In this document: positions 1 through 58,941 of the stretch, in pieces
How positions within the stretch are numbered: position 1 is the first letter of the stretch
How the letters are laid out: each line of letters begins with the position of its first letter
Source of the DNA: a virus
Lineage: Duplodnaviria > Caudoviricetes
Direction: 5' to 3' (one strand)
Virus record (IMG/VR): IMGVR_UViG_3300037565_000164
Location: 1-58,941 of that record
Length of the DNA: 58,941 bases
Notes under the pieces: model-generated
The model's database searches: none
Seen by the model: the letters and a program-made list of their open reading frames with translations, nothing else
Told to the model about the DNA's origin: nothing
Program-made: the position numbers and the translations under genes

Positions 1-237
1 CTATTTCGATTCGTCATCAAGCCCATCTAGCCAGGACTCGATATCGTCCAGCGTCGCCGAAAATGGCTTGGGCTCATTCCCGTAAACAATCTTGAAGCTC
101 TCATCGTCGCGCACGGCGTGGCCGCCCGGCTGTCCAAGCACTTTGGCCTTTTCCGAGGTGAGAATCGTCAATCCGCGGCGTGCCGCCGCCCGCTTCATGC
201 GCCGCATGCGCGAATTGTCCAATTCCTTGCGGCTCAT
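1..237 (-). CDS. Hypothetical protein, probably outside the prophage boundary
   Basis: 78-aa ORF lying left of the att core; no recognisable motif. Confidence 0.5.
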   Translation of the reverse strand: MSRKELDNSRMRRMKRAAARRGLTILTSEKAKVLGQPGGHAVRDDESFKIVYGNEPKPFSATLDDIESWLDGLDDESK

Positions 238-256
238 CTATGTGGTCCCGATCGAG

Positions 257-279
257 TGGCGGGCAGGGAGGGATTCGAA
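257..279 (-). other. att core: duplicated 3' end of a tRNA (probably tRNA-Ser type)
   Basis: Minus strand reads TTCGAATCCCTCCCTGCCCGCCA (T-loop half, acceptor strand, CCA); no 5' half of a tRNA nearby. Confidence 0.8.
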
Positions 280-323
280 TGGCACCCCCTCAGCCCAGAA
301 AATCAGGCATCTCCGCCAACACG

Positions 324-347
324 TGTTACACAGTTTGTTACACAGTT
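324..347. repeat. Tandem direct repeat TGTTACACAGTT x2; probable integrase arm-type sites
   Basis: Two exact 12-mers (324-335, 336-347) about 45 bp inside the att core. Confidence 0.65.
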
Positions 348-405
348 TGGGGTGCCAGCAAGGTCATAGCCTGACCACCGCCGCCAGCGCAAGCGGGGTG
401 TGGAA

Positions 406-1065
406 ATGAGGGCCGATCCCACCAACGAAGAATTCCTCGGGCACGTCGCCGGGCATCAAATGAATGTGGGGATCGACAGTGACCTGCACCGGCACCTGAC
501 GTTCAAACGGCCAGAAACCAGCAACCGATATTTTCACATCACGACTTGGCCTGGCCATCTGGCCATCAGTGGAGACATGGGCTGCTACGTCTTCGCGCGG
601 CTGCCGGACATGTTCGAGTTTTTCCGCGACGACGAAGGCCACATCAACCCCAGCTATTGGGCAGAGAAGCTGCAGGCGGATCAGCGCGGCAGCGGCCACA
701 TGGAATTCTCGGAACGCCTGTATCGCCGCGCCATAGTGTCTGACTTCAAGGCCCACTACCTGCAGGGCACTCCGGAGCGAATGCGCATTTGGCGGGATGT
801 CCGATACGAGCTCCTGGATTGGAGCCAGCCATCGACCGTCGAACAAGCGGTTGCAAACGCCATCGCCTACAACGACCACAAGGGCGATAGCCCTTTCAAT
901 GAATTCTGGGACCACCGTCTCGAAGACTACACCTATCATTTCATCTGGTGCTGCCGCGCCATCGTTTGGGCGATCGAACGCTACGACGAGTACAAGGCCG
1001 AACAGCGCTTCCCAGGACTGGCGGGCATCCACGCTGCCCTCGCGCAGGAAGGGGTCGCAGCATGA
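406..1065 (+). CDS. Conserved phage hypothetical protein
   Basis: Protein-like ORF (TWPGHLAISGDMG...INPSYWAEKLQA); ATGA-coupled to the next gene. Confidence 0.8.
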   Translation: MRADPTNEEFLGHVAGHQMNVGIDSDLHRHLTFKRPETSNRYFHITTWPGHLAISGDMGCYVFARLPDMFEFFRDDEGHINPSYWAEKLQADQRGSGHMEFSERLYRRAIVSDFKAHYLQGTPERMRIWRDVRYELLDWSQPSTVEQAVANAIAYNDHKGDSPFNEFWDHRLEDYTYHFIWCCRAIVWAIERYDEYKAEQRFPGLAGIHAALAQEGVAA

Positions 1066-1271
1066 CCATCTTCGAACAAGCCCACGCGGAGCTATCCCTC
1101 CAGCGCAACTGGAAACAGGTCGATATCGGCCAGGCAAACCTTGAGGCCGTCCGCGAGTATTTCCGCACCCACCTGTGCGCGACCAACCGCGAGTGTGCCG
1201 CAGCCCTCGGTCTGTCCGTCTATGCCGTTGGGCGGCATGCCAAGACCATCCGGGCGGAGTGGCGATCATGA
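1062..1271 (+). CDS. Small helix-turn-helix protein
   Basis: TNRECAAALGLSVYAVGRH HTH pattern; ATGA overlaps at both ends. Confidence 0.7.
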   Translation: MTIFEQAHAELSLQRNWKQVDIGQANLEAVREYFRTHLCATNRECAAALGLSVYAVGRHAKTIRAEWRS

Positions 1272-1732
1272 GCCACGATGTTCTTGAAAGCCTGCCCCGG
1301 CACGAGCGGAAACGTCTTCTGCGTGCGGAAGCTGCAGCGCGCAAATCGGGAGACTGGGGACCATGGGAGACCCTACCCTTCCCGGCCGGCATCGGCGGGC
1401 GCGGCTGGACCAATGAGGTCCGCCTCGCCCACAGAAATGCGGTGTTTTCCGTGCTTGTCCGCTACGTGCGCGGCGGTGTGGTGCACCTGGCCGTGTCGTC
1501 TCTGACGCAGGTGCGCCCCACCTGGCCGGAAATGCAGCGCATCAAGGATGAGCTGGCCGGATCTGACGCGACGGCCGTAGAGGTCTATCCTCCCCAGTCG
1601 GAGATCATAGACGAGGCGGACATGTACCACATCTGGGTGCTGCCGGGCCCGCTCTGGTTCTCACTGGACCCTGTCGCCGATCGACGCATGGCCAGAATGC
1701 CGGTGCCGCCGGCGGAGGTGCCAGCGCCATGA
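1268..1732 (+). CDS. Conserved phage hypothetical protein
   Basis: PTWPEMQRIKDEL...AVEVYPP...MYHIW motif; coupled overlaps. Confidence 0.75.
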   Translation: MSHDVLESLPRHERKRLLRAEAAARKSGDWGPWETLPFPAGIGGRGWTNEVRLAHRNAVFSVLVRYVRGGVVHLAVSSLTQVRPTWPEMQRIKDELAGSDATAVEVYPPQSEIIDEADMYHIWVLPGPLWFSLDPVADRRMARMPVPPAEVPAP

Positions 1733-2094
1733 CCTATTCTCCTCTCGGCTACTACGGCAACGCGCTCGGCAGTCTGTCGCGTCTCGACGTCGTCGCCTTC
1801 CTGTTTTCGGTGCAGGGCTCGGTTTGCAGCATATGCGGCCGCTACATGCGCAAGCGGCACGCGACCATTGACCATGTCATCCCCCGAGGGCTTGGGGGAC
1901 CGCACCACATTCTGAATTGGGCTCTTGCCCATCGTCCCTGCAATCAGCGCAAGGGATGCACCATGCCCCTGCCCGATCAATTAGCGCGCCACCAGGTCCT
2001 CCAGCGCAAGATCCGCCGCGCGCTGTTCTGGATGCGCATGCTCGCCCCTTTCCATCGCGTCCGCATTCTTTTCCTTGGAGACCGCCATGTCTGA
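1729..2094 (+). CDS. HNH endonuclease
   Basis: CSICG...TIDHVIPRGLGG...NWALAHRPCNQRKG. Confidence 0.85.
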   Translation: MTYSPLGYYGNALGSLSRLDVVAFLFSVQGSVCSICGRYMRKRHATIDHVIPRGLGGPHHILNWALAHRPCNQRKGCTMPLPDQLARHQVLQRKIRRALFWMRMLAPFHRVRILFLGDRHV

Positions 2095-2428
2095 AACCGA
2101 AACCAGCGCAATCACCCTGCCCGATGGCGAATACGCGATCGTCGAGCTGCTGGGTCACACAACCCTGATCGGCCGCATCGACGAGGTGGATCGGTTTGGC
2201 ACCAAGATGCTGCAGGTCGAACCGGTTTTTGCCGGGAAGCTGCTGGGCCCAATCTTCCAGGGCGGCGGATCGATCTATCGCCTTACACCATGCTCTCGCG
2301 AGGTGGCAGCCAGCAAAGGTCCGACGAGCGAATGGCAATTGCCAGCGCCGGTTCGAGCCACGATCCCTCTGGACTTGCTGCCCCCGCCCAGCGCCAGCGA
2401 TGACGTCGACACTTGGGATCAGGATTGA
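2087..2428 (+). CDS. Phage hypothetical protein
   Basis: GGAG RBS; YAIVELLGH...GRIDEV motif. Confidence 0.7.
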   Translation: MSETETSAITLPDGEYAIVELLGHTTLIGRIDEVDRFGTKMLQVEPVFAGKLLGPIFQGGGSIYRLTPCSREVAASKGPTSEWQLPAPVRATIPLDLLPPPSASDDVDTWDQD

Positions 2429-2706
2429 TGCCTGTTTGGTCCCGCGACATCCACGACCATTTCCTGGACGCCATGCTCTACGGCATGGCGGCGGGCACCG
2501 TTGATCCCCAGGGGTTCACCCGGATCTTTCGTGAAGATCTGTTCTTCCGCCCGCCGCAGCACGGCGCCATCGACTTTGCCCGCGGCGCCGATGGCGTCTG
2601 GCGCATCCCGCAGGTCTGGACCGAGGGCGACACCATCCACTTCGGTGTCGATCTGGGGCGGCCGGGTGGTGAATTCACAGTACGTACGACGTGGACACGC
2701 AGATGA
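2428..2706 (+). CDS. Hypothetical protein
   Basis: Fills the gap in a coupled operon (TGATG and ATGA overlaps). Confidence 0.55.
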   Translation: MPVWSRDIHDHFLDAMLYGMAAGTVDPQGFTRIFREDLFFRPPQHGAIDFARGADGVWRIPQVWTEGDTIHFGVDLGRPGGEFTVRTTWTRR

Positions 2707-3080
2707 GCAGCATCGAAGAACGGGCCGCGCAATGGCGCGCCGGCCGAGACACGGGTGCGTCGTCGAAGACGCTCTGCGCCATGATGTTGGGAGAAACCCC
2801 GAGATATCGGGATCATCCCCATGACGGGGATGATCTGGGGCGGTGCTTGCGCCTGCTCGAGCTGATACCCGAATGGAAGCCCCGCCTGCCGGAAATGGCG
2901 GCCGTTTCGCCCTATTGGGCCGCTCTGGTTGAGAACTGGGCTGATCTGGAGCGACTTTCAAAGCTCACGGCACCCTCGCCGCTGCGCAATCGTATGAAGG
3001 CGCTGCTGGGACCGCTTGAGGACGCGGACCCCAATGTCATCCGACTTGGTCGCGGTGTCACTATGAGGATCGGCCGGTGA
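2703..3080 (+). CDS. Conserved phage hypothetical protein
   Basis: GRDTGASSKT...PHDGDDLGRCLRLLELIPEW motif. Confidence 0.75.
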   Translation: MSSIEERAAQWRAGRDTGASSKTLCAMMLGETPRYRDHPHDGDDLGRCLRLLELIPEWKPRLPEMAAVSPYWAALVENWADLERLSKLTAPSPLRNRMKALLGPLEDADPNVIRLGRGVTMRIGR

Positions 3081-3418
3081 CCAGCGCCCCCGTCCTCGCC
3101 CAAGGCCTGCAAGACCCTGTGGAACGGTTTCTTGCCGTGCTGCGGGCGACGCATCCCGACTTTGTCCGGATCTACACCCGGGGAGGCTGCTTTCACCTGT
3201 TCCTGACCCTGCGCACCGTCTGGCCGGAGGCGCGGCCGTGGTCGGACCTCAACCATGTCTGGTCCGAAATCGGCGGGCGCTTTTACGACATCGAGGGGCG
3301 CCACCTGGTGGTGCCGTCTGCCGCGCGGCCAATGGACCCGCGCGTTATGGCCAGGGCGTTTCACTGGCACCGCCGGGCCTTCTTCAAACCTGTTTCACTC
3401 AAAGAGGTGGCCGCATGA
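3077..3418 (+). CDS. Hypothetical protein
   Basis: YTRGGCF...HVWSEIGGRFYDIEG; GTGA and ATGA overlaps. Confidence 0.7.
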   Translation: MTSAPVLAQGLQDPVERFLAVLRATHPDFVRIYTRGGCFHLFLTLRTVWPEARPWSDLNHVWSEIGGRFYDIEGRHLVVPSAARPMDPRVMARAFHWHRRAFFKPVSLKEVAA

Positions 3419-3864
3419 CCTGCGCCTATGGACTACTGAAATCTGAGGACCGCAAACATAAGCCCTTCGGGCGCATGTGGTGGGTGAAAGCGCCTTTTGC
3501 GCATCCCCTGTGGCACAGCTACATGTTCTCGCTGGTGGACCTGACGACGCCGACCAAGCAGCCCGCCTTGGTCATGATGGAAGGCGCGACGCACGAGGTG
3601 ACGGTGTTCGCGCTCGACCCAGCGCACCCCGAAACTTCCTTCCCGCCGCGCCTGCTCGAGCCTGCCAATCATGGCTACCAATTCAAGGCCGAAAGCCATG
3701 AGGCGGCCGAAAAGCGCATTATTGGCATCATCGAGCGCGTCGTGGCGCAGCAATTCAGCCCGGACACCGACTTTATTTCAGCGTGGGATCACTTGTTCGC
3801 TGACGGCCGCAGTCTGCGCTTGAGCAGCTTGACCAACCATGAGGGGTCGGAGGTCGTACAATGA
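3415..3864 (+). CDS. Hypothetical protein
   Basis: GAGG RBS; coupled overlaps. Confidence 0.7.
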   Translation: MTCAYGLLKSEDRKHKPFGRMWWVKAPFAHPLWHSYMFSLVDLTTPTKQPALVMMEGATHEVTVFALDPAHPETSFPPRLLEPANHGYQFKAESHEAAEKRIIGIIERVVAQQFSPDTDFISAWDHLFADGRSLRLSSLTNHEGSEVVQ

Positions 3865-4037
3865 AACTACTCAAATGGCTACGCTTTCGGATTGCATGGT
3901 TTCGATGGTTCTACGGTTGGCCCGGGTATCGGCTTGGGGACCCGTTGCTCGGGTCTGGCGAAGTCCGTACACGCAACATGCGACTACTTCGACTGCGGCA
4001 TGAGGCCCGTGAGCCGCACAGGAGCGACTTCGAATGA
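3861..4037 (+). CDS. Small hypothetical protein (58 aa)
   Basis: MKLLKWLRFRIAW...; GGAGG RBS; ATGA overlaps at both ends; too short for the ORF track. Confidence 0.55.
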   Translation: MKLLKWLRFRIAWFRWFYGWPGYRLGDPLLGSGEVRTRNMRLLRLRHEAREPHRSDFE

Positions 4038-4618
4038 CCACACCCTACCCCCTTGCATGGCCGACCACGATTCCCCGCTGGAAGGACGAGCGCCAGACGG
4101 GCGCTTTCAAGACCAGTCTGGCCAGCGCCATGAACAATGTCGAAAACTCCCTGCGGCTGTTCGGCAAGGACAGTGGCAAGGATGTTGCCGACGTGGTGAT
4201 CTCGTCCAATGTCACGCTGGGGCAGTCCCGGCCAGCAGATCCTGGTGTCGCCATCTGGTTCAAATGGGAAGGGATGCAGATCTGCATCCCGGTCGATCGC
4301 TACGCCAAGGTCGAGGCCAATTTGCAGGCCATCCACCATGTGATCGAGGCCCGGCGCACGGAGCTACGTCACGGCACCCTCGCGCTCGTGCGGGCGACAT
4401 TTGCCGGGTTCACCGCGCTGCCAGCGCCCGGCGGGCACCAACCGTCTTGGCGGGCTGTCCTGGGCATTTCCACGCCGACACCGGTGCGCGCGGATATCGA
4501 ACAAGCTTACCGGCGTCTCGCCGCCATGAAACATCCCGACAAACCCGGCGGCAGCCAGGCCGCCATGGCCGAGGTCAATGCCGCGCGGGATGCGGCCATC
4601 AAGGAAATTGAGCAATGA
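4034..4618 (+). CDS. Phage J-domain (DnaJ-like) protein
   Basis: C-terminal WRAVLGI...AYRRLAAMKHPDKPGG..AMAEVNAA with HPD motif. Confidence 0.85.
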   Translation: MTTPYPLAWPTTIPRWKDERQTGAFKTSLASAMNNVENSLRLFGKDSGKDVADVVISSNVTLGQSRPADPGVAIWFKWEGMQICIPVDRYAKVEANLQAIHHVIEARRTELRHGTLALVRATFAGFTALPAPGGHQPSWRAVLGISTPTPVRADIEQAYRRLAAMKHPDKPGGSQAAMAEVNAARDAAIKEIEQ

Positions 4619-5454
4619 CCGATACCAATGCCAGCGTTGAGCAAGCTTGTGATCATGTCTGGGAAGCAATGCGCCCCATTGGTGGCACGTTCTGGCATGA
4701 ACTGGACGAACGCACCCGCACCTTGGCAGTGGCATGCTACAAGGCCGCCCTTGGCGCCGCTTCAACCTCGCCCCAGCCGGGGGTGAAGGCGCATGTCAAG
4801 CGCAACGTGCCGGGCCATTCCGATAGCGGCGGGTCGGTTGTGGTGCCGTTCGCCACGGATAACGAAATGCGGGCTATCCTTTCCGCCCTCGAACCTGCAT
4901 CTACCAATGGCGCGATGATCGAAACACGCAACGAAGAAGCCGGATTTGTCGAGTTCCTAAACTATGACGCACCGACCATCGTGCGGGATATTCCCGGCCC
5001 CTGCGCCATCCTTCTCGATATGAACACGCGCCAGACTATCGGGTACCGCGTCTATGATCCTGGCCCAGCGGAACCTGATGGTTGGTACCCCATCGAGACC
5101 GCGCTGCTGGGCGCCGAGATCATCGTCTGGGAGCGCGACTATGGGTGGCTCCTCGCAATGAAGCAGCACCATGATGGTGTGTGGACCATCAAATCCAGCG
5201 GTAACTTCTATGGAGAGATGCCGGCGTCAGTGGCGGCCAACCTGACCCACTGGCGGCATATCGGCAACCCGCCGGGTAAAGGGCCGAATTTGTCGCCCCT
5301 TGCCCACGCCGACGGCGCCGTCGACTTCTATGGCGGCGCGCAGTGGACGGCAGACCAGCAGGCCAAACTTCTCGACCAGATCGCCGAGGCCCGCCAGATC
5401 AATAAAACAATGACTGCGGTGCTAGACCGGTTGGCTAAAGGGCCGTTACGCTGA
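4615..5454 (+). CDS. Mosaic hypothetical protein with a DUF551-like segment
   Basis: WYPIETA...THWR pattern; last gene of the + cluster. Confidence 0.6.
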   Translation: MTDTNASVEQACDHVWEAMRPIGGTFWHELDERTRTLAVACYKAALGAASTSPQPGVKAHVKRNVPGHSDSGGSVVVPFATDNEMRAILSALEPASTNGAMIETRNEEAGFVEFLNYDAPTIVRDIPGPCAILLDMNTRQTIGYRVYDPGPAEPDGWYPIETALLGAEIIVWERDYGWLLAMKQHHDGVWTIKSSGNFYGEMPASVAANLTHWRHIGNPPGKGPNLSPLAHADGAVDFYGGAQWTADQQAKLLDQIAEARQINKTMTAVLDRLAKGPLR

Positions 5455-5878
5455 ACACGTTCGAGATAAACTCAACCTGTTTGTCGGGGAAGAAATCGGG
5501 CTCGATGCGCCAGCGCGTTTCGACCCGATACTGCCCCGGCCCGATCTGGCAATTCACCGGCCAGGTCCACCAGTCCAGCGTCACCGGATCTGGTAGCTCG
5601 GCGTCAGCGCGGTAGTTCGTCGAGTTTCGAGCCGAGCACACCACTGTAAAGCGGCCGCTGGGCTGCAGCTTCTCCACATCGACCGTGTATGTGCCAGAGA
5701 AATCGCGATGGATTATGCGGTCAATGACCATGACGGGTGTCGCGTCGGTGACACTGTCCAGCACCTCAACTGACCGCACCTCGAACCACAAGCTGGCGGG
5801 GGCGAGCTGGGTCAGCGCCAGCGCGGCCAGGAACGCAATGACGACACCCTTATTGATCCCCTCAAACAACGTCCTCAT
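5435..5878 (-). CDS. Membrane-anchored hypothetical protein at the end of the lysis cassette
   Basis: GGAGG RBS; N-terminal TM segment followed by a beta-rich domain with two Cys. Confidence 0.7.
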   Translation of the reverse strand: MRTLFEGINKGVVIAFLAALALTQLAPASLWFEVRSVEVLDSVTDATPVMVIDRIIHRDFSGTYTVDVEKLQPSGRFTVVCSARNSTNYRADAELPDPVTLDWWTWPVNCQIGPGQYRVETRWRIEPDFFPDKQVEFISNVFSVTAL

Positions 5879-6177
5879 TTGCCCCTCCATGCCTTCAACA
5901 GGTCGATGCCCTTCATCGGCTCCTTGGCGATGACCATGAGCCAGCGCAACAGGCTTTCTCCCGTCAGGGTCAGCACGGCAGCGACCACCGGCGAATAGAC
6001 CTCGGGATCGAGGTTGAAGTGTGTGACGATGGCATTGGTAAAAATGACCGCCGAGAACAGGCCGCCAAAGGCGCCGATTGCTACGACCCGCAGCGGCTTG
6101 ACGGGGGACGAGAGCACCCGGAACGCCATGGCACCAGCCACCGCGCCCCAGAACATGAAGTTGTTGAACGGTGACAT
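5875..6177 (-). CDS. Holin-like membrane protein
   Basis: 100 aa, about 3 hydrophobic segments, basic C-terminus, in the lysis cassette. Confidence 0.6.
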   Translation of the reverse strand: MSPFNNFMFWGAVAGAMAFRVLSSPVKPLRVVAIGAFGGLFSAVIFTNAIVTHFNLDPEVYSPVVAAVLTLTGESLLRWLMVIAKEPMKGIDLLKAWRGK

Positions 6178-6179
6178 GC

Positions 6180-6491
6180 CTATTGGGGCTCCGAAGCAGC
6201 GGCCAGCCGTAACAACTGGGTCTTGTTGAAAAGGTAGCAGGTCCGCAGCCGCTCGTTGACCGGGCCGCGTACATAGAGCACGTAACGCCGCAGCAGGCTG
6301 GTCGCCTCCTCGCCCTCATGCTGTTCCAGATCCGGGAAGGTCTTGCCACAGATGTCGGGCTGATCCTGGACGGTGACGCCGGCGGCGGCGATGCCCATGC
6401 GGACCCCGGCATCAATCTGCCGGTTCTGCGCCGTCGTGGAGCAGGCCGACAAGACCAGCGCAGCGAAAGTCAGGATGACAAAACGGTTCAT
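6180..6491 (-). CDS. Lipoprotein, probable o-spanin (Rz1-like)
   Basis: Signal peptide with LSAC lipobox; follows the i-spanin candidate. Confidence 0.65.
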   Translation of the reverse strand: MNRFVILTFAALVLSACSTTAQNRQIDAGVRMGIAAAGVTVQDQPDICGKTFPDLEQHEGEEATSLLRRYVLYVRGPVNERLRTCYLFNKTQLLRLAAASEPQ

Positions 6492-6901
6492 CGTCCAGCG
6501 CCCCCCGGTCCAAATACGAAGTTCAGATCGTCGCGACTGAGCGGGCAGGTCCTGCCCTGGGCCTCGAGCTGGGCTTCATAGCGGGCGATGTCGTCCGACA
6601 TCTGCCGCGATTGCAGCTCTATGGCGAGCTCGCTGCGCGCCAGCGCCTCTTGGTAGATCCGCAGGGCCTCTGCCCCGGCCGCCTTCTGCCGGTTGCGCTC
6701 CGCATCCTCGGCCCGGTCCGCTGCCGCCTGGACACGAATGGCACAGGCATCGTCAGCACGCTGCGCCGCTTCCCGGGCAATTGCGGGGGCGTCCACCAGT
6801 GCGAACTTGGCGCCATGGGCAAACCAACCGGCCGTAGCTGCCGGGACGGCGCCCAGCAGCAGCACGATGACCGGCGAGAGATTTGCCAGGAGCCGCAGCA
6901 T
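6488..6901 (-). CDS. Probable i-spanin (Rz-like)
   Basis: N-terminal TM segment plus coiled coil, directly after the endolysin. Confidence 0.65.
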   Translation of the reverse strand: MLRLLANLSPVIVLLLGAVPAATAGWFAHGAKFALVDAPAIAREAAQRADDACAIRVQAAADRAEDAERNRQKAAGAEALRIYQEALARSELAIELQSRQMSDDIARYEAQLEAQGRTCPLSRDDLNFVFGPGGAGR

Positions 6902-7380
6902 CAGCCCGTCACACCCTCAAGACAGACGGCCTTTTCCGCATTGCGACGATTGACCAGCCCCTGCACGGTGCGGCCGCCAGCTTTGACCCACATGGTGAAA
7001 GCATTGCAGGCGCCCGTGATGTCGCCAGCATTGGCGCGACGTGCCACGGTGGAGCCACAGAATGCCCCAACACCGATGTTGTAGGCGAGCGACACCATCA
7101 TGGCATAGGGCTTGTCGGGGATCGCGTCAGGCGTGTTGAGGCAACGCCGCACGCCCTGCTCGAACTGAACGACGCCATTGCCAAGCATGGCGATGCACTG
7201 GTCATCGGTGAAGTAGTCGCCGCGCTCAACCCCTCGGGTTTCGCCGTAGCAGACCGTCCAGACGCCGACGATATCCTGATATGCCGTGTTGCGTTTGCCT
7301 TCCCAGCCGCCAATGAAGGCGGTGGCCATCAGCCCGAGCGCACCCAGCGCCCCGGCAGCAGTCTTGAATCGGGTTTTCAT
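6901..7380 (-). CDS. Endolysin, GH24 lysozyme with a SAR-like N-terminus
   Basis: WEG..AYQDIVGVWTVCYGET (E-D-T triad), AYNIG, GLVNRR; Gly/Ala-rich N-terminal TM segment. Confidence 0.92.
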   Translation of the reverse strand: MKTRFKTAAGALGALGLMATAFIGGWEGKRNTAYQDIVGVWTVCYGETRGVERGDYFTDDQCIAMLGNGVVQFEQGVRRCLNTPDAIPDKPYAMMVSLAYNIGVGAFCGSTVARRANAGDITGACNAFTMWVKAGGRTVQGLVNRRNAEKAVCLEGVTG

Positions 7381-7616
7381 TCGGGCAGATCCTTCTGAGC
7401 CACGAAACGCGCCACGAAGGCCGCCGCTGTCACCAGCGCGGTCGCCAGGGCCGTCACGATTGGGGGAAATGGGAGGGAGGCGCCGGCAAGGTTGAGCAGC
7501 ACTTCGAGAAAACTGAACAGCGCGGCCAGCGCCAACAGGCGCACGCTCCACGCATGGCGCAACACTTTGCGCCATTCGGCCATCAGTTTCAGAGTCGGTC
7601 GAGGGAAACGCGGCAT
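7377..7616 (-). CDS. Holin (2 TM segments)
   Basis: WRKVLRHAWSVRL...ARFVAQ pattern, directly upstream of the lysozyme. Confidence 0.75.
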   Translation of the reverse strand: MPRFPRPTLKLMAEWRKVLRHAWSVRLLALAALFSFLEVLLNLAGASLPFPPIVTALATALVTAAAFVARFVAQKDLPE

Positions 7617-7688
7617 GATTGCTGTCCTTGTTCGGAACAGCACGTCATGCGCTGCAGCACTCATACCGCGATTTTAGGAAACGGGGAA
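7617..7688 (-). promoter_or_regulatory. Late leader 1 (lysis operon): promoter plus GCGCATGACGTGC motif (7640-7652)
   Basis: TTCCCC-17-TATGAG, then the motif; the motif region pairs with GGACAGCA and UCAUGC, covering RBS and AUG. Confidence 0.8.
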
Positions 7689-7705
7689 GCCCGCCCCCGG
7701 TTCCT

Positions 7706-10700
7706 TCAGTAAAGGTGCTCCGGCATCAATTCGCGCAGATAGTGATTGAGCTCCGGATCTGGGATCAGCACGCCATCCTGACGCTTGGCCGCATTGCGCG
7801 CCCGCGACTTGAGCGACTGGGTCAGCGAGTCGCCGGTGATCGGCACCATGCGGGCATATGGCTTGCGGTTCCACGCCTTGATGGCCTCGATCGCGGCGCG
7901 GCGCGCATCGGGATCACCCAGGGCCACGGCCAGCGCAAACTGGTTCATCAGGGCGCGCCGTTCGTCGAGCACTTTCTGCTCGGCGTCCTTGAGCGCACCC
8001 ATGCGTTCATAGGTTTCCGCCACCTTGGCCGGGGTGAACCCGATCGCCTCGATGAGCACATCCAGCGCGTTGACCTGACTGCGATCGAGCGTCACGTCGC
8101 CGCGGCGCGTCAACACACCCTCGCTCGCATAGCGATAGGCCTGCATCAGATCCTTGAGCGCCTTGGGCAACACCATTTCGGCACCACGCACCACGTTGCC
8201 CGACATCGCCAGGCCGACGCCGTCGACAACGTTGAGCATGGTCGAAGGCACAACGCCCATGGCGCCGACGATCAGCTCCTGGAACCAGTCGCGGCCCTCC
8301 GCGCCGCCGTCCGGCGCCCGCACGAAGAAGTCAGGCATGCCAAGCCGGGTGGTCAGGTCGATGCCGGTCAGGTGGCCCGGCGCCCCGTTGAGCACGATAC
8401 CGCCCAGATCCTTGCCCAGCAGGTCGATGATATGTCCCTCAAATTCATCCTTGAAACCGCGCGGGTCATCGTCGTCATCGAAGGCCAGGCCGAGAATGGC
8501 CATCAGCACATTGTAGCCGAAGAACCCCGATGCGCCGGCAAACAGACCCGTCATGCCCATAACGCCGGCCAGTTGGTACCGAGCCTCCTTGCGGGCCTGC
8601 GCCGTCTCGCCCTTGAACGATTGGTGGATGTCGCGGAACAGCCGATACCACATATTGAGCTGGTGGCTTTGGAAGGTCAGCACAACCTTGGCGAAATCGC
8701 CCTGCATCAGCCGCGCCCGCGACGCGTTGGAATAGTCGAAGTGGCTCATCCAGGTCAGCTCATGGGCGATATCCACGGCCTTTGTCTGGTGGTGCCCCTG
8801 CTCCCGCGCCAGGCGGTAGGCCGCCAGCGCCGTGACTTCGCGGTTCCACACCTCAACATTGTGGTACGCCCACGAAATCACCGACATCACCTTCTGCCGA
8901 ACCGGCGAGTAGGCAACGCCCACCTCGCCGACCCCGGCCAGGTCATGGGCCTGCGTGCGATCGATCATGCCGCTCGAATAGAACTGGGTCATTGCCCACT
9001 GTTCATCCTCGGTCAGCTTGGCGTTGACGGCGCTGCCCTTGCCGCGCATCACGTCGGCACTGGCCCGGCCGATCGCAGCCGCCGCCTTGTGCAGACCGCC
9101 CAGCCGCGCGCCGAGAATTGGCATGGCCATCATTGGGGTCTGCGCCATGTTGATCAGCGCCGCCGCCGGCGATGCGGCCAGATACCAGACGAACATCGAC
9201 GAGGTGACCGCCTGCACGGCCCGCGAGCCGGTCGGGTTCATCACCCAATCATGCCGCTTTTTGAGCTCGTTGGCCAATTGCATGCCCCGCACCGGGTCAT
9301 CAGCCTTCTTGGCCTGATCCACCGCTTGGTTGGTCAGCTCGGACAGCTCCAGACCATATTTGAGCCGCGCCATCTGGTGGGCGGCGTGGAACTGGTTACT
9401 GGCAAAGGTGCGCAGCGCATCGCCATCGAAGCCCGCCACGCCCTTGCGGTGGATGAAGCGCTTGCGGGCGCTCAGATCCGGCATGGTTTCGAGGTAGCGC
9501 TGCCAGATCATGTCCATGACGCGTGGATCGACGCTGGCGTCGCCGAGCAGCGTTTCGATTTCAGCGACGATGCGCGGGTCCATCATGTCGCGCGCCGAGG
9601 ACTTATCGGCCATCAATCCGCTTTCCACCTGGTGGTTCGGATAGGCGCCCTTCATGTCACGCTCGAGCTTGCGGCGCTCGGTATCGCTTTCCCGGCGGGA
9701 GAAGCTGAGCACATTGCCCTCGATGTCGCGCACCGTGACGAAATACTGACCAAAGCGGGCCAGCGGGAAATAGGGCGCGGGCACCTTGCTGGCCTCGAAG
9801 GCCATGCGCAACTTGGTCATGCGCGCCTTCATGTTGTACGTCGCCTTGCCCATCTCCTGCGAATAGGTGCGCTGCGCTTCGGCCTCGGCGCGGCTCTTGT
9901 CGAGCTTGGACATTTTCGACCGGGCGATTTCATCCAGCCGCTCCCGATATTTATCCTCGGCGCGGCGGAACGCGATTTCCTGCGTCTTTCGCACATTGTC
10001 GAGCAGGATCATGTCGAGCTCGTCGGCCTGATCGCGATAGGTGTTGCGCACCTTGCGGTAGAGCTCCTGACCGGACCGGGGCAGCGCGAGATACCGCGCC
10101 CGCAGCGCGTCATAGCCCGGCTTGCTGCTGGTTTCCTCGTCGGTCAATGACGGATCAATGCCAGCCAGGGTGGTTTCGTGCATCAGGTCGGCCAGCGCTG
10201 CAGCACGGGCGCGGCCGGTCTTGTCCGCACCAGCCAGCCCAAGCCGGGCGTATTTGCGCCAGTCCTGGGCCACCGCATCAACCTCGGCATGCTTGCCGCC
10301 GCGATAGGCGTCCATCTGCCGCTTGACCTTCATGTACTGGTCCACGGCGACCATGCCGGGCCGCTTGAGCTCGGTGAAATAGTTGAGCGGCACTGCCGCC
10401 AGCGCGGCGGGCTTGAGGTCGGTAAGCTTGCCCGCAACCGCATCGATGATGCTCTGCTTGTCGATCTTGGCGGCCGCCGCAGTGGTGCGGGCCGCGATCG
10501 ACCGGCGCCGCGATGCCATGGCCGGACGCGGGCCACCATCGGGCGCTGCCGCCGACAATGCGGCTTTGGCAATGGCCTTGAGCTGAGCCGGTGTCACCGC
10601 GCCCAACTGGCGGCCAAAGCGGCGCAGCGCCCAGGCCTTGATCGCGCCCAACAGATCATCAACCCATTTGGACAGTGCGGCCGGCGCCGAGGCCTGTTCC

Positions 10701-13700
10701 TCGATCGCATAGGCGGCAAACTCTTCCACCCGCAGCCCCTCGCCCAGCGCGCCGGCTACCGCCTCGGCCTGACTGACGCGGGCCCGGGCTGCGTCGAAGA
10801 AATCGCGCGCCTTCCCCTTTGACTGTTCGAACTGCCGATACAGCCCGGCAAGGCGCAGCATCAGGCTGCCCCATTCCTTGCCGCCCAACAGGTCATGCGC
10901 CCCGCTATGAAACGCCTCATGCAGCAACACGGCGACCGGATCGTCGCCGATCTGGTCGGCCACCAGCGTGATGGAACCGTCCGGGTCAGTCCAGGCCTGC
11001 ACCCCCTCGCCTGCATCAGATGTTTCGATGATGGTGAGGCGGCCAGCGGCTTCCAGCGCTTCGGCCAGATTGCCCATTCCGCCACGACGCAGTGCCGCCC
11101 GGACTGCCTCGATGCTCTGTCGGCCGGATCTGCCGACAGAGTGCTTGCGCCCTTCGGGTGTTTCGGCCTTCTCCACCACTTCGGGCGCAGCAAACTCGCG
11201 CTCCTCATACAGCGCCATGCCCTGGGCGTCACGGACCTCGGCATAGGGCATCTCGATGACGCCTTCATCGCCCGAGGCTAGCACAAACCACCCTTCACTG
11301 TTCCAGCGATGCCCGGAAACGATGTGGTTTGACCCATTCCACTGCACTTCGGTATCGATCGGCGCGCCCGATCGCAGCCAGGCCGGCGGTGGGACCGGGT
11401 TCTCGGCCAGGTCCTTCTCCAGCGCGATCAACTCGTTTTCGGCGCGGTCGAGATCCTTGGCCTGATGGAACGGCTCTTGGGCCTGCGCGCGCAGCCGGGC
11501 CGATGACCGCTCGGCATCGGCAATCTGCGGGCCCATGTCGGTGAGCTCCGCACTGTAATTGCGCAGCCGCGCCTCAAGCGAGGCAATTGTTCCCAGATTA
11601 CCCGCGATCGCCTCACCGTCGATGACAAGGGTAAGTCTGGGGGTGTCGGACAGTCGCGCCCAGCGCACTTCCAGCGGGTGCCCGCCAAAAACGCCCACAT
11701 GGCGGGGGTCCATGCCGGGGCCAACGCCCTTGCCGTTCTCGATCAGCTCTTCCAGCGCGTCTCTGGCGTCGGACCGCTTGTCGAACCGCTGGCCCTCGAT
11801 GGTCATGGCAAAGCCATCGCCCGTCATGGTTTTGGACAGCTCAGCGACCTTTTCCGCCACCGGTGCCAGGCGCCGCTGGTCCGCGCGCCGCTCCTCAACC
11901 CACTTGTCCAGTTTTTCTGCCGACCGGCGGGCATCGACGATCCCGGTGTCGTGCAGGCGCCGCTTCTTGTTGAGCTGGTCGATCTTCTTGCGCAGCTTTT
12001 CGCGGATCAGCACGCGGGGATCGCCCGCCGCCTCCGCGAACGTGGTCAGGATATCGCTCTCTTCGTCCGATGCCGCATCGCCTTCGATCACGCGCGTTGT
12101 GTCGTCGGCCTTGAGGAAGGCGTTGATGAAGCGCTGCTTGATCGCCAGCACCTGCCAGCGCCGCCCGTCGATGCGGTCGGTGAGATAGCGGTATTCGAGC
12201 ACCGTGTTCCACTGATTGCCCTGCCGCATGCCACGGCCGTTGCGCTGCTCCAGATCGCCGGGCATCCACGGGGCGTCCATATGGTGCATGGCGCGCAAAT
12301 TGCGCTGCATGTTGACGCCCACACCCAGGGATTGGGTCGAGCCGATTACGACGCGGATTTCGGCCCGGTTCATGGCGTCGGCCACTTCCTTGCGCTTTTC
12401 CTTGCTGGTGGAGCCATCCACAACGGCGATCTGGTCGCGCGGAATGCCGTCCTGCACCAGGCGCTCGACGATGTCGCCCACGGTCGAGAACACCTTGAAC
12501 CGCTGCTGGGTCTTGGCGCCAACTTCGCCCACGGAGCGCGTGCCAGTGGTCGAAATCCCGGCATTGGTGAAAATGACCTGGGTGGCCTGCTTATGGCTGC
12601 GATAGATTTCGAGCACGTTGCGCACCACGCGGGATGCCTTGGAATTGGGCTCGTCATCGGCGCGACCCTCTTGCCCGGCCAGCGCCTCGCCATCCATCAG
12701 GCGCACGTCGAAACTGGCTTTGGCGGCGAGCCCTTCGGTGACGATCGGCGATTCCGGCCCGCCCTGCTGCATGACCTCGCGCTTTTCCTTGCCGGTCATC
12801 TTGCGCCAGCGCTGCGCATAGCCCTGAATTTTGGCGAAGGCGTCCTGTTGCGCCGGCGTCAGGTCGGCGGTTTCAACAATCACCTTCTTGTACGGGCGGT
12901 CCTTGGCATCCTCGGTGCGGCCGTTGAGCAGTTCGGCGCGCTCCTTCTCGGTCAGGCTGGCATCACTCAACACCTTGCCCGATTTGGTGCGCCGGGGCTG
13001 CATTTCCGGCATGTCGTCGGCGAACACCACGTCCATGTACTGGCCGATCATGCGGCGCAGCTCGGGCACGTTGATGAAACCGGCAAGGCGGTTCACGGCC
13101 TCGTATTCGGCCGCCGCATTGAGCTCGACGTCCTGGACTTCGCGGGCGAACGAGCCAAACCAGCCATCCCACTGATCGACGCCCACCTCGCCCATTTCCT
13201 CGGCCATGATGTAGCGCATGGCGTGGAACACTTCGGTCAGCGTGTTGGTCACTGGTGTGCCGGTAAACAGGTGGACATTGCCCCCGTTCTGCTGCCCCCG
13301 GATGTAGCGCAGCAGGAAACTCAGCGCGATCGAGCGATCCGAGCTCTGCGTATTGAGCCCCTTGATGCGCATGCGCGTCGAGAAGGGCGGCTTCTTGAAC
13401 TCGTGCACCTCGTCGACCAGAACCATGTCGACGCCCAGATCCTCGAAGGACACCGCGCCGTCCTTGCTGGCCCGCTGCCCCTGCTTCTTGATCGTCTCGA
13501 TGATGCGGTTGCGCATCTTGACCAGATCCTTGGCCGTCGGCGAGCGCAGCTTTTTCAACTGCTCGTCGTCGTCGAGCATGGCGTCAGTCAACTTGGCGCC
13601 GTCATCCTCGGCTGCGGCATAGGCCTCCGCCTCGATCGCGGCAATCTCCTCGGCGGCCAGCGCCATCAAGGTTTCTTCGGTCAGGGCGAACCGGCTGATC

Positions 13701-16700
13701 AGCGAATGGGGCACCACGACCGCATCCCAGTCGTCATTGGCGATCTGACGCATTTTCACGTCAATCTGCGCCGGGGCCAGATTGTCTATATAGAGCACCT
13801 TGGACGCCGGGTACATCTGCTGGATCTCGGCGGCCACCGACGCGCTGTTGGCGTTGTGGGCAAAGATCAGCGGTTTCCTGGCGATGCCGTAGCGGCGCGA
13901 CTCCACGGCAAGACCGCCCATGGTGAAGGTCTTGCCCGTGCCCACCTCATGGGCATTGAGCGAGCGCCGCATGACAAGGCCGCGCCAGATGGCATTGGCT
14001 TGATGTTCGCGCAGATCGAAAGGGCCCTTGCCCAGGCTGAGCGCCATGCCCTCGAAACTGAGGAACGACCCGTCAAAGCTTGGGCTCGCGTAGGCATTGC
14101 GGACCTCGTTATATTCCGCCTCCAGCGCTACCCGCCGGTCCAGATCCGACCACAGCCACTCTCCGAAGCTGGACCGGATATTGGCAATCTTCTCATTGGC
14201 CTCGGACGTCGCCTGTTCATCGACGAAGACATTGCCCTCGTGATCCTCCTTGCGGATTGTCACGGTCTGGTTGGAAATCGCGGCATTGACCAGTTTCTGG
14301 AACGAATAGACCGGCGTGCCGAAGCCCGCACTAGCCTCCGGTCGCGATTTGAGCGCGTTGTCGATCGAGATACGCCAGCGCCCGGCCGTGTAGTGCACTT
14401 GCACGCCGGCGCTGTCGCCATTGAGCATGTGGGCGACATAGTCGGCATAGGTGCGGGTCGGCACCCATGACGCGCCCATCTGCACCTCGATCGCATAGTA
14501 GGGCACATCGGCCGGCATGACCTTGGCCAGCGCATCAATGTTGCGCTGCATGTTGGCGTCGCCGGCGTCGCGCGCGGCCAGCGCCTGGCGCATCTTTTCG
14601 CGCACATTGCCGGACAGGTAGATGTCGGCCGGGACGATGTCGCCGCCGGGCAGCTCGAACACGGCGCCCTTTTCGATCAGCTCGGCCTTGACCTCAGCGG
14701 CGGGCTTTTGCGCAATCTCGGCAATCTGCTCAAGGCTGGGGTTGATGGCGCTGTTGCGGGCCAGCACAAACGCGTCCGACACGGTCGGCTTGTCGATCTT
14801 GCGGGCGGCGCGGACCGTGCTCTGCGACAGGATCGTGGCCTGGCGCACACCCTTGCCGTCACGCACTTCCAGCGCGGCCAGCGCCGGATAGAACGGATCG
14901 TCGATCTTGGACAGATAGCCCAGGCCATAACTATCCGACAGAGTGCCATGGGCCGCGACAAAGCCATCGTACTGCGCCTTGAGGGCCTTGCGGGCGGGTT
15001 CGGGATTGTCGTCGGCATTGCGTTCGGCGGCAATGAGCGCGGCATAGGCCTTGCGCATGTCGATCAGGGCTTCGAGCTGGGCCACGCGGCTGGCAGTGAC
15101 CTTGGCGTCCTTGACCTCGTACTTGGCGACATCGGCGGCCGGCGCCAGATGCTCGCCGCGCACGATGAACAGACCCTTGTCAGACTTGACCAGCGCCCCC
15201 TCGCGATCATCGGTGTGGTTGGTGATGTAGGAAATCTGTTTCCCGGCCCGGCTGTCGGCCTGATAGGCCTCTTCTGGCACCAGCGCGGTGATGCGCTTCA
15301 TTTGCGCCATCATGTCATCAGGGCGCGTCACGATCAGGCCGGGGCGCCGGAACGTGGTGCCGGAGCCGAATTCGATCTGCCCCACCACATGGCTTGGATT
15401 GGCCAGATAGTATTCGTTGACCGACACCTCTTCGCCCTGCGGGGTCATATAGGGAACAGACTTGATCCACCCTGTGCCGGCCGAATTGCCCAGCGCCTCG
15501 GCCCGCTTGCGCAGCACGATGATGTCGGTGACGACATTCGTGCCCGCATAGTCCTGGAACGCTCCGGAAGGCAGCCGGAAGGCAGCGACCAGCTCGGCCT
15601 TCTTGGCCAGTTCACTGCGAATGCCGCTGTCCTTCTTGTCGAGCGTGCCCTTGGACGTGATGCCCATGACCAGGCCACCCGGGCGCACCTGGTCCAGCGC
15701 CTTGAGATAGAAATAGTCGTGCAGGAAGGGCGAGAGACGGTTGTACCGCCGATCGGCGATAACAGTGTCCTCGAACGGCCAGTTGCCGATCACCAGGTCA
15801 TAGAAATTGTCCGGCGTCTTGCTGTCCTGATAGCCCATCACGGAGATGTTGGCGTCAGGATAGAGCAACTGGGCCATGGCGCCCGTGGTGGGGTCGAGCT
15901 CGATGCCGGTCAGGGTGGAGCGGTCCTTGAGCGCACGCGGCATCATGCCGAAGAAATTGCCGATGCCCATGGATGGCTCCAGCACGCGGCCGCCAGTAAA
16001 GCCCATGCGCTCGACCATGTCCCACATGGCCAGAACGGTCGGCGGGTCGGTGTAATGCGCATTGGTGATGGAGCGCTGCAGCCCTTCCCAATCAGCCTGG
16101 CCCAGATTGTCGCGCAACCATGCGTCCCGCGCTTCCCATCCGGCCTTTGGCCGCGGCGTGCTCCATGTGCCCTGGAACAGATCTTGCCCGAAAGAGCCCC
16201 AGCCAGTGTACCCGGCCAGAATGGTCTGCTCTTCGCGTGTCGCTTGTCGGCCTTCCTCGCGTAGCGTGTTGGCGAGCTCGATCGCAGCCTTGTTCTTCTC
16301 GAACCGGGCCACCTGCCCCCCGCCAACAATGGCCAGCGGGTCATCTATATGGAAATTGCCGGGGCCTTGATTGGCCGGGCTGACGCTTTCGGGCGACTTG
16401 ACCGTGACTAGGTCAGTACCGGTTCCGCCAGTTCGCTCTCCGGCTCCAGCATCAGATGGTTGCGCTCGGCCTGCTCGCGCGCGTCCGTCGCCGGCATCCC
16501 CGAAGAGATCAGACTGTCCCGCTCCGCCCACATCCGCTGTTGCACCACTCGAGCCAGCAGGCCGCCCGCGCCCGCCTGCCGCAGGCGCTTCCACATCTGA
16601 GGGCTGTCGGTCCGCCAGGCGTTCAGAATCCGCTCGTGCAGCGTCTGGTTGTGGACGAAGTGCGGCGCCGCCTGCATCTGGGCCCACTCGGTTTCCAGAC

Positions 16701-19700
16701 TGGCTTTCCAGCTCTGGCTGAACGGTGCCTGGGTCATTGCCGTTCTCCACGGGTTCGAGGGCTGGCCGGGCAATCTCGGCCTTGAGCTCCGTTATAACAC
16801 GCTGTTTCTCGTCTGCCGAGAGGGGCTTGTCACCGCGCGCCGCCAGCCGGTCGGCCGCACGTCCCATCAGTGCCGCCAGATCCGCCGCCGCCAGATCGAC
16901 TGGCGCCCACTGATTGGTCGCCCGGGTCGCGTAACGGTCGGTATCAAGCCCGACGCGGAACATGATCGACACGCCGCTCTGGGTGCTGGGCACCATGCCG
17001 CGCAAGGCCGAACCGGTGATATGGGCATAGATCCTGATGCCGGTGTCAGGGTTCCACACCGTCATGGAAACATCGCCGGATGTCGCCGGGCCGCTTTCGC
17101 TCTTGCTCACCGGCTTGCTGGGACGGCCACGCGCGTCGTCGCTGGGCGCGTAGCCCTGTTCCTTGAGTACGCCGGCGACGGCATTGAGATAAGCCGTCGC
17201 GTCGCGCAGGAAATTGTCTTTCACCCCGCCCTTGACGCCGAAATCGGTTTCCTGCCCCTCGCCGTCATAGCTCCAGCCATCGATGCTATCGACACCGAAG
17301 TCCTGGATCAGGGTCCGGTCGCCGGCGCGGCCGGTTTTCTTGGCGCGCTTTTTGGGTGGCGCCAGCTCCTGCCCCAGCGCCGCCGCTTCCTCGCGCGGCA
17401 ATTCGGTGACTAACGCCTTGTGCAGCCGGGTGGCCTCGTCGGTGGGGGTCATGCCCTCGGTGTCGAGCCCTGGATAATTGCGCGCACCTTCCCAGAAGGA
17501 CAGCAGATATGGCTTGATGCGATCGCCGAAGTCGGCCGTCATCTGCGCGGCATAATCGGAGAAGTCGCGCACACCGGCCTCGATATAGGCCCCGGCAATG
17601 GTCATGCCGTCGACCAGAACCTCCGGGTCAATGCCGGAATTGAGCTGACCCATTTTCGACTTGAGCCGCGCCTTGGCCGCCGCAACCTTGTCGGCCGTGA
17701 ACAGCTTGTTCTTGGCAAAGGGGTCAGGGGTCGGCTTGCCCTCCGGTTCGGCGGGCGCCACGGCGGCCTCGTCTGGTTCTTGCGCCTTGGCCGGCGGCGC
17801 AGACGTCCGCTCTTTCGGGGCGGCGCGCAACTGCGACGCTGCGATGGTCACATCATGCGTGCCACCGTCTCGGGCGCCATCTACTTCGACCTCAAGCAAC
17901 CCCATCGGTTTGAAGCCGCGGAACTGCTTCTTTTTCACACGGCCCGTGAATACGCGCGGGGGATCAAAATTGCCGTTGGTGTATTCGACACGGTCACCGG
18001 CCTTGAATGCCTTGGCAGCTTCTCTGTCGGTGTCATAGGAAGGATCGTCCCACAATGCCGCGTCTGGGGCCGAACTGTCGGTGCTCGACTGCCCCCGTGA
18101 GCCAACGGCGCCGGCTTCCGGCGCCTTTGCGGTGTGCACCGCCTCAACCGCATTGCGCAACAGAGTCACCAGGTCGCCGCCCTGGAAGGTCTTGCGCACC
18201 GGTTCCTTGCCATCGGCCGAGGGCATCAGCACTTCAAGCTTTCTGCCACGCGCCTGGAATGAGGTGCGATCGCCACCACTGCCGGCCATGTGCTGACCGA
18301 CATGCTTGTCGAAGGCGTCCAGGATCTCGGAGCCCTTGGCATCCACGGCCACCAGCGCGCTGATCGGGTCCAGCGCCCGGTTGCGCCGCAGCATATTGGC
18401 GACGTCACGGTAGAGCTCTTCTCGCGCAAATGGCTTGGCGGCCTGGTCAGTGCCGGTCAGTTCGCGCCGCGTCTTCTCCGACGACGCCTCGGGCGCGACT
18501 GTGTTTGGGCTGAACGGCTTGGTGGTGTCACCATCCTTGAGCCATGACTTGAAGCTACCCAGCGTGGCGATGCCAACGGAGCCGAGCCCCTTCCACCCCT
18601 TGGTGTAGTTTTCCATATAGGCCGCTTCGGCTTCGCTCTGGCTCTTAAAGCCCAGCATCACCTTGTGCTCGTCGAATTGGCCAGCCTCGTTGACCTGGTT
18701 CACGACGGTCACCATGGCCGTGTCGTCCAGCGCCTCAGTGCCGGGTTTGACGAAGACGTCGATATGGTCCTTGTCCTTGCCGACGGTACCCCGGATATAG
18801 CCATAGTGGCTCTTCATCGTCACCGACCACGGCTTGCCGGTCTTGTCCTGGCCCTTGCGTTCGGACCCGGCCGGGTTCTCGATGCTCAGATCCAGCCCGC
18901 CAATACGGTGGTGGCCGAGCTTGTAGTTGCCAGCTTCCTTCTGGGCTTCGCTGGGTTCTGGCCGATCATTGGCAGGCGACGTCGCAGCCTCGTCGGCGGC
19001 GTCATCCAGCGCGGCGCGATTGGCCCGCGCGCGTTCCACGGCGCGATCGGCAACAAAGTCGGCCTCGTCAGGGAAATTGGTTTCCGATGCAAGGTTCGAC
19101 GCGATGCGGCGGATATTGGCCTCGTCGTCGGCTGTAAGCGGGTCCGTGCCATTTTCCAGCGCGGACAACTGACTTTCCTGCCCCTCGCGCCAGCGCGTGT
19201 AGTCTGCCTGGCTGTCGTCCGGCTCGGGATCTGGCAGACCGCTATCCAGTGCCTGTGACCGCGCACGGGCCTTATCTAGCCCCTCCATCTCTGCGCGAAG
19301 CGGGGCCAGCTTAGCCTTGATCTGCTTGGAGAATTTATCCCATGTGGACTTTTCCGACCGCTTGACCTTGGCGGCCGCCAGCAGGGCTTTGCGCGCGCCT
19401 GGCTGCAATCCATCCCACCACGCGGCATCTGCATCACCATCAGGAGCAAGCGTTTCAGCCTCGGTTTCGGACGCTGCCGTTTCGGTGGTGCGCCATCGGG
19501 CCAACACTTCCGGGTTGACCGCGTGCATCTTGCTGACTGCCTCGGCCGTACCCTTACGGGCGGCGCGCTCAACGCGATAGCGATAGTCGTCGGCAACCTC
19601 TGCCAGTCCCTCGGGTGAAATGCCGAGCTCGGCGGCAAGCGCTTTGGCGACATCGGGCTTGAATGTGGTGGCTTGGATATCCAGCGCGGACTCGCCCATG

Positions 19701-21649
19701 GTCCGCGCCATCCGGTTGAAGGCGGTCCGCTCCCGGCCGTAGTCAAAGAGGCGCGCTGATACCTCATCAGGGAATTTCAGCGTGGTTGGCTCGCCCACCT
19801 CGTTCTGCAAGTCTCGAAGAAGCGGTCGCGTCTCCGGCGACGGCTCTGCGGGTGGCGGCGGCGGATTGTCCGCACGCTCCAGCGCTTCGACCTCGCGGCG
19901 CGACAGGTTGAGCGACGAGACGGCCGAGAGCGGCACCTGCAGCACTTCGCCATTGTCGTCGACAACCAGCGCCTCGCGCGACCCATCCTCATGGGTGATG
20001 TACTGCTCGACAGTGGCGTTGAACGGTTCCAGATCCGGGGCCGCCACCATGACGCGACTACCGGCGTCGGGCAAACCGCCGGCGCCCTGCGGCGTCACGG
20101 TCAGCGGGGCGGTTGTGGCCTGCGGGTCGGGCACCATCGGCGCGCCCTGCTCCGATTGCAACAGCCGCTTGCCCAGCACGCGCTCAGTACCGTCTTCGAG
20201 CACGACGCGCGCCATACCCGGATCGATGCCGCGCTGGTCCGGTGCCATCGTGACGAGCTGGCCATGCGCGGCGCCCGCCCCCATGCCCGGCAATGCCGGA
20301 TCGTTGACGATGTACCGCGCCCCCGCGCTCGGGTCGGTCGGCGCATTGGCGAGGCCGGTTTCGACGGCGCGCGACAAAGGGCCCTTGGGTGTGGGTTGCG
20401 GCGCCGGCATATCGGGCGTCGCCGGTCCTGTACCAGGAACGGGCGCGCTCATATCGGCGTTCGGCACCGGCATATCGGACGGCGGCGCCATTTCTTCGCG
20501 CTGGGACAAAGCCCCGGCCGCTGCGCCGGGAACGCTGCCGCCCAGCGCCCCCAGCAGGAAGTCGGCAAAGGTGCCGTCGGTCAGCGAGAGGTCCGTTCCG
20601 GCCCCGAGATTGGTGCCCATGGTCGAAGCGGCCGACTCGGCGGCCTCCTGGGCACCCTCTTCCAGACCGGACAGCCCAGCGCGGCCGGCAATGCGGGTGA
20701 CGATGTTGCGTCCGGCCAGCACGGCGGTGGCGGGGTCGATGATCTTGCCGGTGGCGAAACCACCAAGCGCGGAAATCGGGGCCGTCAGGGCAAAGGCGGC
20801 CTGTGCCGCAGCGGCCTTGGTTGCGGCCAGCGCTTCTTCATGGCTGCGCCCGGCGGCGATCTGCTCGCGGTAATAAGCCGATTCGCGCTCCAGCACGCCC
20901 GGCTCGGCCGCCATCTGGTCGATCAGCGCTTCCGCCTGCTGCGCGCCAGCGCCACCACCCTGCAATCCACCCACTACGGCGCCACCCGCTGGGCCCGCAA
21001 TGATCGAGGCGGCAATCACCGGTGTCATCTGGCCGAACACGTCCAGCGCCAGCGCGGCATAACCGACGGCGCTCGGATCTTCGCCCAGCGTCCATGTGCT
21101 GGGGTCCAGCAGGTCACCACCTGGTGTCGAATTGGCAATGGCCTCGCGGGTCGCAAAGCTCATACCCTCCTGGGTCTTTTCACCCAGCGTGTTGATCCAT
21201 TCCGCCGGGGCGCCCAGCGGATTGGCCTGGCCATACTCCGTGCCGAATATCTGGTTGATCAGCGGCGTGGTGGTGGCGTTGGTCAACCCGGTGATGGCAT
21301 TGCCAAGACCACCGACCACGGCGCCACTGCCTTTTGCGAGCGCGCCGCCCATCAGGCGGGCCGTATCTTCCAGCCAACCCGGCTGGCGGGCCTGCCAATC
21401 ACTTTGCCACTGCCCCAGCGCGCTTTCGTCGATCAGCTCATAGCGATCGGGTTCGGCCTCGCTTAGCGTTCCGAACTGCGCCTCCGTCGCCGCATTGGTC
21501 TGCTGGACCCGGGCGATTTCCGCGTTGCGCTGCTCTTCCTCCGGGGAGAGTTGCGGCGCGGCCGGGGCCTCGAACGGGTTCTGGCGATTGCGGTAGAGGC
21601 CGAAGGGGTCCGATGCCTTGAACGAGCCGGACTTCATGACGATGGGCAT
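7706..21649 (-). CDS. Giant DarB-like polyvalent virion protein (pyrophosphatase-like, N6-adenine MTase, SNF2-type helicase and PLxRFG domains)
   Basis: GNYKLGH..SIENPAG..HYGYI..GKDKDHIDVF (about 18530-18935); VLEPSMGIGNF and IGNWPF (about 15300-16310); AHEVGTGKT, DEVH, QRNGRGMRQGN; YFPLARFG (about 9750-9770). Confidence 0.9.
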   Translation of the reverse strand: MPIVMKSGSFKASDPFGLYRNRQNPFEAPAAPQLSPEEEQRNAEIARVQQTNAATEAQFGTLSEAEPDRYELIDESALGQWQSDWQARQPGWLEDTARLMGGALAKGSGAVVGGLGNAITGLTNATTTPLINQIFGTEYGQANPLGAPAEWINTLGEKTQEGMSFATREAIANSTPGGDLLDPSTWTLGEDPSAVGYAALALDVFGQMTPVIAASIIAGPAGGAVVGGLQGGGAGAQQAEALIDQMAAEPGVLERESAYYREQIAAGRSHEEALAATKAAAAQAAFALTAPISALGGFATGKIIDPATAVLAGRNIVTRIAGRAGLSGLEEGAQEAAESAASTMGTNLGAGTDLSLTDGTFADFLLGALGGSVPGAAAGALSQREEMAPPSDMPVPNADMSAPVPGTGPATPDMPAPQPTPKGPLSRAVETGLANAPTDPSAGARYIVNDPALPGMGAGAAHGQLVTMAPDQRGIDPGMARVVLEDGTERVLGKRLLQSEQGAPMVPDPQATTAPLTVTPQGAGGLPDAGSRVMVAAPDLEPFNATVEQYITHEDGSREALVVDDNGEVLQVPLSAVSSLNLSRREVEALERADNPPPPPAEPSPETRPLLRDLQNEVGEPTTLKFPDEVSARLFDYGRERTAFNRMARTMGESALDIQATTFKPDVAKALAAELGISPEGLAEVADDYRYRVERAARKGTAEAVSKMHAVNPEVLARWRTTETAASETEAETLAPDGDADAAWWDGLQPGARKALLAAAKVKRSEKSTWDKFSKQIKAKLAPLRAEMEGLDKARARSQALDSGLPDPEPDDSQADYTRWREGQESQLSALENGTDPLTADDEANIRRIASNLASETNFPDEADFVADRAVERARANRAALDDAADEAATSPANDRPEPSEAQKEAGNYKLGHHRIGGLDLSIENPAGSERKGQDKTGKPWSVTMKSHYGYIRGTVGKDKDHIDVFVKPGTEALDDTAMVTVVNQVNEAGQFDEHKVMLGFKSQSEAEAAYMENYTKGWKGLGSVGIATLGSFKSWLKDGDTTKPFSPNTVAPEASSEKTRRELTGTDQAAKPFAREELYRDVANMLRRNRALDPISALVAVDAKGSEILDAFDKHVGQHMAGSGGDRTSFQARGRKLEVLMPSADGKEPVRKTFQGGDLVTLLRNAVEAVHTAKAPEAGAVGSRGQSSTDSSAPDAALWDDPSYDTDREAAKAFKAGDRVEYTNGNFDPPRVFTGRVKKKQFRGFKPMGLLEVEVDGARDGGTHDVTIAASQLRAAPKERTSAPPAKAQEPDEAAVAPAEPEGKPTPDPFAKNKLFTADKVAAAKARLKSKMGQLNSGIDPEVLVDGMTIAGAYIEAGVRDFSDYAAQMTADFGDRIKPYLLSFWEGARNYPGLDTEGMTPTDEATRLHKALVTELPREEAAALGQELAPPKKRAKKTGRAGDRTLIQDFGVDSIDGWSYDGEGQETDFGVKGGVKDNFLRDATAYLNAVAGVLKEQGYAPSDDARGRPSKPVSKSESGPATSGDVSMTVWNPDTGIRIYAHITGSALRGMVPSTQSGVSIMFRVGLDTDRYATRATNQWAPVDLAAADLAALMGRAADRLAARGDKPLSADEKQRVITELKAEIARPALEPVENGNDPGTVQPELESQSGNRVGPDAGGAALRPQPDAARADSERLADRQPSDVEAPAAGGRGRPAGSSGATADVGGAGQSDLFGDAGDGRARAGRAQPSDAGAGERTGGTGTDLVTVKSPESVSPANQGPGNFHIDDPLAIVGGGQVARFEKNKAAIELANTLREEGRQATREEQTILAGYTGWGSFGQDLFQGTWSTPRPKAGWEARDAWLRDNLGQADWEGLQRSITNAHYTDPPTVLAMWDMVERMGFTGGRVLEPSMGIGNFFGMMPRALKDRSTLTGIELDPTTGAMAQLLYPDANISVMGYQDSKTPDNFYDLVIGNWPFEDTVIADRRYNRLSPFLHDYFYLKALDQVRPGGLVMGITSKGTLDKKDSGIRSELAKKAELVAAFRLPSGAFQDYAGTNVVTDIIVLRKRAEALGNSAGTGWIKSVPYMTPQGEEVSVNEYYLANPSHVVGQIEFGSGTTFRRPGLIVTRPDDMMAQMKRITALVPEEAYQADSRAGKQISYITNHTDDREGALVKSDKGLFIVRGEHLAPAADVAKYEVKDAKVTASRVAQLEALIDMRKAYAALIAAERNADDNPEPARKALKAQYDGFVAAHGTLSDSYGLGYLSKIDDPFYPALAALEVRDGKGVRQATILSQSTVRAARKIDKPTVSDAFVLARNSAINPSLEQIAEIAQKPAAEVKAELIEKGAVFELPGGDIVPADIYLSGNVREKMRQALAARDAGDANMQRNIDALAKVMPADVPYYAIEVQMGASWVPTRTYADYVAHMLNGDSAGVQVHYTAGRWRISIDNALKSRPEASAGFGTPVYSFQKLVNAAISNQTVTIRKEDHEGNVFVDEQATSEANEKIANIRSSFGEWLWSDLDRRVALEAEYNEVRNAYASPSFDGSFLSFEGMALSLGKGPFDLREHQANAIWRGLVMRRSLNAHEVGTGKTFTMGGLAVESRRYGIARKPLIFAHNANSASVAAEIQQMYPASKVLYIDNLAPAQIDVKMRQIANDDWDAVVVPHSLISRFALTEETLMALAAEEIAAIEAEAYAAAEDDGAKLTDAMLDDDEQLKKLRSPTAKDLVKMRNRIIETIKKQGQRASKDGAVSFEDLGVDMVLVDEVHEFKKPPFSTRMRIKGLNTQSSDRSIALSFLLRYIRGQQNGGNVHLFTGTPVTNTLTEVFHAMRYIMAEEMGEVGVDQWDGWFGSFAREVQDVELNAAAEYEAVNRLAGFINVPELRRMIGQYMDVVFADDMPEMQPRRTKSGKVLSDASLTEKERAELLNGRTEDAKDRPYKKVIVETADLTPAQQDAFAKIQGYAQRWRKMTGKEKREVMQQGGPESPIVTEGLAAKASFDVRLMDGEALAGQEGRADDEPNSKASRVVRNVLEIYRSHKQATQVIFTNAGISTTGTRSVGEVGAKTQQRFKVFSTVGDIVERLVQDGIPRDQIAVVDGSTSKEKRKEVADAMNRAEIRVVIGSTQSLGVGVNMQRNLRAMHHMDAPWMPGDLEQRNGRGMRQGNQWNTVLEYRYLTDRIDGRRWQVLAIKQRFINAFLKADDTTRVIEGDAASDEESDILTTFAEAAGDPRVLIREKLRKKIDQLNKKRRLHDTGIVDARRSAEKLDKWVEERRADQRRLAPVAEKVAELSKTMTGDGFAMTIEGQRFDKRSDARDALEELIENGKGVGPGMDPRHVGVFGGHPLEVRWARLSDTPRLTLVIDGEAIAGNLGTIASLEARLRNYSAELTDMGPQIADAERSSARLRAQAQEPFHQAKDLDRAENELIALEKDLAENPVPPPAWLRSGAPIDTEVQWNGSNHIVSGHRWNSEGWFVLASGDEGVIEMPYAEVRDAQGMALYEEREFAAPEVVEKAETPEGRKHSVGRSGRQSIEAVRAALRRGGMGNLAEALEAAGRLTIIETSDAGEGVQAWTDPDGSITLVADQIGDDPVAVLLHEAFHSGAHDLLGGKEWGSLMLRLAGLYRQFEQSKGKARDFFDAARARVSQAEAVAGALGEGLRVEEFAAYAIEEQASAPAALSKWVDDLLGAIKAWALRRFGRQLGAVTPAQLKAIAKAALSAAAPDGGPRPAMASRRRSIAARTTAAAAKIDKQSIIDAVAGKLTDLKPAALAAVPLNYFTELKRPGMVAVDQYMKVKRQMDAYRGGKHAEVDAVAQDWRKYARLGLAGADKTGRARAAALADLMHETTLAGIDPSLTDEETSSKPGYDALRARYLALPRSGQELYRKVRNTYRDQADELDMILLDNVRKTQEIAFRRAEDKYRERLDEIARSKMSKLDKSRAEAEAQRTYSQEMGKATYNMKARMTKLRMAFEASKVPAPYFPLARFGQYFVTVRDIEGNVLSFSRRESDTERRKLERDMKGAYPNHQVESGLMADKSSARDMMDPRIVAEIETLLGDASVDPRVMDMIWQRYLETMPDLSARKRFIHRKGVAGFDGDALRTFASNQFHAAHQMARLKYGLELSELTNQAVDQAKKADDPVRGMQLANELKKRHDWVMNPTGSRAVQAVTSSMFVWYLAASPAAALINMAQTPMMAMPILGARLGGLHKAAAAIGRASADVMRGKGSAVNAKLTEDEQWAMTQFYSSGMIDRTQAHDLAGVGEVGVAYSPVRQKVMSVISWAYHNVEVWNREVTALAAYRLAREQGHHQTKAVDIAHELTWMSHFDYSNASRARLMQGDFAKVVLTFQSHQLNMWYRLFRDIHQSFKGETAQARKEARYQLAGVMGMTGLFAGASGFFGYNVLMAILGLAFDDDDDPRGFKDEFEGHIIDLLGKDLGGIVLNGAPGHLTGIDLTTRLGMPDFFVRAPDGGAEGRDWFQELIVGAMGVVPSTMLNVVDGVGLAMSGNVVRGAEMVLPKALKDLMQAYRYASEGVLTRRGDVTLDRSQVNALDVLIEAIGFTPAKVAETYERMGALKDAEQKVLDERRALMNQFALAVALGDPDARRAAIEAIKAWNRKPYARMVPITGDSLTQSLKSRARNAAKRQDGVLIPDPELNHYLRELMPEHLY
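16408..16737 (-). CDS. Putative overprinted 109-aa protein nested in another frame of the giant gene
   Basis: GGAGA RBS before the ATG; helical, protein-like sequence, while the host frame here is a low-complexity linker. Confidence 0.55.
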   Translation of the reverse strand: MTQAPFSQSWKASLETEWAQMQAAPHFVHNQTLHERILNAWRTDSPQMWKRLRQAGAGGLLARVVQQRMWAERDSLISSGMPATDAREQAERNHLMLEPESELAEPVLT

Positions 21650-21737
21650 GCTGACGTGCTTTCCCACTTGAGTGGCAGGACAAGCAGCACGTCATGCGCC
21701 GCGGCAAACTTATACGACGGGTTCCGTCGGCCGACTA
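21650..21737 (-). promoter_or_regulatory. Late leader 2 (giant gene): promoter plus motif (21687-21699)
   Basis: TAGTCG-17-TATAAG; UGACGUGCU pairs perfectly with AGCACGUCA, 2 nt before the AUG. Confidence 0.8.
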
Positions 21738-23027
21738 GGCCGGCGGTGCGGATGTCGAGAGAATGCGCTTGAGCTCGGCGGGCCACATCGCTTCATCGAC
21801 ATTGGTGGCGCGCAGCATGCGGGCGATTTCCTGTGGGTTGCCGCCTTCCACCATCTTCTGCGCCGCCTGGTCGACCAGCTCGGCCGGGGTAGAGACGGCA
21901 GGCAGACCAGGATCTTCAACACCATTGATGACGGCATTGCCACGTCGTGGCTCGGCTTGTGGCACTGCGCCACCGGGCTGGGCGCCGCCCGGCGTGGCTC
22001 GGGGTACGCTGCCCAGTCCCGGCGCGGCTTCCAGCGCCGCCGGATCTGGCATCGGCACGGCCTGCCCGGTACTGTTGTCGACAATGGTGCGCGCCGCCGG
22101 CACGGCTGGCCCGGCATTAGAGCCCTTCTGGAAGGCGATTTCTTCCTCGATCATCTTTTCGCGCTCTTCACGCGGCAGATCATCGAAGTTGACGGACCCG
22201 TCGACCAGCGGATCGACCGCAATTCGCTCGCGCAACGACTTGATGGCATCCTCGCGCGCGCCGGCGTCGTTCTCGGTCTTGTAGTCTTCCTTGCGCTTCC
22301 AGTCGTCGAACTCGTTGTCGCGCTTTGTGCGATCAGCGGCGGCGGCCTGCTGGCTCTCCCATGCTGCCTGAGGGTTGGCGAAGGTGGCAATGACGTTGGG
22401 CACGTCATCGAGCGCCACGTCCTGCACGGTTTCATTGCCGTCATTGTCGCGGATCGTAATGCGGAAACCGATTGTTGCGCCGCTTTCATCAACAATGGGT
22501 TCTTTTTCGTCGATATCGAAATCGCCGGCGATATAGCCGCCGAGCTTACCGGCCGCGATGACATCATCCAGCGCGCCCTCGACGTCGCCCATATTGGCCT
22601 TGAACATGGCGCCGGCGAACAGGCGTCCGCCCTTTTTGGCGTCCTCGCTGTCTGCCCACTCCGAAAGCTTGCGATAGCCCTCGATGTCGCCCTGGCTGAG
22701 CAATTCGTCCTGCATGCGTGGCAGGGCATAGTCCTTCCAGAACTTGTCGAAATCCTCGGGCTTTTGCGCCCCCGTCGCGACTTCGGCCTCAAAGGCGGTG
22801 CGGGCCTCCGTGTTGATGTCCGAGATGGCGTCGCGGTTCTGGGTCTGTCGCTGCCGTTCGCCCGCTTCATAGGCCTGATCACTCCGCGCCCAGTCGCGCT
22901 GCTCGGCCAAAAACGCGCGATCTTCATCCTGGTGCTTGCGCGCGCGCTCCCGGTCCAGATGCGCCTCGCGCAGCCCATAGCCCTTGATGGCGCCATCGAC
23001 AAACGACCCAATACCCATTCCGACCAT
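21735..23027 (-). CDS. Probable internal virion/ejection protein
   Basis: GIGSFVDGAIKGY N-terminus, charged helical body, lies between the pilot protein and the giant gene. Confidence 0.65.
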   Translation of the reverse strand: MVGMGIGSFVDGAIKGYGLREAHLDRERARKHQDEDRAFLAEQRDWARSDQAYEAGERQRQTQNRDAISDINTEARTAFEAEVATGAQKPEDFDKFWKDYALPRMQDELLSQGDIEGYRKLSEWADSEDAKKGGRLFAGAMFKANMGDVEGALDDVIAAGKLGGYIAGDFDIDEKEPIVDESGATIGFRITIRDNDGNETVQDVALDDVPNVIATFANPQAAWESQQAAAADRTKRDNEFDDWKRKEDYKTENDAGAREDAIKSLRERIAVDPLVDGSVNFDDLPREEREKMIEEEIAFQKGSNAGPAVPAARTIVDNSTGQAVPMPDPAALEAAPGLGSVPRATPGGAQPGGAVPQAEPRRGNAVINGVEDPGLPAVSTPAELVDQAAQKMVEGGNPQEIARMLRATNVDEAMWPAELKRILSTSAPPA

Positions 23028-23042
23028 GGCCGTGCTCCTGTG

Positions 23043-24476
23043 CTAGGCGGCTGCGAAGCCGAGCCCGATCGGGGCTTCGGCACGACGAGGCGGCTTTCCA
23101 GCCGGACGCGACGCGGGAGGAGGTGGCGTGCGCCCGGCTGGAGCCCGGCGGCGGCCCGAAGCCCCCAAACCCACCGCCGATTCGATACTGTCGACTTTGA
23201 CCGCCAAGTCCTTGACGGCCTTCATGGTGAGGCCGATGGCGTCGCCGACCGGGATCGTCTTGCCATCCCCCTGCCCCGTCTCGGCCTGGAAGTCCTCGGC
23301 ATAGGTGCCAATGTGCTCGGCCGCGCCGTCGTCGCCATAGCCTTCCTTGTAGCGCCAGCTTTCGACGGGCAGTTCCTTGACCGCCTCAAGGGCTTCGCCC
23401 TCTGGGATTTCGGCCTTGTCTTCCTTGACCTCTTCACTGCTGAGCAGCAGACCGGCGCCGGTGCCCAGCGCCCCCATGAAGCCATTGAGATTGGCGTCAC
23501 TGCGGTTCTGGGCGTCGGCGTAGATCCCGTACTGGCTGTTGAACAGATTGTTGAGCGTGTTGGCGCCGCTGGCATTGCCCGATGTCGCCCCGGCAAAGCC
23601 TTGCCCAACAATACCGGTCGAACCGAGAAAGGCGTTGTTGGCGTTGAGCGCACCGGTCAGCCCCGTCCCCAGCGCGGCGGCCTCGCCGCCGGCGGCGGCC
23701 CCCATATTGGAGATAGCATTATTGCCCGCGCCAATGGCCATGCCGGCACCGGCATTGGACGCATTGAGCGCCGAGTTCTGGGTATTGGTGGCGCCTGCAG
23801 CCGTGTTGAGGGCCTGGGCGGACACACCCCGCCCTAGATTGGCAATATCGGCCTTGAGCGACAGCCCCTTGTCACGCACAGCGGTTCGGGCCGCATTGGC
23901 GGCGCCAGCAGTGGCCAGGCTCTCGCCCAAGTCACCGGCGCGACTGATCCCGCCCCAGCGCCCGGAATTGGGGTTGATACCCAGGCTCGCGGCTTCACGC
24001 TGCGCGGCAGATCGAGACGCGGCGCCCGCGGTGCGCACGTCGGCCATGGCGGCCGCTGCGGCCTCGGCCTGCCGTTCGGGCGAGCCATACGTGCTGGCCT
24101 CTTCGATGAACTGATCTTCGACTGGGCGATAGACGCTTTCATAGCGCTCTCGATCGGCACGCGCGATGCCGTCCTGCCAGTCGGCGGAATCGAGCTGCTT
24201 TTGTGCCACCTGTCGGCCCAGACCAAGCTGCTCCTCGGCGATCGCCAGAGATTTGTCTGTCTGGGCACGGGTATAGGCGCTGTTGTCCTCGGCCAGCTTG
24301 AGGGTTTTTTCGGCGACCGACTTCGTCAGCGCGTCGATTTCCGCTTGCCGATCCTTGGAGATGGCAAACTGATCCTTGGAAAACTGCAGCCATTCCTCGC
24401 CCAGCGCGATCTGGCGGTTGGCTGCATCACCGATGGCGGAACTGGGAGTTGGCGCGGCGCCGGGGCCTTTGGACAT
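23043..24476 (-). CDS. DNA-injection/pilot-like protein with a C-terminal peptidase S74-like (intramolecular chaperone) domain
   Basis: MSKG..AP start, Ala/Gly/Asn-rich body, SSEEVKED..LPVESWRYK..HIGTYAEDF. Confidence 0.7.
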   Translation of the reverse strand: MSKGPGAAPTPSSAIGDAANRQIALGEEWLQFSKDQFAISKDRQAEIDALTKSVAEKTLKLAEDNSAYTRAQTDKSLAIAEEQLGLGRQVAQKQLDSADWQDGIARADRERYESVYRPVEDQFIEEASTYGSPERQAEAAAAAMADVRTAGAASRSAAQREAASLGINPNSGRWGGISRAGDLGESLATAGAANAARTAVRDKGLSLKADIANLGRGVSAQALNTAAGATNTQNSALNASNAGAGMAIGAGNNAISNMGAAAGGEAAALGTGLTGALNANNAFLGSTGIVGQGFAGATSGNASGANTLNNLFNSQYGIYADAQNRSDANLNGFMGALGTGAGLLLSSEEVKEDKAEIPEGEALEAVKELPVESWRYKEGYGDDGAAEHIGTYAEDFQAETGQGDGKTIPVGDAIGLTMKAVKDLAVKVDSIESAVGLGASGRRRAPAGRTPPPPASRPAGKPPRRAEAPIGLGFAAA

Positions 24477-24554
24477 GGAGCTCTCCAGAAGTGAGAGCCG
24501 CACGTCATGCGCAGCTAGTCGAAACCTTATACAGCGAGCAGGCGGTCTTGGCGA
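24477..24554 (-). promoter_or_regulatory. Late leader 3 (ejection genes): promoter plus motif (24500-24512)
   Basis: TCGCCA-17-TATAAG; GACGUG pairs with CAUGUC and GCUCUC pairs with GAGAGC. Confidence 0.8.
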
Positions 24555-24988
24555 GGCATTGGCACAATGCTCCGTGGCAGCCAGCGACATTCCCGCCGCA
24601 ACAGCCCGAAGAGCAGAAGATCCACGCCGTTTGCAGCGCCGTCACGCTTGCAGCCCTCCTGGGTGAGCCCAAGATGCCGCGCGAAGCGCAGGGAGCGGGC
24701 ATTGTCTTCGGCAATCCAGCAGGTAATGCGCCGCAGGTCACAGGTGATGAAGGGGAATGCACTGACATGGCGCATATAGGTGCGCGACAGCCAGGCGCGG
24801 CCGGTGTCTGCTGCCACGGCCATCTCGCAATCGCCTTCGCCGAAGGTGTGGTACACCGTGACGGCGAGCAGTTGCGCGCCCTTGGCCCAGCCTATGGCAC
24901 GGGCGTCAGACCTGAAGCGAATGCCCAGCCGCGCCGCAGCCCATGTGATCATGGCGTCCGGATCGTCATAGACCACGGCGCAGGTCAC
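24527..24988 (-). CDS. GNAT-family acetyltransferase-like protein
   Basis: RRITCWIAEDNARSLRFARHLGLTQEG motif; usual podovirus tail-module position. Confidence 0.8.
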   Translation of the reverse strand: MTCAVVYDDPDAMITWAAARLGIRFRSDARAIGWAKGAQLLAVTVYHTFGEGDCEMAVAADTGRAWLSRTYMRHVSAFPFITCDLRRITCWIAEDNARSLRFARHLGLTQEGCKRDGAANGVDLLLFGLLRRECRWLPRSIVPMPRQDRLLAV

Positions 24989-25236
24989 AGCACCCTCGCC
25001 CGCAATAGGTCGGCGATCGCCGTCAGCCGCGCGTGCATGCGCTGCATATCCACCACCAGCGCGTCATATTCGGCCTGCGTGGGCGTCGACCCGGCCGCCT
25101 TGGTGGCCTGTAGCGGCGCCAGCTCGAGCAGAGGCGCGATGTCCTCTATACGCACCGCAGCCTGACGGCGGGCCCGTGGCCGGTCCCCTGCCAACACCTC
25201 AAGGCTTTCCCGTTCTCTGGCACCAAAATCAAGCAT
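24985..25236 (-). CDS. Small virion-associated hypothetical protein
   Basis: ESLEVLAGDR..AAVR..PTQAEYDAL; coupled overlaps. Confidence 0.65.
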   Translation of the reverse strand: MLDFGARERESLEVLAGDRPRARRQAAVRIEDIAPLLELAPLQATKAAGSTPTQAEYDALVVDMQRMHARLTAIADLLRARVL

Positions 25237-26984
25237 CAGCCGACAACCCCCTTGAGCTCGTCCATGGTTTCGGCCATGACGATATTGGTGACGCGCAGCG
25301 ACGACGAGACGTCGACCTCCCACGTTTCAGCGGTGAACCCGCCGGGCAGGCGCAGCGCCTCATTGGGCTGCCCGACAGCGGCGATCCGCACGCCATTGGC
25401 GATCACGCCGACTTCAACCGTGCCGCCCATGCCAGGCGGGGTGACGAGATTGGTGCCGCCGAAGGTCAAGGTGCCTATTGGTGCGTCGCCCAGCGCTCCC
25501 AACACCCCCCCAGCCGCAATCAGTGCCGCATTGGTGGCCTCGATGTCTTCGATCTGTGCGGCCAGGTTCGCAAGCTCTTCCGGCGTAAGCGTGATATCGG
25601 CGTCGATGCGGATGGCCCCGAAATTGGTGGGGGCACCAAACCAGAATTGCTTCGAGCGCCAGTAGAGCGTGTCGCGGACGCCCTCGGGGGCGTCGAAGCG
25701 ATAGATGGCGCTGCTGCCAACGGGCACATAATAGAGCGCGGACTCGGGCACATCGTAATAGGCGGCCTGTGCCGTCTGGCGCGCCCGGCCCAGAAACTCG
25801 TTCTGCCCTACATTGACGAAAATAGCGCCCTCGAGATCTGCGCCGTCGACATCAACCGTGTCGTAGAACGCAACATAGCGGCCGCCATACTGGGCGCCGA
25901 CCATCGTGGTCGGCGACAGCACTTCCCATTCATAGCGCCCGAACAGGGTGGCAGAAATAACTTGCACCGACCCAGTTCCATCGATCGCCACCAGCGCATC
26001 ATTGGATGGATAGCAGATTGCATAGCCCAAATCCGCAACGGCCCGTTTGTTGATGCAGGGCCGGTTCTGCTCGATCTTGTCCATCCGCATGGCGGAGGGA
26101 TTGGTGCCCACCACCAGGTACGGATTGGCCGTGGTCAGCACCACCAGCGCCGGGCCAACGGCACCCAGCGCCACGATGGGAAAGTCGGTGGTCAGCACAT
26201 ACTTCTCCGGCCAAGCATGGGGACGCCATGGCTCACAGAAATAGAGATCCTTGCCGGAAAATCCCGCCATCATGCCATTGGGCATGGCGACCAGCCCGGT
26301 CAGCCCGTCGGGTGGCGGGTTCCAGTCGGCCGATGGCAGGGGTTCCTGGAACCCGTCCACGGCGACGTCGTCGGTGAAATCGCCCGTTGCGGCGGCCCGC
26401 TCGGCAATCAGGTAGAAATAGGTGCCGGACTGGCCGGTTTGCGAACGATAAATCCGCTGCTTGGTGATGTTGCGGCCCGACGGGGTAGCGCCGAATCCTG
26501 ACAATGTGACGGTATGCCCGTTCTGCCAGTCGATGGGGGCGCTTGCCGGCGATGGTTCCGATTCCTCGCCGAAGTCGGTTACCCAGGTATAGACGTAGAG
26601 CCGTGTGATGACGTCGCCGGTGCCGGAACTGCCCAGCGTGGCGGTGAGCGCGCCGGACGGCCCGTCCAGCGCCAGATCATATTCCGTGCCGCCAGCAAGC
26701 ATCTTGGGCACGCCGTCGCCTGTGAAGTAGAGCCTATCGCTTGCCACCGGGCCCGGCGCCGCATCGACGTCGGTTGTCCAGCTCAGCCAGTCTTCGCCAT
26801 GCCGATAGATGGTGACGCGGTCGGCATCGGAAAGTGTCTCGACCAGCAGCGCCTTCCGTTGCGGACTGAGTGCGCCGTCTTCCAACCGTGCATTAAAGGC
26901 CGCCTGTGCGCCGCTGGCGGGCAGCAGGCGGGGAATGATCTTGGGCTGCTCACCGAGAAACCCGGTCAGTCGGATGGCGGCCAT
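25236..26984 (-). CDS. Tail tube/nozzle (stabilisation) protein
   Basis: 582 aa, beta-rich; YVYTWVTDFGEES, CEPWRPHAWP; tail-module position. Confidence 0.7.
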   Translation of the reverse strand: MAAIRLTGFLGEQPKIIPRLLPASGAQAAFNARLEDGALSPQRKALLVETLSDADRVTIYRHGEDWLSWTTDVDAAPGPVASDRLYFTGDGVPKMLAGGTEYDLALDGPSGALTATLGSSGTGDVITRLYVYTWVTDFGEESEPSPASAPIDWQNGHTVTLSGFGATPSGRNITKQRIYRSQTGQSGTYFYLIAERAAATGDFTDDVAVDGFQEPLPSADWNPPPDGLTGLVAMPNGMMAGFSGKDLYFCEPWRPHAWPEKYVLTTDFPIVALGAVGPALVVLTTANPYLVVGTNPSAMRMDKIEQNRPCINKRAVADLGYAICYPSNDALVAIDGTGSVQVISATLFGRYEWEVLSPTTMVGAQYGGRYVAFYDTVDVDGADLEGAIFVNVGQNEFLGRARQTAQAAYYDVPESALYYVPVGSSAIYRFDAPEGVRDTLYWRSKQFWFGAPTNFGAIRIDADITLTPEELANLAAQIEDIEATNAALIAAGGVLGALGDAPIGTLTFGGTNLVTPPGMGGTVEVGVIANGVRIAAVGQPNEALRLPGGFTAETWEVDVSSSLRVTNIVMAETMDELKGVVG

Positions 26985-26990
26985 GATGCC

Positions 26991-28304
26991 TCACGTCTTG
27001 ATGCAGTAGAGCAGCGCAACGTTGCGCGGCCGGGCCTCGGCGCCGCCGTCGGCCTCGACCGTGATGGTGTGGGTGTGATCGCCGCCAGAATTGATGGACA
27101 GAGTATGCGAGTGATTGCCCGCAGAACTCGTAGAAATGCTACCGCTTGAGGGGTCGGTATTAGGCTGAACACCCAAGGGGCCAGTTTCCTCCGGCTGACT
27201 AGGCGCTAGGTTTGTTGTATGAGTATGGGCGCCCGTAGTATTTGTGCTGCCACTATGGGTATGCGACCCCGCGCTGCTCGAGCTGGCGGTGTGCGTGTGG
27301 CTCTTGTTCTGGTCACCCTGCGCCGAGCCCAGCGCGCGATCTGTATCAACACCCCGGCCGTCATCGAGCCCGCGAATGAATTCACCCCGCAGCTCGGGCA
27401 GATTGAAGGTGGTGGATCCGTCACCGACGCCATAGGTGGTGCCGATCGCGGTGAATAGCGTGGCGTAGGTGGTGCGCGAGACGGCTGCGCCATTGCATTT
27501 GAGCCAGCCTGTGGGGGCGCTCGACTGGGCAAAGGGCATTACGGCGCCAGCAGGGGGCGCGGTCCCCACAGCGACATAGAGCGTGTCGAAATAGGTTTTC
27601 AGCGTCGCCTTGACGTTTGCCCAGGTCAGTTGTTTGGAGGCATTGCTTGCCTCGCTGTCTGAAAGCGCGATGGTGTCGGCATCGACAGGAGTGGTCTTCG
27701 CTGTTCCGGCGGCGATAAGGCCGCCCAGGGCCACCCAGATGGTGGCTTTCACATTGGCCCACGTCAGTTTCTTGCTGGCGCCGCTGGCTTCGCTGTCGGA
27801 CAGCGCGAAGGTATCAGCGTCCACCGGCGTGGTCTTGCCGGTAGCGGCTGCAATCAGCGCCCCCAGGGCCGTGCCGACCGCCGTCTTGATATTGGCCCAG
27901 CTCAGCAGCTTGAGCGCACCGCTGGCCGCGCTATCGAGCATCAGCACGGTGTCGGCATCGACCGGCGTGGTCTTGGCGGCGGCGGCGCCAACGCTGTCGT
28001 TGTCCCACTTCTCGCCGAGCCCTTGGGCGGTCAGAGAGTGCAGCACGGCGTCGCCGGTGGCGAAGTTCAGGGCGGTCGTGCCCTCACGCGCCCGTGTCAC
28101 GGTCAGAACGGAGCCGGTGCGGCTGGTGCAGTGCACAATCTCCTGCGATCCGTCGGACTTGGCCAGCGTGATCGCCGCCCATTCCCCGGCGCCAGGAGAC
28201 GGAAACTTGGCGGCATCGCCGCTCTGCACCGTGATGGTGAGGTCGCTGTTTGCCGCGTCGGCCGCCAGCGTGCTGCGGGCATTGTTGGTATAGATGGCAA
28301 CCAT
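26991..28304 (-). CDS. Tail fibre protein with collar domain
   Basis: PAGAVMPFA..PTGWLKCNG..TTFNLPELRGEFIRG; HTH-tripeptide repeats; RPRNVALLYCIK. Confidence 0.88.
   Translation of the reverse strand: MVAIYTNNARSTLAADAANSDLTITVQSGDAAKFPSPGAGEWAAITLAKSDGSQEIVHCTSRTGSVLTVTRAREGTTALNFATGDAVLHSLTAQGLGEKWDNDSVGAAAAKTTPVDADTVLMLDSAASGALKLLSWANIKTAVGTALGALIAAATGKTTPVDADTFALSDSEASGASKKLTWANVKATIWVALGGLIAAGTAKTTPVDADTIALSDSEASNASKQLTWANVKATLKTYFDTLYVAVGTAPPAGAVMPFAQSSAPTGWLKCNGAAVSRTTYATLFTAIGTTYGVGDGSTTFNLPELRGEFIRGLDDGRGVDTDRALGSAQGDQNKSHTHTASSSSAGSHTHSGSTNTTGAHTHTTNLAPSQPEETGPLGVQPNTDPSSGSISTSSAGNHSHTLSINSGGDHTHTITVEADGGAEARPRNVALLYCIKT
27598..27985 (-). repeat. Three ~46-aa tandem repeats in the tail fibre
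   Basis: KTTPVDADT...SD/LDS.AS.A.K.L.WAN(I/V)K occurs three times. Confidence 0.85.
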
Positions 28305-28306
28305 GG

Positions 28307-28942
28307 TCAGAAATACCTCGCCTTGGTTCGGAGCGATGCGCGCTGACGGCCCCGCACCGCCTTGCGGGACTCGGAGGGCAAGGCGCCTTCAAATTCTTGT
28401 CGCAGCACGCCGCCGAGCGCCGGATTGGCGTATTCCGTATTGGGCAGGCCAAGGACAGCCCCTGCGGCGCCGGTGGCAATCAGGTCGCCATAGCGGCTGT
28501 AAATGTCCTCGGGCAGCTCGTCCGCGTTCATGGCAGGCATCAGCACGACACGGCCGGTCAGCGTGCCGGTCTGGCGCGGATAGATCGTGATTTCGTTGGG
28601 CGTCAGCTTCGTAGCAAAACAGTGCGCCGTCGCGGTGTCCGTGCTGCGGTCCCATTCGGGGTGCTCTTCATCGAGCCATTCGAGAGTGACGGGGTCCAGC
28701 AGGGTGTCATCGAGGCGGATCTTGGTGATTTCCACCACCTCTGCCTGCCACTCTGCTTCGAGCAGATCGCCGAGCAACACCGATTCGGGGGTGGTGACTT
28801 CGCCCGTCACGGATGCACGCCACGCCTTGACCAGGCTGCACAGCATGCGGGCGGCTTCAACCAAATGCTCCTGCACCACTGGCTCGGGGCAATTGGGGGC
28901 CCGACGCAATACCTTCGGGAACAGGGCGTCAAACCCGATCAT
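28307..28942 (-). CDS. Head-tail adaptor-like protein
   Basis: Size and position between the capsid and tail-fibre genes. Confidence 0.6.
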   Translation of the reverse strand: MIGFDALFPKVLRRAPNCPEPVVQEHLVEAARMLCSLVKAWRASVTGEVTTPESVLLGDLLEAEWQAEVVEITKIRLDDTLLDPVTLEWLDEEHPEWDRSTDTATAHCFATKLTPNEITIYPRQTGTLTGRVVLMPAMNADELPEDIYSRYGDLIATGAAGAVLGLPNTEYANPALGGVLRQEFEGALPSESRKAVRGRQRASLRTKARYF

Positions 28943-29646
28943 GGCGCACCCCGCCGATTATTTGGGCTCGAGCTGCCTTCCACCTGGATCTTGATACCCA
29001 GCGCATTGGCAAAGGCGGCGTAGTGGGTCTGGCTGCGGACCGACACGCCCTGCGGCGCATCAATGGCGAAAGCCCGATAAAGCACATAGTCAGTCAGCGG
29101 CACCGAGTATGGTTCGGGCAAGTCGAGATCGGTGCCATAGCCGTCGATGGTATTCTCGTCGCCTTCGGTGGCCGTGATCGTAGCGGGCTGCTCGCTGAGC
29201 ACGGCTTCCACTTTCCCGTCCCCGGTATTGCCGGGGTAAACGAAGAAAGCCAAAGGCTCTTGCTCGTCATAGGTAAAATGCCGGACAACTGCCGAAAATG
29301 GTACGGAAGCTGTGCTGTGCCAGTTCGGATTGTGCGAATCGAGCATCTGCCGGCTGACAACCTTGATGGCGCGGCCCGCAACATACGGATCTTCGGAGAC
29401 AATATTGCGGGGGATGTCGATCAGCGACAGTCGCTTGGGCTCGCCATCGGGCGTTTCAATCTCCTGCCGCGTACCAGCGGCAAGAGCAATGATGCGGGTC
29501 CGCGTGAGGGCGGAGGGTTTGGCCAGGATCGTCGCGAGCTGGGCTTCATTGAGCCATTTGCACAGCTGCGGCAACGACCAGCGCACATGCGCCGTATCGT
29601 TGAGCAGCAGCGCGGCCCGCTCCAGGATGTCGCGCGCCTGGGTCAT
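28939..29646 (-). CDS. Head-tail adaptor-like protein (DUF6682-like)
   Basis: LLND..HVRWS..L..WLNEAQ...FFVYP...DYVLYRAF. Confidence 0.65.
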   Translation of the reverse strand: MTQARDILERAALLLNDTAHVRWSLPQLCKWLNEAQLATILAKPSALTRTRIIALAAGTRQEIETPDGEPKRLSLIDIPRNIVSEDPYVAGRAIKVVSRQMLDSHNPNWHSTASVPFSAVVRHFTYDEQEPLAFFVYPGNTGDGKVEAVLSEQPATITATEGDENTIDGYGTDLDLPEPYSVPLTDYVLYRAFAIDAPQGVSVRSQTHYAAFANALGIKIQVEGSSSPNNRRGAP

Positions 29647-29651
29647 GCGGT

Positions 29652-30287
29652 CTAGGCCTGCGAGTTTGCAGCGACGACGGCCTTGGCCTGATCGAGCCAC
29701 TGGTTGCGCTCGCTGGCGCCATCCAGTTCAAGCTCTGCGTCGATCGCGGCCAGTTGTTCGGCACTGAGCGCGGCCAGTTGCGCCACCGTGACGATGTCCT
29801 TGGTCGCCAACTTCTTGGCCGACGCCCTGCCCAACCCGGCCAGCGACTCGACCTTGGAGTCGGGACTGATGGCGGTTTCCTCGTCCGTGTCACTGGTGCC
29901 GCCCGACCCGTCCGGCTCAGTGGCCGCTTCGAGCAGACCCTTCAACTCGACGACTTCGTCATTGGCGAGCTTAATCTGCCCTTCCAGATCGCTGGCACGA
30001 GACGTTAGGGTGGCGTTCTCGGTTTCGAGCTCGGTGACACGCTTGGTCAGCGTCCCGTTGGCTTCTTCGAGCTCGGCGATGCGCGCTGCAGTTTCCTCAT
30101 CGGAAACTACTGCGACGACTGGCGCGTCCTCGACTTCCTCGTAAGCGGGAAGGCCGGTGAGGATAGCCAGGTGTTTGAGATTGTGGACCTGGGCGACAAA
30201 GCGCCCCTGCTCGTCCTTACTGAACAGGTAGGTTTCGCTGCCCAGAGTGGTTTCGGCCGGGCCGGTCATGCACTGTACGAGAGCCAT
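29652..30287 (-). CDS. Hypothetical protein with a coiled coil and a C-terminal helix-hairpin-helix-like domain
   Basis: Heptad region; LAGLGRASAKKL...TVAQLAAL. Confidence 0.7.
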   Translation of the reverse strand: MALVQCMTGPAETTLGSETYLFSKDEQGRFVAQVHNLKHLAILTGLPAYEEVEDAPVVAVVSDEETAARIAELEEANGTLTKRVTELETENATLTSRASDLEGQIKLANDEVVELKGLLEAATEPDGSGGTSDTDEETAISPDSKVESLAGLGRASAKKLATKDIVTVAQLAALSAEQLAAIDAELELDGASERNQWLDQAKAVVAANSQA

Positions 30288-30310
30288 TTCGGCCGCTCCT
30301 TGCTGGTTTC

Positions 30311-30352
30311 AAAAAAGCAAACGGGACACTGGGCTTAGGCCAGCGTCCCGTT
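30311..30352 (-). terminator. Rho-independent terminator
   Basis: AACGGGACGCTGG/CCAGTGTCCCGTT stem followed by TGCTTTTTT. Confidence 0.75.
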
Positions 30353-30391
30353 CACACTTGCTACGCGGGCCCCAAAGTGTTGCCGCGATCC

Positions 30392-30850
30392 TCAGGGGGC
30401 CATGTAGAAGAGCGTGAGGCCGAGAACGCCTTCGACAGCCGTTGCTGCGTCGGTCACCAGCTTAGCCCCCACACTGCGTTCACTGCCGGAGGCGGCGATG
30501 CGCAGCGCATCCTTCTCTGTGGTGCGAGCGACGCCGCCGCCCTGAGAGATGGTGGTGCCGTCGAAAAACTCATCGCCACAGGTGCGGGCGGACTCGGTGT
30601 CACCAGGTTCGCCGGACATTAGTCCGAAATCCCAAACGATAGCCGGAGTGCCGCTGTCCAGGTCATCACTGTCGGCGATTACATCAACAGGCACACAGCC
30701 CGATGGCAGAGAGCCAAACTCGATGATGTCGTTTTCGGCGATATCGGTGGGCACAGTGAAAGTCATGCGACAGGCGACGACGACGCCGGCCCCCAGAGGG
30801 TACGGCTGCGACTTGGCGCCCTTCGCGTAGTCAGACTGGTGGATGGTCAT
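30392..30850 (-). CDS. Capsid decoration/cement-like protein
   Basis: Follows the major capsid gene; DVIADSDDLDSG motif; beta-rich. Confidence 0.65.
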   Translation of the reverse strand: MTIHQSDYAKGAKSQPYPLGAGVVVACRMTFTVPTDIAENDIIEFGSLPSGCVPVDVIADSDDLDSGTPAIVWDFGLMSGEPGDTESARTCGDEFFDGTTISQGGGVARTTEKDALRIAASGSERSVGAKLVTDAATAVEGVLGLTLFYMAP

Positions 30851-30876
30851 GTCATTCTCCGAGTGACGGGGTTGCG

Positions 30877-30905
30877 AAAACCCGGCGCCCGGTCAGGGCG
30901 TCGGG
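30877..30905 (-). terminator. Hairpin plus TTTT after the major capsid gene
   Basis: CCCGACGCCC-TGACC-GGGCGCCGGG-TTTT. Confidence 0.55.
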
Positions 30906-30916
30906 CTGGGCGTCAG

Positions 30917-32017
30917 TTAGCCGTTGGGATCGGCGGCGGCCGTGTCGAGAGAGAGCACGCCGAAGTCGCGGTCTTTGAAGCGGGACTTCTTCACGCCGAC
31001 GATGATGCCGCCGATGACCTGCTTTTCGTTGCCGTGGTCGGCCTCGTCCTCACTCCACTGGAAGCGCATGCCGCCCTCGGCGCCGTAGGCGATAGCGCCA
31101 GCCTGGCGTCCGAGGAACAGGGCGCGACCGGCTTCGACATTGCTGCCGGAGCCATAGTCGGAGAAGCGAACGCCGCTCGAATGCTTGTGCAGCACGACAT
31201 TCTTGATCATGCCCAGACCACCCTTGAAGATCGGGTTGTTCCGGCCTTCAGCCGATGCGGCCGCCTTCTGGATATCGATCCAGCCGGTTGTGTCGGCCGT
31301 GCGCAGGTCATGCTCCTGGAACGGGTTCATGACGCAGACATAGTGCGGCTCGCCATTGATATCGATCGGCATCATGTTTGCCTGCTCGGGATCAGTGGCG
31401 GCCAGCATGCCTGCCTTGACCTCGGCCTTTTCGATCAGCGATTTGCTCATCTTGTCGTTGGCATCGAGGTCGCCCTTTGACGTCGCGTCGCCGCCATAGA
31501 GCAGGTGCCCGGCGTCGGGGGCCTCGATTGGATTCTCGGCGTGGCCGGCCCAGGTGGGTGGGGTGATAAAGCCAGCATTGCTGCCGCGTGCGCCGGAGAG
31601 ATAGATGAAGATCATCTCGTCCATGAACTTGGCCCAGTATTCCGACAGGCGGTTGCGGGCCACGGTGCGCAGATTGTGGATGGTGCGCTTCTGGGTCATC
31701 TTGCCACCGGCGCTGACGCCGTGGCGCATCTGGTCGATGCTGATCTGATCCGAGAAGAACTTGAGCTTTTCTTCCTTGCCCTCAAGCCGGTTGTCGCCGG
31801 TCGTGGGCATGCCGCGCAGTTGCACAGACAGGTCGATCTGGATGGTGTCGCCCTTGGCGGCTTCCAGATCGGTCAGGCGCTGAATGGGCGCGTTGTCATC
31901 GTTCTGGATGAACTTCTTCACCCAGTATGACTTGTCATTGGTCTGCAGGAAAAGCGAGCCCGACCACTTCTTGACTGCGCGGGGATCGCCAAACGGAATG
32001 GTCGTGGGACCGGCCAT
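30917..32017 (-). CDS. Major capsid protein, N4-gp56/DUF4043 family
   Basis: AVKKWS, GDTI..DL..QL, LEGKEE.L, IDQMRHGV, NPIFKGGLG, LFLGRQAG, DFGVLSLDT. Confidence 0.9.
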   Translation of the reverse strand: MAGPTTIPFGDPRAVKKWSGSLFLQTNDKSYWVKKFIQNDDNAPIQRLTDLEAAKGDTIQIDLSVQLRGMPTTGDNRLEGKEEKLKFFSDQISIDQMRHGVSAGGKMTQKRTIHNLRTVARNRLSEYWAKFMDEMIFIYLSGARGSNAGFITPPTWAGHAENPIEAPDAGHLLYGGDATSKGDLDANDKMSKSLIEKAEVKAGMLAATDPEQANMMPIDINGEPHYVCVMNPFQEHDLRTADTTGWIDIQKAAASAEGRNNPIFKGGLGMIKNVVLHKHSSGVRFSDYGSGSNVEAGRALFLGRQAGAIAYGAEGGMRFQWSEDEADHGNEKQVIGGIIVGVKKSRFKDRDFGVLSLDTAAADPNG

Positions 32018-32096
32018 GACATGCTCCTAGAAAGGGTTTGAGCACGTCATGCGCTGTGGTGTTGTTACGCATACTGCAATTCGCGGCGCCTGGCAA
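32018..32096 (-). promoter_or_regulatory. Late leader 4 (capsid operon): promoter plus motif (32042-32054)
   Basis: TTGCCA-17-TATGCG; AUGACGUGCUC pairs with GAGCAUGUCAU (11 bp, one G-U), covering RBS and AUG. Confidence 0.85.
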
Positions 32097-32170
32097 TGTG
32101 TGTGGTAAAGCGCCGGTTTACTTGTGCGAGATGTCTGTCAAGTCGAGCACTTATCGCGCCCGCGCCGGTA

Positions 32171-33316
32171 CTACTCGAACACGTAGATCGGTGAACTGGT
32201 CACGTTGTACGTCGCTGACAGCGTGATGGGGGCACCATAAACATCGGCCCCACTGGAATTGCCCGATAGATCCACGTTGCCGCTTTCGCCATCCCTGCGC
32301 CAGTAGATGCGACCGCTTTGCCCGTTCTTGGTGAAGTCGATGAACATAAGTCCCTGGCTGCGGGACTTGCGGAGACGAGCGCCGGAAAGCTGAGCAGTCA
32401 TGTAGGCGTAGGCGTCACCGGCAGGATCTAGCAACGCGGTGTTTTCCCGGTTCAGCAGATCGAGCTGCGAGAACGCGAACTCATCAGGCCCCCAGTGCAC
32501 ATAAGTGCGGGCACCAGCCAGCAGCGCGACGAGATATGATCGAACGATGTATGCTGCTGCAAAGGCGTCGGGCAGTTGAACATCCGTCTCCGGGGCGGGT
32601 GTCCATTGGTTGTTCTGCTGTTCACCATTGTCGTACCAGGCGTGCCATCCGCCCTCGGTCATATGCAGCGGGTAATGCGCAATGCCGTGCTTGGCCATCA
32701 CAGCGCGGTATTTTAGAGCGAGCGGCAGCATCTCCTCGGGCTGGCTGGGCTGCACATAGGGATGGAATCCCACAGCGTCGAAGTGCCCGGCGCCATTGGC
32801 AGTCAGGAAGTCATCGAGATAGTCGTGGCCCGGCGCCGTGGTGCTGTTGGAGACGATCTGAATATTGGGCACCACGGCCTTCATGGCATTGAAGGCCCCG
32901 ATTTGGTAAGTGAATCCGGTCGGCTTGTCGCCGGGCCAAAAACTCCCGTCGTTCCACTCGTTGCCGCCGCCGACGCGACCTCGACCGCTGCCAAGCTGGG
33001 CCGCATAGCGCTGGGCAAACTCGGTGTACCGCGTAATCCAAAGCGTATATTCGGGGACTTCACCACCAAAGCCGCCGCCGATGTCGTAGTGCAGCACAAG
33101 GTCATTGGCGTCGCAGAGGGCGAACAAGGCGTCTAGCACGGACCAGTTGCCGTCCTTGATCGCAGCCCATCCGACGCCGGGGGATGGCAGATCGGCCGGG
33201 CGGAGCAAGCCATAACCCAACTCGAAGTGGTTCGGGATGTGCCCTGCTTGTGACGATAGGGGGCGCCGCACCTGCACGCCGAAAAAGTCCGCTTCTACTG
33301 TCCTTGCGAGGTCAAA
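32171..33316 (-). CDS. Glycoside hydrolase, clan GH-A-like TIM barrel; start uncertain, possibly reached by a +1 frameshift
   Basis: FFG, GNEWN, FDAVGFHPY, LHMTEGGW, AAAYIVRSYL motifs. Confidence 0.7.
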   Translation of the reverse strand, partial: FDLARTVEADFFGVQVRRPLSSQAGHIPNHFELGYGLLRPADLPSPGVGWAAIKDGNWSVLDALFALCDANDLVLHYDIGGGFGGEVPEYTLWITRYTEFAQRYAAQLGSGRGRVGGGNEWNDGSFWPGDKPTGFTYQIGAFNAMKAVVPNIQIVSNSTTAPGHDYLDDFLTANGAGHFDAVGFHPYVQPSQPEEMLPLALKYRAVMAKHGIAHYPLHMTEGGWHAWYDNGEQQNNQWTPAPETDVQLPDAFAAAYIVRSYLVALLAGARTYVHWGPDEFAFSQLDLLNRENTALLDPAGDAYAYMTAQLSGARLRKSRSQGLMFIDFTKNGQSGRIYWRRDGESGNVDLSGNSSGADVYGAPITLSATYNVTSSPIYVFE

Positions 33317-34328
33317 CGGACCCCCAGTCAACGCGGGTGACCAGTGGCCTATCGAGGTCATCGGGATCAAGCGCATAGTCGCCTGCTGGAACATCGGCAA
33401 TGGGCGTGCTGCCCAATTCGCCATGCGTAAACAACAGGTCGGTGGTCGGCCCGGCAGGCAATTTGCTGGTGAGTGTTGCCGCGCCGCGGGTGCCGATGCA
33501 CGGGTAAGACGCGCTGTCGCGCTGCTCGATCATCGGCAAGGCAACGGCGATCCGGTTGTTGCTGAACACAGCTCCAGAGTTGAACGCAAACTCCAGATTG
33601 TGCTGCACATAGGCAACTGTGCCAGATGTGTTCGCCAACGTGACGGGAGTGATGTTCAACCCGCCCTTGCCGAAACGCTGGGTGGTTTCATCCACCAGGT
33701 CGCGGAGATTGTCGCCATAGTCAGTTTGCGCTACCCCGCCGCCCGATGTACGCCCAAACACGTTCGTGCGCAGGTTGGAAAGATTGTCGAGATTGTGCCC
33801 AGACGGGAAGCGCAGAAACAGGGAGCGGGTCCACTGCTGCCCGGCCAGGGCCGCGATATAGGTCCGCTCCTCGAACTCGATACCGATACCACCATTGCCC
33901 GACGCCGTGCCGTTGACGTTGAGCAACCACCAGTCGAGCCCGTCCACGGTTTCCAGCCCGACGAAAGAGACCGCTACACCGTTGTTTGTGAGGGCGAAGG
34001 CGTTCCAGTTTGCGGGGAGACCCGTCGCCGGCGCTTCCGGAATGACGTCACGAATATGGTTCTGACCAGCGGGTTCCAGCACCAGCCCAAGATCGGTTAG
34101 CGGCGGCTCTCCTGCAGCGAACGCGGACCATGTCCCAGCGCTGTCCGGCGCATAGACGTCGCCGCCAGTACGGGCATAGCCGAACGCCGTGGCGAAGTCT
34201 GCGCTTTCCCGGTCCACATAATAGGTCTCGCTGAGCAGGTCAGCCGAGAACAGTGGGTGAATCACACCCCTACTCAATGTCTGCGGGAGCAGGCCGAGTC
34301 GTCTGATGCCGAGACCGGGCAGGCGCAT
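33312..34328 (-). CDS. Head-spike/fibre-like virion protein
   Basis: FGYARTG..YAPDSAG..AGEPP..GLVLEPAGQN N-terminal pattern followed by a lectin-like beta region. Confidence 0.6.
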   Translation of the reverse strand: MRLPGLGIRRLGLLPQTLSRGVIHPLFSADLLSETYYVDRESADFATAFGYARTGGDVYAPDSAGTWSAFAAGEPPLTDLGLVLEPAGQNHIRDVIPEAPATGLPANWNAFALTNNGVAVSFVGLETVDGLDWWLLNVNGTASGNGGIGIEFEERTYIAALAGQQWTRSLFLRFPSGHNLDNLSNLRTNVFGRTSGGGVAQTDYGDNLRDLVDETTQRFGKGGLNITPVTLANTSGTVAYVQHNLEFAFNSGAVFSNNRIAVALPMIEQRDSASYPCIGTRGAATLTSKLPAGPTTDLLFTHGELGSTPIADVPAGDYALDPDDLDRPLVTRVDWGSV

Positions 34329-34329
34329 C

Positions 34330-34638
34330 TTAGGCCGCCGTCCATTCGAACTTGTCGCCAGGCTCGACCAGTACGTCAACCACGGTCAGCGCCGGCACGA
34401 ACAGGCGCGGGCTTGCACCCGCGTCCGGGTTTCCGCCGATCGAGATGTAAGCGTCCACGGCCGAGTAGATCTCGAACACGGCGCTGGCATCGGTCAAGGT
34501 GGGGGCGGCATTGCTGCTGACACTGCCGTCGGCAGGGGCCTCGGACCATTGAGGCTTGCCCAGCACCGGCAGATGGCGCCGGTTTTCCGGGGGAGCGGCA
34601 ATCTTGCAGCAGGTGACATGAAGACCAGAAAAAGCCAT
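34330..34638 (-). CDS. Small virion protein, possible spike base
   Basis: 102 aa, beta-rich, GGAG RBS, directly upstream of the spike-like gene. Confidence 0.55.
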   Translation of the reverse strand: MAFSGLHVTCCKIAAPPENRRHLPVLGKPQWSEAPADGSVSSNAAPTLTDASAVFEIYSAVDAYISIGGNPDAGASPRLFVPALTVVDVLVEPGDKFEWTAA

Positions 34639-34712
34639 GACGAATTCTCCTTGCAGGCGAGCACGTCATGCGCTGATGCACTCTTGATACGCGAATTCGT
34701 GCCGTGTGCCAA
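34639..34712 (-). promoter_or_regulatory. Late leader 5 (spike genes): promoter plus motif (34661-34673)
   Basis: TTGGCA-17-TATCAA; CAUGACG pairs perfectly with CGUCAUG, which contains the AUG. Confidence 0.8.
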
Positions 34713-34718
34713 CGGGCT

Positions 34719-36977
34719 TCAGCCGGACAGCGAGCGCGGCGGGCCGTCCTCGTCGCCATAGGTGTGGCGCACCTTGCCATTCATGGCCGTGGTTGGCATG
34801 CGATGGCCGCTGCTGTTCTGATACCAGCGCTCTCCGCGATTGATGGCGGCCAGCGCATGCGCATTGTGGTTGGACGGGCTGGCGTTCGCTGCACGAATGG
34901 ACGCCTGATCGAGCGGCTTGCGCAGCGACGCCGAGCCGCTGAGCCCTGTCCCGCCGCCGAGACCGATCATGTTGCGCAACCCCTCGACGATGCCCGGCCC
35001 AAACCCCTCTTCGGGAATGCCCAGCGCTCCACGGATGCCGCCCAGAAGTCCTTCCCCGATTCCTTCTTCGGGCAGGCCAATGGCCGTGCGGATATCTCCG
35101 GCCAGGCCATGATCGCTACGCTCGGGTGTGGGTTTTGGAGCGGGCTGGGTACGCAGCCACTCGGGGTTCAGCTCGACCACCGTGCGGGTGCGCAACGTCG
35201 GCCCCATGGTCTCGGCTGTCTTTGCGCCGGCGGCACGCTGCCCCTTGTTGTCGCGGCTCACCGAATAGGTCATCTCGCCAAGCGGAATGGCGTCGCGCTT
35301 GTTAGCGGCGGGCTTCCCACCCTCCTGCCCCGCATAGGTCTGCGGGATCTCGATTGTCTCGGTGCGCGTGATGTACTTCGGTACCTCGGCCGGAGATGTT
35401 GCGGCCGCCGCGCCAGGGGCCGCCGGTGTTGGTGCTGCACCAGTGCGTGGCCGGGTGCCAATATTGGGTGGCGGCGCTGTTGGCGCGATCTGTTCCGGGC
35501 GCGGCCGGGCGCCGACACCTGCAGCCGTCGCCGGTGGTGGCGCTGCGGGGCTAGCGCGCTCCTGGCCAGCATAACTCTGCTGCGCCATGGCGAGCTGGGT
35601 GCGTGACGGACTTGGGGCAGGATCTGGGCGGCTTGGCGCGGGCTCCCGCGCCGGCGGCGACGTCGGCCCGCGCTCCTGGCCGGCAAAGGACTGGGGAGGT
35701 GCCGCCCGCGACACCGGCCTTGGGGCCATGATCTTGGCCGGCCCGGTTTCCCGTCCGGCGAAGCTTTGGGGCTGACGTTCGAGCGTCGCGCGACGCTGCG
35801 CAGTTTCGGCTTGTCGGGTCAGGGTAGTCGCTGCCTCCGGCGTGACGTTGCGCGGCATCGGCACCTGACCCGCTACGGGCTCGGCGGTCCGCTGCACGCC
35901 AGGGCGCCGAGCGACTGGGCCGCGCTCCTGGCCCGCGAAACCGCCATCGCTCGGCACTGGCCGCTGTGGCTGGCGCATGGCGGTGGCGGGAATCGGGTCT
36001 GGCGCCGTCTCGATCGCTGCATCCGGGGTCAGAGAGCCCAGTCCCCGCGTCACGGAAGTGCGCACCAGATCCTCGTCGGGGATATGCCGATACCGGACAT
36101 TGCCATCTGCATCGAGCTGCGGCGTGTGGGCGTTCGGCCGGGTCGCCGCCACTTCCTCTGGGCGCAGCGTCGGCTGCCGCGAAAACCCGAGCCCGATGAC
36201 GTCGGCCATTTCCGGCATCGTGCCGACATCATCCTGCGCGATGATACCGGTCGGCCCAATGGTTGGGAGACTGCGGGCGGGGGCTTGCTCGGTTGGTGCC
36301 TCAGGCCGCTCCGACGCAGGCGTCGGCATGCTCACTTGCTGCGGCGGGCGCTGGTCGCGCGGCGTGGGCATCGTGGGCTCGATGCGAGCCGGGGGCGCCA
36401 CGTCCATTTCCGTCGCGACGATGTTGGGCACCTCTCCTGGCGGAAGCTTCACACCATCGGCAGTGTAAAAGTCACCCGCGAGTTGCGCTTCTACCGGGGT
36501 ATAGCCGTCGGTGGTGCCGTGGTAGTGGATAGACTGCCCGGAGCCGTATCGAGGTCCATCCAGCGCGTCGATCCACTGCCGATTCTTCGCGTCGCTATAA
36601 AGCGGGTTGGCGTAGTGCAAATTGCCGCCGACCGAGCTCGGGGCGCCACCAATACGGCTGTTGACCCAATCATTGACGGCCGAGCGAGCGACGTCCGGCA
36701 CAATGCCATCAGGTACGCGTTCGACGGAGCCCCAGACTTCATAGCCCCGATCGCGCGGACCGTTAATGGCCGAAAACTGCCGGTCCTGATTGGCGACACC
36801 AGCTATGGTGTCAGGAAACTGGGGCGAAGCAACTCGGTTGAGGACGGTGTCGACAATACCTGCGACCTGGCGCTGATACATGTCTGGATCGCGCTGCGCG
36901 AGTCGGTGATCGGCCTCGGTTGCGACGATGCGCTCAAGGTAGATGCGATCCTGCAGAGAGATGTTGATGGGCGCCAT
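34719..36977 (-). CDS. Cell-wall hydrolase (SleB/Hydrolase_2-like N-terminal domain) with a long Pro/Ala-rich tail
   Basis: RIVATEA..VDTVLNRVASPQFPDTIAGV..QFS..HYANP. Confidence 0.8.
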   Translation of the reverse strand: MAPINISLQDRIYLERIVATEADHRLAQRDPDMYQRQVAGIVDTVLNRVASPQFPDTIAGVANQDRQFSAINGPRDRGYEVWGSVERVPDGIVPDVARSAVNDWVNSRIGGAPSSVGGNLHYANPLYSDAKNRQWIDALDGPRYGSGQSIHYHGTTDGYTPVEAQLAGDFYTADGVKLPPGEVPNIVATEMDVAPPARIEPTMPTPRDQRPPQQVSMPTPASERPEAPTEQAPARSLPTIGPTGIIAQDDVGTMPEMADVIGLGFSRQPTLRPEEVAATRPNAHTPQLDADGNVRYRHIPDEDLVRTSVTRGLGSLTPDAAIETAPDPIPATAMRQPQRPVPSDGGFAGQERGPVARRPGVQRTAEPVAGQVPMPRNVTPEAATTLTRQAETAQRRATLERQPQSFAGRETGPAKIMAPRPVSRAAPPQSFAGQERGPTSPPAREPAPSRPDPAPSPSRTQLAMAQQSYAGQERASPAAPPPATAAGVGARPRPEQIAPTAPPPNIGTRPRTGAAPTPAAPGAAAATSPAEVPKYITRTETIEIPQTYAGQEGGKPAANKRDAIPLGEMTYSVSRDNKGQRAAGAKTAETMGPTLRTRTVVELNPEWLRTQPAPKPTPERSDHGLAGDIRTAIGLPEEGIGEGLLGGIRGALGIPEEGFGPGIVEGLRNMIGLGGGTGLSGSASLRKPLDQASIRAANASPSNHNAHALAAINRGERWYQNSSGHRMPTTAMNGKVRHTYGDEDGPPRSLSG

Positions 36978-37053
36978 GCCAGTCCCCTGATGGAGTACCA
37001 GCACGTCATGCGCCTGCGACGCGAACCATAGTCCATCCTGGACGGATTGGCGA
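36978..37053 (-). promoter_or_regulatory. Late leader 6 (hydrolase): promoter plus motif (37001-37013)
   Basis: TCGCCA-17-TATGGT; GUGCUGGU-A-CUCC pairs with GGGG-ACUGGCAU, covering RBS and AUG. Confidence 0.8.
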
Positions 37054-37082
37054 TACGCAGGTCTGCTGCTATGGTCGCGGGC

Positions 37083-37391
37083 ATGAAAGCTGCAGTGACG
37101 ACGTTTATAGCCACGATTTTGCTTCTAGTTCCCGCCACTGCGGCCGAGTGCGTCTGGCAGGCGGAAGATGGTCAGGTGCTTGCTGTTTCCGACCCGGCGA
37201 CAATTTCGATAACGGATCGGGGCGAAACGCAGTTTTGTTCTCTGCGAGGTGCAGGCACCGGCGTTTCCGTTCGGGTCGGATCTTGTGGCGATCTGGAGTG
37301 GCCCTACTTCACTGTGCCATCAGTTCCTGGGGGTCTCGACGACATTCTGATCTTCCAGAACACAGCCTGGTATCGCTGGTGCGCCGACTGA
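37083..37391 (+). CDS. Small secreted protein (moron-like)
   Basis: Signal peptide ending ATA-A; four Cys; opposite strand to the late genes. Confidence 0.65.
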   Translation: MKAAVTTFIATILLLVPATAAECVWQAEDGQVLAVSDPATISITDRGETQFCSLRGAGTGVSVRVGSCGDLEWPYFTVPSVPGGLDDILIFQNTAWYRWCAD

Positions 37392-37397
37392 GCGTCC

Positions 37398-37604
37398 TCA
37401 GCGCCAGATCAGGTGGCGCATAAGGCCCGCACCAAGCCCTCCGGCGGCAACTGCCAGGCCGAGTGTGGCTTCTGGCCAGAACAGCGCGCCGACAATAGCG
37501 CCGACACCAGCGCCCATGCCGACCGCCATGCCATAGCCGACGAACATGAACCAGCTTTCGCTGACCGCTTCGACGCGGGCATTACTGATGGGCAAGTGTC
37601 TCAT
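37398..37604 (-). CDS. Small membrane protein (2 TM, Gly-rich)
   Basis: GAGG RBS; hydrophobic Gly-zipper-like segments. Confidence 0.55.
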   Translation of the reverse strand: MRHLPISNARVEAVSESWFMFVGYGMAVGMGAGVGAIVGALFWPEATLGLAVAAGGLGAGLMRHLIWR

Positions 37605-37816
37605 GGCGGCAACCTCAAGAACAGACTGCCGCATCAACGCATGGGCGGGGCCCTGACGTCAATCCCGGCGCGGCTGGGCACTTTGCTTGGTCAGCGTGAC
37701 AACGGCCACACGCGGCGCCCCCTTGTCCCGATCGACCCGCAACGCCTCACGAACCAGCGGCAGGCGCTGAAACGCCCGCCGCCATAAGCCGGTGGTGTCG
37801 GCCATCTGCTCCATGC

Positions 37817-38038
37817 CTATTCGGCCGGTTCGGGGTCCGGCACCGAAACATGGCGGCTTTCGCCGGTCAGGCCGGTGGCATAGCGCTCCGGCATGACGCC
37901 GGTTTCATTCATCTTGATCGGCGAGATGGCCGTCGCGATGACCAGGCGAACGCGCTGCCCGCTTTTCTCTTTGACCTTGATCGACACCTGGTCGCCGATT
38001 TCCAGAATGTCCCCAACCTTGACGTCGCGCGTGATCAT
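37817..38038 (-). CDS. Divergent CsrA/RsmA-fold RNA-binding protein
   Basis: MITRDVKVGDILEIGDQVSIKVKEKSGQRVRLVIA aligns without gaps to CsrA [35 protein letters not shown]. Confidence 0.75.
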   Translation of the reverse strand: MITRDVKVGDILEIGDQVSIKVKEKSGQRVRLVIATAISPIKMNETGVMPERYATGLTGESRHVSVPDPEPAE

Positions 38039-38047
38039 CGGGTGCCC

Positions 38048-39013
38048 CTATGAGTTGAGATAGCGATCGCGGTCGGCCGGCGACAGCGCCGCAAGGGCGT
38101 TCTCGAAGGCTTCGCCGTTCAAGCGATCGAGATGAGCGAAGCGCCCACCATCACTGAGATTGTCTTCACCCGCTGCCGGCAGCGTGCCGAGCGACGGGGG
38201 AATTTCGCGCTCCCCATTCGCCTTGGGCACAGTTTCCTTCTTGCCCGGCTTTGCAGCCGGAGCGTGCCCGGTGAGGTCGCTGGCTGCGCCGACAAGCGCC
38301 TCATAGGCCTCGCCGATCAGATCCGGGTGGAAAGGATCGGTCTTGTACTTGGTCGCTTGCAGGATGCGGACCTGCGTGTCCAGCAACTGGAACGCCTTGT
38401 TGCCTGTGTCGCCTTCAACCTCTGGGTTGGGCGGCACGAATTGCGGGTGAGCGGTCAGGAAGTCGGGAACGGTCGACTGAATGAAGTCGTGCTTGCGCGC
38501 GTCGTAGCTCTGCCCTGCCCGCTCCTTGGTGAAACGCAGGTCCACGACCTTGTCTTCAAGCGCCTGGCGCTGCTCCTCGTACTCAGCACCGGACAGGTCG
38601 CCGGCATCAAATTTCGCAGCCAGGGCGCGCTGCTCCTGCCGCGTGGCCGTGATTTGCTGGTCGATATCAGCCGGGGCGGTATAGACCGGGCCGGCGGGGC
38701 GCTTGGGCGCCGCATCGGCTGCAGGCGCTGGCGCTGCATCCGGCTGGGCGGGCTTAGCCTGATCTGGCGCCGGCTTATCGGCCGGCTCCGCTTTAGCCGC
38801 CTCCGGATCTGGGTCGGTCTTGCGCTCTTCGGGCTTGGCGGGCGGCGCGGCGCCGTCTTCCAGCTCGGCATCCGACAATGTTTCTATCGTGACGTCGTCG
38901 CTACTTGCTCCCCCTTCGTCCGGGGCGTCATCGAGCAAATCGGGGTCAAGCAGTCCTGCGCGTTCTTCCTCTGTGAGTTCGGCAAGCTGTTCTTCGGTAT
39001 AGGCTGCGGGCAT
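38048..39013 (-). CDS. Scaffolding protein
   Basis: Acidic, disordered N-terminus, coiled coil, C-terminal helix pair; follows the portal gene. Confidence 0.7.
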   Translation of the reverse strand: MPAAYTEEQLAELTEEERAGLLDPDLLDDAPDEGGASSDDVTIETLSDAELEDGAAPPAKPEERKTDPDPEAAKAEPADKPAPDQAKPAQPDAAPAPAADAAPKRPAGPVYTAPADIDQQITATRQEQRALAAKFDAGDLSGAEYEEQRQALEDKVVDLRFTKERAGQSYDARKHDFIQSTVPDFLTAHPQFVPPNPEVEGDTGNKAFQLLDTQVRILQATKYKTDPFHPDLIGEAYEALVGAASDLTGHAPAAKPGKKETVPKANGEREIPPSLGTLPAAGEDNLSDGGRFAHLDRLNGEAFENALAALSPADRDRYLNS

Positions 39014-39034
39014 GCGGCGGTCCTCTTCGGGGGG

Positions 39035-41272
39035 CTAGACGCCGGCGGGCGGCTGGGCCGCGGCTGGCGATTGGGGGATTTGGGGTTGCTGCGGCTGGGG
39101 CGGCGCTGGTGCGGGCGCTGGTGCGTTGGGCGTCTCGTAGCCCGCCTCTTCCAGGATCGCGTCGGCGACATGGGCGGCGGCCGGGGGCAGCGCCAGGCTG
39201 TCGGCGGCAACGGTGAGCGCCCGCCCGGCCGTGTCGACCTTGGTGCCGACCAGCTTGGCCTTTTCGGCCTCGACGCGAGTCATGATGCTGTTGGCCTCGG
39301 CGATCAGCTTGTTGGCCTTGCCCTCGTCGGCCGCGATCTTGGCGATAAGGCCACGCTGTTGCAGTTGCGCGGCCTCGGTGGCGGCCTGTTCGCGCTGCTG
39401 CTCTTCGGGCGTCATGTCCTCGGGGCTGGCGTCGGGGTCTTTCATCCCGGTCATCTGGCGGATGCGCTTGACGATTTCGTCGCGCATGTCGATGTCCATG
39501 TTTTCGACCAGCAGGTCGAGCACGATCAGGGTGAGCTGCGGGTTCTGCGCCTTGGTGATGAGCTCGATGATCTGATCGACGGCGGTTTGGCGCAGCGAGG
39601 CCCGCCAGTCCGATTCCGACATGATGAAGTCGGCCTTGGTGCGGACGATGTCGTTTTCCATGTTCCCGTCATTGACGGTGATGAACTCCGGATTGCCGCG
39701 CGCATTGGTGATGCGGAACTGGCGCTGCTCATCGACGAACTGCTCAATCAGGGAGAGCTGCTTTTCGCCCTGCAACTGCCGTGACAGCCGGTAATTCTCG
39801 AAATATCCGGCCGTCGCCATGGAGCCCTGGTTCTGGCGGTTCTCGATCGCGACACCCGAGGCGGCATTTGTGCGGCGGCCCAGCAGCTCGTCGGTGACCC
39901 CGCTGGCCTGCTGGATCATGGCGATCGAGCGGCTGAACATCTCGAGCTGGTACTGGCTGAGCTCAGTGTCGGCGTTAAGCGTGAGCTCGGAGCCGCGCTT
40001 CTTGATGATGATGCCGTCCGGGCGCCCGGCCTCTTCGCGCAGATCCTCGACGTCGAAGTCGTCGGCTAGCGCGTTGTCGTCCATGATGATCTTGTTGGTG
40101 GAGAGGATGTAGAGCGCCTTGGACGCGCGCTTATTGATATCCTCCTGGATGCCCTTGATGCCCCGGATCATGCCGTAGGGCTGGCCGTCGCGGGCCCGGC
40201 GCTTGCCCCAGACCGGGGTGTAGGGGAACTTGTTGTGCCGGTAAGGGCTTTCGGAAAACCAAAGCATGCCCCCCGGCGTGAAGATGGCGACGTGCATGCG
40301 CATCTGCACGCTGGTGGAGAGGTTGACGCCCCGCTCCTCGTTGATCGACCAGAGGTGCCCTTCTGAGTGCGGGTCGAAAATTTCATTGGCGAAGGTGCCG
40401 CCTTTGAGCCGCTTCGTCTCGACGGGCAGGCGCAACCAGCCTTCCATGATGCGCAGCCGCTGCCGGTGATAGCCGTGCATGAGCGCGCTGGTTTCGGCGG
40501 AGAAGCCCAGCTCGGCCAGCTCCTGTGCGTCCATCGCCTCGTCGCCGAAGCTGTCGCTGCCCAGAAAGCTCTGCGCATCCTCGACCGAGGCTGTGAGCAG
40601 TCCCTTGCGCTTCGGGAACACCGAACAGGCGACATCGAGGTCGACCCATTTGGAGCGGAACAGGTAGCGGCCCTCGTCGAAATCGAACCCGGCCAGGCTG
40701 TCGTGCAGCATTTCGCGCCAGTTCACATAGCGCGAATAGATCGGCTCGCCATCGGTGTCGGGCTGCACCCCGTCCTCGATCCAGCCCAGGCCACTGCGCA
40801 CGGCATCCTCGAAGGCGCGACTGGCGTGGTGCTGACTGTGGTTGACGTCGGCAAAATACTTGAGCAGTTGGCTCTTGCGCTGGGCGGCGGCCGCACCCTC
40901 TTTCTTGCGCGGCAACACTTTGGCGTCGGCCCGCGATCGCTTCTCGGTGTTGACCACCCAATCGACCGAGGCGGAGATGACGTTATAGACCAGCGCCTTC
41001 TGGCCGCGCTCTTCCAGGGTCGCCGCATCACTGGGGGACCATTGCAGATTGTCGTAGAAGTCGTCGTCCTCGGCGCGTTCAACGCGATTGAGGTACTGCC
41101 GGTCGAGCTCGTTGATGTAATACGCCATGCACCGCTGGTGCATCTCGACCATCGCGGGACCGTCGAGCTTGTCCGGCACAATGGCCTGCGCGCCCTCGGC
41201 CTCGCTCCCCGGGATAGGCGACTTGTACGGCTTGTTGCGTGTCGAGTCGGCGCCGGCAGAAACGTCAAACAT
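39035..41272 (-). CDS. Portal protein (P22-like)
   Basis: DFYDNLQW, AVRSGLGW, PYGMIRGIKGIQEDINKR, ASGVAIENRQNQG. Confidence 0.9.
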   Translation of the reverse strand: MFDVSAGADSTRNKPYKSPIPGSEAEGAQAIVPDKLDGPAMVEMHQRCMAYYINELDRQYLNRVERAEDDDFYDNLQWSPSDAATLEERGQKALVYNVISASVDWVVNTEKRSRADAKVLPRKKEGAAAAQRKSQLLKYFADVNHSQHHASRAFEDAVRSGLGWIEDGVQPDTDGEPIYSRYVNWREMLHDSLAGFDFDEGRYLFRSKWVDLDVACSVFPKRKGLLTASVEDAQSFLGSDSFGDEAMDAQELAELGFSAETSALMHGYHRQRLRIMEGWLRLPVETKRLKGGTFANEIFDPHSEGHLWSINEERGVNLSTSVQMRMHVAIFTPGGMLWFSESPYRHNKFPYTPVWGKRRARDGQPYGMIRGIKGIQEDINKRASKALYILSTNKIIMDDNALADDFDVEDLREEAGRPDGIIIKKRGSELTLNADTELSQYQLEMFSRSIAMIQQASGVTDELLGRRTNAASGVAIENRQNQGSMATAGYFENYRLSRQLQGEKQLSLIEQFVDEQRQFRITNARGNPEFITVNDGNMENDIVRTKADFIMSESDWRASLRQTAVDQIIELITKAQNPQLTLIVLDLLVENMDIDMRDEIVKRIRQMTGMKDPDASPEDMTPEEQQREQAATEAAQLQQRGLIAKIAADEGKANKLIAEANSIMTRVEAEKAKLVGTKVDTAGRALTVAADSLALPPAAAHVADAILEEAGYETPNAPAPAPAPPQPQQPQIPQSPAAAQPPAGV

Positions 41273-41702
41273 CGGTCAGGACATCCTCAATGAGGGTCTT
41301 GCCCGTGGCGCGATCGGTGACGGTCACTTCGCCGATGACGGTTCCCGCCTCGCGCACATTGGGCGGGAACGGCGGCATGCTGATCAGGTCGCCGAGGTGG
41401 TCGTTGATAAAGCCGTAGATGCGGAAGATATTGCGCTCGTCCGGCTCCAGGCGCAGTGACTCGCAGATGTTGAGCAATTGCCGGGCCGTTTGCGCGCCAT
41501 CGCCGATGCGCTCGTCCCAGATCCAGGCCTTGTCGAGCGTGATGATATAGGGGCGTGTCGCGCCGGACATCTCCTCGCCGCGGCGCAGCAGCGCCAGGCA
41601 GGGGTGATAGTCTCCGTCGATGAGAAGCCAGGTCCCAACGCCAGTGATTTCGTGGCGCTGATAGGCAAACGCACGCTGGCTGAGGTCGATCGAGGCGGTC
41701 AT
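41265..41702 (-). CDS. Hypothetical protein between terminase and portal
   Basis: Protein-like ORF overlapping the portal start. Confidence 0.7.
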   Translation of the reverse strand: MTASIDLSQRAFAYQRHEITGVGTWLLIDGDYHPCLALLRRGEEMSGATRPYIITLDKAWIWDERIGDGAQTARQLLNICESLRLEPDERNIFRIYGFINDHLGDLISMPPFPPNVREAGTVIGEVTVTDRATGKTLIEDVLTDV

Positions 41703-41788
41703 GCTCGGCCCCCACGGTTAGGGCTGAGCGGCAACGGGCCGAAAAATGCGCTGTTTCGCTTCATATGTCCATGGGGCATTGGTTTTCC

Positions 41789-43369
41789 TCATGAGGTCAT
41801 GGCGCTGCTGCGCCGTTTGCGGGAACGCTTGAGGTCTTTGGCGATGGTGTTGGTGTTGAGCATGCCGTGCTTTCCGGCCGAGGCCTTCTGGCGCAGGGCG
41901 TCGGCCGCGTGCTGGTGGCCGTTCTTGGCAATGGCCGAGGTGAACACCTGCATGGTCTTGTTGAACACCTTGGCGAAGCCATCCAGATGCTCGATGCCGG
42001 CCTTGCAGTGCGTTTCATCGAACCGATAGGTCGAGAAGTCCTGCCGCATGAGCTGGATTTCCACCTCGACGCTGTCGGCGCGCGGGACAATCTCGATGTC
42101 CTTGAGCCCGACTTCCTCGATCATGTCCTTGTATGTGACCAGGCGTTCGGTCTGCATCCGCCGGTGGGCGCCGTCATGGGGCAGATAGTGTTTACCCCAG
42201 ACGAACTTGCGTTCCTCGCGGATCTTCTGCAGCTCGCTCACATAGTAGGAGGGCGGCTCGCCGGAGCACTCGATAAAGCCGATGAAGTGATCCCACGCCC
42301 CAACATGCTGGTGCAGCCAGATGGCCGTGGCATCATCGGTGCCCAGATCCCAGAAGGTGTTGACGGGAACGCCTTGCACCAGCGGAATATCGCCAATCCG
42401 GCCTTGCACCCGGCAAATGGCCATCTGTTCGGCAAGCCACAGCCCGTTCGCGGCGACGGTGAAGGCCTCGTCGAGCGTGGTTGGGTACTGGCGCCACATC
42501 TTGGCCTTTTCGCCACCAAACTGGCTCGCCAGCACGGTGACGTACCAGGCGCGCTTGCGCAGGCTGATGGGGCGTCCGATGACCGCTTCCATGCGGGCGA
42601 AATAGGCGTGTTCCTGCGGGGAGATGATGATGCCATCGGGCGGCAGCTCATATTCCTCGGCGTCCCACCAACTGGCGAAGTGCAGGCGATAGTCGAGCTT
42701 GGTCAGCGCGCGGCCCTGCTTTTCGATATCGGCGGCGTGCTTCACCATGTCGGAGAAGATGCCGTAGGGGCTTTCCACCGTGCTCTCGATGGTGGCGATA
42801 CCGTTGGCCGGCACGGCCGGAAGCGAGCCTTCCTGGATTTCGCGGGCCTTGATCGGATCTTCGAGGCAGATCAGGCCGTATTCCGAGACATGCAGTATAT
42901 CGATGGTGCCACCGCGCACGGAGGTCGACACCGACATGCTCGAATCATTGCCCCACGCCAGCTCGGTCTGGTTGTCGGTGGTGAGCGGCACCATGTCCCG
43001 GATCAGTGGGGGCAGCCGGTCATAGGCAAACTTGATCTTGCCATCGCGGATGCGCGACGCAGTGTCCCGGTCCTGGGCGATGATGGCGGCGTTCGTCTGC
43101 GGCGTGAAAAGGCAGGTATCCAGCGTCAGGATCTGTTTGCAGGTCGAAAAGCCACGCTGGCGCGCCTTGGGCACCAGGTTGCGAAACCACAGCCGATCGA
43201 GAAACTTGTCCTGCGCCTCGTTGGGGCGAAAGGTGACGGTGTTCCCGTCCTTGTCCTTGATCTTGTAGAGGTTGCGGATGCGCCAATGCGCGTCGCTCAT
43301 CGCATCGATGAGCTCGGACTCCCGCATCTCCTCGACGGGCCGGTAAATCCTGGGCGGCGACGCTTCCAT
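41789..43369 (-). CDS. terL: Terminase large subunit
   Basis: KARQRGFST Walker A, LHVSE Walker B, IEST, WDLG..DATAIW, YLPHD, HAADA. Confidence 0.93.
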   Translation of the reverse strand: MEASPPRIYRPVEEMRESELIDAMSDAHWRIRNLYKIKDKDGNTVTFRPNEAQDKFLDRLWFRNLVPKARQRGFSTCKQILTLDTCLFTPQTNAAIIAQDRDTASRIRDGKIKFAYDRLPPLIRDMVPLTTDNQTELAWGNDSSMSVSTSVRGGTIDILHVSEYGLICLEDPIKAREIQEGSLPAVPANGIATIESTVESPYGIFSDMVKHAADIEKQGRALTKLDYRLHFASWWDAEEYELPPDGIIISPQEHAYFARMEAVIGRPISLRKRAWYVTVLASQFGGEKAKMWRQYPTTLDEAFTVAANGLWLAEQMAICRVQGRIGDIPLVQGVPVNTFWDLGTDDATAIWLHQHVGAWDHFIGFIECSGEPPSYYVSELQKIREERKFVWGKHYLPHDGAHRRMQTERLVTYKDMIEEVGLKDIEIVPRADSVEVEIQLMRQDFSTYRFDETHCKAGIEHLDGFAKVFNKTMQVFTSAIAKNGHQHAADALRQKASAGKHGMLNTNTIAKDLKRSRKRRSSAMTS

Positions 43370-43378
43370 GAGGACGGC

Positions 43379-43723
43379 TCAGTCCTCCTGCAGGCGGTGA
43401 CTGGCGCGGGCCAGCAGCCCCAGCGCCGTGAAATTGTCCGGCGCTGCATTGCGGAAGCCATGGCCCAGCCTGCCGTCGTCATGTTCGACCGCGAAAGTCA
43501 CCACCAGCGCGGTAACCTTGGTTTCGCCTGTGTCGATCTCGCGCAGCAGGTTCACCAGCGCGTCGCGCGGGCTCCATTGCGCGGCTGACTGGTCGCGCTT
43601 GGCGCGGGCTTCGCCGATCGTGGTGGGTGCATCGGCAAAGGAGGCCGGTGACGCAATTGTCCGCGAGTCGATTGCGACATCTTCGGCTGGTTCCTCGTTG
43701 TCGGGATCGGTCCAGTGCGTCAC
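43379..43723 (-). CDS. Hypothetical protein
   Basis: GTG start coupled to the upstream stop; WSPRDALVNLLREIDTGE. Confidence 0.65.
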   Translation of the reverse strand: MTHWTDPDNEEPAEDVAIDSRTIASPASFADAPTTIGEARAKRDQSAAQWSPRDALVNLLREIDTGETKVTALVVTFAVEHDDGRLGHGFRNAAPDNFTALGLLARASHRLQED

Positions 43724-43896
43724 AGCCAGCCCCCCATTTCCAGCAGTGCCAGCGTCATGCGGGTCGTGAACTGGGGCAGGCCGATAAAGAGCAGCCAGAG
43801 CGCAAACCAGGACAGCGCGGCGAGGCCGGTGATAACGACGCCACGCGGCGGCCGGGGCAGCTTGCAGGTCGGGTGTGCGAGGGGCCAATTAGGCAT
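43720..43896 (-). CDS. Small membrane protein
   Basis: GGAGG RBS; one TM segment. Confidence 0.5.
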   Translation of the reverse strand: MPNWPLAHPTCKLPRPPRGVVITGLAALSWFALWLLFIGLPQFTTRMTLALLEMGGWL

Positions 43897-44020
43897 TGTG
43901 GCCTCCCCCCATCGCAATGAGCATGCGTTCCATGATGTCCGGTAGCCAGACAAAGCACAGCCACATTGCCAGTCCGACCGCGACGCAGATGAGGACGAAT
44001 TCTGCCCAGCGCCACGCCAT
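43889..44020 (-). CDS. Small membrane protein (43 aa)
   Basis: MAWRWAEFVLICVAVGLAMWLCFVWL; coupled overlaps. Confidence 0.45.
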   Translation of the reverse strand: MAWRWAEFVLICVAVGLAMWLCFVWLPDIMERMLIAMGGGHNA

Positions 44021-44511
44021 CAATGCTTCTCCGCCGGTTCAACGGGCTGTGGCACAGCGATTTTGTAGAAGTGTCCGTCGGCGGTCCGCCACTGGATCGC
44101 GGCGCCGTCGTCGACGATACAGCCATTCTGGAGCGCCACGCCGTCAAGATCCGGGTGTTTCCGAAGTGGCTCCACCATTTCTGCGCCATTGGTGCAGTAG
44201 ATGACGATCGTGTCGTCAGCAGTTTGCGCCCACCGCTTTACCTTGTTGAATACCTGCTGCTCCTCGGCGAACCCAAACGCGTGGAGCTTTCCGGCAGTTG
44301 CCTCTATGGCTTGCGATATCTGGGTGTGCGCAAGTACGTGAAGCTCCGGGGTAAGAGGTATGTCCAGCGCGTGTTCCGGGGAGGAGAAATGCGCGGTGAT
44401 GCGTATGCTGGCCTGACCCCTCTCGTGCGCACGTCTGAGAGCTTTCAGCGCCCGCAGACGTTGGAAGAGGCTCTGGATCGTCTCGATGTCCCGTTCCGTC
44501 GGCATCGTCAC
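44020..44511 (-). CDS. Hypothetical protein
   Basis: GGGAGG RBS; GTGA overlap. Confidence 0.6.
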   Translation of the reverse strand: MTMPTERDIETIQSLFQRLRALKALRRAHERGQASIRITAHFSSPEHALDIPLTPELHVLAHTQISQAIEATAGKLHAFGFAEEQQVFNKVKRWAQTADDTIVIYCTNGAEMVEPLRKHPDLDGVALQNGCIVDDGAAIQWRTADGHFYKIAVPQPVEPAEKH

Positions 44512-44819
44512 GCCCTCCCCGCCGAGCGCCGCTTGCGCCAGCGACGATGGGCGCGCTCGCCCGGCCCACGGTTCTTGAGCGCAGAGAGTGCGCGGTTGCG
44601 CTTGATGTGTAAGGCGGCCTGCCGCGCCGCGAGTGTTGTCGATTTGGGCACGGCGCTTTGCGTTTTAACTGTCGCTTTGGCGGGTGTCGGCGGGGCCGGG
44701 TAGAGTGTGCGTGCCTCTGACTGTGAGACGGATTTTGTTGTGGCCACAAAACCCAACCCGCCACCAAGCAGGGCGACCATTGCAGTTGCAGCAGCGCCCA
44801 ATCCAAATCTACTTCGCAT
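44508..44819 (-). CDS. Hypothetical basic protein with a hydrophobic N-terminus
   Basis: GGAG RBS; directly follows terS. Confidence 0.55.
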   Translation of the reverse strand: MRSRFGLGAAATAMVALLGGGLGFVATTKSVSQSEARTLYPAPPTPAKATVKTQSAVPKSTTLAARQAALHIKRNRALSALKNRGPGERAHRRWRKRRSAGRA

Positions 44820-44821
44820 GG

Positions 44822-45592
44822 TTACGTCTCCTGTTGGTCCGGCTCCTGCGGCCGGATGGCATTTGCGGGTTTTGTGGGTGGCAGGCCGAGGCCGGGCGCC
44901 TGGTCGGGCGTCATGGGGCGAATGCCGGTACCGGCGAGCTGTTCGTAGAGGCGTTGCAGCGGCGGGGTGACGTCGTGCTCGACCTTGTCCTTGAAGGCCT
45001 GGACGTCGACATGCTTGCCGATCATCTCTTTGAGCTTGGACCGGCTGGCGGTCTTGTATTCGACGATGCGGGCAACGATGAGCTCGCCGTCTGGCGTGAG
45101 CTCTTCGCGGATCTTGAGCCCTTCGACGAGACCCTGTCGGAACACGAGAGGCCAGTCAGCGACGGGCTTCAAGCTGCCATCGGGATTGTGGATGTCGTTC
45201 AGATCGGCCTCGAGCTCGTCGCCCAACCGCTGCAGCAGCTTTTCGGCCGTCCATTTGGTGGCGCGGCTGCGTTCCTTCATCAACTCGGTGATGCATCGCG
45301 CAATGTGAGGTTTTCTCAGGTTCTCATAAGCGATGACGGCGGCGGTCTTTTTGCTGTAGCCGGCGCGGATCGCCGCTTGCGTGCCGTTGAAGTCGATGAT
45401 GTATTCCTGGCAGAACTGGAATTCCTTCGGCGTCAGGCGCTTCGCCTCGGGCGCCGTGCCGGGAGTGGCCTGCTCGGCCTGCGCTGCCGAAACCGGCTCG
45501 CCCTCAATGTCGAAATACTTGTCCGCGATCGCGCGAGCGCGCTCACGCTCGCGGTCCTCTTTCGTCGATCGGGGCGAGGTCGGCTTCGGCAT
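44822..45592 (-). CDS. terS: Terminase small subunit
   Basis: LTPKEFQFCQEYIIDFNGTQAAIRAGYSKKTA...NLRKP. Confidence 0.92.
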   Translation of the reverse strand: MPKPTSPRSTKEDRERERARAIADKYFDIEGEPVSAAQAEQATPGTAPEAKRLTPKEFQFCQEYIIDFNGTQAAIRAGYSKKTAAVIAYENLRKPHIARCITELMKERSRATKWTAEKLLQRLGDELEADLNDIHNPDGSLKPVADWPLVFRQGLVEGLKIREELTPDGELIVARIVEYKTASRSKLKEMIGKHVDVQAFKDKVEHDVTPPLQRLYEQLAGTGIRPMTPDQAPGLGLPPTKPANAIRPQEPDQQET

Positions 45593-45597
45593 ATCAG

Positions 45598-45888
45598 TCA
45601 GTCGATCTGCCGTTCAATGCGCTCAAGGCTGTGTTCGAGCCTGCTGGCCAACTCATCGAGCTCGTAGCCGAATCCCCGCGTTTCACCGAGTAGGCCATCG
45701 CCTGCCGACGGGACTTCCCGTGGCCCGGAAACGGTGTCGGAAGGAGGCTCACTGCCAACCAGGCGATCGGCAAGCATGCCGGCGCGGCCCACCACCCTGC
45801 GCAGCCTGTCGGTAGCGGATGATAAGGGCGCGTTGAAATCCTGCCGCTTGACGGCGACGGGGTCAGACATAGGCATTGTATTCTCCAT
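45598..45888 (-). CDS. Hypothetical protein
   Basis: Helical ORF within the operon. Confidence 0.55.
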   Translation of the reverse strand: MENTMPMSDPVAVKRQDFNAPLSSATDRLRRVVGRAGMLADRLVGSEPPSDTVSGPREVPSAGDGLLGETRGFGYELDELASRLEHSLERIERQID

Positions 45889-46228
45889 GATTGGCGCTGC
45901 CCGCGTTTGCGGGTTCGAGCGGGGACGGTTCTGGAATCGGGGGGTGTGCGACGTCGAGCAGCGGCCTGAACAACGCCAGATCCGCCTCGATCTTGGGGTC
46001 AGTCACGGGCCGGAACAGCAGCGCGCAAAACCAGACGGTGCTGAACCCCTTCAAGCGGATGTAGGGAAGGCCGCGATGGGTCCCGACTGCGGCAACAACG
46101 TATGTCCCGCCCCTGATCGGCAGGCCGAGGGAGCGCAGCCAAAGCCACTTCAAGATGGGGACGTCGCCGCGATCCCACTCGGATGTTAGCGACACGCATT
46201 TGACGCCAGGCGCTGCCCAGTGGCTCAT
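45863..46228 (-). CDS. Hypothetical protein
   Basis: PGVKCV...FRPV pattern; ATGA overlap. Confidence 0.6.
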   Translation of the reverse strand: MSHWAAPGVKCVSLTSEWDRGDVPILKWLWLRSLGLPIRGGTYVVAAVGTHRGLPYIRLKGFSTVWFCALLFRPVTDPKIEADLALFRPLLDVAHPPIPEPSPLEPANAGSANHGEYNAYV

Positions 46229-46596
46229 GACACCACCATCCAGTCGCGGGCGAACACTTCGGTCTGGTCAGCGCGCCACCGCTTTGCCTCGTTGCCCGGC
46301 ACTTCCAGCCACAAGGCGTCGTCATGCGCGACAATGCGTTCGCTGTTGCGCCAGACCTTCCGCGCCACGGCATTGCCGTTCAGCAGCGCGAATATGGCCC
46401 GCGCGAAGTCCATGGCGCCGACGGCCTGGTAGTACTGCTCGAACCGTTCCGCCGGCACCCAGCTTTCGCGGCCGTCCAGCGTCACCAAATAGCCCGGGCG
46501 GCTTGGCTCGGTACCGGGCGCGTTAATGGGGCCAAGGGCGGGATAGGCGTGGGCGAGCCGGATGCCGATGTGATCGGGCGGGAGCGTGCCGTTCAT
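46225..46596 (-). CDS. DUF2829/Tad2-like protein
   Basis: GYLV...SWVP..FE..Y, MDFARAIFALLNGNAVARKVW, WRADQTEVFARDW. Confidence 0.7.
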   Translation of the reverse strand: MNGTLPPDHIGIRLAHAYPALGPINAPGTEPSRPGYLVTLDGRESWVPAERFEQYYQAVGAMDFARAIFALLNGNAVARKVWRNSERIVAHDDALWLEVPGNEAKRWRADQTEVFARDWMVVS

Positions 46597-46844
46597 AGAC
46601 CCATGCTCCTTTCTTGCGCCTGACGCTTGATGCGGTTCCACAGCCAGTCGTCGACGCGGCCCATGCGAGGTGTCCATCCATGGCGGTTGGCGCGGCGCTT
46701 GAGCGTGGTGCGCATCTGCCGATAGGCCTTATCGGCAAGCCGGTAGTGATTGCCGCACATGTACTCGATCGTGGCAGGGTCACCGGGTAGCCGCTTGAAG
46801 GTGCGGCGGCAGCCAAGGATGACGCAGGGGCATCGTTCGCTCAT
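46593..46844 (-). CDS. Small basic Zn-finger-like protein
   Basis: CVILGC...MCGNHY. Confidence 0.65.
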   Translation of the reverse strand: MSERCPCVILGCRRTFKRLPGDPATIEYMCGNHYRLADKAYRQMRTTLKRRANRHGWTPRMGRVDDWLWNRIKRQAQERSMGL

Positions 46845-47464
46845 GACTTGGACGCCTTTGCCAGATTGGCGCGCGCTGTCTCGATGATGAGCGCCGGAAA
46901 CATCCAACCGCCCCGGCCATCGGTAAGCGAAGGGTTACGGTTGTGCTTGAGGCGACAGCATTCGCGGTAGAGCTCTTCGTCCAACACCGCGTGCACATGC
47001 TGCATGGGTGCCACTACATCTGGTGCTCCATCATCCCTGCCCCCCTCTGGGGGTAAGGGGGTAAAAGGATCTGGACTGGTAGTAGGAACCTGGTTCCGCA
47101 CCTTCCGGAACGAGGTTCCGGAGCTTTCCTCAACACGTGCGGAACGTGGTTCCGCACCTTCGTCAACATCTAGTGGGTCGGGCCAAAGCGCCCAATATTC
47201 GGTATTGCGCCAGCGCTGACCCCGAAACCCGTGCTCGGTGCGCTTGAGCCAGCCCGCGCTTTCGGCCAGCTCGAGATGTTTTCGGACAGCACGATCGGAC
47301 AGCCCCGTGGCCTCGGCCAATTGCTCCTGGGTGGGATAGCAGCCGCCACCAACATCGTTCATGAAACAGCTGAGCGTCAGCAGCACATGCCGCGTCGTGG
47401 CGGACAGGTCCGATTTGAGGATCAGATGGCGCCATGTCCAGGCGCGCCCGCTGGAACCACTCAT
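46841..47464 (-). CDS. Replication initiator (N-terminal wHTH, HTH_36-like)
   Basis: VLLTL..FMN..GCYPTQEQLAEATGLSDRAVRKHL..AE..GWL; internal iterons. Confidence 0.8.
   Translation of the reverse strand: MSGSSGRAWTWRHLILKSDLSATTRHVLLTLSCFMNDVGGGCYPTQEQLAEATGLSDRAVRKHLELAESAGWLKRTEHGFRGQRWRNTEYWALWPDPLDVDEGAEPRSARVEESSGTSFRKVRNQVPTTSPDPFTPLPPEGGRDDGAPDVVAPMQHVHAVLDEELYRECCRLKHNRNPSLTDGRGGWMFPALIIETARANLAKASKS
47085..47160. repeat. Three iteron-like repeats GGAAC-NNG-GTTCCG (probable origin)
   Basis: 47085-47104, 47107-47120 and 47141-47160; the first and third share a GCACCTT extension. Confidence 0.75.
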
Positions 47465-47736
47465 TGGACCGCCTCTTGCGGCTGGTCCGATTCGGCGGGC
47501 GGCGGCGGGTCAATCATGCCCCATAGCGAGGGCGGCGCCGAATAGCCGCGCTCTTCCAGTGCCTTGGTGAGCACCACGTAAGTGTCGGACGCCAGACGCC
47601 CGCGCAGCCTGTAGTTATCGACGCGCTGCCATGCGCGCTTGCCGGTGGCGCCAATGATGTCGCAGACCGCAGGGATGCCCCCCAGGGCCTCGAACACCTC
47701 CGGTATCGTCTCAAGCGATGTAAGCTGGTCTGTCAT
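47461..47736 (-). CDS. Cro-like regulator
   Basis: FEALGGIPAVCDIIG..RVDNYR; divergent from the repressor. Confidence 0.7.
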   Translation of the reverse strand: MTDQLTSLETIPEVFEALGGIPAVCDIIGATGKRAWQRVDNYRLRGRLASDTYVVLTKALEERGYSAPPSLWGMIDPPPPAESDQPQEAVQ

Positions 47737-47769
47737 TGATGGCCGCCACGCAGTTGCGGCGGACCATAA

Positions 47770-47843
47770 ACAACAATTCGTTGTATCGCAATTGACAACG
47801 GATCAAAGCTAGCGTTTCTTGGCGAGATACAACAAAATGTTGG
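47770..47843. promoter_or_regulatory. cI/cro operator region, ACAAC-N5-GTTG operators
   Basis: ACAACAATTCGTTGT (47770-47784), ACAACAAAATGTTGG (47829-47843); TTGACA at 47792. Confidence 0.75.
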
Positions 47844-47844
47844 A

Positions 47845-48162
47845 ATGAGCTTTCACATGCCCGACACTTCCGGTGAAGCAATCGGCAAGCGCCTGGTCGC
47901 CGTCCGGGAGGCGCGCGGCTACCTGCAAGGCTTCCTCGTCCAGCTTCTCGACACCAGCCAGCAACGCTGGAGCAATTACGAGAAGGGCAACCGCGTGCTG
48001 CCCAACGACCTGCTCTACAAGTTCTGCAAGGTCACCGGGGCGACGACGGATTTTGTGCTGTTCGGAGAAATGTCCGGAATGCCGATGGATCTGGTGCAGA
48101 TCCTGCGCGAGCGCGGTTACGACTTCAACGGAGGAGCCGGCCCGGGGGCGCGGGCCGGCTAA
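47845..48162 (+). CDS. XRE-family repressor (CI-like, no peptidase domain)
   Basis: IGKRL..VREARG..Q..L..SQQRWSNYEKG.R...TDFVLFG. Confidence 0.85.
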   Translation: MSFHMPDTSGEAIGKRLVAVREARGYLQGFLVQLLDTSQQRWSNYEKGNRVLPNDLLYKFCKVTGATTDFVLFGEMSGMPMDLVQILRERGYDFNGGAGPGARAG

Positions 48163-48180
48163 GTTTGTGATCGACGACGC

Positions 48181-48393
48181 CTAGTTGGCGCTCTTGTCCG
48201 GTCGATTGTTGATCGAATGCAGGCGCAATGGCTGCCTGTCTTCCGACGGTTGAACGAAATCCACCAAATCGCCGGCGTACCTTAGTGCAGCGCGCATATC
48301 GTCTGCGCTCTCGTTCTGCATCTGGGCAACCAGCTGCAACGCAATCTTGCGCAGCCGCTGCTCCCTCTGCCCTTTTTCTTCCTGCACGCTCAT
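48181..48393 (-). CDS. Small hypothetical protein convergent with the repressor
   Basis: Helical 70-aa ORF with a G-rich RBS. Confidence 0.55.
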   Translation of the reverse strand: MSVQEEKGQREQRLRKIALQLVAQMQNESADDMRAALRYAGDLVDFVQPSEDRQPLRLHSINNRPDKSAN

Positions 48394-48459
48394 CACCAAA
48401 AAATCCCCCAGTTCGTTGTGCCAATGGGCGGTCGAGCCCATACCGTCCATGGCACGATA

Positions 48460-48510
48460 ACAACGGTTTGTTGAAATAGCAATTGACGACACAACAATTT
48501 GTTGTATAGC
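48460..48510 (+). promoter_or_regulatory. Early promoter with two operators
   Basis: TTGACG(48483)-16-TATAGC(48505); ACAACGGTTTGTTGA (48460-48474) and ACAACAATTTGTTGT (48491-48505). Confidence 0.8.
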
Positions 48511-48617
48511 CTGTCTTGCAATGGGCCGCAGAGTGGGCCCAGAGCACGGGGGTCAGATCAATGGCTATTTGGACACATGGTAAGCGCGGCGCCGATTGGG
48601 GGCGCCACAGCCCGGCA

Positions 48618-48800
48618 ATGGAGCGCGTCACTTACGTTCGCACCACCCGCGAAGTGCGGGTCCTGCTGCGCGCCGCGGCGCTGCTTTGGCTGATCGTCGT
48701 CACGGCTTTCTGTGCCGAGCTGATCGCGCAGCCCAGCGCACAGGCCGCCTGCCAGCGCGTCGGGCACAGCGCCGACGCCTGCCACTACACGCTGCGGTGA
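48618..48800 (+). CDS. Small membrane protein (start uncertain)
   Basis: One TM segment followed by a Cys pair. Confidence 0.45.
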   Translation: MERVTYVRTTREVRVLLRAAALLWLIVVTAFCAELIAQPSAQAACQRVGHSADACHYTLR

Positions 48801-48805
48801 GCGCC

Positions 48806-49054
48806 ATGGGCCAGGTCATACCCATGCGCGTCGCCCGCACAGGCGTCCCCCTTCCCGTCAAGCCGGTGCTGCCGGTTGTTGCCCAGACCATCGCGGGCGA
48901 GGCCACCAATCCCATTGCCCGCGAAATGGTGCGGGCCGCCATGCAGTCCTGGATGGACGGCGACCCGCTCACCCAGCGCGAACAGCGCATCGTCGAGACG
49001 GTGGTGGACACCAATTACTTCGGGCAGCTCGGCCGCCTGGCCTTTGGAGGCTGA
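48806..49054 (+). CDS. Hypothetical protein
   Basis: MGQVIPMR start; position in the early operon. Confidence 0.6.
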   Translation: MGQVIPMRVARTGVPLPVKPVLPVVAQTIAGEATNPIAREMVRAAMQSWMDGDPLTQREQRIVETVVDTNYFGQLGRLAFGG

Positions 49055-49055
49055 C

Positions 49056-49301
49056 ATGCGAACCTATCAGTGCCGCGACTGCGGCTGCACCGAACACCTC
49101 GCAACCATGATCCCGGATTGCTGCTCGCTGTGCGGCAGCTCTCTTGAACATGTGGCAGGGCCACCAGAGCCCGATGATGAGTTGCCTTGTCCCGAAGATT
49201 ACTACGCCGGCGCCTATGCGTTTGAGCTCGAGTTCTTTGTCGCAGCCAGCGACGACACTCTCGACACCGAACAGACTGAGCCTGCCCCCCGCTCGGTCTA
49301 G
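49056..49301 (+). CDS. Small Zn-ribbon protein
   Basis: GGAGG RBS; CRDC...CSLC. Confidence 0.6.
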   Translation: MRTYQCRDCGCTEHLATMIPDCCSLCGSSLEHVAGPPEPDDELPCPEDYYAGAYAFELEFFVAASDDTLDTEQTEPAPRSV

Positions 49302-49377
49302 GCCGGGGCCCAGCGCAACAGCCCCCCCCGCGCTGGGCCCTACCCCTTTCACTACCATCCACTAATCGAGGTTTCTC

Positions 49378-49641
49378 ATGGCAGTCGAAGACAGCGTCGC
49401 CCAGGACCAGCTCCGCGCCTTCATCGAGCGCATCGAGCGCATGGAGGAAGAGAAAGCGGCGATCGCGGCCGACATCAAGGAAATCTACGCCGAGGCCAAG
49501 GGCAACGGCTTCGACACCAAGATCCTGCGCAAGATCGTCGTCATCCGCAAACAGGATGCCAATGAGCGCATGGAGCAGGAAGCCCTGCTCGAACTTTACC
49601 TGTCCGCTTTGGGCATGGTCGAAGCACCCCAGGAGCGCTGA
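49378..49641 (+). CDS. gapR: GapR/DUF2312 nucleoid-associated protein
   Basis: [44 protein letters not shown]. Confidence 0.93.
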
Positions 49642-49644
49642 GCC

Positions 49645-49875
49645 ATGGACGTCCCCAACCATGCCGAACTGGTCCAGCGCGTCACGCGCGTTCAGGAGCT
49701 TTGCGAAACCCTGGCGCGGCCGACCACGGCAAAGGGCGATCGCTACATGGTCACCTTCGACGATGGCTCAGCCGTCGAGATGAAGGATGTCATCAGCCAG
49801 GGGCGCGAGGCGCTGGCCGAAGTCGCAGCGCTGTTCGGTGACACCACCAGCGCGGGAGCGACCCATGCCGGGTGA
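49645..49875 (+). CDS. Hypothetical protein
   Basis: GGAG RBS; position in the operon. Confidence 0.6.
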   Translation: MDVPNHAELVQRVTRVQELCETLARPTTAKGDRYMVTFDDGSAVEMKDVISQGREALAEVAALFGDTTSAGATHAG

Positions 49876-50260
49876 TGGCGTTTTCATGTGGTACTGGGGC
49901 GCGGGCGAAGCACCGGAAAAGTGGAGCCGTGGGTTTGCGTCGGTCAAGGATGCGGCCAAGCACGCCCATGGCCACCAGCCAAATGGCGACTACACGCTCA
50001 TGGAAGCCGACCGGCTGGCTATCAACCCCGCCGTGTTCGCTGGCTCGGAGGTGCTGTGCCTGGTGCAAATGGCCAATCCGTCGTGCTGGCCCCAAGGCAT
50101 TCCCGTGGCCAACGCCCGCGAGCTGATCGACCTTGAAGCCAAGCTCGCCGATTGCCTCGATCGCTGGCTGCGTAAGCACAATTACGACAGCACCACTGCC
50201 ATTCACGCGATCCGAAACCGGGAATACCACCCAGACCGTCGGGGGGCCGCCCATGGCTGA
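49865..50260 (+). CDS. Hypothetical protein
   Basis: GGGAG RBS; overlaps its neighbours. Confidence 0.6.
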   Translation: MPGDGVFMWYWGAGEAPEKWSRGFASVKDAAKHAHGHQPNGDYTLMEADRLAINPAVFAGSEVLCLVQMANPSCWPQGIPVANARELIDLEAKLADCLDRWLRKHNYDSTTAIHAIRNREYHPDRRGAAHG

Positions 50261-50480
50261 TATCAACACAGTTGCGGGCCACATGGCCAAGCTGCAGGGC
50301 GCCATCACCCGCCACGACCTGACCCCGGCGCAGATGCGCTGGCACTACATCCAGATGGTCTTTCTCAATCAGGGCCGCCGCGTCGCTCCGACGGCGCGCC
50401 TGCTCGGTATGCACCGCCGGACGCTCCAGCGGATGCTGCTCAAGGGTTGCCCGTCCCGTGCAGGAGGCGACCGTGGCTGA
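50253..50480 (+). CDS. Stand-alone RegA/PrrA/ActR-type Fis-HTH DNA-binding domain
   Basis: RWHYIQ...TARLLGMHRRTLQRMLLK compared with RegA RWEHIQ...TARRLNMHRRTLQRILAK. Confidence 0.8.
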   Translation: MADINTVAGHMAKLQGAITRHDLTPAQMRWHYIQMVFLNQGRRVAPTARLLGMHRRTLQRMLLKGCPSRAGGDRG

Positions 50481-51447
50481 AACCAGCGCCATCGAATGGT
50501 GCGACAGCACCTTTAATCCATGGATTGGCTGCACCAGGATCAGCCCGGCATGCGACCATTGCTATGCCGCTGCCGAATGGGATGATCGGCGCCACCGCGT
50601 CACCTGGGGCGGCGAACGCTCAAGCACCAGCGCCAGCAATTGGCAGCAGCCGCGCCGCTGGCAGAAACAGGCTGCAGCGTTCTTTGCCGAGCACGGGCGG
50701 CGCCGCAGGGTGTTCTGCTCATCGCTCGCCGACGTGTTCGACAACCAGGTGCCGACCGAATGGCGCGATGATCTTTGGGCGCTCATTTACGACTGTCCGG
50801 ACCTCGACTGGCTGCTGCTGACCAAGCGCCCACAGAACATCGCCAAGATGCTGCCGGCATTCTGGGAGCATGTGCGCGGCCATATCTGGCTGGGCACCAC
50901 GGTCGAGGATCAAAAGCGGGCGGATATCAATATTCCGCACCTTCTGCAGCACGATGCGGCCGTGCGGTTCGTTTCATGTGAGCCGCTGTTGGGACCGATT
51001 GACCTCACGGCGATCGATATCGATGGCGAGAGCCAGATCAACGCGATCGGCGGCGACACTTGGGAAGAGCTCAAGGAAATCTGGCGGGATAGCTCGCCCG
51101 ATTGGCAGGGTGAGTTTGCGGACTGGTACGACGTGGATTTCGAAGCTGCGGTTGGACCGTCTCACCGCACCATAGACTGGGTCATCGCCGGCGGCGAGAG
51201 CGGCCCCCAGGCCCGGCCATCACATCCCGACTGGTTCCGCAGCCTGCGCGACCAATGTGCAGCCGCTGACGTACCCTTCCTGTTCAAGCAATGGGGCGAG
51301 TGGGTTTCAGTCAGCGAAGTCGAGGGACCAGGACGCCACCACCACTTCGATAACGGTGCCACGGTGCGCAGGACCGGGAAACTTCGCTCCGGCCGTCGCC
51401 TCGATGGCGTCGAGTACAACGGATTTCCCGAGGTGCACCATGGCTGA
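50473..51447 (+). CDS. Phage Gp37/Gp68 (DUF5131) radical-SAM-like protein
   Basis: IEWCDSTFNPWIGCTRISPACDHCYA, LLTKRP, SCEPLLG, DWVIAGGESG, FKQWG. Confidence 0.92.
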   Translation: MAETSAIEWCDSTFNPWIGCTRISPACDHCYAAAEWDDRRHRVTWGGERSSTSASNWQQPRRWQKQAAAFFAEHGRRRRVFCSSLADVFDNQVPTEWRDDLWALIYDCPDLDWLLLTKRPQNIAKMLPAFWEHVRGHIWLGTTVEDQKRADINIPHLLQHDAAVRFVSCEPLLGPIDLTAIDIDGESQINAIGGDTWEELKEIWRDSSPDWQGEFADWYDVDFEAAVGPSHRTIDWVIAGGESGPQARPSHPDWFRSLRDQCAAADVPFLFKQWGEWVSVSEVEGPGRHHHFDNGATVRRTGKLRSGRRLDGVEYNGFPEVHHG

Positions 51448-52126
51448 CCGTCCCGTGCTCTTTTCCGGCCCAATGGTCCGTGCCCTGCTCAATGGCAGCA
51501 AGACCCAGACGCGGCGGGCGAACCACCTTGAGCGGCTGCGTCGCTTCGGCCCCATTACTGAATTCGGGCGCAGCGACACCAAGGGCTATGACTGGCACTT
51601 CCGCGACAAGGAAAAACGCTGGCACGATCTGCGCCATGGCGACCTGCTGAAATACCTGCCGTGGCAGGTCGGTAACCGTCTCTATGTCCGCGAGACATGG
51701 GCGCCGCTTGTCCGACTGACCCACAATGACCCCGGCACCCAAGCGCTGTCGGATCGCGGCTTCTACCAGGCTGATGGCGGAACGGTCGCAGGCGAGATCA
51801 CCCGCTGGACACCCGCCATTCATCAGCCCCGATGGGCCTCCCGCCTGACGCTCACCGTCACCACCGTTCGGGTTCAGCGGCTGCAGGATATCAGCGAGGC
51901 GGACGCCAAGGCCGAAGGCGCGAAGTTCTTCGTGCCAGCGAACCATCTATCTCACGGCGGTTGGTCGCACAATGAATGGCACCTCCATGAGACGGCAAAA
52001 CAATCATTCGCCGGCCTCTGGGGCGATATCAACGGCGACGGCTCGTGGAATGCCAACCCCTGGGTTGCTGCCTACACCTTCTCCGTCCAGCGCGGGAACA
52101 TCGATCAGATTGAGGTGGCGGCATGA
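51440..52126 (+). CDS. Conserved phage protein (ASCH-like)
   Basis: RPVLFSGPMVRALL.G.KTQTRR, LYVRETW, PRWASRLTL, RLQDISE.DA.AEG, ANPWV. Confidence 0.85.
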   Translation: MADRPVLFSGPMVRALLNGSKTQTRRANHLERLRRFGPITEFGRSDTKGYDWHFRDKEKRWHDLRHGDLLKYLPWQVGNRLYVRETWAPLVRLTHNDPGTQALSDRGFYQADGGTVAGEITRWTPAIHQPRWASRLTLTVTTVRVQRLQDISEADAKAEGAKFFVPANHLSHGGWSHNEWHLHETAKQSFAGLWGDINGDGSWNANPWVAAYTFSVQRGNIDQIEVAA

Positions 52127-52428
52127 AGGTCGACGTCAACGTCAGCAAATACATCAGCATCGATGTCGAGGTGGACGTCGACGCCACCGAGGTCATTGAC
52201 GAACTCGGCGACGATGATCTTCGCAAAGAGTGTCAGCGCCGTGGTCTGACTTTGCACGACGAGGACGAAATCGTTGAGCTTGTCCGCGAGGCACTGCGCG
52301 ACATCCATCAGGGCCGCGTTGTCGATGCCGTCACGGTGCTTGAACGCCTCTGCTACCCGAAATGGTCCAGCGCGGACGCCTGCCTTGCCCAACTTGGCCG
52401 CACAACCGTGTTCGGGAGGCCCGCATGA
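52123..52428 (+). CDS. Hypothetical protein
   Basis: Coupled overlaps; GAGG RBS. Confidence 0.65.
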   Translation: MKVDVNVSKYISIDVEVDVDATEVIDELGDDDLRKECQRRGLTLHDEDEIVELVREALRDIHQGRVVDAVTVLERLCYPKWSSADACLAQLGRTTVFGRPA

Positions 52429-52670
52429 CCTTCACCCCGCCCGCAGGCCTCAGCCCGACACAGTCCAAACTCTTCGCCCAGCTCGCCGATGGCGAATGGC
52501 ACAGCGCTGGCGCCCTGCTGAACAACGCGCTGGGACGCCGCTTCGCCTCCGACAGCCTCGTGCCGACCCATATCGGCCGCCTGCGCAAGGTCCTGCCCGA
52601 GCACATGAGCATCGAGAACGTTGTCGGCGGCGGCTATCGCCTCACAATCCAGGAGCCCACCAATGTCTAG
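52425..52670 (+). CDS. OmpR-type winged-helix domain protein
   Basis: THIGRLRKVL....IENVVGGGYRL. Confidence 0.75.
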   Translation: MTFTPPAGLSPTQSKLFAQLADGEWHSAGALLNNALGRRFASDSLVPTHIGRLRKVLPEHMSIENVVGGGYRLTIQEPTNV

Positions 52671-52977
52671 CCTGCCCAGCGCCCAGCAATTTGCCCGTGC
52701 CGTTGTCCGGTCTGCCGCCGCGCTGGGCGAGGATGGCGCTACGCTGCTCGAAGAGCAGGGCCACTCCAAGGCGCGCCTGGTGGCGCTGGCCGTGCTGCAC
52801 GAAGTCAGCGATGGCGCCAGCTACATCGGCCTGGCGCGCCTACTGCGCTTTGACGATCCCACCCAGGCCAGCGCCCTGCTGGGCAATGCCCGCAAGGCAA
52901 AGTGGTGGTCAGAAGCCTTGATCGACGAAATCGTCGGCGAGCTGGTCGCTGACACCTATGGGGAACGCGCGGCATGA
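52663..52977 (+). CDS. Hypothetical protein
   Basis: AGGAG RBS; coupled to its neighbours. Confidence 0.6.
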   Translation: MSSLPSAQQFARAVVRSAAALGEDGATLLEEQGHSKARLVALAVLHEVSDGASYIGLARLLRFDDPTQASALLGNARKAKWWSEALIDEIVGELVADTYGERAA

Positions 52978-53699
52978 AGATGCTCACAGGCAACATGTCG
53001 GCAACTCGGGTTGAACGAGGCGACGACTTCTATGCCTCTCCCTATGCGGCTCTGCCGCCGCTGTTGGTCGCGGAACGGAGGCGCCTGCCCCGGACACTTT
53101 GGGAGCCTAGCTGCGGCAATGGCGCCTTAGTTGTGCCGTTACGCAACCGAGGCTTCGACGTCGTCGCAACCGATCTTAATGATTGGGGGTGCCCTGACAG
53201 CACCAGCGATGTCGACTTTTTGGAGAACGTCGCCGGTCAGTTTGCCCCCAAAGGGCAATTTGGCATCGTAACCAATCCGCCGTTCAACATCGTCGAGAGC
53301 TACGTCGAGCGGGCCGTAGAACGCGCGCCCTATGTGGCATTGCTGTTGCGCCTGGCGTTCCTTGAGAGCGAGGGCCGTATGCGCTGGTTTCCAACCGTTG
53401 GCTTGCGCCGGGTCCATATCATTGGCGAACGCCTGCCAATGATGCACCGGCACGGCTACGAGGGGCCAAAGCTCACAAGCGCCGCGATGGCTTTCGCTTG
53501 GTACATTTTCGAACATGGCCCGAGGCGGTCGCATCAAGTGCCGGTGCGCTGGGTCAGTTGGAAAGACAGTTGCCGTCGACACCCTCAGACCGAACGGGAC
53601 CTGCCGCCGGTTGCCCGGCTCCGCGGCGGTCTGTTCGAGGGGATGGAGCGCCCGCCTAAAAAGCTTGTTCGCCAGCGCCGGGCGGAGGCCGCCGAATGA
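52974..53699 (+). CDS. Orphan DNA amino-methyltransferase
   Basis: DFYASP, WEPSCGNG (motif I), IVTNPPF (motif IV), LLRLAFLE. Confidence 0.85.
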   Translation: MKMLTGNMSATRVERGDDFYASPYAALPPLLVAERRRLPRTLWEPSCGNGALVVPLRNRGFDVVATDLNDWGCPDSTSDVDFLENVAGQFAPKGQFGIVTNPPFNIVESYVERAVERAPYVALLLRLAFLESEGRMRWFPTVGLRRVHIIGERLPMMHRHGYEGPKLTSAAMAFAWYIFEHGPRRSHQVPVRWVSWKDSCRRHPQTERDLPPVARLRGGLFEGMERPPKKLVRQRRAEAAE

Positions 53700-53826
53700 A
53701 AGCCGCCAACGCCAAGTCCGAACGCGGCTTGCTCCGCACCATTGCCCGCCGCGCCAAAGCCGAAGGCCGTCTCAAGGATCGCCGTCCCCCAGCGCCAAAA
53801 GAACAAAAACCCAGCGAGGAACCTCG

Positions 53827-55908
53827 GTGACCATTCCTGTCGTCTTCAAACACTTCCATCTGTTCTGTGGCCTGGGCGGTGGCGCCAAGGGGTTCAATCG
53901 CGGCAAGGCGAAGGTCGGCAATTTCTCAGCCACCTATCGCTGCATTGGCGGTATCGACGTCGACCCGGCCTCAATCCGCGATTTCTCCCGTGCCGCCGGC
54001 GTGCCTGGCACTGTCATGGATCTGTTCGACGCCGAGCAATATGAGGCGTTCCATGGTCGCCCAACCCCGACGGGCTGGCGTGAAGCGGGGGCCGACGATA
54101 TCCGCCGCGCCGCGGGCGGCGAGTTTCCCGACGTCGTGTTCCTGTCCGCGCCCTGCAAGGGCTTTTCCGGCCTGCTGCCTGAGAGCCAGAGCAAGACCGA
54201 CAAATACCAGGCGCTCAACAAGCTCACGCTGCGCGGCGTCTGGCTGATGCTCGAAGCCTTCAAGGATGACCCGCCGGGGCTGATCCTGTTCGAGAACGTC
54301 CCGCGCATCGCCAAGCGCGGCCGCCATCTGCTCGACCAGATTTGCTCCCTGCTCCGCACCTATGGCTATGAGGTCGCCGAAACCACGCATGATTGTGGCG
54401 AGCTCGGGGGCCTGGGCCAGAGCCGCAAGCGCTTCCTGCTGGTCGCGCGCCATGGCGTAAAGGTGCCGCCCTTCCTCTTCACCCCGCCAAAGCAGCGCCT
54501 GCGCGGCGTCGGCGAGATCCTGGACAAGCTGCCCCTGCCCGGTGACCCTGCCGGCGGAGTCATGCACCGCATGCCAGCGCTGCAATGGAAAACATGGGTG
54601 CGGCTGGCCTTTGTTGAAGCTGGGTCCGACTGGCGCAGCCTCAACAAACTCCACGTCGCCGACGGTGTGCTAACCGATTTCGGCATCATGCCCGAGGGGC
54701 ACTGGCGCGACGACATTCTCTCTGTCCTGCCATGGGACGCCAGCGCCGGCACAATCACTGGCAAAGCGGGCGCAACGACCGGTGCTTTCAACGTCGCTGA
54801 CCCGCGTGGCCTTGCCGATCCGCACAATGGCTCTCTCGGTGTGCGCCCGTGGGACGAACCGGCAGGAGTCGTCACCTCAAACGGCCGCCCGGCATCGGGT
54901 CAGTTCTCCGTGGCCGACCCGCGCTTTGAAGGGCTGGACTATAAGCAATATGGCGTGCGGAGCTGGGACGAGACGACGGGAGCCGTCATCAACGTCAAGG
55001 CGCCCGGTCAGGGCGGGTTCTCCGTCGCAGATCCACGGCACTCGGGCACACCGCATTTCAACAACGTCTTTCGCGTCGTAAAATGGGACAATGCGGCTGG
55101 TGCCATCACTGCAGGGCACGGTCCTTCCTCTGGGGGCCAGTGCGTCGCCGACCCCCGCATGAACTGGAACGAGCAGACCGCCCATGGCAGCAAGATGGCT
55201 GTGCAGGATTGGGAAGAACCCAGCCGCACAGTTGTTGGGGCCCGGTTCGGTTCGGGCGGGGGCGCTGTCGCAGATCCGCGCCCAGCCCAGCGCGACGACT
55301 ACAAGCAGACCAAATACCGCGTCACCGGCATGGATGAAGCAGCTGGCGCCGTGATTGCGGCTTCGGCGACAGGCAATGGCGCTTTCGCCGTCGCCGATCC
55401 AAGGCCGGTCGGGCTCAACGCGAACCGCGAGCACTACAAAACCGGTGGCCATTACGGCGTAGTGCCGTGGGAGGACTCGGCGGGCGCCGTGCCGGCGTAT
55501 GGCAAACATGATCGCGGCAATTGGTCTGTTGCCGACCCGCGTGACGCCGAAGGTGACCCGATCATCGAATTGCCGCAGCCGAAAGACCGGCTGGTCGCTG
55601 TCATCCGGGCGCTCGACAACACATGGCATCGCCCTTTCACAACGCTCGAGCTGGCGGCGCTGCAAAGCCTCGTCGACCCCGACGAGGTGCTGGTGCTCGA
55701 TGGCGTCTCGGACAGCGCGTGGCGCGAGCGCATCGGCAACGCCGTGCCGCCTGACGCGGCCGAAGCCATCGCCTCGGTCATGGCGACCACCCTGCTCCTG
55801 GCGCTGAGCGGCGAAACCTTCGTCCTCTCGAGCCAGCCGATCTGGGTACAGCCCATCATGGTGGCGCTCGCCGTTGACCAGTCGCCAAACCGGGGGATGC
55901 TGGATTGA
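53827..55908 (+). CDS. C5-cytosine DNA methyltransferase with a repeat-expanded variable region
   Basis: LFCGLGG, SAPCKGFS, FENV, QSRKR, IGNAVPP; seven VADPR-ending repeats. Confidence 0.92.
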   Translation: MTIPVVFKHFHLFCGLGGGAKGFNRGKAKVGNFSATYRCIGGIDVDPASIRDFSRAAGVPGTVMDLFDAEQYEAFHGRPTPTGWREAGADDIRRAAGGEFPDVVFLSAPCKGFSGLLPESQSKTDKYQALNKLTLRGVWLMLEAFKDDPPGLILFENVPRIAKRGRHLLDQICSLLRTYGYEVAETTHDCGELGGLGQSRKRFLLVARHGVKVPPFLFTPPKQRLRGVGEILDKLPLPGDPAGGVMHRMPALQWKTWVRLAFVEAGSDWRSLNKLHVADGVLTDFGIMPEGHWRDDILSVLPWDASAGTITGKAGATTGAFNVADPRGLADPHNGSLGVRPWDEPAGVVTSNGRPASGQFSVADPRFEGLDYKQYGVRSWDETTGAVINVKAPGQGGFSVADPRHSGTPHFNNVFRVVKWDNAAGAITAGHGPSSGGQCVADPRMNWNEQTAHGSKMAVQDWEEPSRTVVGARFGSGGGAVADPRPAQRDDYKQTKYRVTGMDEAAGAVIAASATGNGAFAVADPRPVGLNANREHYKTGGHYGVVPWEDSAGAVPAYGKHDRGNWSVADPRDAEGDPIIELPQPKDRLVAVIRALDNTWHRPFTTLELAALQSLVDPDEVLVLDGVSDSAWRERIGNAVPPDAAEAIASVMATTLLLALSGETFVLSSQPIWVQPIMVALAVDQSPNRGMLD

Positions 55909-56726
55909 CCCTGCTCGATATCTCCATCCCGCCGCGCAAGACGCTCCAGCGCCCGCGCGGCCGCCCGCCTGGCAGCGGCAAAGGTCCGCGCAAGATTACC
56001 GAGTCGCGTTTCCTGCTCGAACCGGTGTCCGGTAAGACCGCCAAGATGCCGCCGCATGATCATCCGGCTATCCGCGACGGCCGCACGATCTATCCTAGCT
56101 CCGTCCAGCCGCTGACCGACCGCTGGGTGCTCAAGAGTGGACGCCACCAGTCCAAGATCGGCGGGAAGATCCGCAAGGGCCGGTGGAAAGACTTCCCGGT
56201 CTATTGCCTGACCCTGGAAGAGCGGGCCACCTGCCCCAGCGAATGTCAGCTTTGGCGCGCCTGCTACGGCAATGCCATGAATTGGGCCCAGCGCTGGCAG
56301 CACGGCCCAGCGCTTGAAAAGCGCTTGCCGATCGAGGTCGCTCGTCTGGCGCGCCAGCATCCTGACGGCTTCGCGGTGCGGCTGCATGTGCTGGGCGATT
56401 TCTATTCGCCCGCCTATGTCGAGCTCTGGCGCCGCCTGCTGGCGGCACACCCAGCGCTCCATGTCTTCGGCTTCTCAGCCCGCTGGGCGCAAACCGATCC
56501 CATTGCCCGCCCGCTCATTGAGCTCGCCATGGAGCACTGGGAGCGTTTTGCCATCCGGTTCTCGAATGCCCCGGTCGATACCTGCTCAACGGTGACGATC
56601 GAGCACGCCGGCCAGCGCCCGGCCGACGCCATCATTTGTCCAGCGCAGATGGGCCAGACCGAGTCCTGCTCGACCTGCGCCCTCTGCTGGCAGACCAATC
56701 GGCGCATCGCGTTCATAAGGCACTGA
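55905..56726 (+). CDS. Gp88-like Cys-rich (putative Fe-S) protein
   Basis: TCPSEC..WRACYG, VRLHVLGDFYS, CPAQ...CSTCALCW. Confidence 0.75.
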   Translation: MTLLDISIPPRKTLQRPRGRPPGSGKGPRKITESRFLLEPVSGKTAKMPPHDHPAIRDGRTIYPSSVQPLTDRWVLKSGRHQSKIGGKIRKGRWKDFPVYCLTLEERATCPSECQLWRACYGNAMNWAQRWQHGPALEKRLPIEVARLARQHPDGFAVRLHVLGDFYSPAYVELWRRLLAAHPALHVFGFSARWAQTDPIARPLIELAMEHWERFAIRFSNAPVDTCSTVTIEHAGQRPADAIICPAQMGQTESCSTCALCWQTNRRIAFIRH

Positions 56727-56728
56727 CG

Positions 56729-56938
56729 ATGATATCCCCATCAGTTCTAATCGCCACGGACGACTACCGCGACATCACGACGGCCAGCTTTGTCGACTGC
56801 TACGGCCGCCAGTCTATTCTGCTCAACGAACACGGTGTGGCAGTCAATTTCACCAAGGAGTGCCGACGGCATCGATCCGCCGATGCACTGATGAGACAGC
56901 TTACTCGCGTAGCTGAAGTTTTTAGGAGCATGTCATGA
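56729..56938 (+). CDS. Hypothetical protein
   Basis: Short, lower-GC ORF coupled to the next gene. Confidence 0.4.
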   Translation: MISPSVLIATDDYRDITTASFVDCYGRQSILLNEHGVAVNFTKECRRHRSADALMRQLTRVAEVFRSMS

Positions 56939-57417
56939 CCTGCGCACCCGACCGCAAATGGTTGCCCGTGGATTGGCAAGACGAGATGACGCCGGCGCCG
57001 TCTGCCAGCCCGTCCGATTTCCTGCGCTTCGACGCCGAAGGCGCTTTTCTGGCGCCGCTCGATTGGTCGCCTGAGGGTGAGCCGGACGGTTCTGGGCCGA
57101 TCAGGCTGACCGACGGCACCAACGTTAAATTCTCCTGGGTGGAAAATCACGGCCACCGAACGCTTACTGTCCTTGAGGATGGCACATGGTCGTTGGATGC
57201 GCCATTTCCCGAGGGCACTGAGCAGTTCTGGCTGCCCGGGGAGCCCGACACCATCAGCCTCAGCATCGACGACCTGGTGCGCGGCGATGATGGCTTCTGG
57301 GTTGAACCGCTCGATGCCGGCGACACCATCGTCGGCGGCTACACATGGGGCCCAGCATCCCGCTGGCGCTATGATGCGGCGACTAAATCCATGATCCAGG
57401 AGGGTACGGTCCAGTGA
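56935..57417 (+). CDS. Hypothetical acidic protein
   Basis: AGGAG RBS; coupled. Confidence 0.65.
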   Translation: MTCAPDRKWLPVDWQDEMTPAPSASPSDFLRFDAEGAFLAPLDWSPEGEPDGSGPIRLTDGTNVKFSWVENHGHRTLTVLEDGTWSLDAPFPEGTEQFWLPGEPDTISLSIDDLVRGDDGFWVEPLDAGDTIVGGYTWGPASRWRYDAATKSMIQEGTVQ

Positions 57418-57641
57418 CCCAGCGCCCCGCCCAGCCCGATAATGTCAGCATTGAGCGCCTGGAAAAGGCCGTTCATGCCATGGCCTATATCGTGCTGCGG
57501 CATGGCGAGGTCTATGGCCCCCTGCTCGATCGCCTCGCCGACGAGCTCGAAGCCCGCAAAGCGGCACCGTCGGCCCGCGATCGCGCCCAGCGCATTCTTG
57601 CCCAGATGACGCGCGAGGTCACACATGCGCCGGCGGGGTGA
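57414..57641 (+). CDS. Small protein convergent with the integrase (possible recombination directionality factor)
   Basis: GGAGG RBS; overlaps the 3' end of int. Confidence 0.55.
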   Translation: MTQRPAQPDNVSIERLEKAVHAMAYIVLRHGEVYGPLLDRLADELEARKAAPSARDRAQRILAQMTREVTHAPAG

Positions 57642-58941
57642 AGGCAATCTTCTGCAGCCAGCGCTGTTTTTGCTCCAGCGTTGGCCCTTCGCCGTAGCGC
57701 GGCCGATTGTATTTGTGGCCCATCAGCACCGCCATGATCTTCTCGGGCGGTTCCACCGCCGTCAGCCGGTCCTCGAAACTGTGCCGCAGGCTATAGACCG
57801 AATGGTTGTCGGTCGGCAGCAGACCGTGACCCTTCAAGAATTTGTTGGCCATTGCCGAGAACGACGCACCCTTGTCCCGGTACCGCTCGAATCCCTCGGG
57901 GTGTTCTTGCATCGCCATCAGCGCCACGCCCACCAGCGGCATGGTGCGGTCCGACCAAGGCGTCTTGAGCTCGCGGTCCCCGGCCGTGACATGGATATAG
58001 GGCACGGGCGCGTCGAGATGGATGTGCTCAGGCAGCAGATTGCAGGCCTCGGAGAGGCGAATACCGGTTTCCACGATCAGGTAGATAATGCAGCGCGCAT
58101 CGCTGTTGAGTCCATCCAGCGCGCCATCGGCCAGGATCTCGCCCTGGATGAACTTGGGATCGAAGGCGCTGCGCTTGTCGCGGTCCTCGCCCCCGAAGCG
58201 CAGCCGGGCGAACACCGGCTTGAACTGCACCTGGTGCGCCATCTCGATCGTGGTGAACATCTTCTGCAAGTGGCCGAAGTCCTTATTGGCCGTGCTGATC
58301 TTCAAATCGTCGTCGGCGATGCGGTCTGCCCACCATTTGCGGAACGTCAGGGCATCGTTCCGCGTCAAGTCGGCCAGCGCCTTGTCGCCGACCACCTCGA
58401 TAAAGTTGTCCATGGCGCGCTTCTTCGGGTTGCGCCAGCGCCGAAGCTGGTCGGGCGACTTGGCCGCCAGCTCGGTTTCGATGATGGCCTCATATTCCTT
58501 GACCAGGTCGGACACCATCAACTGCGGCTTGCCCTCGCCGCCCAGCAAGGCCGCAACTTCGACCTCGTTGTCGACGGCCCGTCGATCGAGCAGGCTTTCG
58601 ATGCGCGCGACCAGGTCGGATTGCTTGCCGGCGGCGAGCTCGTCGACGCTCTGATAGACGAAGCCCAGATCCAGCGCCCGCTTGCGTGCTGCCTCGAACC
58701 GGCGTCTGGCCTCGACGCTCTGGCCGTCGCGCAACCCGCGCCAATAGGCTTCCAGTTCGACATTGAGGGATTGGACCCGCTGAGTGGCGCGGATTGCGCG
58801 AGGGTCATCAGCGACGGCGATTTCGGTGCTCAGACGGACGATTTCGCGGGTATCGAGATGGGAAAATTCTTTGGGGACTCGGCGCACCAGGTACCAAATG
58901 CCAGCGCGCTTGTGCGGCTTGATCGCCCCTGCTCGCCTCAT
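57619..58941 (-). CDS. int: Tyrosine integrase with a DUF6538-like N-terminus
   Basis: WYLVRRVP..SLST; TGIRLSE (R), LKT (K), YSLRHSF, LMGH, RYG. Confidence 0.95.
   Translation of the reverse strand: MRRAGAIKPHKRAGIWYLVRRVPKEFSHLDTREIVRLSTEIAVADDPRAIRATQRVQSLNVELEAYWRGLRDGQSVEARRRFEAARKRALDLGFVYQSVDELAAGKQSDLVARIESLLDRRAVDNEVEVAALLGGEGKPQLMVSDLVKEYEAIIETELAAKSPDQLRRWRNPKKRAMDNFIEVVGDKALADLTRNDALTFRKWWADRIADDDLKISTANKDFGHLQKMFTTIEMAHQVQFKPVFARLRFGGEDRDKRSAFDPKFIQGEILADGALDGLNSDARCIIYLIVETGIRLSEACNLLPEHIHLDAPVPYIHVTAGDRELKTPWSDRTMPLVGVALMAMQEHPEGFERYRDKGASFSAMANKFLKGHGLLPTDNHSVYSLRHSFEDRLTAVEPPEKIMAVLMGHKYNRPRYGEGPTLEQKQRWLQKIAFTPPAHV

What the first reader, a model, noticed from the sequence alone, without database searches (positions are those of the whole stretch)
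7617..38038. Candidate phage-encoded CsrA-like translational switch controlling six late transcription units
Seen in the sequence: the exact 13-mer GCGCATGACGTGC occurs six times (7640, 21687, 24500, 32042, 34661, 37001). Every copy is intergenic and on the coding (-) strand. Five lie 22-24 nt before the AUG and one 37 nt before. The downstream genes are the holin, the giant protein, the pilot protein, the major capsid, the spike base and the cell-wall hydrolase. In every leader the motif can pair with the translation-initiation region. The phage also encodes a 73-aa CsrA/RsmA-fold protein just after the scaffold gene. Established: CsrA binds A(N)GGA in hairpin loops of 5' leaders, and alphaproteobacterial chromosomes generally lack it. 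Inference: the phage protein binds the GCGC-AUGAC-GUGC hairpin (ANGA rather than ANGGA), opens the inhibitory stem and turns on virion and lysis translation. I recognised no Q-like antiterminator or late sigma factor in the window, so this could be the late-gene activator. Phage csrA-like genes have been annotated before; the cognate activating regulon is what may be undescribed.
Basis: partly seen in the sequence, partly recalled or inferred. Interest (0 to 1): 0.95.

Follow-up and report, generated by a model that had tools for sequence, protein, structure and literature searches.

The report
Phage CsrA-like protein and leader box
Six virion and lysis messages of this prophage begin with the same 13-base RNA box, which can fold on itself or cover the start codon, and it is probably read by a small CsrA-like protein that the phage encodes.

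Summary
GCGCATGACGTGC occurs six times, always intergenic and on the coding strand, 22-24 nt (once 37 nt) before an ATG. Each copy lies 7-13 nt after a host-type -35/-10 pair.

The box is an RNA element. It forms a 4-bp hairpin with a G-U pair and an AUGAC loop. In the predicted folds it also pairs with the start-codon region.

Related Bcep22-like phages keep the box. Variant boxes (AUGAU, AUGA, AAGAC, AGGAU, AGGA) carry matching changes in the partner near the start codon.

The 73-aa ORF at 37817-38038 is a divergent CsrA relative (profile against RsmE, E 2.6e-7). It lacks the Arg44 equivalent. All 26 records I examined with a box also encode a CsrA-like gene. Phages with GGA-loop boxes keep the Arg.

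Protein-box binding and the direction of control are inferred, not shown. Pairing with the start region exceeds chance in only about half of this window's six leaders.

I found no paper describing this regulon. This scan has noted the same system before on other DNA.

Verdict: a real feature, a new variant of CsrA-type control, and an untested mechanism.

The parts
37817..38038 (-). 73-aa CsrA-like gene. It is the last gene of the terminase-portal-scaffold block and no box precedes it.
   Evidence: Translation. Pfam CsrA E 0.0028, 18 bits against a cut-off of 27. phrog_8397 'CsrA-like regulator', E 5.7e-6. A family profile of 40 sequences hits RsmE 2jpp at 2.6e-7, and 9 of 12 PDB hits are CsrA. 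The AlphaFold2 model has pLDDT 84 and five strands at CsrA's positions.
36975..37053 (-). Leader unit of the 752-aa hydrolase-domain virion protein: -35 at 37053-37048, -10 at 37030-37025, box at 37013-37001, ATG at 36977.
   Evidence: Fold -25.7 kcal/mol, z -3.45.
34636..34712 (-). Leader unit of the 102-aa ORF and the two genes after it: -35 at 34712-34707, -10 at 34689-34684, box at 34673-34661, ATG at 34638.
   Evidence: Fold -17.3 kcal/mol, z -1.86.
32015..32096 (-). Leader unit of the major capsid gene: -35 at 32096-32091, -10 at 32073-32068, box at 32054-32042, ATG at 32017.
   Evidence: Fold -21.3 kcal/mol, z -3.32. Box-to-start-region duplex -18.0 kcal/mol, within the lowest 0.8% of genome background.
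24474..24554 (-). Leader unit of the 477-aa virion structural protein (Peptidase_S74 domain): -35 at 24554-24549, -10 at 24531-24526, box at 24512-24500, ATG at 24476.
   Evidence: Fold -21.7 kcal/mol, z -2.75. The duplex test alone is not significant.
21647..21737 (-). Leader unit of the giant protein gene: -35 at 21737-21732, -10 at 21714-21709, box at 21699-21687, ATG at 21649.
   Evidence: Fold -24.9 kcal/mol, z -1.35. Duplex -16.1 kcal/mol, within the lowest 2.8% of background.
7614..7688 (-). Leader unit of the holin-lysozyme cassette: -35 at 7688-7683, -10 at 7665-7660, box at 7652-7640, ATG at 7616.
   Evidence: Fold -21.5 kcal/mol, z -3.83.

Best explanation
The 13-mer is the 5'-proximal element of six late mRNA leaders.

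Seen in the sequence:
- The box can form a small hairpin, GCGC-AUGAC-GUGC, with a 4-bp stem that includes a G-U pair.
- Alternatively it can pair with the start-codon region. An inner stem then covers the Shine-Dalgarno sequence (SD), and the initiation region is closed.

Inferred from co-occurrence and co-variation: the phage's CsrA-like protein is made from the upstream packaging/portal/scaffold block and recognises the hairpin form.

Inferred from geometry and from the CsrA-ymdA precedent: binding holds the box in the hairpin, frees the AUG and raises translation of the virion and lysis genes. These genes sit behind host-type promoters.

The direction of control (on rather than off) is the least certain step.
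For: 1. The box is real and conserved. There are 6 exact copies here. The same 13-mer stands before the orthologous late genes of POI1126: 4 exact copies in the 45 kb read, plus 1 variant. It occurs 4-5 times per genome, all on one strand, in G001, G006, G009 and G023. It occurs in PEp14, Itty13 and Mwe-JY07. A 12-mer form occurs in Atu_ph08 and PBC5.

2. It acts as RNA.
- The distance from the -10 varies: 7-13 nt here and up to 21 nt in G002, L127 and L128.
- The stem needs a G-U pair.
- Orientation always follows the gene.
- Exact copies in the two host genomes that carry a box-bearing prophage sit in the prophage contigs.

3. Alternative pairing is conserved by compensatory change.
- AUGAU boxes go with CAUCAUG partners.
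- The AUGA 12-mer goes with CACUCAUG.
- AAGAC goes with CUUG.
- AGGAU goes with GCACAUCC.
- AGGA goes with GCACUCC.
- For 9 leaders chosen as one or two per box type, cognate box-to-start-region duplexes average -15.7 against -11.0 kcal/mol for non-cognate ones. Only 1 of 20000 permutations reaches that value, and the cognate box is the best partner in 7 of 9 columns.
- 38 of 67 leaders beat shuffles at p<=0.05. These leaders are related, so they are not independent.

4. There is a link to the protein.
- All 26 records examined with a box also encode a CsrA-like ORF. It usually lies between the scaffold and capsid genes, directly before a box-bearing leader.
- 3 of 3 outgroup phages without CsrA join scaffold to capsid with a 21-24 nt gap and have 0-1 hits to the relaxed pattern.
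- GGA-loop boxes read CAGGAUG or CAGGACG, the CsrB repeat (passage in PMC7652899).
- The Arg at CsrA position 44 is present in 7 of 7 phages with GGA boxes and in 0 of 12 alpha-type proteins with UGA boxes.
- The AUGA-tetraloop box goes with a distinct protein subtype in 3 of 3 cases.

5. Direction.
- Opening the start region costs 7-19 kcal/mol in the free leader.
- Blocking the box lowers that cost by 3-10 kcal/mol in 4 of 6 leaders.
- It lowers the cost for the AUG alone from 5-7 to 0-2 kcal/mol in the same 4.
- CsrA activates ymdA by opening an SD-sequestering hairpin (passage in PMC7652899).
Against: - There are no binding, expression or reporter data.
- The window's own protein scores below Pfam's cut-off: 18 against 27 bits.
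- It lacks the Arg44 equivalent and the N-terminal MLxL.
- It has no long C-terminal helix in the model.
- Fold searches with the monomer model did not return CsrA.
- Co-occurrence is confounded by shared descent, because every close relative has both parts.
- The Arg/loop correlation is clean only between two clades. PEp14 keeps Arg-Arg with an AUGAC box. Itty13, Skulduggery and G002 each carry two loop types with one protein.
- Box-to-start-region complementarity is at chance level for 2-4 of this window's six leaders, depending on the test.
- With the box blocked, the inner SD hairpins still cost 6-12 kcal/mol to open.
- The JC1 study (passages read, PMC9144972) treats the gene as a moron and found one peptide of it in virions, so another role is possible.
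Confidence: 0.5

Rival explanations
1. The CsrA-like protein reads the box but represses. One face of the dimer holds the box hairpin and the other holds the GGA of the SD 10-25 nt downstream, as CsrA does on glgC or hag. This would limit or balance synthesis of the capsid, virion and lysis proteins, possibly relieved by an assembly partner as in the FliW-CsrA-flagellin loop.
For: Repression is the default mode of the family, and two-site bridging is known (passages in PMC7652899). All six SD regions here contain GGA. In phage E220 one GGA box is itself the SD, 7 nt before an ATG, which is the classical repressor geometry. The family has its own conserved C-terminal motif (G47, G56) that could take a protein partner. 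The gene sits in the head-assembly block.
Against: The free leaders already fold shut, so a repressor would add little. The box is the strand that covers the AUG, so holding it in a hairpin should open the start rather than close it. GGA in an SD is common and says little on its own.
Confidence: 0.17
2. The box works without the phage protein. It would be a cis-acting leader structure read by a conserved host component, or by none: a 5' stabiliser, an RNase III or RNase E processing site, or a built-in brake on translation. The CsrA-like gene would then have an unrelated role, such as host manipulation or a virion-associated function.
For: The folds are stable and conserved on their own. Published work treats the gene as a moron or as a way to act on the host (passages in PMC9144972 and PMC8450108). 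No binding is shown.
Against: A purely structural element would not keep 13 letters unchanged across phages with very different base composition and hosts. The GGA versions match CsrA sites letter for letter. Host chromosomes do not use the box. Outgroups without the gene lack the box. Loop type tracks the protein's beta-5 residues.
Confidence: 0.23
3. The 13-mer is a DNA operator for a phage or host transcription factor that sits just downstream of six promoters.
For: It lies at about +1 to +25 of predicted sigma-70-type promoters, a common place for repressors.
Against: The distance to the -10 varies from 7 to 21 nt. The motif is asymmetric and always in the sense orientation. Its stem needs G-U. 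Its partner near the ATG lies at a variable distance (about 14-45 nt) and changes in step with it, which fits RNA pairing and not a protein dimer on DNA.
Confidence: 0.04

Closest known systems
CsrA/RsmA/RsmE with their hairpin sites (RsmE-hcnA, PDB 2jpp; CsrB repeats CAGGA(U/A/C)G)
   Same: Both are small proteins of about 60-75 aa with five beta strands. Homology is detectable at profile level. The target is a short hairpin with a 4-bp stem and the motif in the loop, placed in an mRNA leader near the SD. Relatives of this phage carry exact CAGGAUG or CAGGACG loops.
   Different: Here the loop reads AUGAC, that is UGA instead of GGA. The protein lacks Arg44 and the C-terminal helix and has its own GxxPxxFxxGxxG tail. 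The targets are the phage's own late genes, not host genes. No antagonist sRNA is seen.
CsrA activation of ymdA translation in E. coli (also moaA, and RsmA with phz2); passages read in review PMC7652899
   Same: The leader folds so that the initiation region is sequestered. The regulator's site lies within or next to the sequestering helix, so binding should open it.
   Different: That is a single host gene with GGA sites. Here one invariant box serves six operons, the occluded element is mainly the AUG, and nothing has been tested.
Com activation of mom translation in phage Mu
   Same: A small phage protein binds a leader and opens a structure that hides the start site of a late gene.
   Different: Com is a zinc-finger protein acting on one gene. 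There is no homology and no repeated box.
'CsrA-like regulator' genes annotated in Bcep22-like phages (DC1 gp46, Bcep22 gp54, Parlo gp62, Itty13 gp22, LASTA, PEp14, Skulduggery)
   Same: The gene sits in the same position, after the scaffold gene and before or near the capsid gene. It belongs to the same PHROG.
   Different: The papers I could read describe these genes as morons or possible host manipulators and name no target. The window's protein belongs to a more divergent alphaproteobacterial-phage branch.

Membership tests
CsrA/RsmA family (PF02599) | Significant sequence homology to the family | tested here: met
   A profile of 40 family representatives hits RsmE 2jpp at E 2.6e-7, and 9 of 12 PDB hits are CsrA. 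29 of 40 members match Pfam CsrA at E<=0.01. P0001 matches phrog_8397 'CsrA-like regulator' at 5.7e-6.
CsrA/RsmA family (PF02599) | The protein itself reaches Pfam's curated cut-off of 27 bits | tested here: not met
   18 bits, E 0.0028, covering residues 6-35 only.
CsrA/RsmA family (PF02599) | Five beta strands followed by a C-terminal alpha helix | tested here: inconclusive
   The AlphaFold2 monomer (pLDDT 84) has strands at 2-6, 11-14, 18-21, 30-34 and 41-44, as in CsrA, but only a 3-residue helical turn after them. Foldseek and VIA-align did not list CsrA, which is an intertwined dimer.
CsrA/RsmA family (PF02599) | Intertwined homodimer with two RNA-binding faces | not testable with these tools
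   A monomer model cannot show it. See Tried and rejected for the one attempt.
CsrA/RsmA family (PF02599) | RNA-contact residues Leu4 and Arg44 (passage in PMC7652899) | tested here: not met
   In the alignment to RsmE the Arg44 column is Pro in the family consensus. P0001 reads PIKMNE there and starts MITRD instead of MLxL. Relatives with GGA boxes keep the Arg in 7 of 7 cases.
CsrA/RsmA family (PF02599) | Target is GGA in the loop of a short hairpin | tested here: not met
   The hairpin architecture is kept, but the loop here is AUGAC. GGA loops occur in DC1, Bcep22, G003, G004, G005, Skulduggery and E220. Binding itself was not testable.
CsrA-activated leaders (ymdA type) | The leader folds to sequester the initiation region, and the regulator's site lies in or next to that helix | tested here: met
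   In all six minimum-energy folds the AUG pairs with part of the box. Blocking the box lowers the opening cost in 4 of 6 leaders.
CsrA-activated leaders (ymdA type) | The regulator raises translation (reporters, toeprints) | not testable with these tools
Rfam families | Match of a leader to a curated RNA family | tested here: not met
   A scan of the whole window at E<=1 gave one unrelated weak hit and none at the leaders.

The most novel reading that the evidence does not exclude
In this phage group the late switch is translational. All virion and lysis operons would be transcribed from ordinary host-type promoters but kept shut by a start-site-covering leader. A CsrA-derived protein with a changed specificity (a UGA pentaloop instead of GGA, without Arg44) would be the single key that opens them all. 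Such a pair would also be a natural RNA-protein pair orthogonal to host CsrA.
Probability: 0.27. Interest if true: 0.85.

Novelty: new variant of a known kind. Interest (0 to 1): 0.68.

Why it matters
Phage csrA-like genes have been read as morons that act on the host. If they instead govern the phage's own capsid, tail and lysis messages through a dedicated leader box, three things would follow:
- It would explain why the gene sits in the head module of a large podophage group that infects alpha-, beta- and gammaproteobacteria.
- It would add a translational layer to late-gene timing.
- It would provide a family of small RNA-protein pairs with graded specificities (GGA, AGA, UGA) for studying how CsrA-type recognition evolves and for use as orthogonal switches.

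The idea is directly testable in cultured phages.

Tried and rejected
- Sigma-54 or another promoter reading of the reverse strand: rejected by orientation.
- Leader peptide from the AUG inside the box: the frames are not consistent between copies (read).
- Dyad DNA operator: rejected by the variable spacing.
- Rfam: no match.
- Foldseek 'pdb' and VIA-align 'pdb_via_wide' with the monomer model: no CsrA listed. Best hits were TRAP and others at Z 2-2.5, which is inconclusive for an intertwined dimer.
- Complex prediction with two copies of the protein: no verdict, score 0.31 against a mark of 0.42. I draw nothing from it.
- The look-up of sequencing runs, RNA: none was listed.
- The search for homologous proteins found only the query itself. 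The HMMER library search gave the family.
- The search for related loci with P0001 in genome contigs: none. With P0010 in viral contigs: none.
- Composite pattern scans pick up chance and coding hits. In IMG/VR there were 48 stretches against 4 for a reversed-partner control. About 20 short contigs plus G015 and G018 are one lineage in which the match lies inside a coding frame. G033 shares no proteins with the window. In genome contigs only 35 of 121 matches look like leaders.
- Five loci with weak matches to P0001 (L129-L131, L133, L134) had no exact 13-mer and were not examined for variant boxes.
- G007 and G013 carry boxes but are fragments that lack the scaffold-capsid interval, so they say nothing about the gene.
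- In one search the automatic start choice was wrong for at least G007_831 and G005_42267. I left those rows in the counts.
- Supplementary tables of PMC7366521, which list the csrA+ phages, could not be seen.
- Gill et al. 2011 on Bcep22 is not held. It may discuss the gene or repeated leader sequences.
Full report
**The observation**

The exact 13-mer GCGCATGACGTGC occurs six times in the window, at the stated coordinates and always on the - strand. Dinucleotide-preserving shuffles give 0.01 copies on average. The window is a whole provirus record of 58,941 bases, and there are no further copies in it. A relaxed pattern adds only two hits, both inside the giant gene, which is chance level.

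All six copies are intergenic. They lie 23, 22, 24, 23, 37 and 23 nt before an ATG.

The genes behind them are:
- a holin followed by a lysozyme;
- the 4653-aa giant ORF;
- a 477-aa virion structural protein with a Peptidase_S74 domain;
- the major capsid protein;
- a 102-aa ORF without any family match;
- a 752-aa protein with a cell-wall hydrolase domain.

**Anatomy**

Upstream of every copy there is a sigma-70-like pair with an exact 17-nt spacer: a -35 such as TTGCCA, TTGGCA or TCGCCA, and a -10 of the form TATnnn. The box starts 7 to 13 nt after the -10 hexamer. It should therefore lie at the very front of the transcript. This is a prediction, and no 5' ends were mapped.

The box can fold into a four-pair hairpin: G-C, C-G, G-U and C-G around an AUGAC loop. 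The G-U pair exists only on the sense RNA.

In the minimum-energy folds of all six leaders, part of the box instead pairs with the start codon region, and an inner stem pairs the SD with an upstream anti-SD stretch. The energies run from -17.3 to -25.7 kcal/mol. The z-scores against dinucleotide shuffles are -3.45, -1.86, -3.32, -2.75, -1.35 and -3.83, and 4 of 6 are matched by at most 2 of 200 shuffles.

A stricter test asks only how well the 13-mer pairs with positions -25 to +10 of the start. By that test, 3 of 6 leaders beat shuffles at p<=0.05. Only the capsid leader (0.8%) and the giant-gene leader (2.8%) stand out against all 36-nt windows of this G+C-rich genome. The other four lie at 16%, 18%, 41% and 87%. 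The start-site pairing is therefore clear for some leaders and not more than chance for others, when this window is taken alone.

**Relatives settle that the box is functional RNA**

The window is a Bcep22-like podophage. It has a P22-type portal, a giant protein, and a capsid 68% identical to Agrobacterium phage Atu_ph08, 66% to Sinorhizobium phage PBC5 and 63% to Ochrobactrum phage POI1126.

The identical 13-mer is widely kept:
- POI1126 carries it before its capsid, gp21, giant and endolysin genes, and a one-letter variant before gp26.
- The uncultured genomes G001, G006, G009 and G023 have five copies each, all on one strand. The fragment G011 has four.
- Erwinia phage PEp14, Pseudomonas phage Itty13 and the record named Microcystis phage Mwe-JY07 also carry it.

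The proteins of these phages are only about 40-60% identical to the window's, and some genomes are A+T-rich. The distance from the -10 rises to about 20 nt in G002, L127 and L128, which argues against a DNA site tied to the polymerase.

Where the box differs, the partner near the start differs in step:

| Box variant | Partner | Where seen |
|---|---|---|
| AUGAU | CAUCAUG or CACAUCAUG | POI1126, G001, G006 |
| AUGA (12-mer GCGCAUGAGUGC) | CACUCAUG | Atu_ph08 and PBC5 capsid leaders |
| AAGAC | GCACGU(U)CUUG | LASTA |
| AGGAU | GCACAUCC | Bcep22 |
| AGGA | GCACUCC | G005 |
| UGGAU | GCAUAUCUG | Skulduggery |

I chose nine leaders, one or two per box type out of the 67 collected, and compared each box with each start region.
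- Cognate pairs average -15.7 kcal/mol and non-cognate pairs -11.0.
- Only 1 of 20,000 random assignments does as well.
- The cognate box is the best partner in 7 of 9 columns.

Over all 67 leaders, 38 beat shuffles at p<=0.05 and 25 at p<=0.01. These leaders are related, so the counts overstate the number of independent events.

The local hairpin has little variation with which to test it. G004 has GGGGC-AGGAC-GUCCC, a compensated stem change with the G-U kept, and GP4 has a shifted version.

Across IMG/VR, the box followed within 14-44 nt by CGTCATG occurs in 48 stretches, against 4 for a reversed control partner. About 20 of the 48 are one lineage in which the match lies inside a coding frame.

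**The protein**

The 73-aa ORF at 37817-38038 follows the scaffold gene at the end of a block that runs from a replication-initiator gene through the terminase and portal genes.

Taken alone it matches Pfam CsrA only weakly (18 bits, cut-off 27) and RsmE at E 0.015. An exhaustive HMMER search gave 41 cluster representatives.
- I aligned 40 sequences: the query and 39 short representatives. I left out the two long proteins P0002 and P0014.
- 29 of the 40 match Pfam CsrA at E<=0.01.
- Their profile hits RsmE at 2.6e-7, and 9 of 12 PDB hits are CsrA proteins.
- PHROGs files the protein under 'CsrA-like regulator'.
- The AlphaFold2 model (pLDDT 84) has five strands where CsrA has them and no long C-terminal helix.

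In the alignment to RsmE the critical Arg44 column is Pro in the family consensus, and the family has its own conserved Gly-rich tail. The review PMC7652899 (passages read) names Leu4 and Arg44 as the critical RNA contacts.

The protein is therefore a divergent relative of CsrA, not a standard member.

**The link between protein and box**

In every one of the 26 records where I looked at both, a CsrA-like ORF and at least one box-type leader are present. The 26 records are:
- the window;
- POI1126, Atu_ph08, PBC5, DC1, Bcep22, Parlo, Itty13, LASTA, PEp14, Skulduggery, GP4, Mwe-JY07 and E220;
- G001-G006, G009, G011 and G023;
- L127, L128 and L421.

This rests.

In most of these records the gene lies directly before the box-bearing capsid leader. 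Several GenBank records already annotate it as 'CsrA-like regulator'.

Three outgroup phages with a more distant capsid (29-35% identical) are Vibrio D182, Achromobacter CF418P1 and Escherichia SH2026Stx1. They have no CsrA match, join scaffold to capsid with a gap of 21-24 nt, and have 0, 1 and 1 hits to the relaxed pattern. I did not examine the context of those hits.

The fourth outgroup, the F116-like Pseudomonas phage E220, has a canonical CsrA gene and three copies of GCGCAGGAGTGC on its late strand. One of them follows an ORF that ends like a Bcep22-type CsrA-like protein. Another serves as the SD itself.

The boxes with GGA loops read CAGGAUG or CAGGACG, which is the repeat of CsrB quoted in the review. 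The window's CAUGACG differs from it by one letter.

The protein changes with the loop:
- An Arg stands at the CsrA-44 column in 7 of 7 phages with GGA boxes: DC1, Bcep22, G003, G004, G005, GP4 and Skulduggery.
- It stands there in 0 of 12 proteins of the alphaproteobacterial type with UGA boxes.
- In five other non-GGA phages the column is Lys (Parlo), Gly (Itty13), Arg or Cys depending on gap placement (LASTA), and Arg (PEp14 and Mwe-JY07).

The correlation is therefore clean only between two clades. The AUGA-tetraloop box goes with a separate protein subtype in 3 of 3 cases: Atu_ph08, PBC5 and L421.

Host chromosomes do not use the box. In a Brucella pseudintermedia genome all four exact copies lie on the 59-kb plasmid prophage. 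In Mesorhizobium alhagi all six lie on three contigs, four of them on the 43-kb prophage contig, with none elsewhere in the 7-Mb assembly.

**Mechanism**

These points are shown by sequence and comparison:
- The box is a conserved RNA element of late leaders.
- It has two mutually exclusive pairings.
- It is associated with a CsrA-like gene.

That the protein binds the hairpin form is inferred.

The direction of control is a further inference.
- In a thermodynamic model, opening positions -14 to +5 costs 7-19 kcal/mol in the free leader.
- Making the box unavailable lowers this by 3-10 kcal/mol in 4 of 6 leaders. For the AUG alone the cost drops from 5-7 to 0-2 kcal/mol.
- The 102-aa ORF leader and the giant-gene leader hardly change.
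- The inner SD hairpins stay closed at 6-12 kcal/mol.

A leader that is already shut has little use for a repressor, and CsrA is known to activate ymdA by opening an SD-sequestering hairpin. I therefore prefer activation. Repression by bridging the box and the GGA of the SD remains a live rival.

The wider claim that this protein is the late switch rests only on two things: the promoters look host-type, and I found no late regulator among 20 further ORFs, most of which have no known function.

In a sample of 201 genomes of the class that contains a Mesorhizobium host, 39 have a CsrA match over the cut-off and 162 do not. 'Generally lack it' is therefore roughly right, but it is not a rule.

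**What is known**

The papers I could read do the following:
- JC1: passages.
- The Pseudomonas CsrA survey: passages.
- The Serratia Rsm/CRISPR study: passages.
- The POI1126 paper: passages.

They list or annotate phage csrA genes and suggest moron or host-directed roles. None names a target in the phage's own leaders. Four further full-text searches found no such report. Gill et al. 2011 is not held, and supplements were closed.

Notes of this scan describe the same system on other DNA. They agree with this reading but are not independent evidence.

**Verdict**

It is a new variant of CsrA-type post-transcriptional control: a phage-owned protein-box pair with a non-GGA loop that has spread over six late operons. 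Binding and the direction of control are untested.

Noticed in passing
proteins P0002 (927 aa) and P0014 (2309 aa): Two long proteins match the 73-aa query in 8 and 5 separate stretches, which suggests tandem arrays of the CsrA-like domain. I left them out of the family alignment.
   Followed up: no
Pseudomonas phage vB_PaeP_E220, MF490237.1: 34365, 39849, 40303 (- strand) and 55340-55492: This F116-like phage has a canonical CsrA gene and three GCGCAGGAGTGC boxes on its late strand. One box is the SD of the next gene. Another follows an ORF ending ...KSGQVARLQISADEGTVIQNP, which looks like a second, Bcep22-type CsrA-like gene that the Pfam scan at E<=0.01 did not report.
   Followed up: partly
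Sinorhizobium phage PBC5, NC_003324.1: 961-972: A 12-mer box overlaps the annotated start of the integrase gene. The annotated ATG at 965 is the ATG inside the box.
   Followed up: no
window 47737-47845: A divergent control region lies between a repressor-like gene (47845-48162 +, phrog_8 and related families) and the long leftward block that ends with the CsrA-like gene. It holds an inverted repeat, GTTGTATC ... GATACAAC, that looks like an operator.
   Followed up: no
window 37047-37391 (+): An ORF on the opposite strand sits between the CsrA-like block and the hydrolase leader. Its start faces the promoter-like hexamers of that leader. It may be a moron.
   Followed up: no
window 30317-30355 (-): This is the only strong terminator-like hairpin on the late strand within window 20000-39000, the only stretch scanned: 16 pairs followed by a T run. 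It lies downstream of the capsid gene and the next gene.
   Followed up: no
IMG/VR records G015 and G018 and about 20 short contigs: In an unrelated phage lineage with 67% G+C the 13-mer plus CGTCATG lies inside a conserved coding frame (...AHDVR...VMH...). This is a recurrent false positive for pattern scans of this box.
   Followed up: yes
G002: 28932 on the - strand: One genome carries two AUGAC boxes and also an AAGAC box before a gene on the other strand. One CsrA-like protein may therefore serve more than one loop type.
   Followed up: no

Follow-up and report, generated by a model that had tools for sequence, protein, structure and literature searches.

A recurrent 13-nt box at the head of six late operons of a provirus: a predicted two-state leader with a phage CsrA-like protein as its candidate reader

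Six late transcription units of a tailed-phage provirus carry the same short box close to the place where their mRNAs would begin, and sequences downstream of each box are predicted to pair back towards it and the start codon. Two questions arise from this arrangement: what the pairing does to translation initiation, and which protein might read the box. The DNA analysed here (hereafter, the window) is a complete IMG/VR provirus record of 58,941 nucleotides (Duplodnaviria; Caudoviricetes). The genomes that match it best are MAGs of Oricola, Xanthobacteraceae and Fluviicoccus (one each). The features discussed below are collected in Table 1.

Table 1. Positions of the boxes, leaders, pairing arms and genes in the window.
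Feature	Position	Strand	Details
Box copies (13-mer)	7640-7652, 21687-21699, 24500-24512, 32042-32054, 34661-34673, 37001-37013	-
Holin leader	7613..7688	-	-35-like 7683-7688; -10-like TATGAG 7660-7665; box 7640-7652; AUG 7614-7616
Holin leader 3' arms	7620-7627; 7613-7618	-	GGACAGCA over SD; UCAUGC over AUG
Holin gene	7377-7616	-	PHROG holin, E=4.1e-9; DUF7940
Giant-protein leader	21647..21737	-	-35-like 21732-21737; -10-like TATAAG 21709-21714; box 21687-21699; AUG 21647-21649
Giant leader 3' arm	21652-21660	-	AGCACGUCA; two bases 5' of AUG; 9/9 Watson-Crick
Giant-protein gene	7706-21649	-	4647 aa
477-aa virion protein ('pilot') leader	24472..24554	-	-35-like 24549-24554; -10-like TATAAG 24526-24531; box 24500-24512; AUG 24474-24476
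'Pilot' leader arms	24493-24498/24480-24485; 24472-24477	-	spacer hairpin; 3' arm CAUGUC over AUG
'Pilot' gene	23043-24476	-	PHROG virion structural protein; Peptidase_S74 domain
Capsid leader	32015..32096	-	-35-like TTGCCA 32091-32096; -10-like TATGCG 32068-32073; box 32042-32054; SD AGGAG in spacer; AUG 32015-32017
Capsid box	32042..32054	-	GCGCAUGACGUGC; 5' arm of predicted closing stem, or own 4-bp hairpin GCGC/GUGC, loop AUGAC
Capsid 3' arm	32016..32026	-	GAGCAUGUCAU; spans SD end, spacer and AU of start codon; 11 bp with 32040-32050, one G-U
Capsid gene	30917-32017	-	Pfam Phage_capsid_3, E=2.7e-67
102-aa ORF ('spike base') leader	34636..34712	-	-35-like TTGGCA 34707-34712; -10-like TATCAA 34684-34689; box 34661-34673
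102-aa ORF leader 3' arm	34636-34642	-	CGUCAUG; includes AUG 34636-34638; 7/7 pairs
102-aa ORF	34330-34638	-
752-aa cell-wall hydrolase-domain protein leader	36975..37053	-	-35-like 37048-37053; -10-like TATGGT 37025-37030; box 37001-37013
Hydrolase leader 3' arm	36976-36987	-	GGGG-ACUGGCAU; reaching AUG 36975-36977; 12/12 pair, 4 G-U
Hydrolase gene	34719-36977	-	Pfam Hydrolase_2
CsrA-like gene	37817..38038	-	73 aa; last recognisable gene of box-less portal operon

The 13-mer GCGCATGACGTGC has six copies in the window, on the same strand every time. Its 11-mer core gives no forward and six reverse matches, the reversed control gives none, and at two mismatches or fewer the box is matched 12 times against 3.7 expected. 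In the leaders, the box (GCGCAUGACGUGC) lies immediately 3' of a putative sigma70-like promoter, whose -35/-10-like elements are recognised from their conservation, and transcription would start just 5' of the box, within a few bases. The distance from the -10-like element to the box varies (7-13 nt), and that from the box to the ATG of the late gene is 22-24 nt in five of the six leaders and 37 nt for the giant gene. The gap between box and SD (8-12 nt) offers no room for a second promoter-like element. An E. coli-type promoter scan of positions 21500-38200 called none of the five promoter-like elements there; its rule excludes their -10 hexamers, whose last base is G, A or T. A regular expression of our own found the -35/-10-like pair in 45 of 81 distinct upstream regions of relatives (38 of them with a 17-bp spacer), and the 36 regions failing it include several with a visible TTGCAA-N17-TAATNA. 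No match at gathering score was obtained for the whole window in Rfam 15, and a look for public RNA runs covering positions 30900-38100 listed none. A terminator scan of positions 21500-38200 listed none of the five leader stems, and a UUUUU run follows the 102-aa ORF leader only.

Two folds are predicted for each leader. The preliminary description had proposed that a stem peculiar to each leader hides the ribosome-binding site and/or the AUG, and quoted nine duplexes; all nine lie at the places given (65/65 positions pair, 7 of them G-U) and within the RNAfold minimum-energy structures, and the pairing register indeed differs among the six leaders, as does the spacing between arms (13 to 26 nt). 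Compared with 200 dinucleotide shuffles per leader, RNAfold z-scores are -3.40 for the holin, -3.32 for the hydrolase, -3.02 for the capsid (-21.4 kcal/mol) and -2.34 for the 'pilot' leader, and weak for those of the 102-aa ORF (-1.35) and the giant gene (-1.11). The start codon is predicted to be paired in 5/6 box leaders vs 11% of 65 other genes of this phage, and in the -43..+21 segment P(AUG unpaired) is <=0.05 in 6/6 vs the same 11%; the unconstrained giant leader has a value of 0.44. When the box head is joined to the start region of another gene, P(AUG unpaired) <=0.05 is found in 20.8% of 390 chimeras vs 5/6 natives. Part of the AUG-hiding effect is built in: the box contains the self-complementary CAUG, and C at -1 is common.

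Not every leader contributes equally. In a ranking of the strict box-to-start duplex against 65 other start regions of the genome, the capsid duplex (-22.3 kcal/mol, with arm GAGCAUGUCAU) and the giant-gene duplex beat 65/65, and those of the holin (rank 4) and the 102-aa ORF (rank 5) are in the top 8% (Mann-Whitney p = 0.013 for box leaders vs controls). The hydrolase (rank 26) and the 'pilot' (rank 51 of 65) are not above chance; their stems rely on spacer-internal or G-U-rich pairing. The claim that all six leaders pair with the box thus holds beyond chance for four. The AUG and the SD-AUG spacer are what is chiefly hidden: the SD, with P unpaired of 0.19-0.47 against a mean of 0.44 in other genes, is not clearly less accessible, and the proposed hiding of the ribosome-binding site is not supported. 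The labels 'pilot' and 'spike base' are not backed by the searches made here: the former gene matches a virion structural protein and the 102-aa ORF has no match among Pfam and PHROG families.

The alternative fold is the box's own hairpin of 4 bp (G-C, C-G, G-U, C-G), with a loop AUGAC in 6/6 copies in the window and a predicted energy of -5.2 to -7.3 kcal/mol with flanks. The long stem, favoured over it by 4-13 kcal/mol, is the predicted thermodynamic default. Forcing the box hairpin, a check that had been suggested beforehand, or keeping the box unpaired raises P(AUG unpaired) from 0.00-0.01 to 0.47-0.94 (from 0.44 to 0.71 in the giant leader). In silico, then, the leaders behave as expected of a ymdA-type switch: the start region is sequestered when unconstrained and freed when the box hairpin forms or the box is blocked.

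The arrangement is conserved in relatives. A search of viral contigs with the single capsid protein yielded only 3 loci, and an alignment-based search yielded 80 related contigs, from which 47/49 distinct capsid leaders contain GCG[CT]A-N-G..GTGC (the box or a variant). An initial 14-mer scan had returned mostly chance single matches, with only L047, L044 and L023 as true relatives. Three ~59-kb relatives have 5 box copies each, on a single strand, and the box also precedes the capsid gene in the cultured phages JC1, Skulduggery, SopranoGao and Itty13. The second loop position is free (U, A, G, C), even inside a single genome, and many relatives have true GGA loops (AGGAC, AGGAU, AGGAG, UGGAU). 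The sense strand folds more stably than the antisense in 33/48 capsid leaders (p = 0.015). In a set of 41 leaders of 9 genomes the mean fold z is -1.7 with the AUG fixed in the shuffles; P(AUG unpaired) is <0.05 in only 26, and the open ones include those of holin type in G001, G003 and G004 and those of divergent operons in G006 and G008. This set leaves out site L278 of G007, for which no start passed the rule, and includes L274 of G008, whose start is probably mis-assigned.

In the relatives, the two arms change together. From 33 capsid leaders aligned with MAFFT, RNAalifold recovered only the invariant 4-bp box hairpin, with no covariation; since the long-range arms pair in different registers, they have no single consensus structure, and pairing partners were therefore counted leader by leader over 80 distinct leaders. 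Box position 6 forms U-A in 40 leaders and G-C in 12, and box position 9 forms C-G in 29, U-A in 8 and U-G in 3. The 12-mer box variant CAUGAGUG stands opposite the arm CACUCAUG, and the insertion variants CAUGGACGUG and CAUGAACGUG stand opposite arms one base longer, that is, with paired indels. The box hairpin itself is kept by compensation in leaders L126 (GGGC..GUCC), L205 (CCGC..GUGG) and L293 (ACGC..GUGU). Among 19 same-register leaders, 87.3% of cells pair vs 17-48% with the partner slid, a count that favours structure because these leaders were picked for sharing one register; pair 11-43 is C-G in 14, U-A in 3 and U-G in 1 of them, and a shuffle control tells nothing for this subset, in which the 5' arm is nearly constant. 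Single mismatches in the box-to-start stems of relatives are G-U in 41 cases vs A-C in 7.

Swapping box variants among leaders gave a mean of -14.9 kcal/mol for native pairs, -12.0 for a different variant and -15.2 for the same variant from another leader. For three variant classes, a box other than the native one gave the better fit. In the AAGAC-type capsid leaders an AUGA box fits better (-19.4 vs -11.3 kcal/mol for the native), and the arm of L224 pairs best, among the boxes tried, with GCGUAGGACGUGC of L187 (-26.1 vs -10.6 kcal/mol). In most relatives the arm follows the box variants right to the AUG, and in some it is shifted onto the SD. The matched changes on both arms argue that selection acts on the RNA to keep a closed state in which the start codon is occluded, in agreement with what had been suggested from the six leaders of the window, and the excess of G-U mismatches and the better sense-strand fold point the same way.

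A candidate reader of the box is encoded nearby. The 73-aa product of the CsrA-like gene (Table 1) matches PHROG 'CsrA-like regulator' (E=5.7e-6), and a profile of 13 phage homologues matches RsmE 2jpp over positions 1-62 (E=1.8e-10) together with eight more CsrA chains; 12/13 of these homologues match PF02599 (Pfam CsrA) at E<=0.01. The window protein itself scores 18 bits against PF02599 (E=0.0028), under the 27-bit cut-off and over residues 6-35 only, short of the RNA-contact end. CsrA proteins contact RNA through conserved residues of the C-terminal strand (VHREE, including Arg44); the RsmE HRE segment lies, in the profile alignment, opposite non-identical, gapped positions. A two-copy complex prediction scored 0.31, against a mark of 0.42, and is counted neither for nor against the candidate. 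As in CsrA-type operators, the box presents its loop on a hairpin of ~4 pairs; GGA is absent from that loop in the window. The gene is present in 32/32 capsid-related phage records (a protein search found it in 21 and a profile in the other 11), and since gene and box occur together in all 32, with no informative negatives, this co-occurrence is inseparable from shared ancestry. The four cultured phages named above share the arrangement of csrA-like gene and box, and their genes (JC1 gp47, Skulduggery gp12, SopranoGao gp25 and Itty13 gp22) are annotated as CsrA-like or carbon storage regulator genes.

The following mechanism is proposed, to which we give about an even chance of being right: the leaders would be two-state devices whose default is the closed state, and binding of the phage CsrA-like protein to the box would open them, as CsrA does at ymdA. 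Each of the six late transcription units would begin, a few bases from its 5' end, with a 13-nt box capable of two folds: (i) alone, it would form a 4-bp hairpin with a loop A-N-G-A-(N), that is, the shape of a CsrA-type site; (ii) alternatively, it would be the 5' arm of a stem whose 3' arm comprises the SD-AUG spacer and the start codon, and initiation would be blocked. The CsrA-like protein, coming from the box-less portal operon just upstream, would bind the box as this emerges from the polymerase and prevent the downstream pairing, and the capsid, virion, giant-protein and lysis genes would thereby be translated together. The analysis shows the stems, how their arms covary, that the two folds exclude each other in silico and that the CsrA-like gene accompanies the box; the transcription start, binding of the box by the protein and an activating effect are inferred. 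The preliminary description had assigned the closed state to the lysogen, as a means of keeping lysis and virion proteins untranslated. A temporal gate during lytic growth is at least as likely, since the arrangement occurs in the four cultured phages and a list of csrA+ phages includes GP4, 'lytic' according to a title in the reference list of that source (PMC7366521).

The same RNA elements could act with the opposite sign. A CsrA-like dimer would then bridge the box hairpin and a second site and repress late translation in the manner of CsrA at glgC, and the long stem would be secondary; the second site would be A-N-G-A in the SD or C-AUG-N-C at the start. Repression via two sites 10-63 nt apart is described as the commonest CsrA mechanism (PMC7652899), and the SDs of the box leaders contain AGGA or GGGA 20-25 nt from the box loop, so that a dimer could equally bridge box and SD. 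All six late-gene starts are C-AUG-N-C, which mirrors the loop context of the box, but C is found at -1 in 29/51 other ATG starts of the genome and at both -1 and +5 in 17/51, and is thus commonplace. Repression would also leave the covariation of both box-to-start arms unexplained, and it would add, for no evident reason, to a default block on the phage's most abundant protein; it is considered unlikely. A role of the stem as a 5'-terminal stabiliser against 5'-end-dependent decay, with the CsrA-like protein either adding to it (as at flhDC) or uninvolved, is judged quite unlikely. The short distance from the -10-like element to the box means that the stem would take in the putative mRNA 5' end. 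For flhDC mRNA, CsrA binding close to the 5' end is described as protective (PMC7652899), and pairing of the AUG might simply follow from the self-complementary CAUG, as AUG is hidden in 21% of chimeras too. However, mere stabilisation would not call for pairing of -17 to -26 kcal/mol over the initiation region, nor for an arm that tracks the box variants to the AUG in most relatives and onto the SD in others.

Three further explanations were considered. A DNA-level role, in which a DNA-binding repressor or a late activator uses the box as an operator at +1 and the downstream complement as a second half-site, would account for 13 invariant bp whose place with respect to six promoter-like elements is fixed, and inverted repeats do exist in DNA as well; it is made very improbable by the variable arm spacing and register, by the excess of G-U over A-C mismatches, by a distance that is nearly fixed to the AUG and variable to the -10-like element, and by the invariant G-U in the box's own stem, owing to which the box is no DNA palindrome. 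In genes e, soc and 49 of phage T4, the 5' arm lies upstream and the start region lies in the 3' arm. The arm architecture of the six leaders is the same, and one could imagine that read-through or early transcripts include the box and are closed, and that late ones start inside or after it and are open. This is highly doubtful, since the -35/-10-like pair is kept just 5' of the box (with the 17-bp spacer in 38 of 45 scoring regions, 81 examined), so that the transcripts would include it, and the box-SD gap has no space for a second promoter-like element. Finally, the stems could be a product of chance in a GC-rich genome, with the palindrome CAUG in the box and a free choice of register. The 'pilot' and hydrolase leaders do not exceed the controls, a fifth of the chimeras hide the AUG, and the 19-leader subset was chosen for one register. 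Against this, 5/6 natives hide it, the capsid and giant leaders beat all controls, the mean z of the 41 leaders stays negative with the AUG fixed, and independent lineages show matched substitutions and indels; chance is scarcely credible and appears largely refuted by the comparative data.

A wider reading may be put forward tentatively, as possible rather than probable: a large podophage clade (the Lessievirus, Lastavirus, Skulduggeryvirus and Ittyvirus phages sampled here, PBC5-like phages and many uncultured relatives) would time its late programme post-transcriptionally, and not via a late sigma factor or activator, with a private, diverged CsrA as master key. Host-type promoters would make late mRNAs that are each born closed, and a diverged CsrA with a relaxed A-N-G-A specificity would open the capsid, tail, giant-protein and lysis messages. 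Were this true, the phages would have an orthogonal Csr system, working also in hosts without a chromosomal csrA. In any case, a box at late-operon heads that covaries with the start region offers a concrete cis target and a testable mechanism for phage csrA genes. Should that mechanism be right, phage late-gene control would here be exerted mainly at translation, and a compact orthogonal protein-RNA switch of ~70 aa and 13 nt would become available.

Phage-borne csrA has been catalogued since at least 2020 and is annotated in many podophages. In three publications, such genes are presented as morons or possible host manipulators of unknown role (PMC9144972, PMC7366521, PMC11879866). In the one functional test found, on another phage, PTXU04, knock-down of the csrA homologue led only to small plaques, and the role of the gene is said there to be one that 'has not been previously tested' (PMC11879866). 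Targets of phage CsrA-like proteins of the kind proposed here were not found described in the main texts of the openly readable literature. Like the Bcep22-like and related podophages, the window has a csrA-like gene of the same protein family after the portal gene and a virion-protein gene. In JC1, Skulduggery, SopranoGao and Itty13 this gene directly precedes the major capsid gene, whereas two extra box-led units intervene here.

The closest parallel is ymdA of E. coli, which CsrA activates by destabilising an SD-sequestering hairpin (PMC7492729); RsmA-phz2 and CsrA-moaA are also described in a review (PMC7652899). As at ymdA, a leader hairpin would block ribosome binding, a CsrA-type site lies in an arm of the hairpin, and binding, as here proposed, would free initiation. 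The differences are several: (i) the regulator would be phage-encoded and diverged, and the system is described here from sequence and predicted folds; (ii) one nearly invariant box recurs at six operons, at their putative extreme 5' end; and (iii) the loop is AUGAC, not GGA, and the AUG rather than the SD is mainly covered. A CsrA site consists of GGA in the loop of a hairpin with <=4 pairs, the SELEX consensus being RUACARGGAUGU (PMC7652899). The box resembles canonical CsrA/RsmE operators (RsmE-hcnA, PDB 2jpp) in its 4-bp stem, 4-6 nt loop and conserved G-A, but it departs from them in its variable second loop position and in the lack of GGA noted above for the window, and its loop is one base below the most frequent six of SELEX hairpins (PMC7652899).

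Another comparison is offered by phage Mu. For a Com-like protein, the coverage here consisted of Pfam and PHROG scans of the neighbouring ORFs. Com of phage Mu is a small RNA-binding protein that binds just 5' of the translation-inhibition stem of mom and opens that stem. As in mom, the SD and start codon of phage late genes would lie inside a stem; unlike Com, a zinc-finger protein acting on a single gene, the CsrA-fold protein of this phage would serve six operons.

By its gene content, the window, a complete provirus record from IMG/VR (58,941 bp; G+C about 63.6%), is a Bcep22/PBC5-like podophage; its capsid DNA is 67-74% identical to that of PBC5, Atu_ph08, Itty13, BcepIL02, Skulduggery and others. 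It carries six copies of a 13-mer, GCGCATGACGTGC (the box), all on the minus strand, and each is followed, 22-24 nt downstream (37 nt for the giant gene), by the ATG with which a late gene or operon begins. Upstream of each box lie a -35-like hexamer (TTGCCA, TTGGCA, TCGCCA and weaker forms), exactly 17 bp and then TATnnn, which ends 7-13 nt ahead of the box, so that the box, judging from conservation, would lie near mRNA position +1 to +7. An E. coli-type promoter scan called none of the five promoter-like elements in its range; of 81 distinct upstream regions from relatives, 45 contained such a pair by our own -35/-10 scoring, and in 38 of these the spacer was 17 bp. The box-to-AUG distance is almost fixed and the box-to--10 distance variable, which points to an RNA-level function near the initiation site.

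Several neighboring features deserve mention. The terminator-like site directly after the gene next to the capsid gene is the strongest of the late region, and these two genes may form a high-output sub-unit. The 95-aa "holin" ORF of the ORF list has its ATG (7664) within a -10-like TATGAG (7660-7665); a start at 7616 is likelier, as it has an SD (AAGGA) and lies at the customary distance from the box. The gap that separates the portal/CsrA-like operon from the first box-led promoter holds a plus-strand ORF (read by eye), convergent with that operon, whose N-terminus is hydrophobic and resembles a signal peptide; it is possibly a moron; for this stretch the ORF list gives 37047-37391 and 37148-37423.

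Features of the window and box pairs of related genomes (G-numbers)
Feature	Position (strand)	Remarks
Box-led: holin-led lysis cassette		
Box-led: giant protein	7706-21649	4,647 aa
Box-led: 477-aa virion protein	23043-24476	
Terminator-like site	30317-30355 (-)	16 pairs, then TTTTTT
Gene next after capsid gene	30392-30850	
Box-led: capsid operon, major capsid gene	30917-32017	Phage_capsid_3
Box-led: 102-aa ORF	34330-34638	
Box-led: 752-aa protein		Cell-wall hydrolase domain
Possible moron	37083-37394 (+)	
CsrA-like ORF, candidate box reader	37817-38038	Pfam CsrA E=0.0028 (below cut-off); PHROG "CsrA-like regulator" E=5.7e-6
123-aa ORF	46225-46596 (-)	Tad2-like (Thoeris anti-defence 2) domain, E=6.3e-7
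Divergent box pairs	G007:19780/19866; G008:4728/4810; G006:8712/8794; G009:52997/53080; G013:3863/3949	PBC5-like relatives

The duplexes quoted in the preliminary description, which gave each leader its own stem, are all present: 65 of 65 positions pair (7 as G-U), all within RNAfold minimum-energy structures. Against dinucleotide shuffles, whole-leader folding is strong for holin (z -3.40), hydrolase (-3.32), capsid (-3.02) and the 477-aa protein (-2.34), and weak for the 102-aa ORF (-1.35) and the giant gene (-1.11). In a -43..+21 window, the AUG has a probability of being unpaired of at most 0.05 in all six leaders, versus 11% of 65 other phage genes. When the box was grafted onto the start regions of those 65 genes, the AUG was hidden in 20.8% of the 390 chimeras versus five of the six natives; hence, AUG hiding is partly built into the box, which holds the self-complementary CAUG (C occupies -1 in 29 of 51 other ATG starts). 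The strictest test paired the box plus 2 nt with -16..+6 and ranked the result against the 65 control start regions: capsid and giant surpassed all controls, holin ranked 4 and the 102-aa ORF 5, while hydrolase (rank 26) and the 477-aa protein (rank 51) were not outstanding, their stems relying on spacer-internal or G-U-rich pairing. The claim that all six leaders pair with the box thus stands as regards the stems, but the direct duplex is outstanding only in those four; likewise, of the RBS and/or AUG said to be hidden, the AUG and spacer are predicted to be so, but SD accessibility is not clearly reduced relative to other genes.

Alternatively, the box can form a hairpin of its own (stem GCGC/GUGC, in which the G-U is invariant, and loop AUGAC; -5.2 to -7.3 kcal/mol with flanks). 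When this hairpin was forced, or the box held unpaired to mimic bound protein, the probability of an unpaired AUG rose from 0.00-0.01 to 0.47-0.94 (giant leader: from 0.44 to 0.71), in line with the closed default state proposed earlier. The closed form is predicted to be 4-13 kcal/mol more stable than the open one; from both results, the long stem and the box hairpin are predicted to be mutually exclusive, with the closed form as default.

A 14-mer scan of viral contigs retrieved three phages of ~59 kb (G001, G003 and G004; G+C 50-56%), with five box copies apiece on one strand, ahead of capsid, virion-protein, giant-protein and lysis genes. An alignment-based capsid search yielded 80 loci, among which 49 leaders are distinct; GCG[CT]A-N-G..GTGC is present in 47 of these, and near variants in the other two. 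The variants comprise AUGAC, AUGA-, AGGAC, AGGAU, AGGA-, AAGAC, AAGAU and two insertion forms. The box precedes the capsid gene in the cultured phages JC1 (GCGCAGGAGGUGC), Skulduggery (GCGCUGGAUGUGC), and SopranoGao and Itty13 (both GCGCAAGACGUGC); an Oricola MAG prophage has it as well. PBC5-like relatives carry back-to-back TTGCAA promoters flanked by two boxes that point away from each other, ~85 bp apart, and thus a box leads a divergent operon as well as the capsid operon.

Among relatives, the pre-AUG arm tracks the box: (i) CAUGACGUG stands opposite CACGUCAUG; (ii) CAUGAUGUG opposite CACAUCAUG or CGCGUCAUG; (iii) CAUGAGUG opposite CACUCAUG; (iv) GGACGUGC opposite GCACGUCC; and (v) AGGAGUGC opposite GCACUCCU; insertion-form boxes face arms longer by one base. 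Tallied across 80 distinct leaders, position 6 of the box forms U-A in 40 and G-C in 12, and position 9 forms C-G in 29, U-A in 8 and U-G in 3. In 19 leaders picked for sharing one register, 87.3% of cells pair, versus 17-48% with slid partners. Three divergent leaders show compensatory changes in the box hairpin as well (GGGC..GUCC, CCGC..GUGG, ACGC..GUGU). G-U pairs greatly outnumber single A-C mismatches (41 versus 7), and of 48 capsid leaders, 33 fold better as the sense than as the antisense strand; both observations favour the RNA rather than the DNA level. Other results speak against the closed-leader reading. For three box-variant classes, the box of another class fits better than the native one; from a MAFFT alignment, RNAalifold recovered the invariant hairpin only; and 41 leaders of nine genomes gave a mean z of -1.7, with the AUG closed in only 26 and open in several. 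In one related capsid leader (L224, IMGVR_UViG_2582581241_000002), the arm GGCACGUCCU is the perfect complement of a AGGACGUGCC box, the actual box being GCGCAAGAGUGCC; the box seems to have changed recently without compensation in the arm.

The candidate reader is encoded at the end of the box-less portal operon, some 0.8 kb ahead of the first box. Used as a profile, 13 phage homologues hit the solved structure of RsmE (2jpp) at E=1.8e-10; PF02599 is matched by 12 of them. All 32 capsid-related records carry the gene (21 by protein search, 11 more by profile), and it is absent from two unrelated records picked up via a chance 14-mer match; as the sampled relatives provide no informative negatives, shared descent could also account for its co-occurrence with the box. 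In JC1, Skulduggery, SopranoGao and Itty13, an annotated CsrA-like gene lies immediately ahead of the capsid promoter and box. According to PMC7652899, the known CsrA site presents GGA in a hairpin loop closed by up to 4 pairs (consensus RUACARGGAUGU). It closely matches the GGA-loop box variants of relatives, whereas the window loop is AUGAC. Given this loop, and since the second loop base varies freely within single genomes, the phage proteins probably read A-N-G-A. In genome G008, a box (GCGCAAGAGUGC, 39347-39358; locus L284) lies in a longer hairpin without a start codon after it, beginning ~48 nt past the CsrA-like match (39406-39543); such a site might serve autoregulation or act as a decoy.

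The data are best fitted by a two-state leader with the CsrA-like protein as its candidate reader, a proposal to which we give an even chance: the protein would open the closed leader and late-gene translation would be activated. The same protein might instead bridge box and SD and repress the late genes, as AGGA or GGGA occurs in the SDs, close enough to the box to be bridged; a repressor, however, does not need the closed helix that, on the sequence evidence, is under selection, and for this reason activation is favoured and repression appears rather improbable. By analogy with flhDC, protection of the 5' end of late mRNA is possible. A lysogen-specific purpose, as suggested in the preliminary description, would be speculative, and the module is also found in the cultured phages named above.

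Phage csrA genes are already known and annotated, and have been termed morons or possible host manipulators (PMC9144972; PMC7366521). In phage PTXU04, csrA knock-down gave small plaques, the role being stated there as previously not tested (PMC11879866); this is the sole functional datum in the literature found. The article texts searched contain no account of late-leader cis targets for phage CsrA. The proposed leader opening resembles the action of Com at Mu mom. The two-state leader also resembles CsrA at ymdA, as presented in PMC7492729. CsrA anti-sequestration is, as a mechanism class, already known; a phage-wide regulon based on the box would represent a new form.

Follow-up and report, generated by a model that had tools for sequence, protein, structure and literature searches.

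A divergent CsrA-like protein and AUGAC leader hairpins as a probable translation switch in a Bcep22-like podophage

What is a small CsrA-like protein, in which both residues critical for RNA binding by CsrA are replaced, doing behind the portal and scaffold genes of a phage? Phage CsrA genes have been noted for over a decade, mostly as host-directed "morons". By its own statement, a 2025 study was the first in which CsrA's part in a phage life cycle was put to the test (PMC11879866). Here we consider one such gene in a complete 58.9-kb provirus of IMG/VR, the whole analysed stretch of 58,941 nucleotides being referred to as the window, and ask which RNA its product would read.

Identity and setting of the CsrA-like gene

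The window phage is a Bcep22-like podophage. Its terminase-portal region has 64-69% nucleotide identity to the Sinorhizobium phage PBC5, the Agrobacterium phage Atu_ph08, Ralstonia and Burkholderia phages and two "Microcystis phage" records, its portal is of the P22 type (Pfam 4e-163), and it carries a giant 4653-aa ORF that is typical of the group. Counterparts of this minus-strand ORF in BcepMigl, POI1126 and Atu_ph08 are annotated as DarB-like antirestriction protein, DNA methylase or Snf2 helicase. In the phage collection, the window is closest at the nucleotide level to those named Microcystis phages, PP395639.1 (loci L004/L007) and PP438417.1, which have their gene order and AUGAC motif in common with phages of Rhizobiales hosts and encode yet another variant of the CsrA-like protein (L-S-P-C-K-V-R-R). 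The tail-fibre gene of the window (26991-28304) holds three tandem repeats of 138 nt at 27604-28017, the later two being 70% and 61% identical to the first.

The gene for the CsrA-like protein (Table 1) starts 9 nt past the stop codon of the scaffold-like gene and has an AGGGG Shine-Dalgarno sequence of its own, 6-7 nt upstream. Its location downstream of terminase, portal and scaffold, as put forward in the original prediction, was confirmed by the Pfam and PHROG gene calls. Both this order (portal, scaffold-like gene, then a small CsrA-like gene) and the element in the capsid leader described below are those of the Bcep22-type 'CsrA-like regulator', and the window ORF is a positional orthologue of this regulator of Bcep22-like (Lessievirus-type) podophages. 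The gene class itself is already known, being annotated in Bcep22-like phages (BcepMigl; PMC9144972, in excerpt): gp50 of BcepMigl, flanked by a scaffold-like gene and the capsid gene, bears the name 'CsrA-like regulator', the same gene in JC1 (gp47) is described as a moron in the excerpt of PMC9144972, and the name is also listed for DC1 and GP4 in excerpts of PMC9144972 and PMC7366521. As in the window, a small CsrA homologue follows the portal and scaffold-like genes of the Bcep22-like phages, but theirs stands just before the capsid gene, as far as the same excerpts go (PMC9144972, PMC7366521). Regulator and capsid gene are adjacent in most relatives, whereas in the window they are separated by some 5.8 kb of extra genes.

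Among these extra genes is that of the 752-aa minus-strand protein following motif copy 1, in which an N-terminal hydrolase domain (Pfam Hydrolase_2, 5.8e-9) precedes a very long Pro/Ala-rich region. Furthermore, a 114-aa ORF with a signal-peptide-like start lies on the opposite, plus strand (37047-37391) between the regulator and motif copy 1, and POI1126 likewise has small reverse-strand genes (gp07-gp09) at the equivalent spot. Moron insertion may be favoured at this spot.

Table 1. The CsrA-like gene, the block upstream of it and the six motif copies in the window
Feature	Position	Strand	Basis or context
CsrA-like gene, 73 aa, alpha-type subfamily, Arg4, Asn44	37817..38038	-	Pfam, PHROG, family profile, AlphaFold2
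Motif-less upstream block of regulator gene	38048..43369	-	ORFs, Pfam, PHROG, motif scan
Large terminase	41789-43369	-	Part of motif-less block
145-aa gene	41265-41702	-	Part of motif-less block
P22-type portal	39035-41272	-	Part of motif-less block
Scaffold-like gene	38048-39013	-	Directly before CsrA-like gene
Motif copy 1 (GGCGCATGACGTGCT)	37000..37014	-	Before ATG 36975-36977 of 752-aa cell-wall hydrolase-domain protein (34719-36977)
Motif copy 2	34660..34674	-	Before ATG 34636-34638 of 102-aa gene (34330-34638)
Motif copy 3	32041..32055	-	Before major capsid gene (30917-32017, phrog_334 4e-125)
Motif copy 4 (TGCGCATGACGTGCG)	24499..24513	-	Before ATG 24474-24476 of virion structural protein (23043-24476, phrog_8003)
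Motif copy 5	21686..21700	-	Before giant DarB-like ORF (7706-21667; alternative in-frame ATG 21647-21649)
Motif copy 6	7639..7653	-	Before ATG 7614-7616 of holin-like gene (7377-7616), then endolysin (6901-7380)

The 73-residue product, which begins with MITRDVKVGDILEIGD, is hard to place as a single sequence. Its match to the Pfam CsrA family (PF02599) spans residues 6-35 only and reaches 18 bits, the cut-off being 27 bits, and a word-indexed protein search with it returned no sequence but the query itself, while PHROG 8397 ('CsrA-like regulator') is matched at 5.7e-6. An exhaustive HMMER search yielded 41 proteins at E<=0.001, and the family alignment comprises the query and 39 homologues (62-87 aa, E<=8e-4). 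Two long matches were left out: P0004 (927 aa), which on reading turned out to contain repeats of a PDZ-like segment, and P0016 (2309 aa), for its length and its five matched stretches. The consensus of the family runs M-L-x-L-x-V-K-V-G-Q-A-V-x-I-G-D, with a strand K-S-G-x-x-V-R-L, a segment x-P-I-[RK]-I and a C-terminal G-[IV]-I-P-x-x-F-x-x-G-[IL]-[TS]-G. Pfam CsrA is matched at E<=0.01 by 29 of the 40 family members, and searching the PDB library with the profile of these 40 gave matches to nine distinct CsrA/RsmE chains at E values from 2.6e-7 to 2.6e-4, followed by an unrelated match at E 0.015. Because so many relatives match and the family profile reaches these nine chains, the homology holds despite the failure of the single sequence to reach the Pfam cut-off, and we conclude from sequence at the family level that the window protein is a divergent, or aberrant, homologue within the CsrA superfamily. 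CsrA-like ORFs with insertions or longer N-termini, which the family HMM missed, were seen at loci L077, L086, L106, L126 and L163 and widen the diversity of the family.

The low Pfam score and the word-indexed search that found only its own query might be taken as signs of a decaying or chance ORF in GC-rich DNA that has no function. We regard this as highly improbable, as 39 small homologues share a conserved C-terminal motif, the position of the gene is kept in 107 of 111 related loci, and the ORF has its own Shine-Dalgarno sequence.

In the AlphaFold2 model (pLDDT 84.1), five strands at residues 2-6, 11-14, 18-21, 30-34 and 41-44 follow the strand order of CsrA. A long C-terminal helix is absent from the model, which has just one short helix of three residues (51-53). 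With the monomer model as query, fold searches did not return CsrA, their best rows being TRAP E 2.2 ('pdb'), Z 2.5 ('pdb_via_wide') and E 1.2 ('viral'); CsrA is an intertwined dimer, which is expected to be hard to find from a monomer. A two-copy complex prediction, run once, scored 0.31 against a mark of 0.42. In the protein atlas, which was used for leads only, CsrA clusters appear at 0.89. The structural neighbours listed there include the cluster of FlbT, a regulator of flagellin mRNA in alphaproteobacteria, at TM 0.48, which is below the bar and is mentioned as a lead only. An AbrB/SpoVT-type fold was considered as well; Pfam at E<=1 lists CsrA alone.

How much of the RNA-binding surface is left? 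The critical residues of CsrA are L4 and R44, according to the excerpted text of PMC7652899. With the conserved Gly27 as anchor and no gaps in the count, the window protein has Arg at position 4 (Leu in CsrA) and Asn at position 44 (Arg in CsrA), the basic residue nearest to position 44 being Lys42. The expectation that both RNA-contact regions are altered was thereby borne out, the altered segment reading ATAISPIKMNET, in a protein that is still a CsrA homologue. Leu4 is kept in most of the subfamily, and Arg4 is particular to the window protein. At the C-terminus, the window protein carries the alpha-type motif G-V-M-P-x-x-Y-x-x-G-L-T-G, and this conserved Pro/Gly motif appears to stand in place of the C-terminal helix of CsrA.

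A leader element ahead of six late units

A 13-nt core, GCGCATGACGTGC, occurs exactly at six sites, all on the minus strand and all in the leaders of late genes. There, the element GCGC-AUGAC-GUGC sits 22-46 nt ahead of a start codon with a ribosome site, at the head of six late units (Table 1). When up to three mismatches are allowed, the 15-mer has 13 matches in the window compared to 3.3 +/- 1.9 in shuffled sequences, and a count of 13 was reached in none of 100 shuffles. On the minus strand from 37014 to 49676, which includes the terminase-portal-scaffold-regulator block, no match was found at <=3 mismatches; the regulator's own gene indeed has no motif leader, as had been claimed. TAT-type -10-like hexamers can be read by eye 7-13 nt upstream of each motif copy, and these hexamers are absent from the list produced by a consensus promoter scan. 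Rfam at gathering thresholds gave no matches in the window, and no tRNAs were found in it.

The unit under motif copy 6 is a lysis cassette (6180-7616, minus strand) in which the holin-like and endolysin genes are joined by a 137-aa gene (6488-6901) and a lipoprotein-like gene (6180-6491). The latter has an LSAC lipobox-like signal, and the cassette possibly includes a spanin pair.

When isolated from its leader, the element can fold into a stem of 4 bp, one of them G-U, that is capped by an AUGAC loop. In full leaders the motif pairs instead with the start-codon region, which was found for all six leaders of the window and for the capsid leaders of four relatives (z -1.2 to -4.8). The capsid leader of the window (copy 3) forms a 12-bp helix that covers the AUG and part of the Shine-Dalgarno sequence, with an MFE of -21.3 kcal/mol and a z of -3.49, and the z values of the five non-capsid leaders lie between -1.2 and -3.4. 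In the leader of copy 1 (36966-37016) the motif is paired to the AUG region (z -3.05), in that of copy 2 CAUGACG is paired with CGUCAUG (z -2.0), in that of copy 5 UGACGUGCU is paired with AGCACGUCA just ahead of the alternative AUG at 21647-21649 (z -1.2), and the fold of the copy 6 leader has a z of -3.37. Since the 5' arm is identical over the six leaders while their 3' arms differ, a trans-acting factor that reads the sequence is suggested.

The element is also located ahead of the capsid gene in POI1126 and Mwe-JY07 (both AUGAC), PBC5 and Atu_ph08 (AUGA), BcepMigl (AGGAU) and Darius (AGGA). POI1126 carries the 13-mer at five late leaders, four of them exact and the fifth differing by one change; in PBC5 and Atu_ph08 the element stands at three or more leaders each, while in BcepMigl and Darius it was found before the capsid gene only. 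A wider set of 240 loci, in which some phages are filed twice, was drawn from three collections via portal alignment (the single portal protein alone gave 2 loci), with 80 of 381 IMG/VR relatives and 80 of 262 metagenome relatives being kept. A capsid gene is present at 117 of these loci, and a pattern search recovers the element in 111 of them; of the remaining six, five carry variants that the pattern missed and one lies at a contig edge. Over these 111 capsid leaders the loop follows the consensus A-N-GA, in which N is G, U or A, within a GCGC/GUGC stem that is near constant. The most frequent loops are AUGAC (24), AGGA (23), AGGAC (14) and AAGAC (13), followed by AUGA (8), AUGAU (8), AAGA (6), AGGAU (5), AGGAA (4), AAGAU (3) and three singletons. 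The version with GGA found in relatives (A-GGA-UGU, on a short hairpin) matches the SELEX consensus quoted in the excerpt of PMC7652899. A CsrA-like ORF was detected upstream of the element by HMM in 107 of the 111 loci, and in an earlier set of 79 loci all seven HMM misses proved to have such an ORF by eye. As gene and motif always go together, there is no natural loss by which their dependence could be tested.

Does the long-range pairing leave a mark in these leaders? RNAalifold on 15 aligned capsid leaders recovers the local 4-bp hairpin alone, with invariant pairs and no covariation. An alignment-based consensus misses the long-range helix because its register differs between GGA and UGA leaders, and the pairing partners were therefore scored leader by leader. 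Over 37 unique capsid leaders, the mean duplex energy of the start region is -15.3 kcal/mol with its own motif, compared to -12.3 with the other variants and -9.7 when the start regions are shuffled, and in 31 of the 37 the leader's own variant gives the stronger pairing. The second loop position forms U-A in 13 leaders, G-C in 12 and A-U in 3, with no partner in the other 9; for position 5, the pairs are C-G (18), U-A (6) and U-G (3). In 29 of the 37, the pairing extends over the AUG.

A leader that folds back in this way might not need the CsrA-like protein at all. The element could act in cis as a lock on the start codon, a 5' stabiliser or a processing site, opened by ribosomes, temperature, or a host or other phage factor, or it could be promoter-side DNA, with the protein acting on host RNA or in the virion or its assembly. 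In keeping with this, the fold-back helices are stable alone, the window protein is without L4 and R44, and the co-occurrence of gene and element could be mere conserved gene order. Moreover, one peptide of the JC1 homologue was detected in purified virions by authors who see a moron in the gene, as reported in the excerpt of PMC9144972, a hint that the protein may have a different or a further role. However, an identical 13-mer 5' arm over six leaders with different 3' arms needs a reader of sequence, the use of a G-U pair and the way in which the element covaries with the start region are traits of RNA, not of DNA, and the GGA variants fit the CsrA consensus. Furthermore, the hosts that were checked have no Csr system to hijack: CsrA was found above the Pfam cut-off in none of five hosts of related prophages (Phyllobacterium, Mesorhizobium, Oricola, Hoeflea and Agrobacterium), and the three weak matches in those genomes fall at prophage coordinates. 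The excerpt of PMC7366521 agrees with this, Burkholderia and S. meliloti being likewise without CsrA. As the five prophage-host genomes lack a CsrA of their own, a host Csr regulon is an unlikely target. An element that works independently of the protein seems to us rather unlikely.

Protein variants and loop variants

If the protein reads the loop, do the two change together? The 89 distinct CsrA-like proteins comprise 71 without the alpha-type C-terminal motif and 18 of the alpha type. Among the 71, a basic residue at position 44 (R/K44) is combined with a GGA loop in 27 and neither is present in 29, while 6 have a GGA loop without R/K44 and 9 have R/K44 with a non-GGA loop (Fisher 1.1e-6, for a count that is blind to ancestry). 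For the alpha type, the loop goes with the Gly27-to-Gly spacing: AUGAC accompanies a spacing of 20 in 10 of 10 cases, and AGGAC/U a spacing of 19 in 7 of 8.

When ancestry is taken into account by way of a portal tree, 10 independent contrasts among the non-alpha proteins divide into 3.9 in which R/K44 changes the same way as the loop, 1.1 in which it changes the opposite way and 5.0 in which it is unchanged (p about 0.38). All three independent sister contrasts of the alpha type go the same way. A combined trait, which was chosen post hoc, moves with the loop in 6.9 of 13 contrasts, moves against it in 1.1 and does not move in 5.0 (median p 0.07), and smaller sets present the same picture in these contrast tests. 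An example is L067 (P-I-R-R, AUGGAC loop) against its sisters L056 and L065 (P-I-R-I, AUGAC), and the comparisons of L099 with L121 and of L092 with the L053 clade are telling as well.

The original prediction held that the altered residues fit a shift in specificity toward an AUGAC loop. This was supported insofar as relatives of the Arg44 type mostly have GGA loops; however, the association is borderline after ancestry (p about 0.07), and the U of the loop has an explanation in RNA alone, since CAUGAC is complementary to GUCAUG at the start codon. As such, the comparison of protein and loop sequences suggests a shift of protein specificity from GGA to UGA loops, and the loss of Arg44 and Leu4 would reflect this move.

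Conversely, the family might be a generic reader that binds an A-N-GA loop or its shape and leaves position 2 unread, in which case the loop variants would be neutral drift compensated within the RNA, with neither a specificity shift nor orthogonality. Over the 111 capsid leaders, loop positions 1, 3 and 4 are constant and position 2 is G, U or A, and this position covaries with its partner in the RNA. In 5.0 of the 13 contrasts the loop switches without a change at the scored protein positions, and the exceptions noted above run both ways (6 GGA loops without R/K44, 9 non-GGA loops with it). Against this stand the canonical CsrA, for which SELEX gave 100% conservation of GGA and R44 is required (PMC7652899, in excerpt), the strong raw association of R/K44 with GGA, and the direction of the protein changes, which is the expected one in 6.9 contrasts versus 1.1. 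We consider a reader that ignores position 2 unlikely.

A proposed switch and its known counterparts

So what would the protein be for? Together with the non-GGA leader hairpins, the CsrA-like protein probably makes up a translation switch that is owned by the phage. Its most likely job would be the translational control of the phage's own late genes rather than a host-directed one, and its most likely operator would be the 13-nt GCGC-AUGAC-GUGC close to the 5' end in the six late leaders, provided that the motif is part of the transcript. By default, the element would pair with the start-codon region and hide the start codon. In the reading that we prefer, the protein would bind the element, capturing it during transcription and thus keeping the start codon open. 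The protein would be supplied by the motif-less terminase-portal-scaffold operon, and the capsid, giant-protein, tail/virion and lysis genes would then be translated only once portal and scaffold have been made, a timing cascade that we infer from the gene order. With the opposite sign, the protein would clamp the leader and repress translation. Taken as a whole, an explanation in which the regulator acts on the late genes of the phage via this candidate operator has, in our estimate, an even chance of being right; the score below the Pfam cut-off and the absence of both RNA-binding residues, L4 and R44, are points against it.

The preferred reading can be carried further. Host-type promoters would fire, late messages would be born locked at their start codons, and a CsrA-like key made along with portal and scaffold would open them, so that timing is set at translation. 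Key and lock would have co-evolved into orthogonal pairs for GGA, UGA and AGA, with the window representing a UGA-reading key in which Arg44 and Leu4 are replaced and the new C-terminal motif contacts RNA. We regard this extended version as possible yet doubtful.

Compared to E. coli CsrA and P. fluorescens RsmE (PDB 1y00, 2jpp), the window protein has the same strand pattern (profile match E 2.6e-7), and the candidate operator resembles theirs in being a short hairpin in the 5' leader near the ribosome site. However, L4 and R44 are replaced, a C-terminal helix is not predicted, the candidate loop is without GGA, no antagonist sRNA is known, and the checked hosts have no CsrA. According to the excerpt of PMC7652899, CsrA activates ymdA (and also moaA and phz2) by opening a leader hairpin that hides the ribosome site. 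By analogy, binding inside the leader structure of the window would free the ribosome site in a similar manner, but unlike in ymdA the start codon itself is usually buried, and both mechanism and sign are our own proposal here.

The Bcep22-like phages come closer. Their capsid leaders carry a homologous GCGC-loop-GUGC element that, as in the window, folds back on the start region. In their regulators the fifth strand is still CsrA-like and closes with Arg (DAPKSVPIDR), and the loop is AGGAU, whereas the window combines ATAISPIKMNE, Arg4 and a new C-terminal Pro/Gly motif with an AUGAC loop. Moreover, the element heads six units in the window, in contrast to the capsid gene alone in BcepMigl and Darius. 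The nearest named relative of the window protein is gp06 of Ochrobactrum phage POI1126, annotated as hypothetical and 40% identical to it across residues 1-62. The C-terminal motif is shared, and the same 13-mer is present in the POI1126 genome, but unlike the window protein gp06 has retained Leu2 and Leu4 and has an Arg in its P-I-R segment. In the paper on POI1126 (PMC5492332), the words CsrA, motif, promoter, hairpin and gp06 are all absent.

Among the papers that our literature search covered, none was found on the leader element or on a non-GGA phage CsrA. What is new is a candidate operator, predicted from its non-GGA (AUGAC) motif, on six late units, as well as an alpha-type protein in which Arg44 and Leu4 are replaced and which has a novel C-terminal motif; added to these is a comparative hint that key and lock change together. 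A phage CsrA gene thereby gains a concrete candidate target in the phage's own capsid, giant-protein, virion and lysis leaders. If the loop and protein variants truly match, they would provide ready-made orthogonal pairs of a small protein and an RNA hairpin for translational control, and if the specificity shift is true, it would be a natural experiment on how the CsrA fold is re-tuned after the loss of Arg44.

A separate observation concerns the coding sequence of the regulator itself, in which the mRNA strand at 37888-37902 reads CCGG-CGUCAUG-CCGG, a hairpin with a loop complementary to the core of the leader motif. This stretch encodes the conserved G-V-M-P, and the complementarity is possibly a coincidence of coding.
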